A stretch of DNA of 64,000 bases from Ruditapes philippinarum. Its lineage: Eukaryota. Under the pieces are notes generated by a model, which was given only the letters and a program-made list of their open reading frames with translations, was not told where the DNA came from and searched no databases. The stretch covers positions 186,001 through 250,000 of the forward strand of contig NW_026862005.1 of the NCBI RefSeq assembly GCF_026571515.1. The letters are read 5' to 3'. Numbering within the stretch: position 1 is the stretch's first letter; the number at the start of each line of letters is the position of its first letter. Below, in pieces: positions 1-64,000 of the stretch. A program made the translations under genes and the position numbers.

Positions 1-144
1 GAGATGACCAATATTCATAACGACGGGGTCTTAGAGGTTATCATACTTATAAAAAATATTATTTGTACGACCAAGTATAAGATTTTGTTTTGCATTTCGT
101 TAATCAATAAATAGTAGGTATTAGAACGAAAATATTGTATTCAG

Positions 145-460
145 ATGAAGAAAATGTTGGTATTAAGTAAGTGCTAAATGAGTTGGTTCACCAAATATTT
201 TTCATTTAGATTTTCTTCTTTTACTAAGATATGAAAAAATAAGTGAGATTAAGTAATCTTATTGGTGAATTACATTACAATATGATATTACAGGAGAAAA
301 GAAATAAGTTAATTAGGATTATATCAACATATTGTCAAATTACTTATTCAGAAACACTTGTCACTATAAAATCACTGTAAATGTATAAAATTAAATCTTT
401 TCTATTTCAGATTCAACGGCGTTCGTCTCCGTCCTGTCATAAACTACATTTTTAAGAAAA
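145..460 (+). other. Possible terminal exons of an upstream + strand gene (micro-exon 145-166; last exon from 411)
   Basis: tattcAG|...|GTAAGT at 145-166; polypyrimidine tract plus tttcAG acceptor ending at 410; AATAAA near 868. No recognisable protein. Confidence 0.2.
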
Positions 461-1479
461 TTCACTAAAAACTCTAAAACAAGTTCTGACAATTATTTTG
501 AGATCATGTGACCTGGAGCTGACAATAATGTACGTGTTCTTAGACGACAATCAACAATATCGACACAGCTATGATCATAGAAGAGCTACACTTTCATCAA
601 TGCAATATAATTTAAAGAAACTCTATGATGGATAAAACATCTCTTAACGAAATGTACATGTATGTTAAAAGAAGAGCTAAGGGGACAAACATTGACAAGA
701 CCAAAAATCAAATTAGATTGTGAATGCTTCACAAAAATGTCAATTTAATTATATCGATGTATATTTTTATCTTATTATTATTTAATACCATGTAATCGCT
801 TTATCTTAAATTATTTATTACTTTTATGGTATATCTGAATTTTGGAATAGTGTGAAGACAACAGTAAAATAAACAAATTGAAAAAAATGCGGTTTTGTCT
901 TTTTTATGTAAAAGAAATTGATCATGATAATAAACATATACTAGTATATCAGTAACATCATAGTAACGTAAATCTGTTTAATGAAGGTTCATCCTCCATC
1001 AAGTCATCGAGTTCGCATCTCGGGACTGTTATTCTCTTTCAAGGGTTTGATCTTGAAGCATAAATTAGTGAGATGTTACCTCTGTATAATTTTACACAGA
1101 GTGAAAGCCAAATATATTAATTTTAAGCCCATTGTATATCACTGAACAGAAGCTAATTGGAACCTAAACGTACCGTAACCTATAACAATAAAAAAGGAGG
1201 TAAATAGCCCCAATAAGAATTGTTATGAGCTAAATGCCTGCCTTTCAAGGAGTCTTTGTAATAAAGGCTTCCTTCCTAGTCGTGCCTGTCTTTGTAGGAC
1301 ATCTCCCATCGCCTTCAGTCAGAACATTGTCGTTGCAAGGTCTAAAAATCTTCTACCGGTTCCACCGTGTATATCCAGTAACGCAGGAATGTGCAAATAA
1401 CACAGAATGGTGCGAATCAGTGGCTAAAACGAGCACCGCGATAAGAAAATGGACCAATATTTTTTACAGTACAATGAAT

Positions 1480-2065
1480 TAGCGCATATGGCTCTCGAGA
1501 CATTATACTATAAACCTCATCAAAAATATTTTCATGTTAATTTTTCAAGATCATCCGTGAAAATGACGACCTGACTAGCGTATTGATGGCAATTTTTATT
1601 TTCGTTGATATCTTTAAATACAATTACGTACATGTTACTTTATGATTTTTATATGCCTTGTACCTGAGACATTTTCCAGTCTACTCGTGTTATATTACAG
1701 TTAATTTAGCAGATAATTGACGTAATTGTGACCATTTTTACGAGGTAACGCCGAATTCGTGAATGAAGCACTGAAGCAACGCCGGTTATCTCATAAAAAG
1801 TAGCTAAATCTTATTTTACCAGCTTCCTTCTATTGTTATACGCACTTGTAGTTTGACAAATGTCTTAGGTAGATCTATATATAATATGAAAAAATAATGT
1901 TTTAAATGTGTTAAATGTACATATTTATTTGACGAAAACACAAAAGTCACCTTCAAAACGGTAATCAGGTTGTATTTCTCACGAATGATCTAAAGAAGTA
2001 AACATACTCCTGAAAAAAATTGTAATGCTGGTTAAAGTATAATGTCGTAGCAGCCGTATGCGCTA
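1480..2065. mobile_element. Non-autonomous DNA transposon (MITE), ~590 bp
   Basis: Imperfect ~35-40 bp terminal inverted repeats: tagcgcatatggct..gacattatact at 1480 and agtataatgtc..agccgtatgcgcta ending at 2065; no coding capacity. Confidence 0.65.
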
Positions 2066-4208
2066 TTCGTTTCTTTAAATTTCATTTAGAATCAAATATT
2101 TTGGTTCGTATACTTACTGTGCTATTGGTTTTGGCAATAGCGTTGCACAGATTCGTTGTAACTTTTGCGTTACTTGCACATTCCTGCGTTACTGGATATG
2201 CACGGTGGGTTCCCTGTGCCTCTCAATTACGTGCATGTAAAGAGGAGAACGGGAGGTCTGTGACACTAATTACTTTAAATCATTTTAAGGACAATTAGGG
2301 ACCTTTTATCGTAAAAAAACCGGAAGGGTGTTATTTCACCACAACGCATTTTCCTTTCTTATTCCCATGTACATGCTCCGTTCTTCCCCGTGTCGTAGAT
2401 ATCAGGATTTCTCTTATCTAATTTACATAATCAACAACTTGATTAAAATAATAAGTGTTTGTATAACAACGTTTTCAAAATTTGATTTCTTATTTGATTT
2501 CTTCTGAAAATATATGCGCCAATGGTAAATTTATTCACAGTTTTTGTCAAGATTGGACGAGAGTGATGGCCAAAATGTTTCCCTTTCATGACATGTTGGG
2601 TGGAAAAAAATCTTGACTTGAGTGCATTGTGATACTCGGTATGTTATTCAGATGCTTATTATATCACGAGTATTTAACTTAACATCTAATAAAAAAGAAC
2701 CGCGCTACGAATATTTAATACCAAAACGCACTCGAAATAAAGATCTATTCAGTAAATGTACGATAAAAATTAAAATACACGGATTGTTTGAAAGAAGGAA
2801 ATGTCTTATTTTTTTCGTCAAAGTCATAATCATAAAACGTAAATGTTTAATAATTATCCACATACACGTGTAAAGCTCGTAATATAATAGCATTGACAGT
2901 TCCAAATGTTGCTATTAGGCCGTTCAGGGCAATGCAAAAAATGGCCTTCGAAACAATTGCTTCAAAAGACCACAGAATTACCAAGATCAGAAGAACACTG
3001 ATAATTGATATAGACAATCTATTAGCGAATCATCATGAGAAAATAATTCATGAGAGGAATGAAGTCATTAATATGAACTCTATACAAAGTGGTTGAGATA
3101 CTTCTCGTGTTATTTCAGCACACCTATAAAGTTTAAACAATGCTTCTTCTGCTGAACCACTTACCCTATTGATTTGGCCCATAATTGCTCAAAGCAAGTT
3201 CTATAGTTAGCCGTCCAAATGGCCGTTGGAACTATATTTAAAACCTTTTATTAAACGCCGTCTCTGAATGAATACTATCAACTCGGACCCATTACAAATG
3301 TAAAAATGTATAATGCGGACAAACTAACGGAAGTGGGGATGACAAATATCAATCAAGTCTATTCAAATTAAATTATGCTTCATCTGCAGGATCAGATATA
3401 CCCGCTGGTGTTTGATGTTTGGAATATAGCTTATAGTGTTTCACAAATGATGGTATGTGATAATTCATGTTAACATCGTGAAAGCTGCAGGTCTCTATAT
3501 TCATGAAAATTTAAAGTTAAAAAACTGCTTTAAATAGTTTAAAAATTGTGAACAAATAAAGAAATTTAGCCTATGTAAGACAATTGAAATATTTTTCAAT
3601 AAGAAAAATCATGTAAAATAATGTCAAATTTATGCAAAATATCCATTACTGCGCCAAATACGAGGTAAGAGGAGGTAAGACATTGTGCATATGACATGTG
3701 AATCATTGAAAGATTTTGAATATTCAGACATTTCTTTAATTTTTGATGTTGTTTCTTTTATTGTATTTTTTAAATTTTACTTTTTTTGTCAGGAATTAGA
3801 TCTTGCATTAAAGTGAAAACATCAGACCCATGTTTAACGCGAAGAAAATAAATAAATGTTTTTTACAATAAATAAATCTTTGAAAAATGTGTGTATCACT
3901 ATGATTTACAGTAAAATGGTAATATAAAAAGATACAATGTGGGGTTTCTAATTGTCTATAAGACGTCTGATATAAACTTATTGATTTAACTTATATGACA
4001 TAAATATATTTAAAACACACGTTTGATATTCAATTTTACATTTTATTGCAATCCTTTTTAGAATAGTTCATCTCATTCAGATACTATTATAGTACGTTAC
4101 ATGTATTGTTGAAAAGTTGTGTAAAAAGTATATTTTTTATTAGAAGCAATTCAAGCACTCGACGCTGATTCTCTTTTTTATTGAATTTTATATATGTAAC
4201 TGTTAATA

Positions 4209-4265
4209 AGTAAGCATTTACAAAATTAATTGGTCATGACCAATTAAATTTAGTAAATGCTTACT
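4209..4265. repeat. Near-perfect spacerless 57-bp palindrome
   Basis: agtaagcatttac-aaaattaattggtca|tgaccaattaaattta-gtaaatgcttact; about one mismatch and one indel. Confidence 0.8.
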
Positions 4266-6063
4266 AATATAATAAACACAACCCAGTTTAGTTTTGAAAT
4301 TATTCTTATAAAACTTTCGATTTACTAGACTGATTGAATTTAGTCGGTTTACCAAAGTAGATATGCTGTGATTCATTTGAAATACTGCAATTATATAAGT
4401 TGTTTTTCTTAGTTTATTTTTCCGGGATAAGCATTAACATTGTGATGCATTAAACTCAATTCTAGCATTAAATTCACGTTGCACGTACTCTTCATAAAAT
4501 GCTTTTCATTAAAGTTTTTAAAATCAAGTGACCTTCTACACAAACACGGGTAAAAAAGAACAAACTGTACAAAAGTACTTATAAAGCATGAAGCTGTATT
4601 TATTATAGCTAACACAAATAAAAGAGGCAAAAAAGGTAGATTAGTTGACAAATTTATGAAGAAAAAGAGATAAGAAACGAATTGCTGAGTTAATGTACTA
4701 TACTTATATGAAAAACTGCAACCCGCCTTTTTGTGTTTTATCGAATACATGTAAGAAGTCCTTCATCTTTACATTAATTTTTTAGGACGGAATTGCTTTC
4801 ATTACTTTGTACAGTGCTTCATTCCTTTACTTCAGAAAACCCTTTAAAGAGAAAATATGATTCCGTTCATTTGATTGTCTCTCTTTGAGAATTAAGCTGT
4901 AATGAATTGGTTTTCATGTTTAAAATGATTCACTGTTCTGGAATCAAAATCACGAGAAACCCTGCATTGTTACGTTCAAGAATAAAAACACCATAATAAA
5001 AATTATTAAGCGAGAAATATTTTATGAAATACATTTAATTCCCTGTATAGTTGAAATAACAACTAAGATGAACTTTGCATAGAGAAGGTTGAATATTTCA
5101 CGTATTTTAGGTTTTCCCTTCAATTGGAACAATAGAAAATCGAATCACAACGTGGTCGCGACCAAAAGTGGTCAAATCAAAATCGAAAGTGTTTGATCAA
5201 AACATCAATAGAATGTAATTCTTTATATATAGAGATTTTGAATAAAATATTGTAAGTACAAGCTAACAACTGAATAAAAACACACACCACTTTATGAGCT
5301 AACTGGCTTAAAATATATTTGTAAGAATGTATGCACTTTGTTAATGATTGATTATTCGCACGCAGGTAAAGATTAACGGAGAACAAGGTGCAATTACCCC
5401 TCTTTTTATTATCAGAAGAAGCGTTATTATTAAGGAGTATGCAAAAGAGATATGATCATAAAGGCATTCCGATTCTGCTGTGGTTCAGAAACATCAAAAC
5501 AAATAAATGAGGAGGAATACATACAACATTTCATCACGAATATTTACAACATGTATGTCTATCAAAAAGGGGTTATTTTAAGTGAGTTTATATCTACTTA
5601 AAATATTAAATTGTATTTGAAGTAAATCATCATTTCTGTCATCAACATTTAGCCATTAACAATGTCAAGGAAAATTACTCACTGCACTGAATCTTATGTT
5701 TCATATAACGTTTATCTCCCTTTTATTGTGAAAACTCTAGACCGATCACCAACACAAATAATTACCTTTTCACTTTTCTTCACAATAATGTCCGCCTCAT
5801 ATTTTGATAAAAAAGCAATGAAGTCACTTAAATATGTCTTTTTCTTTATGTTTTAACTGCGAAAATCTCTTGCGATTGATTCCCAATGTACTTCATTCGT
5901 TCACGTTTTATATCGACAAATTGTTTAAGAAATCTATGTTTGTTTTTTATTGACGGCAGTAAATCTTGCACTAAATGGAGCTCCTGAAAAAAAAGACTTT
6001 ACTTTAGCGGATAACTGTAACATTCTTTATTAGTTAACCATTCTTGGGTCCGTACTGTTACTT

Positions 6064-7806
6064 TTAGGAGTTAATTACATTGTATACTTTTATACAATTC
6101 GCACCGTTAAAACTAACGTACAATTTGGACATCGAAACGGAAAAATGTACATTGCGTGGTTCATACTCGTTGTATTCCAACAAAACCTTTTTGTCCGTAT
6201 TTTTAGTGTCATCGGTATGATAAACATGTATACTACCAGTTCCAGATTCACAGACATAAATGAAGCCGTCCTCATCAGTTGTTATTCCTAAAGGATGCCA
6301 GATGCGAGGCGAATACTGCTATATATCTAAAGTGTCAATGTCCACTTTGTAAAATTTGTCCCGTAACCAATCTGTGACGTAAAAAGACTTTTCTGTTTTA
6401 TCAACATGTAAATGGCAGGGACAGTTACAAAGATACTTTCCATTATCATCCTTATCAATTGTTTGAATACCTTGTTCAGTCAAGTTCCTTATCTGAAGTT
6501 TGCCATGATAATTAGCCGTCATGGCAATTAACAACTTTTCCTCACCAATGCACGCAATATCAGAGCAACGCATACCTGTCAGTATATAACGTTTCTTGAA
6601 AACGAGCTGTTTAGCATTTGTCAGTTTCAAAAACTGAATTATACTGCGATTCTCATCATTTTCATATGATCGCACAATGGCAATCTCCGAGTCTAAAATC
6701 TTAGTAACAGCGTCAGGGCTGCTTTTCAAAGACAGGCGATCAAATAACATTTTGCTTTTTAAATTGACTAATTTCAAACAACAATTGTTATGATCAGACA
6801 TAACAAGATATTGTTCGGACAGTACACATAAATGGGATATAAAATAGTCTCTCTGATCAAAACTGTCCTTGACATTTATATCCTCAATAAAGCACGCTGT
6901 CTTTTCCCTCTCTTTGCCAAAATGTTTTTTAGCTGTAGCGATGCATCGTCCAAACTCTTTAACTCTTTTGCTCAAATCATTTGATTTCTTTTTCACTTCA
7001 CATTCAAAATCATTGTCTAACTTTGATAATTCTTTTGTTAAATCTCTTAAGATTTCATTCATTTTAGTTAAATCTTCGCCCAGCCGTTTCATTTCCAGAA
7101 AAATCGTGTACCTGCAACCTTTTGGTAATTGTTTTATTGCTTCGATTTTCTCCGATAGTCTGTCGGTTTCTCTTTGCAGCAATTGAATTTTTTCTTTCGC
7201 TTTATCTAAGCTCAACATATCTTTTGTCTTTGCTGAAAGTATTTTGTCGTCTACTTTTGTAATTTCCTCGTTGAATTGTGCAAATGTTAACTCATTTGCA
7301 CTTTGTATCGAAGATTTAGCTTCTGTTGCAAAAGCAGATAAACTCTCATATTTAATATCTTTTTTTCTTTTGAAATCTGAGAAACGTTTGGCAATATCAT
7401 CATTGAATGTCTTACAACCTTTAAGTTCCTCTGCAACTTTAGTGTTCGTAACATAATCGGGTAAATATTTCATGTTACAAGTCTCTTTGTGTAGCTCAGG
7501 TTTACAAATACAACAAACAAATTTATTGCAAGTTGTACAAAAATATTTCAAAATCTCTTTGGTGTGTGTCTTACATGTTTCCATACATATATCTTGTGGC
7601 ATGTTTTCTCCTTCCAAGGGTTTGTGAACTGGATAAAACTTCCCGTGATATTTCAAACAAGTTGTGCAAAAGTAGGTCACACATGCAGAACAGAATGCAC
7701 AGGCTATTTCATGCTGTCCTTCTCTGTGACAAGCTTCGCAGTACATTTCGAAAACGTCTTCAGAGCCCTTGCTTTCTGTTTCGCAAACTGTTGTTGATTC
7801 TGCCAT
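6064..7806 (-). pseudogene. RING-less TRIM-like B-box/coiled-coil/NHL-like propeller paralog 1 with one in-frame TAG (495 aa truncated; 580 aa if read through)
   Basis: Two Cys/His B-boxes (CEAC..CSAC..CTTC..H..H; CKTH..CTTC..CCIC..H). TAG at 6319-6321 replaces the Tyr seen in paralogs. Manual translation past it gives 84 more in-frame residues (QYSPRIWHPLGITTDEDGFIYVCESG...KVYNVINS*) ending at TAA 6064-6066. Confidence 0.85.
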
Positions 7807-8822
7807 TGTCGCTAGGAACTCGAGCCACTTTTTTTACGAATAGCTATCTAAATTTGAAGGGAATAATACAAGTGAAGAATATTTGATGTGGCATACCAGT
7901 ATATATATAACACTTACGTTCATTTATATCATACCTGGAGAATTAGCAAAAAATAGTATACGAACCACAGTTTATATACGTTTATATTGTTGTTAACCAT
8001 AAATAAAAAATATCTTAAGGCGAGACTCATAGACATTAAAAACTTTCACTAACGACTAACTTGGTTTGCATACTAACATGCATGAATAATTAAAAGCTAA
8101 TCTTAATAACTGATTAACATACCCTTTTCCTTTTGTCATTTTGCTATGACCTTGATGATTATTTGCAATAAGATAAACAGCATAAACTGTCATTGTGTGT
8201 AACCAGTTCCGTCTGAAGATCACAAAGGACACTGTAGTCTTTATCTAATTCTATGTCCAAATAATTTCTCAACCAACATTAAAAAGAGTCCCAAAATACC
8301 AATATTTCAAATACTTTCGAAATGTTAATCATTATAAATATATAGAACTTTATGAAATCAACCTTTCATAAAACGTCGCACAATTAACGATATTTGAAGT
8401 CTCATTGTTCTGATCACAATTAGCAAAAACGTAGGTAACTGTACCCAGCATATTATTTTGACAAGTGAACAGGTTTAAAAGTGTTTTTTTCCCCTTGTAT
8501 TTGTAGTTTGATATCGTTTTCTAATAATGCATTTACATGCTCAATTATACATTCAATTCAGCTATTCAAATTTTCCCAAAATACATTGGTAGTGTTTGGT
8601 TATCTACGTAACAACTGTTGCTAGTCTCATAATCAAAAGGATAACGATCGATGAAAACGAAACGTTTCATTGTGCTATCGTAACGACCGCAGCATATGTC
8701 TGTTATTGTGACGAGTACTGAAATCGTTTTAAGATTAATTCATATCCGTCACAAAACGCATATTGAATAAGATATACCTTTTCAAAATAGTTCAGAATCA
8801 ATAATGAAATGAGATATTCGTA

Positions 8823-9181
8823 AGGCCTAAAATAAAATATTGTTTGTTTCCCCTCCCGCTTTCTACCCACATAAATTACAGCTACCCAAAGAATTTTATC
8901 GCATAGAAAATATACACATGGAATCGGAGTCTGTCAATGAAAATCACATTTTATATATGTCACATGTTTTTGTAGATATACAAACTGGAAAAAATGTTAA
9001 ATAAAATTTTGAAACTTTGATTCTAAACTTAAAACAGATGCTTAGCATTCACAATTTGTTTTGAATTCCATATAATTTTAGATAGAAAACATATTTTTGA
9101 ATATTTTATTTTTCTGCTTACGTACCCTACTCAAACTTGCAAGGGTCGCGAGAGGGGAAAAAAAAAAAATAAGGATTGCCT
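8823..9181. mobile_element. Degenerate non-autonomous DNA element, possibly Kolobok-like
   Basis: Starts taAGGCC, contains subterminal tttcccctc...gaggggaaa inverted motifs and ends near GCCT; second copy at 28471-28770 ends GGCC-TTAA. Family assignment is inference. Confidence 0.4.
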
Positions 9182-9387
9182 GAAAAAATACGGTGTTGAA
9201 AGAATTTCAAGAGTGGCTTTATTATCAAAAAGCTGATCAGATATTTGAAACCTGATATCTTCATTAGATTTTTCTTATATTTAAGATTTAAGATTTGCTA
9301 ATGGGCAATAATGATATATGAGTAAGAATCCTTGAGATATAGGGTTTGTGTATTTTCCATGTATTACTTACCATTACATATATATTA

Positions 9388-9529
9388 TTAGTTATAAAGA
9401 TTTTTGACAGGTTATATAGCCCTACATTAACGGTTGTTTAGAAATATAACGCGAGGCTCCAGGCGAGGATTATATTGCAAACAACCGTTTATATATGGCC
9501 ATATAAACTGTCAAAATGTTTATAACGAA
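9388..9529 (+). mobile_element. Long imperfect hairpin, likely the end of a non-autonomous (Crypton-like?) element, family 1
   Basis: ~65-bp arms (ttataaagatttttgacagg..aacggttgttt / aaacaaccgtt..ctgtcaaaatgtttataa) with CGAG present in direct orientation on both arms. Confidence 0.55.
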
Positions 9530-9989
9530 TTTAAAAAACAGCAAGGAACTTTTTTTTAGAGAAAATGTCAGATTTCTTCATAAATTACAGCAGCCGTATA
9601 TTTAAAACTTTATTGACGTCACGGTTTTTTAAATGACAATATATATTGTGACCACCTATATAGTTTGTAGGATTTTAAACATAACATATCTACTTTGTGT
9701 GCAGTCATAACATGTTTATGTTATATTAATAAAGTCACTGTGTAGCAATTGCCAAGATTTTTAATAACAAATTTGAGCACAGTATATCTTTTTAATAGCT
9801 ATAATATTAACTTGACAGATGATACAGATCCAAAACCATAGTTTTGTGCATTTTCTTACCCAAATTAGACATATTCACTACTGTACAATTTTAAACAAAT
9901 CCGAAATGAGATATTTTGTACTTTCGGTTTCTACAACCATCATAATAATGTTATAAACTACTTTTATTTCTATAATATTAAAATGATTT

Positions 9990-12285
9990 AAGTGGACTTT
10001 TACTACATATATTGGAATAAACTCAACATCTCCTAGCATTCATTTTCCACTTGTTTGCATGTTTAGTTTCTTAACGTAGGTAAGACCTTTATACATAATT
10101 TGTTTTATGTATTCTTATTCTTGTGTTCGAGGTCCTTATCCAAAGTTTGGCGTAATCTGATCAATGTCTTTCTTATATACATTTTGGACTATAAAATATG
10201 TTGAAAAATCTCACAGGACTGGTTTATTTCCATGCAGCCGATGTTTACATTGGTCAAAGTTAATACACTTTCATACTTAAGTTTTCTGATGCTGCCTCAA
10301 ATCCCCGTCTCAGACAGCACGGCTTCTGTTGTGTTATTGAATCTTCAGAACAAATACTTCCATGAGGCCTATGTTTACATTGTTCAAAGTAAACCACCTT
10401 TATGTTTCATATACCTATTAATGTTTACTAAATTTTCTGTAAAAGCACCGGTTTCTGTTTTGGAATTCAATCATCTTAACAAATGGTTAGGAATAAATAA
10501 ACTCAAACAAACATAATAAGAATATCAATGAAATGTTACGGTGCTAAAAATAGGTTTAGAAATTTTATATAGAGATGAATTTTAGTTTATAATGGAGGAA
10601 AAATCTAATTGTCAGGATAAAACGGCCATTGAATGCAAAGGAAAATAACCCACGAACAATGAATACTTTTGAATCAAACAAATCTTTAAAAACTCACTTT
10701 TTTACACTTAACTAAAAGTAACTTAAAGCAAAACAAGTTTACAAAATGCACTCTTGTATAAACTGTTCTTAATTAACCAAAATATATTATTATAAGAAAT
10801 AATATTGAATTAAAGATTTGAACCCGTCAAACAAGTGCCAAAAATGTAATAATTATCTGAAAGTATGAAAAATAACCTAATTGATTCTGTGCTATTTAAC
10901 AGATAAATCTAAATAGAAGCAAGTCCTGTTTTAAAGTTATACCACCAAGAGCGAAAATCTCATAAATATAGATGACTGTCATTTTTAAAAACAAAGAGAA
11001 AATTATTGAAATAATCTTAATTACTTCGGTAAAAAGAAACAACTTAAATTTCTTACAAATTCATCAAATATTGTTCAGTGAATAAAGATAATCAATGCAA
11101 AAGTGCCTAACATAAATTCTATAGTTCTTTAATAAACATTAGAGAGCTTTTAGAGATGTTACTTCTTTATAAATTAGCAGCAGAATTACAAAAGTCCCTG
11201 AGCTTCCTGGTTAAATGAACTTCTGTACCCAGAGGGAGCTAGCATTTACATAGTGGTGGCACTGTATGTAACAACTCATCTGATTGTTCTGCATATTACA
11301 TGTACTGCTTATCAGAATTTACTCAACAAATGCTTCAGGCTTATATTTTTTACATATATATTCTAATAATAGATTATGACTCATGGAAAAGTTTAAGAAA
11401 CAACATTAACATAACATTTTCTACAAAAGATAACAATAATAGCAAAGTTCTACAAAGTTATTTATAAACACATGCAAATGCTTAATCACCAACTTCTATT
11501 CCACTAAGATTAAAGGCCAGAGTAAATAGAGATAGAACCATTTTCTATATATATTGTACATAATTATATAAAATAATCCTAAGCCATGCTCAGTGTTTCT
11601 AAAAGAATGTATCAATAAGTTCTACAATCAATACTTAGTAAAATAATCAACATTAAACTAGTGAATGATAAGACTGAAATGTCCATAAAACAATACATAT
11701 TCAATATCATTAAGTTTTAAGAATATTTACAAGTGCAAGGCAATCAAAAGGTGTCTTTTGAGTGAATATATATTACGTACTCAAAACATGAAATTGTATT
11801 CTTTATTTAAATATTGTTTCGATCGTCGTTGTGATCACACCATCATGTAAACATTATCAGCAGTGTGTTTAGGACATTTACTGTTTAATAATGTTATCTC
11901 TCTTTGATAATGTGAAAAGAGCCAGTGTCGATCCGTATTACACAAAATTAAAGTTTGCTCGCTTTACACCTTTTCAAGATAACGTTCACTTCACCTTACT
12001 GTATATCGTGACAGAGATTTTATTAGAGTTTTATCCGAAAAGGTCTTATTCTTCTAAATTCAATAATGTTTATATCTCTTTAACTGAATCATCGTGAATT
12101 TTAATTGTTACGTTCTACATGTTCTATATCAAATCGACAAATCATGGATAGAAGAAAATGGCAGTTTAATTTATAACATTTCTTTAACGTAAACAGCGGA
12201 AAGCTTTCCAATCCCGATCACACAAAGACAAATAAATACATTTAAATTCATGATCTACATTCGTTGAACTCGAAGTTTAGCAGTT
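9990..12285 (-). repeat. Shared ~2 kb 3' flank of the paralogs (further copies ~16875-18915, ~30050-33980 interrupted, ~38770-41234)
   Basis: Recurrent blocks such as gatgtttacattggtcaaag, cagcacggcttctgttg, tagcagcagaat..acaaaa, ggtggcactgtatgtaacaac and tttctacaaaagataacaat. Confidence 0.85.
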
Positions 12286-14037
12286 CTAAAAATTAATGAT
12301 ATTGTATACCTTTAGGCGATCAGCACCGTCAAAACTAACGTACAGCTTCGACAACGAAGCAGAATAAAGTAAAGCTTGTGGGCAAAAATCGTCGAACTTC
12401 AACAAAACTTGTTTGTCCGTATTTTTAGTGTCATCGGTATGATAAACATGTATACTACCAGTTCCGGATTCACAGACATAAATGAAGCCATCCTTATCAG
12501 TCGTTATACCTAAAGGATGCCAGATGCGTGGCGAATAAGAATATCCATATGAGAAGTCAATGTCCATTTTATAAATGTTGTCATTTAACCAATCTGTGAC
12601 GTAAAACTGATTTCCCATTATATCAGTATTTAAGTAATAGGGACATTGAAAGGGAGACTCTCCCTTTTCATCTATATCAAATGTGCGAATAACACGTCCA
12701 CTGAAGTCCATTATCTGAAGTTTGCCATGATAATCAGCAGTCATTGCAATTACCAACTTTTCATCACCAATGTACGCAATATCAGCACAATACATTTCTG
12801 TCAATATAAAGCGCTTCATAAAAACGAGTTGTTTAGCATTTGTCAGTTTTAAAAACTGAATTATACTACGGCTCTCGTTCTTTTCGTTCTTTTCATATAA
12901 CTGAACCATAGCAATTCTCGAGTCCGTAATCTTAGTAACACCCTCTGGAGTCCTTTTCAGAGCCAGCCGATCTAATAAATTCTTACTTTTTAAATTGACT
13001 AATTTCAGACAACAATTACTACGATCAGACAAGACAAGATATTGTTCGGACAGTTTACATAAGTCGCATATGCAACAGTCTTCCTCATCACAGATGTCCT
13101 TGACAATTATATCTTCGACAAAGTTCGCTGTCTTTTTTATCCCTTTGCCATGACATTCTTGAGATGTAGCGATGTTTGTTCCAAATTCTTTAACTCTTTT
13201 TAACAAATCATTTGTTTTCTTTCTCGCTTCATCCTTGAAGTCCTTGTCTATTTTTGACGAATCTTGTGTCAAATCTCCCAAGATTTGATTCATTTCAGTC
13301 AAATTTACGCTCAGCTGTTTTATTTTCATAAATAACGTGTACTTACGACTTTTTTGAAGTTGTTTTATTGTTTTAACGTTCTTTGATAATTGATCAGTTT
13401 CTTTTTGCAGCAATTCAAGCCTTTCCTTCGCTTTGTCAATGCTCAAAGTATCACTTTCCTTTTTTGTTTGTATTGTTTCTTCTAGTGTTGAAATTTCCTC
13501 TTCGAACTTCGCAAACATTAATTCCTTCTCCTTTTTAATTACAGTTCTCGTTTCTGCTGTATCAACAAAAATACTTTCATATCTTGTATCAATTTCCCCT
13601 GTGAAATCTGAAAGATGTTTAACAATACCATCCTTGTGTTTCATTAACCCTTTAAGTTCTTCCTCACATTTAGTGTCCGTAACGAAATCGGGGAGATAGC
13701 TCATGTTACACGTATCTTTGTGTAGCTCCGGTTTACAAATACAACAAACAAATTTATTGCAAGTAGTACAAAAATATTTTACAACCTCCTTTGTATGTGT
13801 CTCACATTTTTCCAAGCACAAATCTTGGGGCATTTTATTTCCTTCCAGGGTTTTATGAAAAGGATAAAACTTTCCATGGTATTTCAGACAAGTTGAACAG
13901 AAGTAGGTCACACAAGCAGAACAAAATGCACAGGCTATCTCATGTTGCCCTTCCCTATGACAAGCTTCGCAGTACATGTCAAAAACATCGTCAGAACCTT
14001 TGCTTTCTGCTTCCTGAATTGTTTTTGATTCCGCCAT
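12286..14037 (-). CDS. RING-less TRIM-like B-box/B-box/coiled-coil/NHL-like beta-propeller protein, paralog 2 (583 aa)
   Basis: Intact ORF; two B-boxes, heptad-rich helical middle, NHL-like blades (FQCPYYLNTD..FYVTDW; WHPLGITTDKDGFIYVCE). Confidence 0.92.
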   Translation of the reverse strand: MAESKTIQEAESKGSDDVFDMYCEACHREGQHEIACAFCSACVTYFCSTCLKYHGKFYPFHKTLEGNKMPQDLCLEKCETHTKEVVKYFCTTCNKFVCCICKPELHKDTCNMSYLPDFVTDTKCEEELKGLMKHKDGIVKHLSDFTGEIDTRYESIFVDTAETRTVIKKEKELMFAKFEEEISTLEETIQTKKESDTLSIDKAKERLELLQKETDQLSKNVKTIKQLQKSRKYTLFMKIKQLSVNLTEMNQILGDLTQDSSKIDKDFKDEARKKTNDLLKRVKEFGTNIATSQECHGKGIKKTANFVEDIIVKDICDEEDCCICDLCKLSEQYLVLSDRSNCCLKLVNLKSKNLLDRLALKRTPEGVTKITDSRIAMVQLYEKNEKNESRSIIQFLKLTNAKQLVFMKRFILTEMYCADIAYIGDEKLVIAMTADYHGKLQIMDFSGRVIRTFDIDEKGESPFQCPYYLNTDIMGNQFYVTDWLNDNIYKMDIDFSYGYSYSPRIWHPLGITTDKDGFIYVCESGTGSIHVYHTDDTKNTDKQVLLKFDDFCPQALLYSASLSKLYVSFDGADRLKVYNIINF

Positions 14038-14072
14038 CGTTACCAGGAATTCATGCGTCTTTTTCTAATAAA

Positions 14073-15129
14073 CTAAATTTTAAAGTAAAATACAGGTGAG
14101 CAATAATTGATTAGAATGAGCCAACAAGACACGTAAATATTTCTTGTGGAAAATAAATTAATTTGAAACAAAAGTGGACAGCATTAGAAAATGTAAGATT
14201 TTACTTTAAACCTTTAATTGTTATCAACGTTCATCTGACACTTCACACACTTTAAAAATCGTAAAACATTATATTGATAAATGATGTATCGTTCAACATT
14301 TTACAACTCTAACGCCGACTTAGTCAACACTTGAACAGGAGAGTTTTTCAAAAATGAGAATAGAGGGGGGGGGGGGGGTGGAGGGGCTCTTTTCACTAAT
14401 AGTGCACATATTCCTCTACATTGCTGTTTGTTTTTACCCAATATTAGAGCGATTATCTGAAATTCTACTGAGCACAATTAATCAAAAACACTATACTTTT
14501 TTTCGGATATCCAAGTTTAAGTTTCGAATGTACTGAAGATAGTTTTTCTCGTTTTGGAAATAAACTTTTCCGATCAAGAAAGTAATTCATACAATCTATA
14601 GAGGATGTAGTATAGTACATTCCTTCTTCAGTTTTTGTTTGTTAATTTCAAGGTATGTTTTTGTAGTTAAAAATAAAAAGACAGAAAATCCACGGTGGTT
14701 CACCAAAACGCGAAAGTTGCTATAACAACGTCTTAGGATATAAGAGTAGATTATTAAATGTACTATAATATCGTACATGAATTTACCTTTACTTTAGAAA
14801 TGTAGGTTATGTTGTAAGTATAAGTGAAATTTTAACAATAAAGACCCCTAAAGGAAGAAACCGGTAGAATTTCACGTCGTTGTATTAAGTATTTGACTTA
14901 ATAAATGACACAATTTGCCTGTCTATACGATTAAGATTTTTTGAAAATAGGAGTGATTTTATTGGTCAGCAAATGATGTAGAATACTGATGAATCTTACA
15001 CCATTATAAGAATCCAGCACGGACACATTCATATTTTTTTTTTTTATTTTTAAATTTAAAAAAAAAAAAATTTTTATTATTTAAAAATTTTTTTTATTTT
15101 TTTTTTAAAAAAGCGACAGAATGACGTCA
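14073..15129 (-). promoter_or_regulatory. Candidate promoter and 5'UTR intron of paralog 2
   Basis: On the minus strand: TGACGTCA (15122-15129), CCAAT (14961-14965), donor AG|GTAAAT (GT at 14786-14785) and acceptor tttAG at 14074-14073. The same motifs occur upstream of paralog 4. Confidence 0.4.
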
Positions 15130-15225
15130 TTTAAGATTATTTACCTACTGTTGTATACACTATACAATATAGACTGATACTTAGTTAACTATTAGAATAA
15201 TCATTGAAAAAAATAAAGATATATA

Positions 15226-15403
15226 TACGGTGGCACAAAGGTGACATGTGTGTGTTTTTATTTATCTCGTGCGCACGAGATACTATGTCGTTGCCACGTG
15301 TTACTAAGTCGTTGCCACGACTTAGTAACTCATGGCCTCGACATAGTATCTTGTGGCCACGAGATAAATAAAAATGCACACATGTCACCTTTGTGCCACC
15401 GTA
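15226..15403. mobile_element. MITE with long TIRs and internal 21-bp palindromic units, inserted in a TA run
   Basis: TIR tacggtggcacaaaggtgacatgtgtg / cacacatgtcacctttgtgccaccgta; the empty site is present in the duplicate region at ~37355-37370 (aaagatatttacaatac). Confidence 0.9.
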
Positions 15404-15459
15404 TATATACAATACTTAAAGTGAATAGAATAGCAATATATGATAATCGATACGCTTGA

Positions 15460-16400
15460 AAAACAGCTCCCGTTTTTTCTTGTTATAATTATAATAAAAA
15501 TTGATCTGAACGATTTATCTAGCATGTTAGAGGCTTACATCATGAAAGAGTAGTGCTGAATGTGAAAATAGTTGGCATAAAAGTAGTAAAAATAAAAATA
15601 GAATGAAATTTGACTTCAATATAAAATACTAAATCACTATAACTGTGCTTATTCCCAGAAAGCAACTCAGGCGAAATATGATTCAGTTAATTGGTAAATT
15701 AGTAAGTGTTGGAAAACTATATAAAAAACATCAAATATAAACAACTTTTTAGAAACAAAATACAAACCTTTATTGGTCATGATCCGATTTCAAAACTTCA
15801 TAGACAGGTTTCACCAAAGGCGAACTATGTCTGTACATGTCTACTGATAAGAATATTAAATCGTAACTTGATAAAAGAAATTACCTTTACATGCTGTGAT
15901 ATCTTTCAATGTCGTTCATAACTATTTACACAGGATATGTACATGTCCAAATGTTGAACAGTAAAAACGTTATGTCGTTGAAGAGAACATGTCCGGTGTG
16001 GATCAGTACATTACTGATAAGGCCTTTATCTGATTAAAACCCCACATCATAACTCCGCAAAAATTCAAAGTTTGTATTTAAATTTTCTGTCGGAATTAAA
16101 AAACCATTACTGGGATAAACATAAGTCCAGTCAGTTAAATTTTCACGTGACAGATAATTTAAAAATGCAGTAAATTTATAACGAAACGAAATCAATGACA
16201 TTTCATCTGATAAACTATATCAAAGGGTTTTAAAAGTAACAGCAGTTTTGTAACCGTCTAGTATGATCTTCCCACAATGCACCAGCTATTTACTGTTGCA
16301 ATCGTAACTTCTCGGCTTTCTCCGGCGACTTCGTCGGGGTGTACCGATTGCTTTCGAGAAATGTTAAAGTTTATGGTTTATGATAATGTGATAAATTGTT
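15460..16400. repeat. Paralogous intergenic block (copies ~27090-28150, ~37425-38470, degenerate ~44190-44750)
   Basis: Shared strings cagctcccgtttt, gtagtgctgaatgtgaaa, caggcgaaatatga, cccacaatgcaccagctatt and gtcggggtgtaccgattgct. Confidence 0.85.
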
Positions 16401-16411
16401 ATATAGAAGAT

Positions 16412-16561
16412 ATTTGTTAAGTTCAGTGTAAGATCGAAATATATTTCACCGAGTGAGCACCAAAAGGTATATTTCACGAGTGGCCCAGCCACGAGTGAAA
16501 TATTAACTTTTGGTGTTCACAAGGTGAAATATATTTCGATCTTACACTAAACTAGATAAAT
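16412..16561 (+). mobile_element. Long hairpin of a non-autonomous (Crypton-like?) element, family 2, copy 1
   Basis: Arms agtgtaagatcgaaatatatttcacc / ggtgaaatatatttcgatcttacact; core CACGAGTGGC-cca-GCCACGAGTG; absent from the paralogous block near 28145. Confidence 0.7.
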
Positions 16562-18915
16562 TTTCATTTTTATTATATGCAAAGAAACGTTTTAAAAAGA
16601 TACTAAACCTAATACTGAATGAAAAGCGCGCCAAATAATAATACAACGTGACGTGATTTACACATTATAGGTAAACATAGTGTCATTCAAAAAATTATCT
16701 GGCAGGATCAAATTCCTTGACAGATGATGCAGCTCCAAAAACATAGTAAGTGCTTTTTCTTACTCAAATTAGACATATTCAGTAATGTACAATTTTAAAC
16801 AAATCCGAATAAAGACATTTTGTTTTTTCGGTTTCTACAACCAACTACTTTATATATAAATAATATTATATAATTTAGGCAGACTTTTACTCTATATATT
16901 GGAATAAACCTAGTCAACACAAATATGATAAACAAGATCAACAACGAAAGGCGGCGTTCAATGAACGCAACCCAAATATAATTTTATATCTCTCAGCAAT
17001 CTCTTACTATTTGTTTGCATGTTTAGTTTCTTAGCGGAGATAAGGCCGTAATACAGAATTCGTTCTATGTATTCTTACTATTGTGTTCGAGGTCCTTATT
17101 CAAAGTATGAAGGAAGGGGCCGAAAAGATGCGATTGATACATGCTCAAATACGTCTCATCAATGTCTTTCTTATATTTATGTTTTACTTTAATAATTTAT
17201 TAAAAAAGCTCACAGTACTGTTTTTTCCAGGTATTCCAAGAAGCCGATGTTTACATTGGTCAAAGTTTATACACCTTCATACTCCAGTTTTTTATGGCTC
17301 TGTTCCTCACTGGCTAAGATCACCATCTCAGGCAGCACGGCTTCTGTTGTCAGAACAAACTTCCACGAGGTCTATGTTTACATTCAACCTACATACTTAA
17401 TTTTTTTTTTACCATATGTATTTAACCAAAATATATTTAGAAATAATATTAAATAAAAGATTTAAATCCGTTGAAACCAAGTGTCAAACAATCATCTGGA
17501 AGTATGAAAAATAATCTTAAATTCCATGCAGCAAGCCATGTTTCAAAGTTTTACTAACAAGTATGAAAATCTAACAGTAATAGATGGCTGCCACTTTTAA
17601 AAACAAAGAAAAGATATTAATCGATCTTAATTACCCCGGTACAAAGAAATTACTAAAATTACTTACAAATTTATCAAAAAATGGTTCAGTGAATTTACAT
17701 AATCTTTAAGTTTAATTTAATGGCAAAGTGCCTAAAATAAATTCTTTAAATGATTAATAAACATTAGATGTTGCTTCTTTATAAATTAGCAGCAGAATAA
17801 CAAAACTCTCGAGATGACTGGTTAAATGAACTTCTGCATCCGTGAGGGTGCTAGCATTTACATACAGGTGGCACTGTATGTAACAACACATCTGATTGGT
17901 CTGAAAATTTCTGCTTACATGAATTTACCTAACAAATGCTTTAGGCTTATAATTTCTTTGCATAACTATTCTAATAATATATTGTGATTCATGGAAAAGA
18001 TTTAAAAAAAACATTAACATTTTCTACAAAAGATAACAATAACAAAGTTCTACAAAGTTATTAAAAGAATAAAAATACCACTAAGAAACTAAATATATTT
18101 ATAAACATATGCGAATGCTTAATCAACAACTTATATTCCACTCAGTTTAAAGGCCAGAGTATGTGGAAGTAGAACCATTTTCTATATATATATTATACAT
18201 TACTATATAAAATAATCTTAAGCCATGGTAAGCGTCTCTAAAAGAATGTTCTAAAAGTTCTACAAGGTTGCTTAATATAGTCAAACTTAGTAAAATAATC
18301 AACATAAAATAGTAAATGATAAGAATGAAATATCCATAAAACAATACATATTCACTATCATTAATTTTTTTAGAATATTTACAAGTTTTAGTCAATCAAA
18401 AAGGTGACTTTTGAATGAATATGTATTACGCACTCAAAACATAAAGTTGTATTCTTTAAATGTTGTTTCGATCATCGTTGTGATCACGTGCACACCCTCA
18501 TGTAAATATTATCAGCAGTGTGTTAAGGACAGTAACTGTTTAATAATGTTATCTCCCTTTGATTCTGTGAAAAGAGCCAGTGTCGATCCGTATTTCACAT
18601 ACGTTTGCCCGCGTTATACCTTTTCAAGATAACTATCACTTAACCTACTGTATATGATGACATAGATTTCATAGGTGGTTTTATCCGCATAGGTCTTATT
18701 CTTAAAATAATGTGTTTATCTCTTTAATTGAATCATCACCAATTTCATCTGTTACGTTCTATATCAAATCGACACATCATGGGTAGAACAAACTGGCAGT
18801 TTAAACATTTCTTTAACGTAGACAGCGGATAACTTTCTCATCCTCGATGACACAAAGTCAAATAAATATATGTAAATTCATGATCAACATTCGTCGAACT
18901 CGAAGTTTAGCAGTT

Positions 18916-20658
18916 CTAAGAGTTGATAATATTGTATACCTTTAGGTGTTCAGAACCGTCGAAACTAACGTACAGCTTAGACAATGAAGCAGAAAAAAGT
19001 AAAGCTTGGGGGCTATCATCGCTGAACTGTAACAAAACTTGCTTATCCGAATTTTTAGTGTCGTCGGTATAATAAACATGTATACTATCAGTTCCAGATT
19101 CACAGACATAAATACAACAATCCTCGTCAATCGTTATCCCATAGGGATGCCAGATGCGTGGCGAATACTGATATGTACTTAATGTGTCAATGTCCACTTT
19201 GCAAAAACTGTCATTCAACCAATCACTGATGTAAACAACCTTTTCCGCCATATTAGTATTTAAATAGTAGGGACATTGAAAAAGAGACTCTCCATTTTCA
19301 TCTTTATCAATTGTGTGTATAACACGACCGCTGAAGTCAACTATCTGCACTTTACCATGATAGTTAGCCGTCATTGCAATTACCAACTTGTCATTACCAA
19401 TGTATGTTATATTGGTGCAAAACATTTCTGTCAATATAAAGCGCTTCATAAAAACGAGTTGTTTAGCATTTGTCAGTTTCAAAAACTGAATTATACAGCG
19501 GCTCTCATCTTTCTCATATAACCGAGCCATAGCCATCTCCGACTCTGTAATCTTAGTAACAGCTTCTGGGGCTGTTATCACAGATCGCCGATACAACAAC
19601 TTCTTGCTTTTGACATCGACTAACTTCAGGCAACAATTACTTCTGTCAGACAAAACTAGATATTGATCGGTTATTAAACATAAATCGAATATAAGACAGT
19701 CTTTCTGATCCTTCTTATCCTTTACATTTAAATCCTCAACAAAGTAAGCTGCCTTACCCGTCGCTTTAGCTTGACATTCTTGAGATGTTGCAACGCATTT
19801 TCCAATCTCTTTAACTCTGTCGATCAAATCATTCAATTCCCTTTTCACTTCATCCCCAAAATGATTGTCTGTCTTTAATGAATCTTTTGTCAGATTACGC
19901 ACAATTTCATTCAGTTGTGTCAAATCTCCGCTCATTTGCTTCATTTTCAGAAATGACGTGTACTTTCGACTTTTTGGGAATTGTTGTACTATTTTGATGT
20001 TCTCCGATAGTTTATCGGTTTCATTGTGCAGCACTTCAAGCATTTCTTTCGCTCGATCAATGTTCAACATATCCTTTGTCTTTGCTGTGTGTACAGTTTT
20101 CTCTAAGTTTGAGATTTCTTCCTCGAATGGTGCAAATATATCCTCTTTCTTACTTTGAATCACAGTTTTGGCTTCTGATGCACAAGAAAAAATACTCTCA
20201 TATTTCACATCTATGTTCCCTTTGAAATCTGACAAACGTTTAGCAATGTTACTATTATAAGTTTTTATATCTTTCAGTTCCTCTGTCACTTTAGTATCCG
20301 TAACATAATCTGGTAAATATCTCAAGTTACAGGTATCTTTGTGGAGCTCCGGTTTACATATACAACAAACAAATTTATTGCAAGTAGTACAAAAATACTT
20401 CAAAATCTCCTGGTAATGTGTCTTACATTTTTCAATACACAAGTCTTGAGGCATGTTTACTCCTGCCAGGGGTTTATGACCTGGAAAAAACCTACCATGA
20501 CATTTCAGACAAATCAAACAAAAGTAGGTCACACAAACAGAACAGAAAGCGCATGCTATCTCACGTTTCCCTTCCCTATGACAAGGTTCACAGTACATTT
20601 CAAAAACGCCTTCAGAGCCATTGACTTTTGTTTTGTGTAATGCTTTTGATTCTGCCAT
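18916..20658 (-). CDS. RING-less TRIM-like B-box/coiled-coil/NHL-like propeller protein, paralog 3 (580 aa)
   Basis: Intact ORF. Start placed at the ATG of MAESK (20658) by homology; the ORF-track start is a TTG upstream of a tttttAG acceptor. Confidence 0.92.
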   Translation of the reverse strand: MAESKALHKTKVNGSEGVFEMYCEPCHREGKREIACAFCSVCVTYFCLICLKCHGRFFPGHKPLAGVNMPQDLCIEKCKTHYQEILKYFCTTCNKFVCCICKPELHKDTCNLRYLPDYVTDTKVTEELKDIKTYNSNIAKRLSDFKGNIDVKYESIFSCASEAKTVIQSKKEDIFAPFEEEISNLEKTVHTAKTKDMLNIDRAKEMLEVLHNETDKLSENIKIVQQFPKSRKYTSFLKMKQMSGDLTQLNEIVRNLTKDSLKTDNHFGDEVKRELNDLIDRVKEIGKCVATSQECQAKATGKAAYFVEDLNVKDKKDQKDCLIFDLCLITDQYLVLSDRSNCCLKLVDVKSKKLLYRRSVITAPEAVTKITESEMAMARLYEKDESRCIIQFLKLTNAKQLVFMKRFILTEMFCTNITYIGNDKLVIAMTANYHGKVQIVDFSGRVIHTIDKDENGESLFQCPYYLNTNMAEKVVYISDWLNDSFCKVDIDTLSTYQYSPRIWHPYGITIDEDCCIYVCESGTDSIHVYYTDDTKNSDKQVLLQFSDDSPQALLFSASLSKLYVSFDGSEHLKVYNIINS

Positions 20659-22446
20659 TGTCGCTAAGAACTCATTTGTCCTTTCTAATAATGTATCTAA
20701 AAAGGAATACAACTAAATAATCATTATTACAAATTGACAAAAAAGAAAACAAAACCGGCTTTGGTTAAAACAAACATGGACATCAAAAGAAAATAAACTT
20801 TTATCATTTTTTTACTTAAAGTAGTAATATCCACGCAAAAAGTAATTGTAAGTTGTTATAAAATATTATAGTCAACATTGTACTAATGTAATGACGAATT
20901 AGTCAAAGCTTAAATAACCGGACGTCTTTTCCAAATGGATAATTAGGAGATACTGCTTTTCTCTTTCCTGATAATCAAATGCTTTTAAAATTTTCCCCCG
21001 ATCTGATAAAGAAACGCAAACATTATATATTAATTTTTGGGCTATGGGATTCACAAAATGCAAGAACAGTACATGATCAGATAACTTTTAAACAATTATC
21101 TTATAAGAAAAGCAAAATACATGTTTTACAGATATCCGAGCATAACGTGTAAGGATATTGACCTTTGGGAAATACACTTTCTTTGACAACAAGAATCCAA
21201 AAACATAAGGAAGGGGTTTTTCAAAATTTTCTTAATTAAGATTTACTTTTAAATTTTACCAAAAACATATTAAAAGGCCAAAGTATTTTTTTCTACAGTT
21301 TTTTTTTCAATATTCGAGTTAAGTTTTCAATTTAAACAGTTTAAAAGTTTTAAAAAAGGGAACAGTGCATAAAGTTATCTAACAAAAAAAATTTCAGAAA
21401 GATTTTTTCTATAAAGTCATAGGGAATAAATTTTACTTCATGTTCACCCTTTGGGCTCTCCCTATTTTGTTTTTCCCCAGAACCACATAACCCGTTTCGT
21501 GTCTTTTTAACTGCCCATATATTATATTAAATTTCTTGTTGTTTTGGGGTTATTTTAAATTATAACCAAATTATACCCCCGCCTTAGTTGTTCATTGCTT
21601 TAATTTTTGAGTAAAAACTGCAAAATTTTACAACCCAAAAAATTTCCCCAATCATATTCAACAATTTGATAAAAATATCATATACATATACAATTTTTTT
21701 TTACACAAACTGACCTTTTAAAAAGTTTAAAATTTGATAGTAAACTTCCTAAAAATTTTTGAAGAAGAAGCTTTCCCTTTATAAAGCATATCCCCGTCAA
21801 AAATGAACAGGAAAAAGAAAATTTAAAAAAATTCTTGTTTTTGTCTATGGAACACATTTACGCAATATAATTTTCATTTAAAATATAAAATGAAATAGAA
21901 ATTTTACTCAAAGTTTTATATTACAAATATTCATAAGGACATTCAATTAATAATAAATTTCACTGAACAAAAATTTGTCATACAAGATATCGATTAAGAA
22001 TAATTTCACATTTCATAGTTGGCATTTAAGCATCCAATTTGCGTCGACGCAAAAGCACCAGATCATTGAGAACTCGTAATAAACAAAATATATTAAATAG
22101 TTATGTTTTATCTGTAACAAGGTGTTTTAAAAAAATATAAATTACCCATTGTATAGAATATTTGCTTGTTCAAGAAAAAATATTTCCAAAACTAGATAAA
22201 CTTAAAAATAGCGATTATTTCTTAAAAGCCTTCAACTTTATGCTCGGATACCTCAGAAATGAGTGTGTTTTAATTATTTGTGTATGGTAAATTTCTGTAA
22301 GATGTCATTGAAAATAACATTAAAGCAATCTATGTCCTAGATGTCTGCCTTGAAACCCGTAGACCATGGTGTCAATTAAGTAAGCGTCTCTTTTCCCGAT
22401 CGGGATGGGGCTTTGTTTGTGGTGTGTATTTGTTGTGCTTTTGTTT

Positions 22447-22479
22447 TTGTTGTTGTTGTTGTTGTTGTAGTTGTTGTTG
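22447..22479. repeat. (TTG)n microsatellite
   Basis: About 11 imperfect TTG units. Confidence 0.85.
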
Positions 22480-23737
22480 CTGTTTTTAATGCGGACAGTG
22501 ACAATGGTATCCCTTGCAGAAAAGATACCCGATTATTAAAATGAATTTTGGTATTCAGTCCGATTTGCATCACATTCTTTAAAAAAAACCTATTGTCATA
22601 TAACTGTATTATCTAAATATATGAATCCATTTGAAAAACTTCAAATTCATTTACTCAGAGCGTCATATATGTAACAAGCATGTTGTATATAGACATGAGT
22701 TATTGAAATAATTGAAATCTTATTAATGAGAAAATAAACTACCATTTCATTTCGTTATCTAAGTATGTCGTTCTACACATGTAGCGTATACGTGGAAAAG
22801 CAGAAACTTCTCGTGTATAACCTGGCCCGTATGAATATCCTACAAGAAAAGCATTGATGCAAAGCATCAAAGGGCGTCCAAGCAAGAAATGCAGCAAGTG
22901 AAGATGAACTAGTACACATATGATGACAAGATATTCTTATAAACTACCAGAAATGTATACCACTTATGAATGAGCGGACGAAAGACATTGTTCATTATGA
23001 ACTTTGATTGGCATGCTAGAGATTAGAATATTACTTGTTATTTCTTTATGATCGTGGTTATTAATAGCAACGGATATACATGTATGCAATCATTTATAAT
23101 CCATATGTGTAACGCATGATCAACACGTACCACACATTTGTCCCTTATTATGTGCATGTTATCGCTATTAGCAAAGACCCCCTTAAGGTATCTGTTCACA
23201 CTTTAAGTTAGTAAAAATATGACACTGTTATATTACCATGTTGATCATGTTGAGCATAATTGTTTATTATACAATAATTGTAATATCTATTAATTTTAAT
23301 TAAAAAAAATACAAATTTTATGAATATTGTTTTCTTTTATTCTTTTTGTGTTTTATGTGCTATTTTAATACTGAGTTTTTACTACTCTTTTTTATTAAAA
23401 TTGTAAAACAATTTTTAAGAATTCAATTGTCATATTGACCGACGATTATAAGTCAAAGCTTAACTGGAAAAAGTCAGTAAATTATGGTTTATCTTTCAAT
23501 ATATAATATTGTTTATTCTTAAACCATGTACATGTACATTGTATTTTTCTTTATCATTTTTTTAAATTATCGATCAATTGAATAATTCATAAAATCTAAT
23601 TTGTAACTTTGAATAATTCCTCGGCATCTTAACTAAACACGGATAACAAATTGAATAATTAAATAAAATGTTTCAAAGTTGATAATGTCATTTTAATACC
23701 ATAAAAAATGTACCTTTTTCTCAATTATTGTACATAT

Positions 23738-23766
23738 CACGGATTTATATTACATATAAATCCGTG
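23738..23766. mobile_element. 29-bp palindrome flanked by a 7-bp direct repeat; probable DNA-transposon (P-like) excision footprint
   Basis: tacatat[CACGGATTTATAT tac ATATAAATCCGTG]tacatat. Confidence 0.6.
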
Positions 23767-26239
23767 TACATATTTATTGTTTTTATCTCATATAGATAAA
23801 ATGAAACATGCTATTGTTGTTTTTTTCTAATTGTAACGATATCAAACATCTACTCCAAAACCGGGAGAGACCGGACAATAAACGTGTGGTACTATTCGCC
23901 GGTCACTAGTAAATCCTGGTCAAAATAGACCGGGAGAGACCGGCATTTACCGATAGGAGTGATAAAAAGATATATCTATAAATAGGTTTTTGGAATATTT
24001 AGGTCATCAACTGATCATTCTAGGATACATGACATGATAACCGACTGTGTACTACAAAATGATAAATAAAAAACCCCGAAGAGCGCGATTTATTGACGGG
24101 AAAGGTTATTTCATTTGTAAATGTTTGCATTGCGAAAATTCATTGTAACATATCGCGACATTTCATTCTTATTTAATAATCAAGCACCCTCATACCGATC
24201 GGAATTTTCGGCTTTTATTATGACCGACTAAAAGGCTCGAGAAGTTGCTGTCGCCCTTTCACAAAATCTGATCTCATTCCATAAGAGCGCCGCGCTTCGG
24301 CGCGGACGCCAACAATGCACCTCCGCAAACATACAAAATCCTGAAAACATCATGATTTGAGTTAGAATTGCTGTCGAAATATAAACTATTGATAACCATA
24401 GATTAACACATATGTTCAATAAGTGTTAACATATTTCTCTAAATAAACAGTTTTTTAAACGTGTTGGAATTTAAAAGCGAGTAAAAATGCGTTAAGAAAT
24501 TAGATCGCTCTAATTGCATATCCTCTATAAACAAACGAACTTAGTATTGTTTAAAATCAACTTTATCAGTTAAAATACTTTAGCACGTTCAGCTTTTTTT
24601 CAAGTATGGTCTTTCCACAATCCTCATTATCCTCATTCAGGTGACTAGGGCGGATTAATCGCATCAGAATAATCTATAAGAGTAGTGTCCCATAGTGTTG
24701 ATCAATGACGAATGACGCAATGAACTGCGCTATACAACGACATCGATTTTGGCTTATCAAATTGTAGTTAATGAGTTTACATCATTTACAGCCTAAAATC
24801 ATTAGAACCAGTGTACAAACATTGTTATGCGCACGCTCCGCTTGAAAATACGACTTTGCTGAAAGGATAAATTAGCATCGAGGTGGACAAATCGTTAAAA
24901 GGAAAAATCGGAAAATATCATTTACATGCACGTTAACACTACGAGCAGTGATTCATTCAAGTAATAATCCTTTAATCTGTATAAATTGATTTTTTGTTTT
25001 TGAAAAGCTATTTCGACTAATAGTAACAGTATATCTTTGTAACTATTTATTGTGAAATCTGAATATAATCTTCTACCATGAGTTTTGTTTTTAGATCTTA
25101 CACAAACAGTTGTATTACATAATGTATTCCTTACATATTTCCTTTATAAGTAATATAAATATTATCAAATTAAAATCATTTTGCGACGGTTTGCGAATTT
25201 ATATGAAAGTTAAATAAGATATATAATATACGTTTTTATTCTTACGTGTTTTGTATCACTTTCAGTAAAATGTTAAAGAAACGGATAATCAACTTCCCAT
25301 TTAATAAAACATAAATTTGGGCCAATTGAAAAATCTTTGACGTGAAATTTAAAAAGCAAGATTTATTAACATAAATGTATTTATTGTAGTAATGCTTTTG
25401 TTTAAAAATATCAAAATTGGAAATCAGCTTAATTCATCTACTATTTAAAAGAAAATAGCAATTTGAAACAGCAAATTGTAATGACGGGCTTAGAACAGAA
25501 TAATGAGATTACAATTGTTAATTTGCTTCACAAGAAATTTAATAAATAATTTAAAACGCATGCGTACAAAAAATGAAATTGAAAGAATGTAAATATATGC
25601 ATTTTTGTTTAAATCAATTTATCGCATCACATTAATAAGATATTATATCGACATTTAATTAGTTTCAAAATAGATAGTTGTCCAGTTCATACGTCATGCA
25701 ATATTTTAAACATTAATAAAACATGCTTATCCAAAAAAATTTGTTTCTAATTTCGGTGAGTACGGAGAACAGAAATAAGATGTGTTGCCTTTAAGAGCTG
25801 CTTATTTTTACGTAATTTTTCGTATAATTGAAATTAAAGTAGTTTTATTATGTCAAGTCTCGGTTGATACAATTTGTTGATGATATTTTCCATTTAAATG
25901 AGAAAAGAAAGACTGAAAAAATAAAAGTACAATAACATTGTTGGCATTTGATTATAATATGAACAGATTAAACATTATAAAATTTCGGAATCTTTCTAAA
26001 TGTTTTCGACTACAAAGTAACAATTTATTGTTGTATTACCTTGTTCAGTTTTAACGAAGCAGTATTTATTACGCGGCTAATCTCCCTGTCAATATCAACC
26101 GGGCCATCCGTGTATTGTGTCAATAAATGCTTATACTGAATTAATAGAAAGCTCATAAATTATCCCCTGTATTTCCATTTTTAGACTGCATTGATTTGAA
26201 TGCATTTACAGGTACTTTCCGTGTAAATACGTGTATCTA

Positions 26240-26935
26240 AAAGCGCGTAGTTGACTTGATATTATTGCTTATTGGCATACTGCCACTTCTTTTATCTTCT
26301 GAAGACACGAAGGTTATCAATATGTTGGCAATATTTTGGCGTATTGATTTGTATTAAACGGGCATACATCGTTGCAGAATATAATTAGTTATTTGTTTTT
26401 ATTTTTACAAATAAATCAAAGTGGTCATGAATCATATTTTAATCAAACAGTTGTACTAAATGTGAAATTTTGATATAAAAAAAAAGATCGTGGTCGATTT
26501 CACATGAGGAATTTTGTTGGGCCTCAATAGATGTCTCATTTCAAACAATATTAAGAATTTCTTTGAATTCTAAAGTAATCACCATTTTCATAAATCATAT
26601 AAGCATTAATATCCGAAAACATGAACAAAAAGTGAGTTGAATACATGTTTACCATAGTTTGATATAATCAGAGCACCGTATAAAGTATCAAAGAAAACAT
26701 GTTCAGTGTTTCATATTTCATATTTAACAGTTTTGTCAAGAAATATATGTGGTTTGTTTTACACATTTTTTTTTTCAAAAGATACAGGTAGTTCAAATAA
26801 ATCACAGACACATTAAGCAAGTCCTTTCTGCCCTAGACATTTTTGATATCATAGATATAAATAATGTTTTGTATTATAAGCACTAATGATAAAGATTGTT
26901 ACATAATACACTTGTGAATGATAAGATTTGTGAAA
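26240..26935. repeat. Orphan copy of the paralog-7 3' flank (other copies ~51540-52510 and ~62950-63893)
   Basis: Shared tgttgggcctcaatagatgtctcatttc, catagtttgatataatcagagcacc and aaaagatacaggta. Confidence 0.8.
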
Positions 26936-28251
26936 ATACTCAGGCATTTATAGAGGATGTAGTACAGTACATTCTCTCTTCAGTTTGTTTTTTTGTTAAT
27001 TCCAAGGTATGTTTTTGTATGTATGTATTCTCATACACTAAACAAATATTCTGACACTTAAGTTTATACTTTTAGAATATCATCTGCTTGAAATACAGCT
27101 CCCGTTTTTGTCTTGTTATAATTTAAATAAAAAATGATCTGAGCGATGTTAAACGGCAACTTAATTCCTCTTTGTTCTTCTGATGCGAAATAAAAATGCT
27201 TCTTTATAAAAGACAAACATGTGTTAATCATCTTTAAATAGTGGTTTGTCTAGCATGTTAGAGGCTTACATCATGAAAAAGTAGTGCTGAATGTGAAATT
27301 AGTTGGCATAAAAGTAGCCAAAACAAAACAAAGTACAATTTGACTTCAATACAAAATACTAAAACAGTATAACTGTACTTATTCCTAGAAAGTAACTCAG
27401 GCGAAATATGACTCAGTTAATTGGTAAATAAGTAAGTGTTTCAGTGTTTGAAAACTATAACAAAACATCAAATATAAACAAATTTTGAGAAATAAAACAA
27501 AAACCTTTATGGAACATTATAGGTCTTTAGAAACTTCCTAGTAAGGTTTCACCAATAGCGAACTATGTTTGTAGATGTCAACTGATAAGAATATTAAATC
27601 GTATCTTGTTTATAAATAAAATTACCTTTATATGTTGTTTCTATGTCGTTCATAACTATTTACACAGGATATATACATGTCTATATGTTGAACAGTAATA
27701 ACGTTATGTCATTGAAAAGAACATGTCCAGTGTGGATGAGTACATTACATATAAGGCCTCCGTCTGATTAAAATCCCACATCCTAACTCCGCAAAACATC
27801 CAAAGTCTGTATTTAATTTTCTGTCAGAATTCAAACCATACTTGGATGAACATAAATCCAATCAGTTAAATTTTCACGGGACAGATAATAAAAATGAGTA
27901 AATAACGATACGAAATCAATGCCATTTCACCTAATAACAATACCAAATAGAGAATCTTAAAATGGTTTAAAAGTAACAGCTGTTTAACCATATCTAACTC
28001 TTTCTGTTATAATTTTCCCACAATGCACCAGCTATTACTGTTGCAATCGTAACTTCTCGGCTTTCTCCGACGACTTTGTCGGGGTGTACCGATTGCTATC
28101 GCGAAATGATAATGATAATGATGATTTATGATAACGTGATAAAGTGTTATCAAAAGAATAAATGAATATAAAACGTTTACAATGAATTTAACCACAATCC
28201 AACTGGAAAGGTAGATAAGACTTGATATACTTTTTTCATTGTGGAATGTAA

Positions 28252-28470
28252 GACAAGTTGAACAAAAGAAGGTCACACAAGCAGAATAGAATGCGCAGAC
28301 TATCTCTATGTCCTTCCCTTTGATTATGAAGGTTCGCAGTACATTTCGAAAACGTATCGGAGCCCTTGATTTCTGTTTCGTGTAATGTTTTTGGCTCGGT
28401 CATTGTCGTTATAATCTCATGAGTTTTTTTCTAACGTCCTCAGAGCCCTTGCCTTTTGTTTCGCACACTA
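28252..28470 (-). pseudogene. Decayed 5' fragments of B-box paralogs
   Basis: ATG at 28403 gives MTEPKTLHETEIKGSD, then a frameshift and a degraded B-box1 (closest to the paralog 5 start). A second ~40-bp piece at 28433-28470 matches the paralog 1 start. Confidence 0.8.
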
Positions 28471-28770
28471 TATTGTTTGATTCCCCTCCTGCTTTCTACC
28501 TAGGAAAATTACAGTTATCCAAAAATGTATCGCATAGCATTTTCATTTCTATCTCATGTTTTTGAATTGTAGATATACAAACAAGAAGATTTGTTTGAAA
28601 CTCTGATTCTAAACTTTCAACAAATGCTAAACATTCACAATTTGTTTTAATTCCATATAATTTTAGATAATAAAAAATATTATGAATAAAAAAGTTTTTA
28701 TATCTACCTACCTACCCAATTCAAACGTGCATGGATCGGGGGGGGGGGGGGTAAACATTAGGGCTGGCCT
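28471..28770. mobile_element. Second, left-truncated copy of the 8823-9181 element
   Basis: tattgtttg.ttcccctcc.gctttctacc, cattcacaatttgtttt and attccatataat match 8838-9130; ends GGCC-TTAA. Confidence 0.5.
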
Positions 28771-31124
28771 TAAGAAATGCGCTGTTGAAATACTTTCAAT
28801 AATGGCTAAAACATTTTTGCTATCCTCTTACACTTTTGAAAACTCTTTTCAGAGAAAGAAATGATTCCTTGAACTTGATAGACCTCATATTATACCGATT
28901 TAATAATTCAACTGTAAACAAATTTGTCTACATGTTTTAATTGATACAATGTTATACAATGGAACCATTGAAAGTAAATTCTTAATTATATCTTGTATTC
29001 TGATAATCAATAGAACATAGCAGGTCACATAACTCCAGGATTGACTTATCAAATATTTCTTTTACGATGATGAATTCTATTTATACAACGATAAGGCGCT
29101 TGCGATTTCAATATTAGAAAAAAATATCTTGAGAAATGTTGGATTTAATCCTTCTTGTGAAAGTCTAGAAAATCGAATCTTATCAATGACCTGAAGCCAC
29201 TTTAAAACACTATAATTTTGATCGACATTCATTGCATACGGACAATCTAACACTCAAAGTGAAACACTAACTGTTTTATCAGCTAAGTTATTTGTTAGCC
29301 TCCTCTTTAAAGATTTATTATGCAGAATTAAATTTCATATTTGAAAATACTGATTATTGCTATACAGTCTCCTTAAAATGAAAATTGTAATCTTTTGAAT
29401 ACAAACAGAGAAGATACTTTAACTTTGAAACTCTGCACATTATAGGTATACACAGTATGAATACATCATAAAAGAAACTGACAGGGCCAAATTAACTTGG
29501 CAGATAATGCAGCTCCAAACAAACAAAAGAAAACAGTACATTATCTTACCCAAATTAGACATTTTCAGTGAGAATTTTCGTGAATAAATTTCAATCAATT
29601 TCTGCATTTATGAGCATAGTATATAATTAAGTGATAAATCTTAAAATAATGTTAAGAATGCTCAAAAGCAGCATAAAAAACAACTTTAACAGGCCCTTTT
29701 AATGCAAGCATTGTGATATTGATTATATTACTTATATAACATTCGTCCTTAAATTGTTTGTTACTATTTCTATCTGTGATATACACAGTCTAATCGGCAC
29801 TCATCGGCTGGTGGTTTTAGAATGAAACAAAAAAAACAGAGGGTGTACTTCGCATAATGTATAACGAACGTTTATATTTTACATGCAGTGCATGTAAAAG
29901 AAAAAAGTCTGTTTCGGTAAAACTGTTTTTGAAAAAAATGTCTATACAAAAATCCCCACTGATATACAATTTAAAACAAATCTACAGCCAACATAATCAT
30001 TGTATAAATGCCGCATTTACTTTAATATCTATGATATCAAACATTTTTACCTTTACTCGATATTTTGGAATAAACTTAGTCAACAACTCTCAGCAATTAC
30101 TTACTTTTTGTTTGCATGTTTAGTTTTTTAGGGTAGGAAAGACCGTAATGCAGAATGTATTCTTACAATTCTGTTCGGGTACCCTGTCCAAAAGTTTGAC
30201 ATAAGAGGCCAAGAAGAAGCGCCATATACATCTCGTGAATGTATTTCTTATATATATATATTTGACTTCAATAATATGTTGAATAATCTCACAGGACTGG
30301 TGTATTTCCATGTAGCCAATGTTTACATTGGTCAAATTTAATACACTTTCATACTCAAGTTTTCTTATGCTGCCTCAGATCCCCGTCTCAAGCAGCACGG
30401 CTTCTGTTGTGTTATTGAATCATCAGAACAAATACTTCCATGAGGCCTATGTTTACATTGTTCAAAGTAAACCACCATAAGTCGATGTTTCGAATACCTA
30501 TTACTGTTTACAAAAATAGCAGCACCGGCTTCTGTTTTGGAATTAAATCATCAGAACAAATGTATAGGAATAAATAAACTCAAAGAAACATAATAAGAAT
30601 AGCAATGAACTGTTATTTATGGCGTAAAAATAGTAAGTGTTTCTAAAAGTAGGTTTAGAGGTACCCATTTTCTTGTATTATGTAATGATCTTTAATAGTT
30701 GGCTCAGGAGTAGTGATTAAAATGATTTTATATTGGAAGAAAAATCTAATCGCCAAGGTGATATCAACATTTGAATGCAAAGGAAAATAAAATACAAATA
30801 CTGAATAAGTTTAAATCAACCAAATATATAATGAACTAACGTTTAATTTACACTTAACAAAAAATACTTAAAGCTAAACAAGTTTACAATATGTACTCTT
30901 TTGATTTAATCTAAATACATAATTGCAAGCATTAATATTGAATTAATGATATGAAACCGTTAAGTGTCAAAATGTAATAAGAATCTGAAAGTATAAAAAA
31001 TAACCTTAATAATTCTATGTAATTATTCCATTTAACTGATTGATCTAAGTAGTAGCAATCCCTGTAACAAGAATGAAAATCTAATAATTATAGATACCTG
31101 TCATATTTTAAAACAAAGAAAATA

Positions 31125-31781
31125 AAGTAAATTTTAACTCAAAACGCAAGTGATGGGATACGACAAAAGATAAAATTAAAACGCTTTCAATTGAATATAC
31201 AACACACATTTCAAAAACACACAGGCGAACTAAAGTAATACATGTAGAAGAAAAAACACAAAGCTTAGAGAAACCAAGTCAGCCCAGGCCCAAACTGACA
31301 TCAAAATATTATCAGAGGAATTGAGTTTCTATTATCAGAAAGAGCTCGAAGCGCTTAAATTAGATCAAAAGCCAAACACATTGCTGATGTACTCTTCGAA
31401 GTATTTCTTCGACTTAGAAAAAAGAAGGGCAATCAAAAATTATGGACGCAAATAAAATCCGAATCCGGAAAACATTAAAACGACATAAATTCATTTTAAA
31501 AGAACAATAGAACAATGTGCATTTTACAAGAAACTTTTTTCTTCTGAAGGAATTGATCTATGTTCGGCAAAAAAAGTGGTTTCTAATATTACTACTAGTG
31601 TAAATAATGATGAGAAATTCGCTTTTGATTCAGGTTTTCGGGAGGAAGAAGTTGAAAAGGTTATTTTTGGTTTTAAACTCACAAAATCCCCCGGTGACGA
31701 CGACCTCACTGCAGAATTTTATCAAAAAGTTTGGTACTGAATTAAAAAAAACGCTTTTCTTTGAGAAGGCTTATAGCATGA
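31125..31781 (+). mobile_element. Decayed L1/Tx1-type LINE ORF2 fragment (linker region before the reverse transcriptase)
   Basis: Manual translation across stops and frameshifts: ..SKYFFDLEKRRA.., FYKKLFSSE..EEEVEKVIFGFKLTKSPGDDDLTAEFYQKVW, matching the KSPGxDGxxxEFY motif. Confidence 0.8.
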
Positions 31782-32868
31782 AGAAGAAGAATAATTTTTA
31801 TTTCAAAATCAATATGTAAACAACAACCGTCTGGTTAAGGCTAATAAGCCCTTGACCTGACATAAAATAAAATTACAACATTCTCAGTAATACAAACATT
31901 ACACAAAACATTACAATACAATGACAGACATTGAATAATAAGATTACTCACTTTCAACATATTGTTACATTCATACATTATCAGAACTATATGATGTCAG
32001 TTACGTTTTAATTCATATCTATTATAATTTCATACATATTTATCTCTTTAATTATTTGGCTCATTACCTTGTTCTGTATGTGGTATTTTTACTAAACATC
32101 AATGGTTATAAATGTTTACTTGTTTTATCATAATATGCTCATATATAAATATATATAATGTTTTGTATTACTAACCTCCTACAAATGTATACAAAAACAT
32201 ATAATGTAACATAATGCCTTGTATTGAAAATGAAATTACAAGACCATTATTTTTACAACTAAAACTCTAAAGCATGACATGTTTTCATGCCAGATATGGA
32301 TATGTCAGATTTAGACACACATACAAATATGCATTTTAGTATGTGACAAATTGCCTTGCATCGAAACCGAAAGTACAAAACGAGTATGACGCCTACAAGG
32401 GAAATAACCATGTCGATTATAATGTAAACGATAATCAAGATTAATTTACCTTTAGTTTTTTTACTATAATAAAATTGTAACATGAATTAATTTAACAAAA
32501 TAATAATAAAAAACAATGAAAAGAACAAAAAAAAAAGAATAACGAACATGATACAACATATTTAACATTTAAAAGGTATCAAATAAAGTTTGAAAATAGG
32601 AAAATATATTTACATGTAAAGGGAACATATGAAAATTCAGAAAGGAACTTTAGAATCTTACAGTATGTAAATATTTATTACTCTCTAAGATTGCAATGTA
32701 GATTCTTTTCTAATCTCGAAAGCTTTATAGACAATCATTGCTAAATTTCTTACAATTTGTACTGAATGAGAGTTAAACAGTTCTGCAGTTTTATACATAT
32801 TTGGGTTTATTACGTAATATTGATTGATATATCGCTTCCTAATAGAATTATACAATTTATGATGCATG
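31780..32868 (-). mobile_element. 5'-truncated CR1/L2-like LINE 3' end (ORF2 C-terminus plus 3'UTR)
   Basis: ORF 32685-32894 has RKRYINQYY..PNMYKTAELFN..RNLAMIVYKAFEIR, typical of CR1-group ORF2 tails. The minus strand ends AATAAA..(TTC)n; possible TSD agcatga at 31775 and 32869. Confidence 0.65.
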
Positions 32869-32875
32869 AGCATGA

Positions 32876-32960
32876 TGCTCCTCGACCCTATCATGCCAAT
32901 GACGGGAAAAATGAATGGGGTTACCCTTTAACAGGCGCCCAAAACTAAACAACAAACAAA
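32876..32960 (+). mobile_element. SINE/LINE-like 3' tail ending in (AAAC)n
   Basis: ..ggcgcccaaaactaaacaacaaacaaac immediately followed by the right copy of a 14-bp TSD. Confidence 0.45.
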
Positions 32961-34303
32961 CAAAGAAAATATATTAATTAATCTTAATTATTTTGGAAAA
33001 AAGAAATTACTAAAATTACTTACAAATTCATCAAAAATTGTTCAGTGAATAAAGATCATCTCTAAAGTTTACCTAATACAAAATTGCCAAAAATAAATTC
33101 TATAGTTCTTTAACAAACATTAAAGAACTTTTAGAGATGGCACTTCTTTAAAAATTAGCAGCAGTATAACAAAAGTCCCTGAGCTGACTGGTTAAATGAA
33201 CTTCTGTATCCCAGACGGAGACAGCATTCACATACAGGTGGCACTATATGTAACAACTCATTTGAATGGTCTGCAACTTACTGCTTATCAGAATTTACTT
33301 AACAAATGCTTAAGGCTTATAATTTCTTTACATAAATATTGTAATAATAGATTATGATTAATGGAAATGTTTAAGAAACAACATTAACATTTTCTACAAA
33401 AGATAATAATAACTACAAAGATCAGAACAAAAATACTTCTCAGAAACTTAAGATATTTATAAACATATGTAAATGATAAACATGTATTTCACTATAACTT
33501 TAAAGCCTAGAGTAAATGGAAGTATAACCATTTTCCATACACAAATATATTGTACATAACTATATATAGAATCTTTGGCTATCCTCAGTGGCTGTAAAGA
33601 AATGTATCAATTCGTTCCACAAAGTTGCTCAATACAATCAAACTTAGTAAAATAACCAACATTAAACTGATGAATGATAAGAATGAAATGTCCATAAAAG
33701 AAGGCGTATTCAATATCATTAAGTTTCAAAACATTTACAGCTGTAAGTCAACCAAAAAGTGACTATTTTGAGTAAGTATATTATTATGTACACAAAACAT
33801 AAATTTGTTTTCTTCACAGTTTGTTTCAATCAGTGTTGTGTTTAACACACTCAGCATTTTCAGTAGTGTTTCGAGGACAGCAACTTACTGAACTTACATA
33901 TTTTTGTAATGTTTAATAATGTTAACTCCCGTTGATTTTATAAAACTTGGAACAAACTAGCAACTATTGATCCGTATAACACAAAGAAAGAAGTTTTTGT
34001 CAAAGTCTGCCCAATTTACTCTATTTAACCTACAGTATGTCATAAAAAGAACGTATTGGAGTTTCATTCATGAATGTGTCTTATTCTTCAAATACTGTAA
34101 ATGTTTATTTGATTTATGATATAATCATTGCGAACTTAAGTCGTTACGTTCCTGTAATCGACACGTGAAATCGACACATCCTGGCGTAAAAGAGTCTCCT
34201 TTAACGTAGAACAGCGGGTAGCTTTCACACCCCTGAACATACAAAGAAAAATATTGTCATTCTACAATACAATTCTTTGTGTCAGACCCGAAGTTAAGCA
34301 ATT

Positions 34304-36046
34304 CTAAGAGTTAATTATATTGTAAACCTTCAGGCGATCAGCACCGTTAAAACTAACGTATAGCTTCGACAACGAAGCAGAAAAAAGTAAAGCTTGTGGG
34401 CAAAAATCGTCGTATTTTAACAAAACTTGCTTATCCGTATTTTTAGTGTCATCGGTATGATAAACATGTATACTACTAGTTCCGGATTCACAGACATAAA
34501 TGAAGCCATCCTCATCAGTCGTTATCCCTAGCGGATGCCAGATGCGAGGCGAATACTGATATCCATTTAATGTGTCAATGTCCACTTTATGAAAGTTGTC
34601 ATTTAACCAATCTGTGACGTAAAAATGATTTCCCATGTTATCAGCATTTAAGTAGTAGGGACGTAGAAAAAAAGACACTCCCTTTTCATCTTTATCAATT
34701 GTGTGAATAACACGCCCGCTGAAGTCCATTATCTGTACTTTACCATGATAATCAGCAGTCATTGCAATGACCAACTTATCATCACCAATGTATGCAATAT
34801 TGGCGCAATATATTTCTGTCAATATAAAGCGCTTTTCAAAAACGAGTTGTTTAGCATTTGTCAGTTTCAAGAACTGAATTATACTGCGGCTCTCATCTTT
34901 CTCATATGACAGAACCATAGCAATCCTCGAGTCCGTAATTTTAGTAATACCGTTCGGAGTCCTTTTCACAGACAGTCGATCCAATAATTTTTTACTTTTC
35001 AAATTTACTAATTTCAGACAACAGTTACTACAATCAACCAAGAGAAGATATTGTTCGGAAAGTTTACATAAGTCGAATATGCAACAGTCTGCCTGATCAG
35101 AGATGTCCTTGACAATTATATCTTCAACATAGCACGCGGTCTTTTTTATCCCTTTGTCATTACATTCTTGAGATGTAGCGATGTATTGTCCAAATTCTTT
35201 AGCTCTTTTAATCACATTATTTGCTTTCTTTTTCGCTTCATCCTCGAAGTCATTGTCTATTTGTGACGAAGCTTGTGTCAAATCTCCCAAGACTTGATTC
35301 ATTTCAGTCAAATTTCCGCTCAACTGTTTCATTTTGAGAAATAACGTGTACTTGCGACCTTTTGGAAGTTGTTTTATTGTTTTAACGTTGATTGATAATT
35401 GATCAGTTTCTTTTTGCAGCAATTCAAGCTTTTTCTTTGATTTATCAATGCTCAAAGTATCAGTTCCTCTTTTTGTCTGTATTGTTTCTTCTAGTGATGA
35501 AATTTCCTCTTCGAACTTTACAAACATTAATTCCTTCTCCTTTTTTATTACAGTTCTAGCTTCTTCCGTATCAACAAAAATACTTTCATATCTTGCATCA
35601 ATTTCCCCTGTGAAATCTGTTAGATGTTTAGCAAAATCATCCTTGTGTGTCATTAACCCTTTAAGTTCTTCCTCACATTTAGTGTCCGTAACGAAATCGG
35701 GTAAATAGTTCATGTTGCACGTCTCTTTGTGTAGCTCCGATTTACAAATACAACAAACAAACGTTTTGCAAGTAGTACAAAAATATTTTAAAACCTCCTT
35801 AGTGTGTGACTCACATTTTTCCAAGCATATATCTTGGGGCATGTTATTCCCTTCCAGGGGTTTATGAAAAGGATAAAACTTCCCATGGTATTTCAGACAT
35901 GTTGAACAGAAGTAGGTCACACAAGCAGAACAAAATGCACAGGCTATCTCATGTTGCCCTTCCCTATGACAAGCTTCGCAGTACATTTCAAAAACGTCTT
36001 CAGAACCTTTGCTTTCTGTTTCGTGACTTGATTTTGATTCTGCCAT
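34304..36046 (-). CDS. RING-less TRIM-like B-box/coiled-coil/NHL-like propeller protein, paralog 4 (580 aa from MAESK; in-frame upstream ATGs at 36070/36067)
   Basis: Intact ORF; closest to paralog 2. Confidence 0.92.
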   Translation of the reverse strand: MAESKSSHETESKGSEDVFEMYCEACHREGQHEIACAFCSACVTYFCSTCLKYHGKFYPFHKPLEGNNMPQDICLEKCESHTKEVLKYFCTTCKTFVCCICKSELHKETCNMNYLPDFVTDTKCEEELKGLMTHKDDFAKHLTDFTGEIDARYESIFVDTEEARTVIKKEKELMFVKFEEEISSLEETIQTKRGTDTLSIDKSKKKLELLQKETDQLSINVKTIKQLPKGRKYTLFLKMKQLSGNLTEMNQVLGDLTQASSQIDNDFEDEAKKKANNVIKRAKEFGQYIATSQECNDKGIKKTACYVEDIIVKDISDQADCCIFDLCKLSEQYLLLVDCSNCCLKLVNLKSKKLLDRLSVKRTPNGITKITDSRIAMVLSYEKDESRSIIQFLKLTNAKQLVFEKRFILTEIYCANIAYIGDDKLVIAMTADYHGKVQIMDFSGRVIHTIDKDEKGVSFFLRPYYLNADNMGNHFYVTDWLNDNFHKVDIDTLNGYQYSPRIWHPLGITTDEDGFIYVCESGTSSIHVYHTDDTKNTDKQVLLKYDDFCPQALLFSASLSKLYVSFNGADRLKVYNIINS

Positions 36047-36082
36047 CGTTACCAGGCATTCATGCATCATTTTCTAGTAAAA

Positions 36083-37266
36083 CTAAATTTGAAAAGAAAA
36101 ATAAAGCGTGAGCAATAATTAATTAGAATGAGCCAAAAAGACACGTAAATATTGCTTGTGTAAAAATAAATAAACTTGAAACAAAAGACAACATTAGATA
36201 ATGTAAGATTATATTTTAAACCTTTAATTGTTATCAATGTTCTTCTGGCGATTGACACACTTTAAATATCGTAAAACATAGTGATAAATTATGTATTGTT
36301 CAACATTTTACAACTCTATAACGCCGCCTTTCCTTGTTGATCTTGTTTATCATATTTTATTGGTCAAAACTTGAACAGGAGAGTTTTTCCAAAATGGGAA
36401 TATGGGGGGATTCCCCTTTTCACTTTTCTGATCAGGTAAAGCAATGCACATATTCATCTACATTGGTGTTTGGGCAACTGGATTCACAAAGTACATGTCA
36501 AATTAATGCTGCTTGTTTTATCCAATATTAGAACGATTATCTTGAATTCTACTAAGCACAATTAATTAAAAACACCATCTTTTTTCCAGATATCTAAGTA
36601 AAAATTTCGAATATACTGAAGATATGTTTTCACGTTTTGGAAATAAACTTTCCCGATCAAGCAAGTAATTTATACAATTTATAGATGATGGAGTAATTTT
36701 TTAAACTTTCACCAGCAGTGCATTTTTTCTTCAGTTTATTTTCTAAATTTAAGGTATGTTTCTGTAAGTTTTTTTTTGGAAGTTCAAAATTCAAAACATG
36801 AGACATAAAACCTAAGTGGTTTACCAAAACGGCTTTTATTTGGTCACTAAGAAAAACGTTACTGTTACAACGTCTTAGGGTTTAAGCGTAGATAATTACA
36901 TGTACTATCATATCGTATATAGATTTACCTTTACTTTAGAAATGTAGGTTATGTTGTAAGTATATGTTAGTGTTTACTTAAATGAAATTTTAACAATTAA
37001 GATCCCTAAAATCGGTAGAATTTCACGTCATTGTGTTACATTCAGTTTATACATGCACACTTCTTTTCAAACTTAAAATTATTAAGTATTTGACTTAATA
37101 AATGACACAATTTGCCTGTCTATACGATTAATTTTTTAAGAAAATAGGAGTGATTTTATTGGTCAGCAAATTATGTTGAACACTTCTTTATTTTCAATGA
37201 TGAATCTTACACCATTATAAGAATCCAGCACGCGACACATTCATAAAAAGCGACAGAATGACGTCA
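36083..37266 (-). promoter_or_regulatory. Candidate promoter and 5'UTR intron of paralog 4
   Basis: TGACGTCA 37259-37266, CCAAT 37158-37162, donor GT at 36928-36927, acceptor tttAG near 36083. Confidence 0.4.
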
Positions 37267-38478
37267 TTTAAGATTATTTACCAAGTACTGATGTATACAC
37301 TATACAATATAGACTGATACTTAGTTAACTATTAGAATAATCATTGACAAAATAAAGATATTTACAATACTATAAGTGAATAGAACAGCAATATATGATA
37401 ATCGATAGTTGATATAGTATCCGCTTGAAAAACAGCTCCCGTTTTTTCTTGTTAAAATTATAATAAAAATTGATCTGAGCGATGTTCAACGGCAACTTAA
37501 AAGATTTGTCCTTTTGATGCGAAAACCAAAAAAAAAATGCTTCTTTAAAAAAGACAAACATGAGTTAATCATCTTTAAATAGTGGTTTATCTAGCATGTT
37601 TGAGGCTTTGATCATGAAAAAGTAGTGCTGAATGTGAAAGTATTTGTCATAAAATTTAGCCAAAATACAAAGTAAAATTTGACTTCGATACAAAATTCTA
37701 AATCAGTATAACTGTGCTTATTTCCAGAAAGCAAATCAGGCGAAATATGATTCAGTTAATTGGTAAATAAGTAAGTGTTTCAGTGTTTGAAACCTATAAC
37801 AGAATATCAAATATAAACAATTGTTTGTGAAATAAAATAAAAACCTTTATGGGGCATAACGGGCCTTTACAAACTTCCTAGTCAGGTTTAACCAATAGCG
37901 AACTATGTGTATACATGTCTACTGATAAGAATATTAAATCTTATCTTGATAATAAAACAAATTACCTTTACATGCTGTTATCTTTCTATGTCGTTCATCG
38001 CTATTTACACAGGATATGTGCATGTCTATATGTTGAACAGTAAAAACGTTATGTCGTTGAAGAGAACATGTCCGGTGTGGATCAGTACATTACTGATAAG
38101 GCCTTTATCTGATTAAAATCCCACATCCTAACTCCGCAAAACATTCAAAGTCTGTATTTAATTTTCTGTCGGAATTAAAACCATACTGGGATGAACATAA
38201 GTCCAATCAGTTAAATTTTCACGTGACAGATAATAAAAATGAGTAAATTTATAACGAAACGAAATCAATGACATTTCATCTGATAACTATATCAAAGGGT
38301 TAAAAGTAACAGCAGTTGTAACCGTCTAGTATGATCTTCCCACAATGCACCAGCTATTACTGTTGCAATCGTAACTTCTCGGCTTTCTCCGGCGACTTCG
38401 TCGGGGTGTACCGATTGCTTTCGAGAAATGTTAAAGTTTATGGTTTATGATAATGTGATAAATTGTTATATAGAAGAT

Positions 38479-38628
38479 ATTTGTTTAGTTCAGTGTAAGA
38501 TCGAAATATATTTCAAGGAGTGAGCACCAAACGGTATATTTCACGAGTGGCGCAGCCACGAGTGAACTATGAACTTTCGGTGTTCACAAGGTGAAATATA
38601 TGTCGATCTTACACTAAACTAGTTAAAT
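38479..38628 (+). mobile_element. Long hairpin, family 2, copy 2
   Basis: Paralog of 16412-16561; core CACGAGTGGC-gca-GCCACGAGTG. Confidence 0.7.
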
Positions 38629-41234
38629 TTCATTTTTATTATATGCAAAAAAACGTTTTAAAAAGATATTAAATCTAATACTGAATGAAAAGCGCGCCAA
38701 ATAATAATACAACGTGACGTCATTTACTCACTATAGGTAAACACAGAATGAATACATATATATATAATTTAGGCAGACTTTTACTCTATATATTGGAATA
38801 AACCTAGTCAACAAAAAATATGATAAACAAGATCAACAACGAAAGGCTGCGTTCAATGAACGCAACCCCAATATAATTTTATATCTCCCAGTAATCACTT
38901 ACTATTTGTTTGCATGTTTAGTTTCTTAGCGGATGTAAGACCGTAATACAAAATTCGTTCTATGTATTCGAGGTCAAAATCTGTAGTTTGACGGAAGGGG
39001 CCGAAAAGATGCGATTGATACATGCTCAAATACGTCTCATCAATTTCTTTCTTATATTTATGTTTGACTTTAATAATTTATTAACAAAGCTCACAGTACT
39101 GGTATTTCCAGGTATTTCCATGCAGCCGATGTTTACATTGGTCAAAGGTATTACACCTTCATACTCGAGTTTTCTTATGGATCTGTTCCTCATTGGCCAA
39201 GATACCCGTCTCAGGCAGCACGGCTTCTGTTGTGTTATTGAATCATCAGAACAAACTTCCACGAGGTCTATGTTTACTATCAACCTACATACTTTTTTTT
39301 GAGGCAGCACCAGCTTTTGATTTGTAATTCAATCATCAAAACAAATGTATAGGAATAAATAAACTCAAAGAAACACAATAAGAATAGCAATAAACTGTTA
39401 TGGTGTTAAAATAGTAAGTGTTTCTACAAGTAGGTTTAGAGGCACCCACTTTCTTGTTATGTAATGTTCTTTAATAGTTTGCTCAGGAGTAGTGATTAAG
39501 ATGATCTTATATTGGAGGTAAAAGCTAATCGCCAAGGTAATACCACCTTTTGAATGCAAAGGGAAATAAAACACAAATACTGAATAAGTTTCAATCAAAA
39601 AAATATATTATGAACTAACTTTTTATTTACAGTTAACAAAAAGTTACTTAAAGGTAACAGTTTTACAATATGCACTCTAGTATTAACTGTTCTTATCTAA
39701 TCTAAATATATCAAACAATGATTTTGAATTAGGGATTTGAAACCGTTAAAAAGAAGTGTCATTATGTAAAAATTATCTGAAAGTATGAAAAATAACCTTA
39801 ATGATTCTGTGCTATTTAACTGACAAATAAAGAGTAGCAACCCCTGTTTCAAAGTTGTACCACCAAGAATGAAAACCTAATATTTATAAATGGCCAAAAT
39901 TTTTAAAAAACAAAGAAAAAAATTAATTGATCTTAATTACTTCGGAAATAAAAGAAATTACTAAAATTACTTACAAATTTATCAAAAATGTTTCGAGGAA
40001 TTAAGATAATTTCTAAGGTTTACTTAATACCAAAGTGCCTAAAATAAATTCTATAATTAGTTAGTAAACTTTAGAGAGCTTTAAGAGATGTAATTCTTTA
40101 AAAAATAGCAGCAGAAAAACAAAACTCCCTGAGATGTCTGGTTTAATAAAATTTTGTGTCCTAGAGGGGGGCTATCATTTACATACAGGTGGCACTGTGT
40201 GTAGCAACTCATCTGATTGGTCTGCAATTTACTGCTTATCAGAATTTACTTAATAAATGCTTTAGGATTATAATTTCTTTGCATAACTATTCTTATAATA
40301 TATTGTGATTCATGGAAAAGTTTAAGAAAAAAACATTAACATTTTCTACAAAAGATAACAATAATAACAAAGTTCTACAAAGTAATTAAAAGAATCAAAA
40401 TACCACTTAGAAACTAATGATATTTATAAACATATGCGGATGCTTAATCAACAAATTCTATTCCACTAAGTTTAAAGGCCAGAGTAAGAGGACGTAGAAC
40501 CAATTTCTATATAAATTGTGCATAACTATATAAAAGAATCTTAAGCCAAGTGTCTCTAAAAGAATTATCACTAAGTTCTACAAGGTTGCTTAATACGATT
40601 AAACGAGTAAAAAAAATCAACATTAAACTCTTTGAATGATAAGAATGAAATGTCCATAAAACAATACATGTATTCAATATCACTAAGTTTTTGTAGAATA
40701 TTTACAAGTTTAAGTCAATCAAAAAGTGACTTTTGAGTGAATATGTATTACGTACTCAAAACATAAAATTGTATTCTTTAAATGTTGTTTCGATCATCGT
40801 TGCGATCACACCCTCATGTAAACATTATCAGCATTGTGTTGAGGACAGTTCCTTTTTTTTTAATAATGCTATCTCCCTTTGATTCTGTGAAACGAGCCTG
40901 TGTCGATCTGTATTACACAAAAGTTTGCCGCTTTATACCTTTTCAGTATAACGTTCTTGTCACCCACTGTATATCATGACAAAGATTTTATTGGAGATTT
41001 ATCCGAATAGGTCTTATTCATCAAATAATGGTTATATCTCTTTAATTGAATCACCGTGAATTTCAACTGTTATGTTCTATATCAAATCGACACATCATGT
41101 GTAGATCCAACCGGCAATTTTAACATTTCTTTAACTTAGAACGGCGGATAGCTTTCTCATCCCCGATCACACAAAGTCAAATAAATACATGTTAATTCAT
41201 GATCTACATTCGTCGAACTCGAAGTTTAGCAGTT

Positions 41235-42974
41235 CTAAGAGGTAATATTGTATACCTTTAGGCGATCAGAACCGTCAAAACTAACGTATAGCTTCGACAT
41301 CGAAGCAGAAAAAAGCAACGCTTGAGGGTTATAATCGTTGAACTTTAACAAAACTTCCTTATCCGTATTTTTAGTGTCATCGGTATGATAAACATGTATA
41401 CTATCAGTCCCGGATTCACAGACATAAATGAAGCTATCCCCATCGGTCGTTATCCCAAAAGGATGCCAGATGCGTGGCGAATACTGATATGTACTTAATG
41501 TGTCAATGTCCACTTTGTAAAAACTGTCATTCAACCAGTCACTGACGTAAAACACCCTTTCCACCATATTAGTATTTAAATAGTAAGGACATTGAAAAAG
41601 AGACTCTCCCTTTTCATCTTTATCAATTGTGTGAATAACACGTCCGCTGAAGTTCATTATCTGTACTTTACCACGATTATCAGCCGTCATTTCAATGACC
41701 AACTTTTCATCACCAATGTACGCAATATCGGCGCAATACATTTCTGTCAATATAAAGTGCGGCATAAAAAAGAGTTGTTTAGCATTTGTTAGTTTCACAA
41801 ACTGAATAACACACCGGCTCTCATCTTTCTCATATAACCGAGCCATAGCCATCTCAGAGTCTGTAATCTTAGTTAGAGCTTCTGGTGTTGTTATCACAGA
41901 TCGGCGATACAACAACTTCTTGCTTTTAACATCGACTAACTTCAGGCAACAATTACTTCTGTCAGACATAACGAGATATTGTTCGGCCAATAAACATAAA
42001 TCGAATGTACGACAGTCTTCCTGATCCATCTTATCCTTTACATTTATATCTGCAACAATGTACGCTGTCTTTCCCGTTCTTTTGTCTAGATATTTTTGAG
42101 ATGTTTCAACGCATCGTCCAAACGTTTTAACTCTGCTGATCAAATCATTCAATTCCTTTTTCATTACATCCTCAAATTGTGTGTCTATCTTTAATGAATC
42201 CTTTTTCAGATTACGCACAATATCATTCAGTTGTGTCAAATCTCCGCTCATTTGCTTCATTTTCAGAAATAACGTGTACTTTCGACCTTTTGGGAATTGT
42301 TGTATTGTTTTGATGTTCTCTGATAGTTTATCGGTTTCATTGTGCAGCACTGCACACTTTTGTTTCGCTCGATCAATGTTCAAAACATCTTTTTTCTTCG
42401 CTGTTTGTATAGTTTTCTCTAAATTTGAGATTTCTTCGTCGAATGGTGCAAATATATCCTCTTTCATTCTTTGTATCAAAGATTTAGCTTCTGTTGCAAA
42501 AGCAGAAACGCTCTCATATTTTACATCTATGTTTCCTTTGAAATCTGACAAACGTTTAGCAATGTTACTATTATAAGCTTTTATATCTTTCAGTTCCTCT
42601 GTCACTTTAGTATCCGTAACATAATCTGGTAAATATCTCAAGTTACAGGTATCTTTGTGTAGCTCCGGTTTACATATACAACAAACAAATTTATTGCAAG
42701 TAGTACAAAAATACTTCAAAATCTCCTTGTTATGTGTCTTACATTTTTCAATACACAAGTCTTGGGGCATGTTTACTCCTTCCAGAGGTTTATGACCAGG
42801 GAAAAACCTACCATGACATTTCAGACAAATCAAACAAAAGTAGGTCACACAAACAGAACAAAATGCACAGGCTATCTTTTGTTGTCCTTCTCTATGACAA
42901 GGTTCGCAGTACATTTCGAAAACGTCTTCGGAGCCCTTGATTTCTGTTTCGTGTAATGTTTTTGACTTGGCCAT
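41235..42974 (-). CDS. RING-less TRIM-like B-box/coiled-coil/NHL-like propeller protein, paralog 5 (579 aa from MAKSK)
   Basis: Intact ORF; closest to paralog 3; alternative in-frame ATG at 43001. Confidence 0.92.
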   Translation of the reverse strand: MAKSKTLHETEIKGSEDVFEMYCEPCHREGQQKIACAFCSVCVTYFCLICLKCHGRFFPGHKPLEGVNMPQDLCIEKCKTHNKEILKYFCTTCNKFVCCICKPELHKDTCNLRYLPDYVTDTKVTEELKDIKAYNSNIAKRLSDFKGNIDVKYESVSAFATEAKSLIQRMKEDIFAPFDEEISNLEKTIQTAKKKDVLNIDRAKQKCAVLHNETDKLSENIKTIQQFPKGRKYTLFLKMKQMSGDLTQLNDIVRNLKKDSLKIDTQFEDVMKKELNDLISRVKTFGRCVETSQKYLDKRTGKTAYIVADINVKDKMDQEDCRTFDLCLLAEQYLVMSDRSNCCLKLVDVKSKKLLYRRSVITTPEALTKITDSEMAMARLYEKDESRCVIQFVKLTNAKQLFFMPHFILTEMYCADIAYIGDEKLVIEMTADNRGKVQIMNFSGRVIHTIDKDEKGESLFQCPYYLNTNMVERVFYVSDWLNDSFYKVDIDTLSTYQYSPRIWHPFGITTDGDSFIYVCESGTDSIHVYHTDDTKNTDKEVLLKFNDYNPQALLFSASMSKLYVSFDGSDRLKVYNITS

Positions 42975-43816
42975 CGTTGCTAGCGTCCTTTTCTTATACA
43001 TCCTTATTTGAGACGAATAAAATAAAGTGAACAATAACTGAAGAAATTCTTAAAAATACATGTAGATATGGCGTTGATAAAAAAATTTAATTTGAAACAA
43101 ACATGAAATAAACAACAACTGTAAATGTACTGTTTTGTTTTAATTGCAATCAATTTATGCTGCAAATGGTAAGCAATACAAATGTTAAAAATCGTTGTGG
43201 TTTTAAAATATGTACCGTTCAAAAATATAAAACTTATTCAAACTAAACGTTAAGAATTTCAGACTAACACAAAGCTTTAACAGTCTAAGATCTTTCCCAA
43301 TGGGAAAATTAGAAGTGTTTGTTATTGAAAATGCTCCCGATCGTTGGAGTGTTTGTTATTGAAACTATCTAAAACGTTACCCAGCACAATTTTTCATAAA
43401 GTTTTAGGGTATGGAGGATGCCTTTTTTCCATATGGGAAAAACACTGTCACTGTCACTAACAAGCAATTAATTTGTACAATTGATTAAGGATAAAAGTAT
43501 TTTACAACATTCTTGATGAAAGTATTTACATTTGATTTGAAACAGCATTACTACTACCAAGACCATTTCTTTCTACAGTTTATTTTACAGAATTCGAGGT
43601 CTGTTTGTGCCAGGGTATTCAAAATAGTTTATAATGTAAATTATAAAAGAGTGAATCGGTGAGCAAAAAGTTATTATTACACTGTTGTAGGATTTAAGAG
43701 TAGCTTTTAATTAGGCCCTACTATCATACTACCAACCAATGGAAATGTAGTTAATGTTCTAAGTAAAAAGATTTTACTATGTTGTAACAAATATTAGACA
43801 GTCATAAGCAGCGATA

Positions 43817-43867
43817 TGACGTCATAAAATATGCAACTTATTCATAAAAGGCGTCAGAATGACGTCA
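43817..43867. promoter_or_regulatory. Two full CRE palindromes upstream of paralog 5
   Basis: TGACGTCA at 43817-43824 and 43860-43867; the second lies in the same cagaATGACGTCATt context as upstream of paralogs 2 and 4. Confidence 0.4.
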
Positions 43868-44980
43868 TTACCTTACATGGATTGATTTAGTAACGATGTA
43901 CACATATACTATCCAATCTGGTACATATGTTAATATTGTTAGAATATTTTTATTAGAAAAAAGATATAGATAATTTAATTTGTTATTTTCTTTTCTTTAT
44001 TACTTTAGCAACAATACTTTAGGGAGCCAGAAACTCGACTCCGGCCGAAAAATAATAGCATTAGTGAAATCCCTTATGTAAAAAATAAAATTAGGATATT
44101 ATTTATGTGAAATCCTATATCCCTTATGTTAGAATCGAAATAATATTGGTCTGAGTGGTTTTGATGCTAAAATTTATAAACTTATAAACTTCCTAGATAA
44201 CTTTCATCAATAGCGAAATGTGCTTGTAGATCTACATTAATATTAAAGCATACAGTATATTGATAATAAGTGAAATTACCTTAAATTTCATTATTTTTCT
44301 ATGTCGTTTACACTTATTTACATAGGACATATACATGTGTATATGTTGAACAGCAGAGTCTTTATGTCATTGAGCATAACTTGTCCCATTTGGATTTCAC
44401 TGTCCATTTGTTTACACAAGGCCTTTATCTGATCTGATTATATAATCCTTCATTTCAAAACAAAAGTCCAACTAGTTCTATCTGGGTTAAAGTTTATGAA
44501 AACTGTCGATATATTAATCATGCTAAGTAACTATTTAGCTAAACATAAGTTCAATCAGTTTAATTTTCACGTGTCAGTTATTAAAATGGTGTAAATAACG
44601 ATACAAAATCAATGTCATTTCCTCTGATAACTATACAAAAACCCACATAGGAACTTAAAAAAGACTTAAAATTTGTTGAGGTGTATTGATTGCTATCAAC
44701 TGAATCGGGTAAAGAATTGGTAAAGTTTATGGGTAATGACAAGTGTTATCAAAAGAATTATGGTCGATGAACGAAACATAAAGACCGATAGCATGCATAG
44801 ATCTAAGTAATTGAATATAAAAAAATGTGACTTTATTTCTTGTGACACAAGGAACAGAGTTTAAATTAACCACAATTCATGAGAAAGACGAATAAGACTT
44901 CGATATTTTTTAAAGTTTTTCATTGTAAGAAAATGAAAAAAATATCTTTTTCCTCTCAAAAGGAAAATCATGTAATGAAT

Positions 44981-45480
44981 AACAAGATATGTGAAATATG
45001 TATGATAACGAAGATTACAGTTGACAATGGAATTTAATTAGAGTTTGAATGGTGAACATTTGTGCCAACCAAGCAATTCTAAAATATCGTGCAAAAATGA
45101 CAAAATTTAGGGACGGACGCAAATGATATTTATATTTAGACCTGACGTGTACGTAGCATCGCCTTAATTATACGGATCTAGGTCTTAATGAGTCTTTCAC
45201 TAGATCTCACATAGGTTAACATAAGTGCCAGGTGATTACAAAATCCATCAAAGAATTAGTTAAGGACCGGACCATGCATTTATTATATTTTACTTCTGTA
45301 TATGGCCTTTAGCTTTATGCTATTGCCTGCGATGTACCGATCTATTTGACAAGTAGATAAATGGACGCAAAAAGAAGAGTTTCTATATCACCTGCCTTTA
45401 TGTTTTCGAACTTCCTTCAATTTAAAGCTTCCGGGTTAGATATTGTGCGCGACACACCGTGTCATGATGAAGAACATGTG
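44981..45480 (+). mobile_element. Degenerate Helentron/HINE-like element with ~160-bp satellite-like units
   Basis: Begins aacaag; recurring tgaacatttgtgcca / taacataagtgcca / gacacaccgtgtcatgatgaagaacatgtg motifs resemble, from recall, bivalve HINE-associated repeats. Confidence 0.4.
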
Positions 45481-46209
45481 GAAATAGTGTGAGTTTTCTG
45501 TATTTTTTTCCTGCTCACGAATCCCCCCTTTACATACATTCATTCATGGTCCGTAGTGGCCTGACATTAATTATGTATTTCCTATAAAATATTTATAATA
45601 AGAATAAATACAAATGTGACAGAATCACTTGGAACAATATTGAAAGTAGCCATGAATAACATGTTGATCTGTTTATATAGATTTAACCATAAAATGAAGT
45701 ATACTAGAGCAAAAATAAGGTAGATATGCTAGACAACGTAAACAAGAAAGGTACACTATTTTAGATACGTTTACATCATGTTTATCGTTTACATGCAGTT
45801 TTATTTCATTTTCTAAAACGAATTTTTATTCCATCATCGTTTTTTTTTGGTTACATTTACTAATCATTTATAAAAACCTGTCAAGGAATCTGAAACACTT
45901 TGAGTTTTGTCAACTTAGCCGCATTCCGTATTGGTCACTTATAAGGGTTACTTGATTGGAGAGGTCATGTCTAGGAATCTTACGTATGACCTCTCCACGG
46001 AGTTTAGAATGAATGCTCGCGGCACTTTGAGAATAAATTGAAATTAATAATCTCATTAAAACCTAAAATCATAAGAACCGGTCAATAAAAAACAAAACAA
46101 AACATAATATCGTTATATGCATGCAAACTTAGCATCGAGGTGAACAAATCGATAAATGGAAAAATCGGATAATATCATTTACGTTAGATCTAACATTTAG
46201 AACTCAATT

Positions 46210-46883
46210 AAAGCGTATAAATTGATACATGTGTCTTCTAAGTTTAATAAGGGTTTATCCGTCCTTTCAGGCACTGAGAGGTAAAACCCCGGACACGTCA
46301 CCAAGCATGTCCTTAAATAGTATTAAATTGTATTGCCAAAAGGTGACCTATTAATTTTGATTCCAGTAATTCACTGATTGCGACTTAATATGTGTTGTTG
46401 TTTTTTCTATTCGATGTATAATACACATGACTAAGTGATGCAAGGGAGTCCAATGACACCATTAATTGCATCAAGCTAAAATGTAAAATGTTGATGAAGT
46501 TACCAAAATAATAAGCTAAGTATACCCGACTCTGTAAGTTCATATCGGACTATCATGTCAGATTTTTTTTATAAAGAAACTATATACAAGTACAACTAAA
46601 CTTTTTTTTATTTAACATGCATAAGTAGGAACCATGCGTTTCCTGAATGAAAACAAACAAACAAAACAAAACTATTTAGTGAACCGTGCTCCGAAATTGT
46701 GCTGCTCCGTTAACTTAGGAACACCATGCCGATTATTCCTAATTGGAACTTATCCAAAGGAAATAGCCATAAATTTATTCTGCCTATTCATTAAACATAC
46801 GTACTAAACAAATATTCCACAACTGCAAAACGACCACTCGCATATTTTTTTTAAAAAAAGTAGGATATCAATGTTTTGGCAAT
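46210..46883. repeat. ~670-bp segment duplicated in inverted orientation at 54170-54886
   Basis: For example cctttcaggcactgagagg, tattgccaaaaggtgacctattaattttgatt and aatattccacaactgcaaaacgaccactcgcata all appear reverse-complemented. Confidence 0.9.
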
Positions 46884-47280
46884 TGAACAATTGTACACTT
46901 GGCATATTTATAAGTTTGATAATTTATTTATTATATTTTATTTTACAAAACTTTCGTGGTCAACTGTAAAGTCAACTTTAACTGTATTCTCTTAATCCTC
47001 AATAAATTACCCATTGACAGCTACTAGTATTTGACGAGTGTTCATTTCAATTTACAGTCAACAATGCAAGACAAAATGACAAAAACATTCTGCTGTATAT
47101 ATTTTATACACAATGTAATTGACAATACTGAATACTGTACCGGAAACACATCGACTGTTTTTCTAAAGGCTTCTAAAGTGATTTCAATCTTAAATCATGT
47201 TTTCAATAAATCAAGCGTAATTGTCACTTCTTATAAGATATCAAAGCTATTATGTGTTAGATTTAAACGTAAGTTATCAT

Positions 47281-47355
47281 GTTAGGCAAATCGATCGCCG
47301 AGATATGACAAAAATGCCTTTAAATCGGCGTAAAATTCAAAACAAGCAAACCAAC
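47281..47355 (+). mobile_element. Degenerate mollusc-type SINE 3' tail
   Basis: gttagg..cgccgagatatgac..cggcgtaaaattcaaaacaagcaaaccaac: stem (cgccga/tcggcg) plus AAAC-type tail. Confidence 0.45.
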
Positions 47356-47661
47356 AGGAAATGTTTTCATTCAACTTTTTTTTTATTTCAATTTAAGAGA
47401 TAAGTATTCATGTCTGATAACAGTCTCTTTAAATATAAAAAATATTGAACTTCAACCCGACAATGAAACTGCAAAAATATTTTTTATACTAGGAACTCTT
47501 TTTCTTGTTATTTTCATTCATACATGCGAATTTTAAAGTGAATAATTCACCAATATTTCTATCCATTATTCTTACGTTTCTATGTTGTGTGTTGGATACC
47601 TATTACATATTTAACATGGAATTACCATCGACACTTTGATAAATTTCATTCAACCACACTA

Positions 47662-49731
47662 TCATGTAATTTTAAACACTTTGATTGCATCATAACCTGT
47701 CTGGCCAACGTACAACTTCTTCTCGGCTGAGCTGAAGCAAATGCCAGATGGATTCCAATAGTTTGGACGTGTTTGCAATAACGCAACCTTCTCGGATTCG
47801 TCACGGTGTGGATGAAAGTAGACTATTTTCCCAGAACCAGCTTCAATGATGTACAAAAATCCCTCATCATCAATTGTTATACCTTCTGGGTGCCACATAT
47901 AGGCCACTGGTCTGGTTTTATAACTTCGGAGATCAATTTCAATTACCTTGTCTCTATACCAGTCACTAACATATGCATACGTTTCATTGTCGTTTACCGT
48001 TATACAGTATGGATTTTTGAATATGTCTTCTTCATCACTGTCTGTTTCAATATTAACCAATACATCACCATCCATATCAATAATTTGAACTTTTCCTTCA
48101 TTGTCCTGACACATTGAAATTATGAATCTGTCATATTTCAGGTAAACAGCAGTATAACAAGTCATTTCTGTAGTTATGTATCGCTTTTGGAATTTCAGTT
48201 TATGGAACTTCGTTAAAGTTAAAAACTGTATCTTACTGGTACACATATAACTGCCTCGGACAAAGGCAATTTGATGATCATCTATTTTTGTAACAGTTTC
48301 TGGTGCAAAGTCAACAGACCTTACGTGAACGATTTGATTAAGTTTTACATCAAATAACTTGAGCGAACAATTACTCTTATCACACAGGACAAGGAATTGT
48401 TCAGACAACAAACAGCAGTCAATTATGTTGCATTTTTCCTCATCTGTATCGGCTTCCACGTTTATATCATCCAAAGCACATGCTTTCTTTCTTTGTTTTG
48501 CCTCGGCTTCCTTTGTTACTATTAGTGGAATACTCTGTCGCAACAAAGTTCCAAAGTCTCCAACTTCTTTAGATATTCTTTTAACTTTGTCTTCTAAATC
48601 TGATTCAGGACTACAGATACTTATTTTTTCAATCCAATCTTCTGCTTTCTTAATTGTACATTTAAGCTGTTCTAATTCTATGAACACCTGATATTTTTTG
48701 TGGCCAGGAATTGATGCTAGCGTTTTGATACTTAATGACAGCTTATCGATTTTTAGAGTCAACGATTCATTTGTTTCTTTCAGAGAATCAACAATCGTGC
48801 AATCATGATTCTTGATCATCTGGATCATAGATTCAATATCCTCAGCTTGTTTGTCAAACTCTTCAAAACCACTATCCTTTTCTCGCTTAATTACACTATG
48901 TGTTTCTGAAGAAATTTTGTTCAAATGATCAAGTTTTGTAGCAACAGCTTCTTCTGTGTCTGAAACTCTGTTTCTAAATGTTTTATGATGTGAGTGTACC
49001 GATTCAAATTCTTTTTCAAAATCTTGACCTTTCAGTAAGTCGGGTAAATATTGTAGACTGCATGAATCTGTATGCAAATCTTCTTTACAAATTGTACAAA
49101 CAAAGTCTCCACACGTATCACAATGAAACTTTACTATCTCGTTGGTATGGGTTTTACATTTTTCAGAACATAAATCCAAATACATGTCGTCTCCGATTAT
49201 ATACTTATGCTTTCGCAAAAATTTCCCGTGGTGTTTAAGGCATGCTGAGCAAAAGTACGCCACGCAAGAAGTGCAGAAAGCATACGCCGACGCGTGTATT
49301 CCGTCTCTCATGCAAACTTCACAAAACATTTCAAAGATTTCATCCGAACCATTTGTTCTACTATTTCCTTCTGGCTGTGTTAAACTTTCAACTGGTTGTG
49401 TCGAACTTTCACATGGCTTTGTCGTACTTTCTGCCGACTGTTTCAAACTTCCATCTGTCTTTGTCGAACTGTCAACTGGCTGAATAAGACATACAACTGG
49501 TTGTATCGAACTTTTAACTGGCTGTGTCGAACCTTCTATTGGCTGAGTCGAACTTTCATCTAGCTGTATCAAACCTTCATCTGGCTTTGTCGAACCTTCA
49601 ATTTGCTGTGTCGAGCTTTCAGTTGCCTTTATCGAACTTTCAACTGACTGTTTAGAACTTATAATGTTTTTATTCATACCATCAATTTTATGACGATTCT
49701 CACAATCTAAGTAACTTTTACGCTCAGCCAT
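47662..49731 (-). CDS. RING-less TRIM-like B-box/coiled-coil/NHL-like propeller protein, paralog 6, with an N-terminal S/T/Q/P-rich repeat extension (689 aa)
   Basis: Intact ORF; same domains; divergent subfamily (YVSDWYR, MWHPEGITIDDEG). Confidence 0.92.
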   Translation of the reverse strand: MAERKSYLDCENRHKIDGMNKNIISSKQSVESSIKATESSTQQIEGSTKPDEGLIQLDESSTQPIEGSTQPVKSSIQPVVCLIQPVDSSTKTDGSLKQSAESTTKPCESSTQPVESLTQPEGNSRTNGSDEIFEMFCEVCMRDGIHASAYAFCTSCVAYFCSACLKHHGKFLRKHKYIIGDDMYLDLCSEKCKTHTNEIVKFHCDTCGDFVCTICKEDLHTDSCSLQYLPDLLKGQDFEKEFESVHSHHKTFRNRVSDTEEAVATKLDHLNKISSETHSVIKREKDSGFEEFDKQAEDIESMIQMIKNHDCTIVDSLKETNESLTLKIDKLSLSIKTLASIPGHKKYQVFIELEQLKCTIKKAEDWIEKISICSPESDLEDKVKRISKEVGDFGTLLRQSIPLIVTKEAEAKQRKKACALDDINVEADTDEEKCNIIDCCLLSEQFLVLCDKSNCSLKLFDVKLNQIVHVRSVDFAPETVTKIDDHQIAFVRGSYMCTSKIQFLTLTKFHKLKFQKRYITTEMTCYTAVYLKYDRFIISMCQDNEGKVQIIDMDGDVLVNIETDSDEEDIFKNPYCITVNDNETYAYVSDWYRDKVIEIDLRSYKTRPVAYMWHPEGITIDDEGFLYIIEAGSGKIVYFHPHRDESEKVALLQTRPNYWNPSGICFSSAEKKLYVGQTGYDAIKVFKIT
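49366..49659 (-). repeat. Coding minisatellite, 14 x 21 bp (7-aa consensus SSTQPVE)
   Basis: SSKQSVE SSIKATE SSTQQIE GSTKPDE GLIQLDE SSTQPIE GSTQPVK ... SSTQPVE SLTQPEG; DNA unit ~tgtcgaactttcaactggttg. Confidence 0.9.
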
Positions 49732-50590
49732 GTTTGTTAACGCGCATACTACAAAAAAGTTGATGAGATGAACAGCTTAAAAACAGTAAAAACTAATCTC
49801 TACAGAACATGACGTGCCATAAAGTATCCTTAAAGAAAAAAGAATACAAAATCTCAACTTCAAAATTTGTTTTCACAAAGCCAGCATAAACATGCGACTT
49901 ATAAAGCATTTTATTTAAAGAATTTAAAGATCGTTCTATATCCATTCGCATTCATTGAATTTTTAGCTTGTAACTACTTGTTCAAAAGCGGATCAGCAAT
50001 TTGTAATATGATATTTCCCCATAATGCATTAGCTCGTTCAATATAGATCACTAAAATTGAACGTGAACGTGAATGTAATTAAGTAGGCTAAGGCGAATTA
50101 AATTGAAATTATGGTAAGCATACACGAGTAGTGTTTCTTAAGGTGGGATATGTGATAACTGTAAATTTGAACAGTTCCTTATTTAGATTCATTATTTATG
50201 TATAAAGGATAATTTCAAAAATTCTTTTTTTTACCTTTGTTATTTTTTTTCTTCTTTTTGAGAATGATGTATACAAAAAAGAACATGTCCTTTTTCAATT
50301 GAAACTGATATATGTTCAAACATTAATAAATAAAAATGATCAAATAATAAAATGTATCATGAAAATTGATTTTACAAATAAAGAGCAGAAATTATAAATA
50401 TCATCATAATTGCAATGCAGTTCTTTAGCTTTCAATGTTCAATTTAAAGGAAACTTAGTATAATTTTTTGAATTACATAACTTTTCAATTCTTCGCACTC
50501 AGTCAAGGTTTGAATAATATTTAATGTGCCATGAACGCTCTTTTATAGCAGTTAAACAATTTTTGTAGATACGCCATCAGGATTATAGTT

Positions 50591-51101
50591 CTTTGAAGTT
50601 ACGCAGTCATTAATGCCATACACTTTTATCAAATTCAGACCGTACTGGCTGATGTATAACTAAAACAATAGCAAACAGCCAAAAGCTGTCAATAAACGGA
50701 AACGTCTGCCAGAAAAAAAACATCTGTTGATGAATTGTCATCTTCATGATGGAAAACGTGAATGCGGTTTGTACCGCATTCGCAGATGTAAATGAGTCCT
50801 TTCTTGTCAGTCGTTATTCCTTATGGTCAGGTAATTTGGACATTTTTCAGGTTTTTAACAGGTCGCCATTTGCGTTGATCTATATATCTGCCAGTACGTG
50901 ACCTGTCATGTCTAAAACTTGCACTTTACCTTGATGGTTAGCCCACATAGAAATTATGAAAGTGTCGTTATCTAGGTAAGCAATATCAGTACAATACATT
51001 TGTGTTATCATAAATCCTGTTTGGAACTCAAGAGATCTTGAGTCTGTCATTGTCAAAAATTAAATTATACTTTTCTCTTTGTCGTTGTCGTAAGGACGAA
51101 C
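50591..51101 (-). pseudogene. 3' (propeller) fragment of a paralog-8-like gene
   Basis: High identity to 58566-59190 (atctgccagtacgtgacctgtcat, gcactttaccttgatggttagcccacatagaaattatgaaagtgtcg); ~110-bp internal deletion, small indels and a CAA>TAA change; not in the ORF track. Confidence 0.9.
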
Positions 51102-51112
51102 ACGTGTAACTT

Positions 51113-51500
51113 GTAATAGAAAGAGCATCGAAACACGAGGCTATCTGATTTTTACGAGGGGGCCCAGTCCCCGAGTATTAATCGGATTGCCGAGTGTTTT
51201 GATGTTCTTTCTCTTTTGTATCATAGTCAAACATAAAAACACGTTCCCTGTTGTCACAATATGAAATCTCGGGGAAAAGAACCAATGAACGAGCATCTGA
51301 ATATGACATTTCTGTCGCTTTCCCTTTCTCTTCCGTCACAATAAGTAAACCTCAGCAAAAATGAGCCAAGCAATGGGCATGCTCTGGATTGCAGGTAACT
51401 AATAGTCCTGCAGTCCAGTTAACGCACTGTGCATGTATATGTATACGATTTAACTCTGACACATTTGCATCAGAAAGGTCCCCAAACTATGATACAAATA
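51113..51500 (+). mobile_element. Non-autonomous element with a terminal long hairpin and a short asymmetric inverted repeat (Crypton-like?), family 3
   Basis: Hairpin 51118-51212 with two CGAG/CGAG mismatch pairs; tttgtatcatagt (~51215-51227) is inverted at actatgatacaaa (51486-51498); sits at the truncation point of the pseudogene fragment. Confidence 0.65.
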
Positions 51501-51539
51501 AATGATAACGATAACGCATGCCTTTAATTAGCAAACTAC

Positions 51540-52510
51540 AACACGCTGATAAACAATGGGTACAAAGTTTAGGTACAGTTAAAATAACGATAATGCACAA
51601 GGTCACATGTGGTCGTGCGTACGCGTACTTATTATTGTGTATGTATGTTTATCCATAATATATTCATAATTATTTCCCTTACATTGCATATAAAATCGTT
51701 AATTTCCGCATCATTTGTCTTTATGGTTTCTTTAAAGAAGGTTTGGTGCTAATTTTCATGAAAATTTAAAAAAATCTGTTTAAAAGAAAAACAACTGAAA
51801 AAGAGAATAATTTACACATTGTAAACAGCACTTGTAATCCACATAAATTAACAAATGTCAACAAAAGCTGACTGTGTTATTAACGCTTATTTGCACACCG
51901 CCACCTCTGTTACAATTTGAAGACAAGGGGTTTTTCAATGTTTTGGCAATAACTGGCGTATCGATTTGTTTAATAACGGACATACCGTTTAATTTTTTCT
52001 ACAAAATAATTCACGGTTTTTAATCAAACAGTTGCACTGAGTGTAAATTTATGATGTTAAAAAAAATCGTGGCCGATTCAACACGAGGGATTTTGTTGGG
52101 CCTCAATAGATGTCTCATTTCAGACAATATTAGGAATTTATTTGAATTCAAAAGTAATCACCATTTTCACAGTATTATCCGAACATATGAACAAAAGAAG
52201 AGTTGAATATACCATAGTTTGATATAATCAGAGCACCATATGAAAAGGTCTCAAAGAAAACATATATCCAGTATTTTCAAATGTTTATTTTATATTTAAC
52301 AGTAGTGGTTCGTTTAACCCAAATTTGTTGTAAAAGATACAGGTATAAATTTATTCAAATAAATTACAGATACATTATGAAAATCCTCTTCTGACCTTGA
52401 GATTTTTTTCACATTTGATTTCAAACCGACATCAGAAATGTAAGAATAATGTTTTGTTTCTATAAGCACTGATGATGAAAATTGTTACATAATGCACAAG
52501 TGAATGATTA
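51540..52510. repeat. 3' flank of paralog 7, duplicated at ~62950-63893 and ~26240-26935
   Basis: cacgctgataaacaatgggtacaaagttt through ttcaaaccgacatcagaa is shared with the 62950 copy. Confidence 0.85.
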
Positions 52511-53710
52511 ATGTGTCAAGCTTAGTTTTGTGGAGAATCTCTGGTATTTTTGATACTCTTCCTATGACGTTATTCGGGATATCTGTATGCATATCAAAAC
52601 AAACACCGTCACTACGATGAGTTTTATTCATCAACTTTAAACACCTTGATCGTATCACGCTCTGCCTGGCCAACGTATAACTTCCTTCCGGCTGAGTTGA
52701 AGCAAATTCCAAAAGGCTCCCAATCACCAGGAAGCGTATGCAACAATATAACCTTCTCGGAATACTCACAATGTGGATGAAGGTAGAACAGTTTATTAGT
52801 ACCGGTTTCAACGACATACACAAATCCCTCTTCGTCAATTGTTATACCTTCTGGATGCCACATATAGGCCACTGCTTTGGTTTCATAACTATCGAGATCA
52901 ATTTTAATTATCTCGTTTCTATACCAGTCACTAACGTATGTGTACTTGCCTTTTGTGTCTATAGTTAAGCAGTAAGGATTTCTGAACATGCTCACTCCGT
53001 CACTATCTGTTTTAATATCAATTAAAGTTTGTCCGTCCATACTTTACCTTCATTATCAAGAGACATTTTAAAGACTTGTATCTAGATAGTTATTATTGAA
53101 GATATACTACAATGTCACAATGATAAATGACTAACTTTGACGGGTTATCTGAATCTTTTTCTTTTTTATTATAAAAACTGACATAATAGTATACAAGTTT
53201 CAAAGACATATGTCAATTCTTTTAAGATCTCCTCTTTGATTGGTACTGCTTATGCTGTGCTATTGCTACTGCCAATTTCACGTTTTATAATTTTCTCACT
53301 GCTACTTCTGTGCTACTGCTACTGCCAACTTCATGTTTTATAATTTTGTTACTGCTACTGCTCAATGCTACTGCTAACTTCCTACTGGTGATGACCACTT
53401 ATAAAAGTGAGTGTATTTTATGAAAAACTGCATCTATAGAAACTTGATCCTTAAACGTTAGGACCATAAGATAAGAATACAGAGGGCCAATTAGTGATGA
53501 CAAGACTCTACTCAGTGGACGTGTTAATGTGGTCAATACAGTTAATAGTGATATACTAGCTGATAAGCCTTACTGAAATTCAGCACGTCTCTGGGAAAAT
53601 GCGTGAACTTAAGTAAATATATGGTGGTGATTGACACGCCCCTCCTGTGACTGCTATTGCCAGTGTGATATTAAATTTTGTTCAAGATGAAACGACCATT
53701 TTCATTGGCT

Positions 53711-54169
53711 AAAATAAGTCGTGGCCACAAGATAATAACTCGTGGCCACGAGAAAATAAGTCGTGGCCTCAATATAATAAGTCGTGGCCACAAGATAATA
53801 ACTCGTGGCCACGAGATAATATCTTGAGGCCACAAGATAATATCTTGAGGCCACAAGATAATAACTCGTGGCCACGAGATAATAAGTCGTGGCCACGAGA
53901 TAATATCTTGAGGCCACGAGATAATAAGTCGTGGCCCCGAGATAATAAGTCGTGTCCACGAGATAATATCTTGAGGCCACGAGATAATAAGTCGTGGCCA
54001 CAAGATAATAACTCGTGGCCACGAGATAATATCTTGAGGCCACAAGATAATAAGTCGTGGCCACGAGATAATAAGTCGTGGCAACGAGATAATATCTTGA
54101 GGCCTCAAGATAATAAGTCGTGGCCACGAGATAAAATAAAACTGCAAATGTCACCTCTATGCCACCGTA
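53711..54169. repeat. Minisatellite of 20 x 21 bp ending in one TIR of the 15226 MITE family
   Basis: Units ataataagtcgtggccacgag / ataatatcttgaggccacgag / ataataactcgtggccacgag from 53711 to 54130, followed by atgtcacctctatgccaccgta. Confidence 0.92.
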
Positions 54170-54886
54170 GAATTGCCAAAACATTGATATCCTACTTGTT
54201 TTTAAAAATATGCGAGTGGTCGTTTTGCAGTTGTGGAATATTTGTTTAGTACTTATGTTTAATGAATAGGCAGAATAAATTTATGTCTATTTCCTTTGGA
54301 TAAGTTCCAATTAGAAATAATCGGCATGGTGTTCCGAAGTTAACAGAGCAGCACAATTTCGGAACACGGTTTACCAAATAGTTTTGTTTTGTTTTAAATA
54401 GTTTTGTTTTGTTTGTTTGTTTTCATTCATCAAACGCATGGTTCCTACTTATGCATGTTAAATAAAATTTAGTTATACTTGTATATAGTTTCTTAATCTT
54501 TTTTCAGTTATTGTTGAGTTTCTTAATTAAAAAAATCTAACTTGATAGTCCGATATGAACTTACACAGTTCGGTATACTTATGTTTTTATTTTGGTAACT
54601 TCATCAACATTTTGCATTTTAGCGAGATGCAATTAATGGTCTCTTTGGCCTCCTTTGCATCACTTAGTCATGTGTATTGTACATCGAATAGAAAAGAAAA
54701 AAAACACAATATTTAGTCGCAATCAGTGAATTACTTGAATCAAAATTAATAGGTCACCTTTTGGCAATACTATTTAATACTATTTAAGGAAATGATTGGT
54801 GACGTGTCGGGGTTGGTCCTCTCAGTGCCTGAAAGGGCGGATAGACCCTTATTTAACTAGACACATGTATCAATTTATACACTTTA
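54170..54886. repeat. Inverted copy of 46210-46883 inside the paralog 7 coding region
   Basis: Reverse-complement match; homology stops at the MITE TIR on one side and at the coding sequence on the other. Confidence 0.9.
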
Positions 54887-57800
54887 AATGTAAGCAATGG
54901 CGTAGCAAAACATTTCCGTAAGTATGGGTTTCTTTTGGAAAACGAGCTTTTTCCTGTCCGTCAGGGTTAAAAATTTGATCTTACTTCTTTTTTCATCTTC
55001 ATCATAAGCATGAACAAATGCTAATTGATTGTTGTCTATTTTTGTAACCGCTTCCGGAGCCAAACTGACCAACTTTCTGTGCACAAGTACCGGTATATTA
55101 AGTTGAACATCAATTAACTTTAGCGAACAATTATTTTTATCACAAAGGACAAGATATTGTTCAGATATCATACAACAATCAATTATGTGACACACTTTTT
55201 CATCTCCGTCAGCTTTCACATATATATCATCCAAAGCATGAGCATTCCTTTTTTGTTTTGTCTTGGCTTCGTTTTGGACCTCCAGCGAAATACTCCGCTG
55301 CAACAAACTACCAAATGCTTTAACTTCTTTACAAAAATGTTTCGCTCTGTCTTCTAGATGATATTCAGGACTGCAAGGACATATCTTGTCAATGGAATCT
55401 TCTTCTTGCTTAATTTGTTCACCTATTTGTTTTTAATCAATGAATATCTTATATTTTTTATTTTCAGGTGTTGATGTTAGATTACTTATATTTCTCGACA
55501 ATTTATCTATTTCAAGAGCTAAATGATCATGTGTATCTTTAAAAGAGTTAATTACCTTGCACTCCTGTTCTTTTGTGGTCTGAATCATATTTTCAATTTC
55601 ATTGGCCTCTTTGTCAAACTTCTCAAAAATGTTTTCTTTTTCTTGTTTGATTACACACCGTGTCTCTGTAGCAATTTTGCTCAAATGCTCGTGTTTGGTT
55701 GCAAAAGTTTCTTGAGTGTCTGACAATTTATCTGTTAGTGTCTTATAATGTGAGTGTATCAAGTTTATTTCTTTTCCAAAATTCTGATCTTTCAATAATT
55801 CAGGTAAATATTTCAGACAACATGCATCTGTATGTAAATCTTCTTTACAAATAGTACAAACGAAATTTGTACACGTGTAACAATAAAACTTAACTATCTC
55901 TTTGGTATGGGTTTTACATTTTTCAAAACATTTATCCGAATAAACGTCATCTCCCACTACATACTTGTGCTTCCGAAAAAACTTTCCATGGTGTTTAAGG
56001 CATGTTGAACAATAATATGCTATACAAGAGCCGCAAAAAGCACATGCCGTTCTATGTATTCCATCCCTCATACAAGTTTCACAGACCATTTCAAAGATTT
56101 CATCTGAATCATCAAAAGTCCTAGATACTGGCTGTGCCACACTTCCAGTTTTCAAAATAACGCCATTTTTTTGGCCGCCATTGAAATCTAAATTAAATGT
56201 AGATTCAGCCATATTTGTTAACACGTATATCACAAACTGGCTTAAAGTGTCAGATATATTTAAAACCAGTAAAAGTCTACAAAAAGATTATTTATATAGA
56301 AACGATATGGCATGAAATATCCGTAAAGAACAGCGATAATGAAAAACAAAACTTAACCCGAGAATTTCTTTTCACAATAGCTAGCATAAAACAGCGACAT
56401 GTATATTCATTGAATTCTTAATACGTTATCTCTTTTCAAATATTTGTGATATGATATCTTTTCCCACAATGCATTTTCTCGTTGCTTATATGTTTAGATA
56501 ATGATATTGGCTAAGGGGAATGAATTAGCACTGACAGTAAGCATACACGAGTAATGTTTCTTTAATTTGGGTTTATGTGGTTATTGAAAGAAAGGAGACT
56601 GTGTTTCTGGCTTTTAAAAATAAGTGACATTGCAGTCAAAACTCGTAAAAATGGTTGTTTTGCTATATTGTAGCGTCCCGTGTTGATATCAATTTAATAA
56701 CAGTTGTTGACTGTTACATGTTCTATTAACTAAGCCCGCTTTGCTATGTTGTCTGTTCATGTACTTTGGATTAATAAAAATCTGCTTTGTAACAACCTAG
56801 GCTCGAAACTTTGTTATTTCGCTGATGCAATATGTATAAAAATTTACACCACAGGCACAGATAGATGCTGTATCAAAGGCATTTATTATAAATATCTACT
56901 TTAAATGACACTTGATAATCAGATACATACGACCGCAAACCAATGCTTATCAATAAAGCACTAATATATAAATTGATGTTTGCAAGACTTGTTTACCAGG
57001 TACCAATTATAAGTCTTCAAGTTTTTATGCTTTTGATCTGATTTAGAAAGACGGATTGACGAACATCAGACGATATTCTTATGGACTCTGCAGTAAATTA
57101 AATAACGTTATGATATATCAGTGAACAAAACAAATAGCATAAGAATGTTTGATTTTAACTAAATTTATTAATGTAAGCCCTTAACAATCAACCTTGCGCA
57201 ATTGAAACACCCGACAACAACACGAAAAATATCTCGAATTTCAATATACGGCCGTGCTTACAAACATTATTATTAACATATGATTAAGATCGGGATTGGT
57301 GCTTGTGTAATAAACAATAAATAAAACGTAATAAATAATACTCAAATTTTAAAATGGAAATTGTTAAAATGTTTACATCCTTTTTAATATAATTCATCCA
57401 GGAAAATATGCAAACTATTAAGGCAGAACCTTTCCGTAAAAGGAATCTCGACTTCAGTCTTTTTACAGATATTAAATCTACTGTAAGGGTAAATTAATTA
57501 CAAGATTTAAACAAAAGTTTTTTAAAGTAAATTTTCTCGTTACTAAAATAAAATTAAATTACTTTTCAATGTTAAATAATACTTTACTCTCTTATGAACT
57601 CAGAGGTTTTCAGTTGCGGAGTCCTTGCTGCTAACGAAACTCAGCCTTTTATTCTTTTATTCGTGAATTGCTGATAGTTTGCTAACGGTTTCCTATCAAA
57701 ATTTGAAACTTGTGAGTTGCTAACAAAATACCAAGGAAAATGGCAGGAAGAGTTGCTAACACTACTATCACTGCTAACAGATAATACAATAGGAGTTAAA

Positions 57801-58565
57801 AGTCACGCAAATAAAATTGACATATCTTATACAAAAATAATTAGTATAATACACAGTAAAAATGGATCGGCAACTTATATGAAACATATTATTTCCGTAT
57901 GCATAACTTAACACTTCCATAAGAACCGTCATTTGGTAAATTAAAATTAATATGACGACGTCATCATATCTTCCATTACCAACATGGCAAACAATAAACA
58001 CGTCCGGGTTACAGGAAACAGTAAAATTTCGAATTATGCGTAAGGATACGCTATCAAAAAAAATACATTGACAATCAGTAGAATTTAGCATTTTTATAAC
58101 ATAACAATTATATTTAACTAGAAAATAAGTATAGAAAGGCTAATTAAAAAGTAAAATGCGGTGCATCAAAATGTACTATTATTAAAATACAAAGTTTCTT
58201 CTTCTTTCTCTCTATTTCTATCTTTCTCACTTTTTGAGAATGAGAACAAAACCATGTTCTTGTTGTGAAACTATTGAATTGGTATATATTCATACACGCA
58301 TAAACAAGAATTATCACATAATACATGTATATACATTTTGTTAAAAACATTGATTACAACTTTAAAGCGTGGATATGATTACGCGGCACATTTCTAAAGT
58401 TTTCATCTATTGTTTGTTTTAATGTCTCAGGAATTTAGGTAGGATATTTGAAATTCTCTAACTTTCTTTTTCTTCTACACACACTTTTTTTTTATTATTT
58501 ACGCTATGGGAACTCTTCTACAGCAGTTTTCAATTACCCACAGACATACGGTCATGTTTTCAGTT

Positions 58566-60338
58566 CTATAAAGTTACGCAATCATTAATTTCATACACTT
58601 TTATAAAGTTCAGACCGTACTGGCTTACGTACAACTTTCTATCTGACAAAGAATAGCAAACAGCCAAAGGCTGCCAATTAGCAGAAGTGTCTTCCAGTAA
58701 AACATCTGGAGGTGAAATGTTATCTTCGGGATGGAAAACGTGAATGCGGTTTGTACCGTTTTCGCAGATGTAAAGGAGTCCTTCCTTGTCAGTCGATATT
58801 CCTTCTGGGTGCCAAAACCGATGGCGTAACTCCTTGACTGCTCGGTTTTCCAAATTTATGGCGGTAATGCAATTACGGTACCAGTCCGACACATACAACA
58901 TTGTACCGTCGGAATTTATGGTAAGGTAGTTTGGACATTTGAACAGTTTTTCGCCTTTTGTGTTGTTCTCAATATCTGCCAGTACGTGACCTGTCATATC
59001 TACAATTTGCACTTTACCTTGATGGTTAGCCCACATAGAAATTATGAAAGTGTCGTTATCGTGGTAAACAATATTAGTACAATACATTTGTGTTATCATA
59101 AACCCTGTCTGGAACTCAAGAGATCTTGAGTCTGTCACTGTCAAAAATTGAATTATACTTTTCTCTTTGTCGTTGTCGCATGGGTGAACAAGGGCAAATT
59201 CCGTGTCGGTGACCTTTGCGGCAGCTTCGGGGACAGTTCTGATTCTTCGTACATATATTACCTTTCCAATTTTTGTATCGATGAGTTTCACCGAGGAATT
59301 CGTTTTGTCACAGGCTATAAGATACTGCTCGGACAATAAACAGCAGTCGCCAATGTGACAAGAACCGTTGTCGAATAATGAACTAACGTTGATATCACAT
59401 ACAAAGCGTGCGACTTTTCGTTTTGGTTCTACTATTATTTTTTTCTTATGTATATTAAACTCCCGGGCGTTTTTGCCAAAATGAACGACTCTTTCCTTTA
59501 AGTCATTTGCATGTTTCTGCAACTCATTCCTAAAAGAATTGTCTTTGGTGGTATGTTTTGTTAAAATGTCAATGTCTTTTACAATTTCCGTTAGCTTTGG
59601 ACTTATATCCTTCATTTTGATAAACAGTTTGTACTTTTCTTTTGTTGGTGATGAAGAAATCTGAGAAATACCATGGTCAAGGCATCCGATTTCTTGGCTT
59701 AAAGATACAATTTTATCTCTCACATATTTTTTCATCTCTTCGTTAGATTTAATCACTGAACGTGCTCCCTCCTCAATTTGTTCAGCTTCCTTCTCAAACT
59801 CTTCGAACAATGAATCCTTTTCCTTTTTTATTCCGATTTTCAAATTAGTGCTTATTTTGTCGATCTGCTCTTGTTGAGGTTTGCTTTTTATATCAATATC
59901 GGCCATTTTCCTTGAAATCTCATTCCATTCAGATATAAGTTGCTTTAATTCGTTGCCTTTTTCTAAATCTTTGACAATATCCGGTAAATATTTTAAATCA
60001 CAAGTGCCCTTATGGTCATTCCTTTTGCAAGTAGAGCATACAAATGTGTCACACGTTAAACATTGAAACTTCAGAATTTCTTTGGAATGAATTGGACATT
60101 TTTCAGTACAAACATTCTTGTGGTATGCTATCCCCAAACAAGCAAATATGTTCCGGTAGGAACTTCCCATGTAGTCCAAGCATGTGGAGCAAAGATATGA
60201 AATGCAAACCGTGCAAAAAGCCGACGCAATAGCGTGTTTTCCATCTCTATAACATGTTTCACAATACATCTCGAAGACTTCGTCAGACCCCAATTCGCTT
60301 GGACCCAAAAAGGTTAAAGGTTCCTCTTTCTCAGACAT
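58566..60338 (-). CDS. RING-less TRIM-like B-box/coiled-coil/NHL-like propeller protein, paralog 8 (590 aa; third subfamily) with a compensated frameshift in B-box1
   Basis: Open ORF with the same architecture (LYVSDWYR, FWHPEGISTDKEG); strong acceptor ttcttttgtatttgcAG near 60420; about 19 codons at 60115-60172 read in a shifted frame. Confidence 0.85.
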   Translation of the reverse strand: MSEKEEPLTFLGPSELGSDEVFEMYCETCYRDGKHAIASAFCTVCISYLCSTCLDYMGSSYRNIFACLGIAYHKNVCTEKCPIHSKEILKFQCLTCDTFVCSTCKRNDHKGTCDLKYLPDIVKDLEKGNELKQLISEWNEISRKMADIDIKSKPQQEQIDKISTNLKIGIKKEKDSLFEEFEKEAEQIEEGARSVIKSNEEMKKYVRDKIVSLSQEIGCLDHGISQISSSPTKEKYKLFIKMKDISPKLTEIVKDIDILTKHTTKDNSFRNELQKHANDLKERVVHFGKNAREFNIHKKKIIVEPKRKVARFVCDINVSSLFDNGSCHIGDCCLLSEQYLIACDKTNSSVKLIDTKIGKVIYVRRIRTVPEAAAKVTDTEFALVHPCDNDKEKSIIQFLTVTDSRSLEFQTGFMITQMYCTNIVYHDNDTFIISMWANHQGKVQIVDMTGHVLADIENNTKGEKLFKCPNYLTINSDGTMLYVSDWYRNCITAINLENRAVKELRHRFWHPEGISTDKEGLLYICENGTNRIHVFHPEDNISPPDVLLEDTSANWQPLAVCYSLSDRKLYVSQYGLNFIKVYEINDCVTL

Positions 60339-61596
60339 ATTTATCTCCGTGTGTCTCCTTCTTTAGGCAATAATTTATCAACAGAAGCTTTTTTTATGTA
60401 ACTATATCATCTTTTTACACTGCAAATACAAAAGAATGTTCCAAAGATTGTTATGTAACGATAATGAAAAAGTCTTTCAAACACTAGTTTTATTTTCGCT
60501 TAATAATTATGTCGTGTTCTATACTTCATGGGATAGAGATTCACAATTGTTAACCAAAACGGCTTCTATACGGTCATATTATTCGTTCTCTTGCTTCTTT
60601 ACAAATTGTGTCCGGTTTCCATACATACATTAACACAGTAAGTGTTGTAGGAAAGATATCGGGAGTCTTACAAATTTGCATTTCTACATTAATAAGTATT
60701 AATTTGTTTTAAGTATTTCACGGAACATTTCATTATTTTCCAAGTGAAACATGAACAATCCGAAGTTGTGCATAAAGAATGCGTATTAACGCAAAATTAT
60801 GAAGCTTCTGTCTGTAAATATTCAGAATGATGAGTGAAATATAACTACCTAAATATAACTTAGATTGTTTTCTGATATACATGACCCTCATTCTACCGAT
60901 ATTTGCCGACAAAATTAAGTATAGAGTTCAAATATACCCAATGAAGTGTAAAGTAAATATTTTTAAGGCTACTGGTAAAATACTATCATGGCACCAGATA
61001 TGTAGCGATATTTGTCGAGTGTTGGCTATCTTTATTTACGAAAACTAAAATATGAAAGTATATTCAAAATATACACTGCATTTGTTATACATGTACAAAA
61101 GTGCATTTTTAGAATGCAATAAATCTTGTTCTTGCCGATTAAATAATTTGTAAATATGTAAAAGAATTGACGAGTTTTCACTTTCTTTAAGATATGAACA
61201 TTTCTGAAGAAAAGAGGAAACCCTTGTACGTTTTAAATATTTTCAATGTGTGAAATGTTAACTTATATGACAGTTATAGTTTACTGTGCAATTATAAGCA
61301 ATATTTTTGCAGCTGGTTTTACCATTGCTGATTTAATACTATGAGCTTTTTCTATATTGTTTAGTAAAATACTGTATTCTATTGGACGGGTACACATCTG
61401 TCAAAACTATATTGGACGAGGCGCAAGCCGAGTCTGATACAGGTTTTACAGCTGTGTACAATAGAATCATTATTGTTTTTTACCATGTTTATTGACCTTT
61501 TTATTTCACACCACCATTTTTGACATTTGACAGAACTTTGTAATTTTAATTTAAAAAAAAACACAATGTGATATGAATATTAGACCCTCAAAAACA

Positions 61597-61742
61597 AAAA
61601 CGCGGCTATATGGGGTACGATATGGATTTGAAATGTTTGGACGCTAGAAATGAATACGATGCTATATAGGGTGAGTTATGGATTTTAGACCTTTTAGACT
61701 TTTGAAATGAAAACGAGGCTATAAGGGGTGTGATATGGATTT
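61597..61742. repeat. Degenerate ~55-bp tandem repeat, ~2.6 copies
   Basis: aa.acg..gctata..gggt....tatggattt occurs three times. Confidence 0.7.
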
Positions 61743-62949
61743 CTTTTGGAACATTAAGTGGTACAAATGCTGAAAGTGAATTGGTTATATTTTATAAGGT
61801 ATGAAAAAGGTTGTATTATATGCAGTCGGTCAAAAATGCTCGTAAAAGCTTATGTTGTATTTGCCAGTCACTACACTAGTGCGTAAAAGGAATTTTCTTT
61901 GCCCTGTTTGCAGACCCACTGAAAAAAATGCCACAAACTTTGCATTAATTTTTATGGTTTCTTAATGTAATAGTCTGTAAATTGTAACACTGAACTGGGA
62001 TGAGTTTTTCAGTCGTCACACATTTACTGGCGTGAAAAAAGCCGATCGCTTGTCTACTTTTCCTTTTTTTCTTATAAAAATCTACACTTCTTCATAAAAA
62101 TTGAAGATTATGTCTCAGGCATTATGTAACCATAGTTTTAACGTTCTTTATTGTTTTCTTTTCAATTTACATCAGACCAGAAACACACATTTTAAGTATT
62201 TAAAATCAACGCGCATATTCCGGTGCCTGTCCGTATTTTAGCCGATACCATTCATTTCAGTGTAAACTAAATACAAATGTACTCGGATATTATCCGTGGT
62301 CCCTTCGCTCCCTTTTTACGGCATTATTTCTTATAACTGTGTTTTTTGAATTTATTATGAAACGTGACAGATGTATGAGTGTGTTGTTTTATAGTAAGGG
62401 CAAATAGAAATTTTAGATTAACAGTACTTTATCATTAAAAAACCACGTTGTATTTTACGGATTTCATTCGCTGAGGAACTACACATGCCTTTTTCTTTTC
62501 TTTATTGTCGATTTAATGCATACTTATATCAACGATACAAATGAAAATATTGAACATAAATCATTATAATGTCCGTGAAACAAAGCACATTTATGAGATT
62601 TTTCATCGGTTTTCTGCACCTCGCTTATTTGTATTCCGAAAGAAACCGGTGCTTACACCTAAGTAGAGGAGGTGTTTTGGTTAACCCTCGTGAAATCTTA
62701 ACTTGAGGACAAGTAAATGTACTCAGTTACAAGAAATATTTAAGATTGTTAAGGATTTAAGTTTCAAGATTAAATATATGTAATAAATTAGTTTTACCTT
62801 TTTATGTTCCTTCTTTATAATGAAAATATAGTCACTGTTAATTATTATCTATGTTAACATCATATATATCGTTTGTGTGCTTTTTAATTGAAATGTTTAA
62901 TTATATTGTTAACGATAACGCATAGCTATGTTTACTGTTTAGTGATAAA

Positions 62950-63893
62950 CACCACGCTGATAAACAATGGGTACAAAGTTTATATTTACACTGTCAGTAA
63001 AGATAAAATTACGATAATGCACAAGGGCAAATATGGTCGTGTGTATGTACGTTTATCCATAATATCTTCATAAAGTTTTCTTCCTTTCATTCCATATATG
63101 ATCGTTAATTTCCGCATCATTTGTTTTACAGTTCTTTAAAGAAGCATGCTTTGGTCTAATTTTATGAATTTTTCTAAAGACATTGTCAACTGAAAAAGAA
63201 AGAAAATAATTTACATAAATTGTAAAACAGCACTTGCAATCCACATAAATTAACAGATGACAAAATAAGCAAAATATCTTTTACTCCGTTTATGACGCTT
63301 ATTTGCACATCGCCCCTTCTGTTATATTTTGAAGACACGGAGGTTATCAATTTTTTGGCATTAATTGGGGTATTAATTTGTTTAATAAACGGGCATACAC
63401 CGTTTTATTTTTTTTTTACAAAATAATTCACAGTTGTCATAAATCACATTTTAGTCAAACAGTTAAATTGAGTGTGTACTTATGGTATCAAAAAAGGTCG
63501 TGATCGATTAACAAGGGGAATTGTGTTGGGCCTCAATAGATGTCTCATTTCAGACAATATAAAGAATTTATTTGAATTTTAAATGAATCACAATTTTCAT
63601 AAATTATATGAGCATTAATTATCCGAACACGTGAACAAAAAGTGAGTTGAATATAACATAGTTTGATATAATCAGAGCACCGTATGAAAAGGTCTCAAAG
63701 AAAACCAATATTTTCAAATGTTTATTTTATATTTAACAATTTTGACTAGCAAGTATAGTGGTTCGTTATACCCAAATTTGTTTCAAAAGATACAGGTATA
63801 AATTTATTCAAATAAATTACAGATACATTATGAAAATCCTCTTCTGACCTTGAGATTTTTTTCACATTTGAATTCAAACCGACATCAGAATTT
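62950..63893. repeat. Copy of the paralog-7 3' flank
   Basis: Collinear with 51540-52440. Confidence 0.85.
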
Positions 63894-63894
63894 A

Positions 63895-64000
63895 CAGTGG
63901 CGGATTCAGGCCCGGGCTTCAGGGCTGCAGCCCCCCCAGCTTGGCCCAAAGATACGTTTACCAGCTGGGCTGGAAAATATTTTTGTCAGTTTCAAACTTT
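63895..64000. mobile_element. Left end of a GC-rich non-autonomous DNA element (hAT-like), running off the window
   Basis: Starts CAGTGGCGGATTCAGG..gggctgcagccccccc where homology to 52440 breaks off, so the paralog shows the empty site. Confidence 0.55.

Follow-up and report, generated by a model that had tools for sequence, protein, structure and literature searches.

A 64,000-nucleotide stretch of the Ruditapes philippinarum genome (the window) carries a genuine tandem cluster of clam genes encoding RING-less TRIM-like scaffold proteins, whose copies show no sign of the fast adaptive evolution that a repertoire of immune receptors should display. With moderate confidence, we read this array of a venerid clam as encoding non-catalytic adaptors or decoys that would act in ubiquitin or immune pathways. 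As bivalve genomes go, the array is unremarkable, being one locus of a huge mollusc family in which the genes g1-g5 (Table 1) are a younger local radiation; it is for these that a lineage expansion, proposed in an earlier note on this DNA, is borne out.

A tblastn search of the window with six copies as queries recovers exactly the ten homologous loci described in that note, all on the minus strand between positions 6064 and 60338. The proposed division into three subfamilies agrees with both identities and tree: g1-g5 (mutual identity 62-83%), g6 and g7 (59%), and g8 with relic B (DNA identity of 88% and 81% over two pieces), with 35-41% identity between subfamilies. In a tree of mollusc-family members only, g1-g5 are supported at 100/100, as is the g6/g7 pair. 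Five loci (g2-g6) are intact, g8 is open with a damaged B-box1, g1 and g7 are broken, and two are relics. Copies at all stages from intact to relic are present. The gene g8 is not fully intact: B-box zinc ligands are complete in g1-g7, whereas g8 has lost the two B-box1 His ligands through a compensating indel pair over ~20 codons (60114-60176). The array continues beyond the window with a relative (P0164) that is 86% identical to g8.

Table 1. Features of the array, in positions of the window.
Feature	Positions	Strand	Remarks
g1	6064..7806	-	B-box1/2-coiled coil-NHL gene; premature TAG at codon 496 (6319-6321)
g2 long 3' region, probable 3' UTR	9549..12285	-	Unbroken X1 contig cover; conserved downstream of g5
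g2	12286..14037	-	Intact, 583 aa; run X1 depth ~45-55
g2 putative non-coding first exon and promoter	15885..16224	-	Donor after 15885; 5' limit approximate
g3 3' region, probable 3' UTR	17505..18915	-	Covered in X1
g3	18916..20658	-	Intact, 580 aa
Non-coding first exon copy, probably of g3	27626..27947	-	Donor after 27626; intron ~7 kb with repeats
Relic A	28235..28406	-	Frameshifted 5' fragment, ~codons 1-56; positional counterpart of g1
g4	34304..36046	-	Intact, 580 aa; block duplicate of g2
g4 putative non-coding first exon	37966..38296	-	Donor after 37966
g5	41235..42974	-	Intact, 579 aa (588 with upstream Met); block duplicate of g3
g5 putative non-coding first exon	44280..44640	-	Donor after 44280
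g6	47662..49731	-	Intact, 689 aa
Relic B	50587..51263	-	3' (propeller) fragment of g8-like gene, deleted and frameshifted
g7, g6-type pseudogene	52624..56212	-	Stop at codon 260 (55433-55435), 1.8-kb insertion, frame change right after insertion
g7 insertion	53044..54886	.	21-nt tandem array at 53713-54134
g8	58566..60338	-	Open 590-aa frame; orthologue of Mercenaria LOC123536138

Birth-and-death turnover, also part of the earlier proposal, is evident in stops, deletions, an insertion, relics and a block duplication. The genes g3-g2-g1 are a block duplicate of g5-g4-relic A, g1-g5 and relic A making up two three-gene blocks, and synonymous divergence is nearly the same for the two intact pairs (dS 0.22 for g4/g2 and 0.23 for g5/g3). 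Gene conversion amounts to short tracts at most, with two of ten pairs significant after correction when all sites are used and none of ten on third positions. Copies are born by unequal crossing-over, which has duplicated a three-gene block of 20-22 kb on one occasion, and die through stops, deletions and repeat insertion, the living copies being kept under purifying selection. A near copy of g1 from a metagenome (P0008, 580 aa, 32 differences in 580) lacks the premature stop. The insertion in g7 is taken to be a repeat element because 720 bp of it recur in inverted orientation at 46205-46884 (85%), and g6 has an N-terminal in-frame tandem repeat of a 21-nt (7-aa) unit at 49371-49660.

The encoded proteins have the domain order B-box1, B-box2, coiled coil and six-bladed NHL propeller. 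The TRIM-NHL-like layout assigned earlier is upheld by profile matches to the B1-B2-coiled coil of TRIM28 (E 8.5e-27) and to the NHL domains of Thin, TRIM2, TRIM3, TRIM71 and Brat (E 4e-27 to 4e-18), and by the fold predicted for g3 with AlphaFold2 (pLDDT 87.6), in which 24 strands form six blades. Pfam zf-B_box is matched in seven copies (E 1.6e-5 to 0.02). In the model the B-boxes occupy residues 23-114, the coiled coil 121-298 (a helix at 121-225 plus return helices) and the propeller 302-579. The best structural match is the NHL domain of Lin41/TRIM71 (Z 29.0, rmsd 2.9 A, 258 residues aligned); with the whole model, Foldseek hits were dominated by G-beta propellers, and VIA re-alignment was used for this match in its place.

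The oligomerisation through the coiled coil that had been envisaged is supported by a dimer model scoring 0.58 against 0.00 for the best control, in which pLDDT is at least 74, at least 61% of the contacts are shared between runs, and contacts are antiparallel (for example 210-142 and 217-135). In a calibration on eukaryotic proteins, 17 of 29 solved pairs reached the mark and none of 30 single chains did. The coiled coil may form an antiparallel TRIM-type dimer, in a model that may reflect solved TRIM coiled coils already familiar to the predictor, and each dimer would present two propellers and two B-box heads. B-boxes, coiled coil, propeller fold and, in the model, the antiparallel dimer are shared with the TRIM-NHL proteins (TRIM2, TRIM3, TRIM32/Thin, TRIM71/LIN-41 and Mei-P26; Marin subfamily C). 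However, the array proteins lack the RING and the filamin domain (the coiled coil ends at 298 and the propeller starts at 302), have an acidic top face, and are multicopy with fast turnover, whereas TRIM-NHL genes are few and conserved.

The coding sequence is a single exon in every copy, as had been observed, but the genes are not intronless: g2-g5 share a conserved upstream exon that is non-coding and whose donor is invariant. At least g2 and g3 are probably expressed, both being covered by a single RNA-like sequencing run (X1) whose RNA status is a guess; to that extent, absent expression, which the earlier note had named as a possible refutation, has been checked. Depth in X1 is 34 at position 15995, within the putative first exon of g2, and the joint between exons 1 and 2 is not among the splice joints listed. 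Fourteen tentative RNA runs from five studies, X1 being the one mapped, share 25-44% of the words of positions 12000-21500, and none of the runs listed as containing this interval is recorded as RNA. Two other runs (X23 and X24) are labelled RNA-seq and were rejected. They look like Hi-C, with 92% of mapped reads continuing into unrelated stretches; the main loose ends lie at GATC sites and restart with GATC, and their near-zero depth over g2 and g3 was therefore discarded as evidence on expression.

At 50% identity the wider family falls into 1,176 clusters; its mollusc members number in the hundreds to thousands, and its Atlas clusters are mostly from Mollusca. A related tandem cluster lies on one Mercenaria chromosome. 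Mercenaria LOC123536138, LOC123536139 and LOC128550288 are 40-53% identical to array genes and Ruditapes LOC132717620 reaches 86%; g8 groups with the first of these at 100/99. A B-box1 pattern is present in 117 of the 150 matches listed, at most 60 aa from the Met in 108 of the 117, and a RING ahead of it in none of the 117. The array proteins share these family traits, namely a B-box1 near the Met and full-length homology. Bivalve proteins named “TRIM2/TRIM45/TIF1-like” and uncharacterised B-box proteins belong to the same family and are nothing different in kind; their domain content gives no backing to the E3 or TIF1 roles suggested by these automatic names. We found no paper defining this RING-less mollusc family in a literature coverage outside which most subscription journals fall. 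B-box/TRIM genes are unmentioned in the main text of the Mercenaria genome paper and in those of two Mytilus presence/absence papers, though the supplements of all three may list them. A B-box orthogroup expanded in bivalves, OG708, has been described (PMC8382680) and may be the family of the array.

In four of 145 scanned relatives, all from Mercenaria, the same B-box/coiled-coil head is fused to other parts: an interferon-inducible GTPase (E 1.7e-37), an RNF213-like part, a DUSP-ubiquitin-like part or UBA domains. These fusions suggest a link between the head of the family and immune or ubiquitin functions, although they are single gene models from another species, 22-32% identical, and could be mis-joined. 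Longer fused forms (1207-3445 aa) were absent among 2,786 candidates, which is weak evidence.

The earlier note viewed the array as a diversified receptor cluster like TRIM5 and the finTRIMs. The finTRIMs are indeed clustered, with lineage-specific birth and death, and their defining trait is a binding domain under strong positive selection (PMC2657112). This mode of turnover is common to the array and to the finTRIM and TRIM5/TRIM22 clusters, but the latter combine a RING with a B30.2 (PRY-SPRY) domain under strong positive selection, whereas the C-terminal domain of the RING-less array proteins is an NHL propeller. Codon models were run on the five paralogues g1-g5, with g6, g7 and g8 excluded because dS is saturated. 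The propeller is under purifying selection (dN/dS = 0.38), and the coiled coil is the fastest part (0.66). When site-wise rates are mapped onto the propeller, the ligand face is not faster than the core (0.46 versus 0.36, p=0.11) and lies below 1 at p=4e-10. All M1a/M2a, M7/M8 and M8a/M8 comparisons are non-significant for whole gene, propeller and coiled coil. The tests have power for selection of finTRIM strength (16-20 of 20 simulations): 10% of sites at dN/dS of 5 or 3 were detected in 20 of 20 runs in either case, 5% of sites at dN/dS of 5 were detected in 16 of 20, and the null gave 0 of 20. The comparison with TRIM5 and the finTRIMs therefore fails for the binding domain.

These null results, obtained where simulated selection is recovered, make it unlikely that the cluster is an intracellular sensor repertoire in which each propeller takes one pathogen ligand and balancing selection, turnover and presence/absence keep the variety. 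The birth-and-death pattern would fit such a repertoire, as would the immune effector fusions in kin and the family-wide variation of top-face positions flanking the blade prolines. Read depth at 95% likeness also hints at presence/absence, with 165-236 on g3 against 6-31 in mid g1 and g2 in a DNA-like run (X15), and ~2 on g1 against 0-0.5 on g2 and g3 in X23 and X24, a depth dip alone being no finding. Under our preferred adaptor or decoy reading, recent copies would vary in copy number and expression and not in hypervariable binding loops.

Uniform moderate purifying selection, a relaxed coiled coil and damage to half of the loci could reflect redundant copies of a scaffold with a housekeeping or tissue-specific role, for example cytoskeletal or developmental, that drift through bivalve tandem duplication and have no immune role. 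Drosophila Wech is a cytoskeletal or developmental adaptor. An orthologous cluster is retained in Mercenaria, and a single block duplication accounts for most of g1-g5. However, copies that are 62-66% identical remain intact and retain conserved promoters across a dS of ~0.6, which suggests distinct kept functions, and kin carry immune and ubiquitin fusions; we regard simple redundancy as improbable. Less probable still is a bolder reading, wherein the bivalve TRIM head would be a modular ligase-free immune platform, with NHL sensors on hundreds of RING-less copies and IRG GTPase, RNF213-like, DUSP-UBL and UBA effectors pairing in trans through their coiled coils and ownership varying individually.

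RNA-binding translational regulation in the manner of Brat is very unlikely. Brat and Wech are RING-less and classed as TRIM-like (PMC3503706, Table 1), their domain order is identical to that of the array proteins, and the solved folds closest to theirs are NHL domains that bind RNA, as would be expected of an mRNA-binding propeller. Identity to these domains is only 12-17%, however, and the array, a mollusc expansion, is 12% identical to the NHL domain of Brat. Moreover, the RNA-binding proteins Brat and TRIM71 have an electropositive top face (PMC4015489, PMC9634614), whereas the top loops here are net acidic, with a charge (K+R minus D+E) of -6 to -16 in g1-g6 and -1 in g8, and with 1-5 arginines in 88 residues. 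These values are residue counts on modelled b-c and d-a loops, with no electrostatic calculation, for a top face defined as in PMC4015489.

The N-terminal RING finger of canonical TRIM (RBCC) proteins is absent from the array, and the claim that the genes are RING-less held for the window, the upstream exon and all 145 scanned relatives. A six-frame search of the 64 kb gives no full RING pattern and a single half-pattern, on the plus strand, and RING families match none of the 66 Cys-containing minus-strand ORFs outside genes (from 210 ORFs of at least 38 aa). Pfam matches to five of these 66 (E 0.004-0.05) all fall below the cut-off and were rejected as chance. The conserved upstream exon of g2-g5 has stops in all frames, and over 15 donor-acceptor pairings no open frame leading into the ATG is longer than 35 codons or rich in Cys; RefSeq models of Mercenaria and clam relatives begin at the B-box. 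Although an upstream exon does exist in g2-g5 and RING-bearing look-alike clusters occur in molluscs and echinoderms (three of nine Atlas rows listed), these findings largely refute the idea, raised in the earlier note, that a spliced upstream RING exon makes these ordinary TRIM E3 ligases.

From the absence of a RING and the acidic, probably non-RNA-binding top face we infer non-catalytic protein-binding adaptors or decoys. An adaptor of this kind would bring its bound protein to ubiquitin machinery supplied in trans, or would compete with it, and that machinery may be RING-bearing TRIM-NHL kin. RING-bearing kin exist in molluscs, and could provide the E3 ligase in trans that had been postulated. 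Ligase-dead TRIMs that regulate active paralogues have been described (PMC11992055). The setting would most likely be the immune or stress network in which bivalve “TRIM2/3/45/71-like” transcripts recur; in oysters, TRIM-like transcripts (79), whose RING-less status and subfamily are not established, mark a Perkinsus-tolerance module (PMC9892467).

In bivalve transcriptome studies, “TRIM-like” genes are repeatedly listed as markers of disease tolerance and interpreted as E3 ligases. This locus shows at least one large class among them to be RING-less and hence unable to ligate ubiquitin by itself; the recent copies of this class do not evolve in the manner of antiviral receptors. This corrects an E3 assumption based on annotation and offers in its place a testable model, that of an adaptor or decoy acting in trans.

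Six-frame translation of the window revealed six long minus-strand open frames that all begin with a similar Cys-rich stretch. Searches by tblastn with these frames located ten homologous loci within 6064-60338, all on the minus strand: eight gene copies (g1 to g8) and two gene fragments (relics A and B). The earlier note's description of ten related loci on one strand, at stages from intact to relic, is thereby upheld, and its three sequence subfamilies (g1 to g5; g6 and g7; g8 with relic B) are recovered both by tblastn and in a tree of 37 proteins.

Features of the array and of the DNA around it
Feature	Position	Strand	Last exon base of upstream block	Remarks
g1		minus		TAG at codon 496
g2		minus	15885	intact, 583 aa
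g3		minus	27626	intact, 580 aa
g4		minus	37966	intact, 580 aa
g5		minus	44280	intact, 579 aa
g6		minus		intact, 689 aa
g7		minus		stop at codon 260; 1.8-kb repeat insertion, frame change after it
g8		minus		open 590-aa frame with compensated frameshift
Relic A		minus		frameshifted 5′ piece
Relic B		minus		deleted 3′ piece of g8-like gene
g8 indels	60114-60176			two, compensating; ~20 codons between them in shifted frame
g6 N-terminal repeat	49371-49660			in-frame 21-nt unit, ~14 copies; 7-residue Ser/Thr/Gln/Pro-rich repeat
g2 3′ region	9549-12285			at least 2.7 kb, X1-covered; 71-76% conserved behind other copies
Partly palindromic 21-nt unit	15262-15367; 53713-54134			g2 intron; g7 insertion
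Interspersed element	26249-26922; 51503-52508; 62907-63890			three copies, 70-78% identical
118-codon open frame	52488-52841			adjoins one interspersed-element copy
High-copy repeats	22500-24491; 15860-17187			X15 depth 10^5

In g8 the paired indels keep the frame open, the end of B-box1 is replaced with loss of both His ligands, and the conserved sequence survives in another frame. These indels and the g1 stop are either real alleles or assembly errors; a 580-aa metagenome protein 94.5% identical to g1 has Tyr at the stop position.

Pfam detects the B-box and NHL domains weakly. A profile of 97 sequences matches B-box1, B-box2 and coiled coil of TRIM28 (E 8.5e-27) as well as the NHL domains of Thin, TRIM2, TRIM3, TRIM71 and Brat, and an AlphaFold2 model of g3 (pLDDT 87.6, pTM 0.55) agrees with this layout. 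In the model two zinc-finger lobes are followed by the coiled-coil region (121-298), made of a 105-residue helix plus return helices, and then by a propeller of six blades with 24 strands in all (302-579). No room would be left for a filamin domain between coiled coil and propeller. The best structural alignment of the propeller is to the Lin41/TRIM71 NHL domain (Z 29.0, rmsd 2.9 Å, 258 residues, 15% identity); Pizza, Thin and TRIM2 come out level with it to within 1 Z. Oligomerization through the B-box/coiled coil, as proposed earlier, is also predicted: two copies of residues 17-298 form an antiparallel dimer (score 0.58 versus 0.00 for the best control; no fewer than 61% of contacts recur between runs, and pLDDT is 74 or higher). 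In calibration the mark was reached by 17 of 29 solved pairs from eukaryotes, among them 7 of the 16 animal pairs, and by none of 30 single chains; the dimer may have passed because the model had already met solved TRIM coiled coils.

Among 1.84 billion representatives searched, 1,176 matched at E ≤0.001 and 366 at 1e-10. The nearest named proteins, LOC123536139 (44%), LOC123536138 and LOC128550288 of Mercenaria mercenaria, are all encoded on one 73.5-Mb sequence. In the 37-protein tree (midpoint root), a single clade (100/100) unites the window copies with these three genes and three unnamed proteins. Within it g8 pairs with LOC123536138 (100/99), and a long separate stem leads to g1 to g5. 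This grouping implies that the cluster would predate the Ruditapes/Mercenaria split, the local radiation having come later. The array most likely runs on past the window, judging from LOC132717620, a Ruditapes philippinarum RefSeq protein outside it that is 86% identical to g8 and is encoded on a contig equal in length (436,409) to that of the window's proteins. Among the homologues, Mercenaria P0052, P0093, P0037 and P0111 have an IRG GTPase, RNF213-like, DUSP-UBL or UBA part in the propeller's place, and P0083 has a long N-terminal part ahead of B-box2.

Within g1 to g5, dS is 0.22 for g2-g4 and 0.23 for g3-g5 versus 0.54-0.61 for other pairs, and intergenic DNA is collinear between the g3-g1 and the g5-relic A intervals, indicating that these copies and relic A would descend from one duplication of a three-gene block. 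In codon models with F3x4 frequencies on a fixed tree, the g1 stop being treated as missing data, dN/dS is 0.40 for the whole gene; by domain it is 0.13 (B-boxes), 0.38 (propeller) and 0.66 (coiled coil). The earlier note had proposed a candidate diversified receptor cluster. Among g1 to g5 a finTRIM-like repertoire (PMC2657112) is contradicted: positive selection is not significant for the whole gene (M1a/M2a, M7/M8, M8a/M8), the propeller (p 1.0, 0.72, 0.39) or the coiled coil (p 0.80, 0.74, 0.22), although simulations on the same tree (282 codons) detected it in 20/20 cases with 10% of sites at dN/dS 5, 16/20 with 5% at 5 and 20/20 with 10% at 3 (null 0/20). The top-face loops (b-c and d-a, after PMC4015489) have a dN/dS of 0.46, which is far under 1 (p=4e-10); the core has 0.36 (p=0.11 for the difference). 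This result covers the recent copies; between subfamilies synonymous sites are saturated, and there may be older divergence. A true sensor repertoire is an unlikely reading, and we consider a drifting housekeeping scaffold equally so.

Reads were mapped to 5900-25800. Run X1, presumed RNA, covers g2 and g3, together with 2.7 and 1.4 kb, respectively, of the DNA 3′ of them, at a depth of ~15-55, reaches 34 at 15995 inside the putative g2 first exon, does not cover g1 and falls to 1-2 in 21172-22499 and 24492-25800, where contigs of the DNA-like run X15 stand at ~110. Such a profile is what spliced transcripts give, the exon joint itself being absent among the joints listed (185 more fall outside that list). 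The g2 3′ region is long for fast-turnover genes. X23 and X24, labelled RNA-seq, were set aside as expression data because they are Hi-C-like (GATC ligation junctions, 92% chimeric reads).

Over 6564-14531, X15, X23 and X24 show that runs differ in the copies they cover, the patterns among runs being g3 only, g1 only, and g2 plus g3. X15 depth is 165-236 over g3 versus 6-31 in mid g1 and g2, and X23/X24 depth is ~2 over g1 versus 0-0.5 over g2 and g3. Such unevenness hints at presence/absence variation, described as massive in mussels (PMC7653742), or at diverged haplotypes; depth dips alone carry no weight. An X15 contig joining 22841 to 24312 suggests a 1.5-kb insertion polymorphism in the g3 intron, and very high X15 depth marks the partly palindromic 21-nt unit as a genome-wide repeat.

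A Brat-like RNA binder is improbable. The top loops of the clam copies are net acidic (K+R minus D+E: g1 -6, g2 -14, g3 -13, g4 -9, g5 -12, g6 -16, g8 -1), whereas the RNA-binding face of Brat and TRIM71 is described as electropositive (PMC4015489, PMC9634614), making a protein ligand more likely than RNA.

The lack of a RING domain stated in the note is supported. The full pattern is absent from all six frames of the window, and no RING family occurs in 66 Cys-containing intergenic ORFs. Among the 150 matches listed, 117 have the B-box1 pattern (no farther than 60 residues from the start Met in 108), none with a RING pattern ahead of it. Pfam scans of 145 of these relatives, omitting two of the window's own proteins, P0006, P0007 and an unrelated 4,911-aa repeat protein, gave no RING family among the families listed (25 of 30 in one half). 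The best ESM Atlas clusters are B-box/NHL proteins of Mollusca; three of nine rows listed have RING families in 40-81% of members, and therefore RING-bearing kin exist. A RING ligase spliced from upstream is highly improbable, since the conserved upstream block of g2 to g5, which closes in an invariant splice donor (none found for g1, g6, g7 and g8), has stops in all frames and frame-breaking length differences, leaving at most 35 open codons ahead of the ATG over 15 donor-acceptor pairings.

Lacking a RING, the clam proteins cannot attach ubiquitin on their own, as is established for RBCC ligases. RING-less and ligase-dead TRIMs are described as working through B-box/coiled coil and regulating active paralogues (PMC11992055). 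The four Mercenaria fusions mentioned above combine the B-box/coiled-coil head of the family with an interferon-inducible GTPase (IRG; XP_053391702), an RNF213-like protein (XP_053396015), DUSP-ubiquitin-like domains (XP_053390830) or a UBA domain (XP_053386589); they are four of 145 scanned relatives, and each is a single gene model. In oysters, 79 transcripts annotated as TRIM belong to a module tied to Perkinsus tolerance (PMC9892467).

The locus is real and well formed, and its surprise falls below the first reading. RING-less TRIM-like proteins are known already (Brat, Wech; PMC3503706), bivalves have been reported to show expansion of a B-box orthogroup (PMC8382680), and our search of article texts found no published definition of a RING-less mollusc B-box/NHL family. 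The acidic loops, RING absence, ligase-dead precedent, Mercenaria fusions and oyster module together favor, with roughly an even chance of being right, copies that would work as dimers without catalytic activity, serving as adaptors or decoys in immune or stress pathways linked to ubiquitin.

What the first reader, a model, noticed from the sequence alone, without database searches (positions are those of the whole stretch)
9388..51500. Three unrelated long-hairpin families share strand-specific tandem G.A mismatches (CGAG/CGAG) and short loops, suggesting folded-ssDNA recombination sites
Seen: hairpins at 9388-9529, 16412-16561/38479-38628 and 51118-51212 have different arm sequences. In each, CGAG occurs in direct rather than inverted orientation at paired positions, giving C-G, G.A, A.G, G-C when folded; the 38.5-kb copy is capped by a c-GCA-g triloop. 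Established: tandem sheared G.A pairs in a PyGAPu context and cGNAg triloops are very stable in DNA, while the opposite strand would carry C.T mismatches. Tyrosine recombinases (integron IntI/attC, XerCD/CTX attP) and HUH transposases select one folded strand through such asymmetries. Inference: these are ends of non-autonomous elements, reminiscent of Crypton-type tyrosine-recombinase transposons, mobilised via a strand-specific ssDNA hairpin. One marks the truncation point of a pseudogene.
Basis: partly seen in the sequence, partly recalled or inferred. Interest (0 to 1): 0.7.

Follow-up and report, generated by a model that had tools for sequence, protein, structure and literature searches.

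The report
Mismatch-studded hairpin ends of Crypton transposons
The hairpins are the left ends of short, gene-less copies of Crypton jumping genes whose full-length relatives carry a cut-and-rejoin recombinase, and their shared design suggests that these elements likely jump as one folded DNA strand, a route shown in bacteria but not for Cryptons.

Summary
Confirmed and extended. The hairpins are the 5' ends of three high-copy short elements (E1 about 283 bp, E2 441 bp, E3 384 bp) in a 1.4-Gb animal genome; a fourth family lies at 61355. Each of the three has a longer relative with matching ends that encodes a DUF3504 tyrosine recombinase (CryptonA type). The tandem G.A pairs are the family consensus, not decay: 1297 exact E2 matches carry GA, 25 the paired form. 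In all 12 elements aligned, the joined 3' and 5' ends pair with an internal mirror copy, leaving a 1-2 base bulge at the joint. E2 inserts without target duplication into a weak inverted site with a 6-8 base spacer and keeps fixed first bases. The recombinase gene lies on either strand, by clade, while the hairpin always opens the GA strand. Inferred, untested: one strand is excised, folds into its own recombination site and inserts by one strand exchange, like CTX phage attP. No intermediate was seen. The papers searched describe no such ends and call Crypton's mechanism undemonstrated; Repbase and Dfam could not be searched. The scan noted this design before in other genomes.

The parts
9386..9626 (+). 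E1 copy: non-autonomous Crypton element, about 85% identical to a family copy, last ~35 bases lost or decayed; hairpin 9388-9529 followed by the segment complementary to the family's 3' end
16403..16661 (+). E2 copy a: 5' 260 bases of the 441-bp element, 3' part missing; hairpin 16412-16561
38470..38727 (+). E2 copy b: same insertion, duplicated with its flanks (93.6% over 884 bases); hairpin 38479-38628 with GCA triloop
51113..51497 (+). E3 copy, complete (385 bp); hairpin 51118-51212 with two tandem G.A pairs; its last 12 bases are complementary to the segment right after the hairpin
61355..61806 (+).
50597..51101 (-). 3' fragment of a B-box/NHL gene; its first 391 codons and about 3.7 kb of the paralogous stretch are missing where E3 sits
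27544..28150 (+). paralogue of the left flank of both E2 copies that lacks E2; homology ends exactly at the E2 start

Best explanation
These are short non-autonomous CryptonA-type DNA transposons whose 5' hairpin, tandem G.A pairs and internal mirror copy of the joined ends likely let one strand fold into its own recombination site, which the tyrosine recombinase of the full-length relatives would then excise and insert by a single strand exchange. Shown: element ends, copy families, recombinase-coding relatives with matching ends, conserved GA/GA on one strand, complementarity of the end-to-end junction to an internal segment with a 1-2 base bulge, no target duplication, a weak inverted target site. 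Inferred: when the GA strand is single-stranded (for example at a replication fork) the 5' end pairs with the right arm and the 3' end with the adjoining segment, so both ends sit side by side on one splint; one exchange would join them into a single-stranded circle and leave the other strand, and so a copy, behind; the folded junction would attack a double-stranded target at the left edge of its spacer, and replication or repair would finish the insertion. The sheared G.A pairs and G-N-A mini-loops would mark or stabilise the strand that folds; they lie 20-80 bases from the crossover and are probably not the crossover themselves.
For: Partners: E1 ends bound a 5.93-kb element in two copies 92.8% alike (5' end 97.6% and 94.5%, 3' end 86% and 85% to E1), one with an open 401-residue DUF3504 frame holding the R, HxxR, H and Y motifs; E2 ends bound a 3165-bp element (82%), E3 ends a 2754-bp element (84% and 93%). 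Motif: a scan blind to loop content found GA/GA or its reverse complement in 28 of 39 hits in 90 recombinase loci; outside the tip, 14 of 22 two-base mismatches in 16 families are GA/GA, 2 more differ by one base, none is TC/TC; single mismatches are G.T 24 to A.C 6 on the same strand (three redundant rows dropped). 1297 against 25 exact matches for the GA and the paired form; 10 of the 25 looked at are arm conversions or deletions, none a full flip. Junction pairs with the internal copy in 12 of 12 elements aligned, although their sequences differ. Gene orientation relative to the GA strand splits by clade (one change, 16 labelled rows), so the fold is not an mRNA feature; the sense-strand E3 partner keeps a GT-AG intron. 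Target: four nested insertions restore the empty site exactly with no duplication (L004, L013/L014, L026, L102; read); right-flank T at +8 in 25 of 34 (p 5e-6) and at +11 in 22 of 34 (p 4e-4) in an independent sample. The first seven bases are fixed in 35 of 36 scorable copies of 40 although the right-hand spacer is free, which a two-strand excision would scramble.
Against: No circle, single strand or activity was observed; the contigs laid cannot show one. Computed energies favour the GA strand in 13 of 16 families, by at most 6 kcal/mol, and the other strand in E1, J and K; both strands fold. Two loop types (TCT, CTTG) are not G-N-A loops. Only 25 of 90 recombinase loci gave a hit with the strict detector, and families G and H showed no such hairpin at their shared boundaries. 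The blind longest-match test for the internal copy missed the true end in several families and was not clear of its AT-rich control; the result rests on ends fixed by copy boundaries. The E2 and E3 partners are only 81-84% alike at the 5' end, and the E2 partner is broken, so the true mobiliser may be a sister. No partner with both ends was found for E4. The clade split has weak support (60/93). Families are kin, so the counts are not independent.
Confidence: 0.62

Rival explanations
1. Splint-and-prime model, as in DIRS: the internal mirror copy only aligns the two ends of an excised strand for joining, the G.A hairpin is a priming signal for the second strand, and a double-stranded circle then integrates.
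For: DIRS-1 has an internal region complementary to both ends that is essential for transposition, and makes single-stranded intermediates (PMC7192593, passages). Mini-hairpins occur at priming signals of single-stranded phage and plasmid DNA (PMC13037366, section 4). It explains the fixed first bases equally well.
Against: The DIRS region is described as an exact complement; here a 1-2 base bulge is kept right at the joint in 12 of 12 elements, as expected for the unpaired spacer of a folded site. A double-stranded circle would need a second exchange across a non-matching spacer; no 4-6 base repeat flanks the copies.
Confidence: 0.2
2. Classical Crypton model: a double-stranded circle is excised and integrated; the palindrome is an array of protein-binding sites or extrudes as a cruciform, and CGAG is a directional binding word rather than a mismatch.
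For: This is the model in print (PMC13565253, passage). A supercoiled circle can extrude both hairpins. Folding energies differ little between strands.
Against: It does not explain why CGAG words always fall in pairing register, why G.T outnumbers A.C on one strand, why the ends have an internal mirror copy, or why the first bases stay fixed without terminal direct repeats.
Confidence: 0.12
3. The fold works in RNA, and the elements move through a transcript copied by a borrowed reverse transcriptase.
For: Tandem G.A and G.U pairs are also stable in RNA (own knowledge); DIRS reverse transcriptase acts in trans.
Against: The GA strand is antisense to the gene in one clade and sense in the other; a sense-clade element keeps its intron; G-N-A triloops are a DNA motif (PMC13037366, abstract); no poly(A) tail or 5'-truncation pattern at the ends.
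Confidence: 0.04
4. Ordinary MITEs of a DDE transposase or Helitron-type elements, with decayed palindromes.
For: None beyond small size and high copy number. DDE and HUH genes were not searched for in the genome.
Against: No terminal inverted repeats in the usual sense, no target duplication, mismatches fixed in the consensus, ends shared with recombinase-coding elements.
Confidence: 0.02

Closest known systems
CryptonA DNA transposons of animals and their non-autonomous derivatives (Kojima and Jurka 2011, PMC3212892: abstract, Background, Results parts 1-2 of 3 and supplement 1 read; Glomhopper paper PMC13465315: abstract and passages)
   Same: Single tyrosine recombinase with DUF3504, no C-terminal GCR1_C domain, 2-6 kb, far more short copies than full ones, no target duplication, molluscan and cnidarian relatives.
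   Different: The 2011 paper found no terminal repeats in animal Cryptons, and the 2026 paper has no mention of hairpin, stem or circle. Here there is a long 5' hairpin with fixed G.A pairs, an internal mirror of the junction and a bipartite target. That paper links human Eulor5/6 to Crypton (PMC5753468, passages); that Eulor repeats are hairpin-like is recalled, not checked.
CTX phage attP(+) with XerC/D (PMC3442271, passages)
   Same: Two inverted copies of a site fold in one strand into a recombination site with an unpaired spacer; one strand exchange; replication thought to finish; tandem copies arise.
   Different: CTX borrows host XerCD, targets one dif site and has a rolling-circle protein; these elements carry their own recombinase, use a weak AT-rich target and encode no replication protein.
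Integron attC sites with IntI (PMC2727003, abstract only)
   Same: Structure rather than sequence is conserved; one strand appears favoured; unpaired central spacer.
   Different: attC strand choice rests on extrahelical bases, not tandem G.A pairs; attC is a self-contained palindrome, whereas here the site would be built from the joined ends plus an internal copy.
DIRS-1 retrotransposons (PMC7192593, passages)
   Same: Tyrosine recombinase, an internal region complementary to the two joined ends, insertion into their own kind.
   Different: DIRS encode reverse transcriptase and have inverted terminal repeats; none is seen here, and an intron is kept.
IS200/IS605 family (PMC13565253, passage)
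   Same: Strand-specific end hairpins, single-stranded circle, no target duplication.
   Different: HUH enzyme, small hairpins at both ends, single-stranded target.

Membership tests
CryptonA | Autonomous form encodes one tyrosine recombinase with DUF3504 | tested here: met
   Pfam PF12012 over its cut-off in the E1 partner and in two other families; E2 and E3 partner loci came from the PF12012 search
CryptonA | Catalytic R-H-R-Y residues kept | tested here: met
   Present in the E1 partner P0001; the E3 partner has K at the second R position, with R next to it; the E2 partner is frameshifted
CryptonA | No GCR1_C, reverse transcriptase or DDE domain | tested here: met
   Only DUF3504, Phage_integrase, QRICH1 and a weak DUF3435 match in three proteins scanned; the non-coding 4.7 kb of the E1 partner was not scanned for further genes
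CryptonA | No target-site duplication | tested here: met
   Longest flank repeat 0-3 bases in 25, 23 and 19 copies; four nested insertions restore exact empty sites
CryptonA | Short copies share both termini with an autonomous element | tested here: met
   E1, E2, E3; not found for E4
CryptonA | Placement in the CryptonA clade against named Repbase references | not testable with these tools
   No reference sequences at hand; nearest named relatives are labelled KCTD1_15, KIAA1958-like or Tyr recombinase in molluscs and cnidarians
CryptonF / CryptonS | 4-6 base terminal direct repeats | tested here: not met
   feature from supplement 1
DIRS | Reverse transcriptase, inverted terminal repeats | tested here: not met
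   2.2-3.2 kb elements hold only the recombinase frame; intron kept
Folded single-strand recombination sites (attC, CTX attP) | Site formed by folding one strand, with unpaired spacer | tested here: inconclusive
   Complementarity and bulge present in 12 of 12 elements; folding in the cell not shown
Folded single-strand recombination sites (attC, CTX attP) | Only one strand recombines, by one exchange | not testable with these tools
   Indirect only: fixed first bases, free right spacer, strand-biased mismatches
MITE of a DDE transposase | Terminal inverted repeats and fixed-length target duplication | tested here: not met

The most novel reading that the evidence does not exclude
Animal Cryptons transpose by a copy-out route not yet described in eukaryotes: their own tyrosine recombinase peels off one strand, which folds its joined ends onto an internal mirror copy to build a CTX/attC-like site, selects that strand through sheared G.A pairs, and inserts it by one strand exchange into almost any AT-rich site.
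Probability: 0.5. Interest if true: 0.85.

Novelty: new variant of a known kind. Interest (0 to 1): 0.62.

Why it matters
A 2026 review states that Crypton transposition has not been demonstrated and assumes a double-stranded circle (PMC13565253). The end design found here gives defined substrates, a predicted crossover point, a target consensus and an intact 401-residue enzyme, so the question becomes directly testable. If true, folded single-strand recombination, known from integrons and CTX phage, would extend to animal chromosomes; it would explain how a recombinase element reaches thousands of copies without target homology, give a simple signature for annotating many unclassified repeats, and bear on what the Crypton-derived human genes (ZMYM, KCTD1, QRICH1) once bound.

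Tried and rejected
Blind search for the internal mirror by longest exact match: confounded by AT-rich chance matches, control maxima of 10-18 bases; replaced by alignment at copy-defined ends, where the E4 end motif was not found, so E4 is judged from its consensus only. Flip-flop isomers as in parvovirus termini: rejected, 0 full flips in 10 of 25 loci. Head-to-tail junctions as proof of rolling-circle concatemers: 45 exact junctions exist, but in 10 examined the neighbours are mostly different copies or families (85-89% in four, no match in two, about 97% in three, one short overlap), which fits insertion at an existing 3' end. Folding energies did not separate the strands well. No structure of the recombinase was predicted, so whether it has a hairpin-reading insertion like integron integrases is open. 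One paper search returned nothing.

Full report
Setting. The window is G000:C10492:186001-250000 of a 1.41-Gb, AT-rich animal genome; some public runs that hold part of it are labelled mollusc metagenome and the nearest named protein relatives are molluscan. It holds a tandem array of intronless B-box/NHL genes on the minus strand.

Observation. The 38.5-kb copy has the GCA triloop; the other three tips are decayed relative to their families. Computed energies for plus and minus strand are -33.9/-33.6, -53.7/-52.2, -36.8/-38.0 and -27.1/-19.2 kcal/mol, so the energy model alone does not show strand choice.

The hairpins are element ends. Genome searches gave 488, 1916 and 384 first-look candidates for the three queries, 40 scored each. 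Aligning 30 copies per family gave a sharp left boundary at the hairpin base and a sharp right boundary: E1 about 283 bp, E2 441 bp, E3 384 bp. In the window E3 is complete (51113-51497); E1 and both E2 copies lack their 3' ends. Contigs of four public studies show loose ends at 51112-51113 and the depth step at both E3 ends. A fourth family, E4, lies at about 61355-61806 (873 candidates).

The mismatches are the consensus. GA is near-invariant at the paired positions. A 33-base right-arm pattern has 1297 exact matches in the GA form and 25 in the form that pairs perfectly with the left arm; 10 of the 25 were read, and all are one-off arm conversions or deletions, none a full flip. So perfect palindromes arise but do not spread. 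In 40 E2 copies taken in contig order from the first 100 listed, the left-arm GA is kept in 39 and the GCA loop in 38 (these copies were chosen by an exact right arm).

Autonomous partners. The genome has at least 149 DUF3504 matches; 90 loci were fetched. A scan for any two-base internal loop next to a hairpin tip gave 39 hits, 19 GA/GA and 9 TC/TC (the same motif on the other strand), in 25 of the 90 loci. E1's ends bound a 5.93-kb element present twice at 92.8% identity; one copy has an open 401-residue frame with DUF3504 and the R, HxxR, H and Y motifs, the other has stops. E2's ends bound a broken 3165-bp element at 82%, and three more loci have E2-like ends further apart. E3's ends bound a 2754-bp element whose frame is split by a GT-AG intron. 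Relatives of the E1 enzyme at 43-60% identity occur in bivalves, a snail and a hydrozoan. By the criteria of Kojima and Jurka 2011 this is CryptonA type; placement against named references could not be tested. Two families (G, H) showed no such hairpin at their shared boundaries, and family D had a truncated, inverted arm in one copy.

A second pairing. Directly after each hairpin lies a 12-24 base segment complementary to the element's very 3' end. Joining the 3' end to the 5' start gives a string that pairs continuously with the right arm plus that segment, with a 1-2 base excess at the joint, in 12 of 12 elements aligned (13 tried, the E4 motif was not found in the copy used; E4's consensus shows the pairing by eye). 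The sequences differ among families, so pairing rather than sequence is kept, though kin are not independent. A blind version of this test was not clean; the claim rests on ends fixed by copy boundaries.

Strand signals. In 16 families (19 rows, three redundant dropped) the two-base mismatches outside the tip are GA/GA in 14 of 22, GA/AA or AA/GA in 2, other in 6, TC/TC in none; the tip itself was chosen by motif and is not counted. Single mismatches are G.T 24 and A.C 6 on that strand; energies favour it in 13 of 16, by small margins. In a tree of 30 recombinases the 11 with the hairpin downstream on the antisense strand and the 5 with it upstream on the sense strand are separated by one change (shuffled mean 4.4; support 60/93). 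The hairpin thus always opens the GA strand, whichever way the gene points, which argues for a role in DNA and against an mRNA structure. CGAG blocks of G:C and sheared G:A pairs and G-N-A or G-N-N-A mini-hairpins are stable DNA structures (PMC10085684 and PMC13037366, abstracts).

Targets. There is no target duplication (0-3 bases), and four nested insertions into known sequence restore the empty site exactly. E2 targets read A-W-K-A-Y, then A and six free bases, then T-A-A-T: A at -5 in 35 of 40, A at -2 in 38 of 40, A at +1 in 33 of 34, T at +8 in 25 of 34 and T at +11 in 22 of 34, whereas +9 is not significant (the pattern was first seen in another 25 copies). E3 shows a like pattern. Two weak inverted half-sites around 6-8 bases with the insertion at the spacer's left edge match the geometry of Cre and Xer sites (own knowledge). 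The element's own 3' end resembles the left half, which explains 45 exact head-to-tail junctions, mostly between unlike copies. The spacer after the 3' end is free while the first seven bases of the element are fixed (35 of 36 scorable). A two-strand excision would make a heteroduplex spacer and pass target bases to about half of new copies; their absence suggests that only the GA strand is handed on (inference).

Mechanism. Most likely the GA strand, once single, folds so that both ends lie side by side on the internal copy; the recombinase joins them into a single-stranded circle, whose folded junction exchanges one strand with a duplex target, and replication completes the insertion, as for CTX attP(+) (PMC3442271, passages) and attC (PMC2727003, abstract). 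All these steps are inferred. The main rival uses the internal copy only as a splint, as the DIRS internal complementary region does (PMC7192593, passages), with a double-stranded circle integrating.

The pseudogene. E3 starts 11 bases after the break of a gene fragment, and the sequence after E3 matches DNA about 3.7 kb further along the paralogous unit. E3 marks a deletion; whether it caused it is not shown. Both E2 copies likewise begin where homology to a third paralogue stops.

Novelty. Animal Cryptons were reported without terminal repeats; a 2026 CryptonA paper has no mention of hairpin, stem or circle; a 2026 review says the mechanism is undemonstrated and assumes a double-stranded circle. 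CryptonA elements are polymorphic in oysters (bioRxiv 10.64898/2026.02.10.705023, passages; its supplements are closed). Searches showed no paper describing this end design; Repbase Reports, Dfam and most subscription papers were not searchable and may note the palindromes. PMC9004415 and PMC8869645 were seen as passages only and add nothing on ends. The scan's earlier notes report the same design in coral and other genomes (made after my reading was stated); they are unchecked and not counted as support. Verdict: a known transposon kind with an apparently undescribed end architecture that makes its mechanism testable; interest 0.62.

Noticed in passing
window 6076-60362, minus strand: Tandem array of at least seven intact intronless B-box/NHL genes plus broken copies, 36-38% identical to the last one, spaced about 6-7 kb.
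   Followed up: partly
window 15220-15409 and 53629-54216: A 93-base-arm palindrome and a related element with a 21-base satellite core; similar termini, no GA/GA tandem, so probably another kind of element; the second lies within the broken gene at 52627-56287.
   Followed up: no
window 46288-46849 and 54204-54812: Inverted pair of repeats, 89-96% complementary, 7-8 kb apart.
   Followed up: no
L004, L026, L041, L102: Crypton elements of different families insert into or next to each other's hairpins and ends.
   Followed up: partly
L236, L237 (G000:C2263:278912-282482): A 547-bp E2-related family in a head-to-tail run of units 97.8% alike, the best candidate for a concatemer.
   Followed up: partly
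L191:7528-7760: A family-D copy whose hairpin arm is inverted and truncated relative to the copy in L192/L108.
   Followed up: no
L100, L101: Multi-exon DUF3504 gene without the catalytic motifs, probably the host ZMYM/WOC gene (label recalled, not tested).
   Followed up: no
window 49371-49706: A 21-base tandem repeat encodes an N-terminal repeat in the 704-residue paralogue.
   Followed up: no
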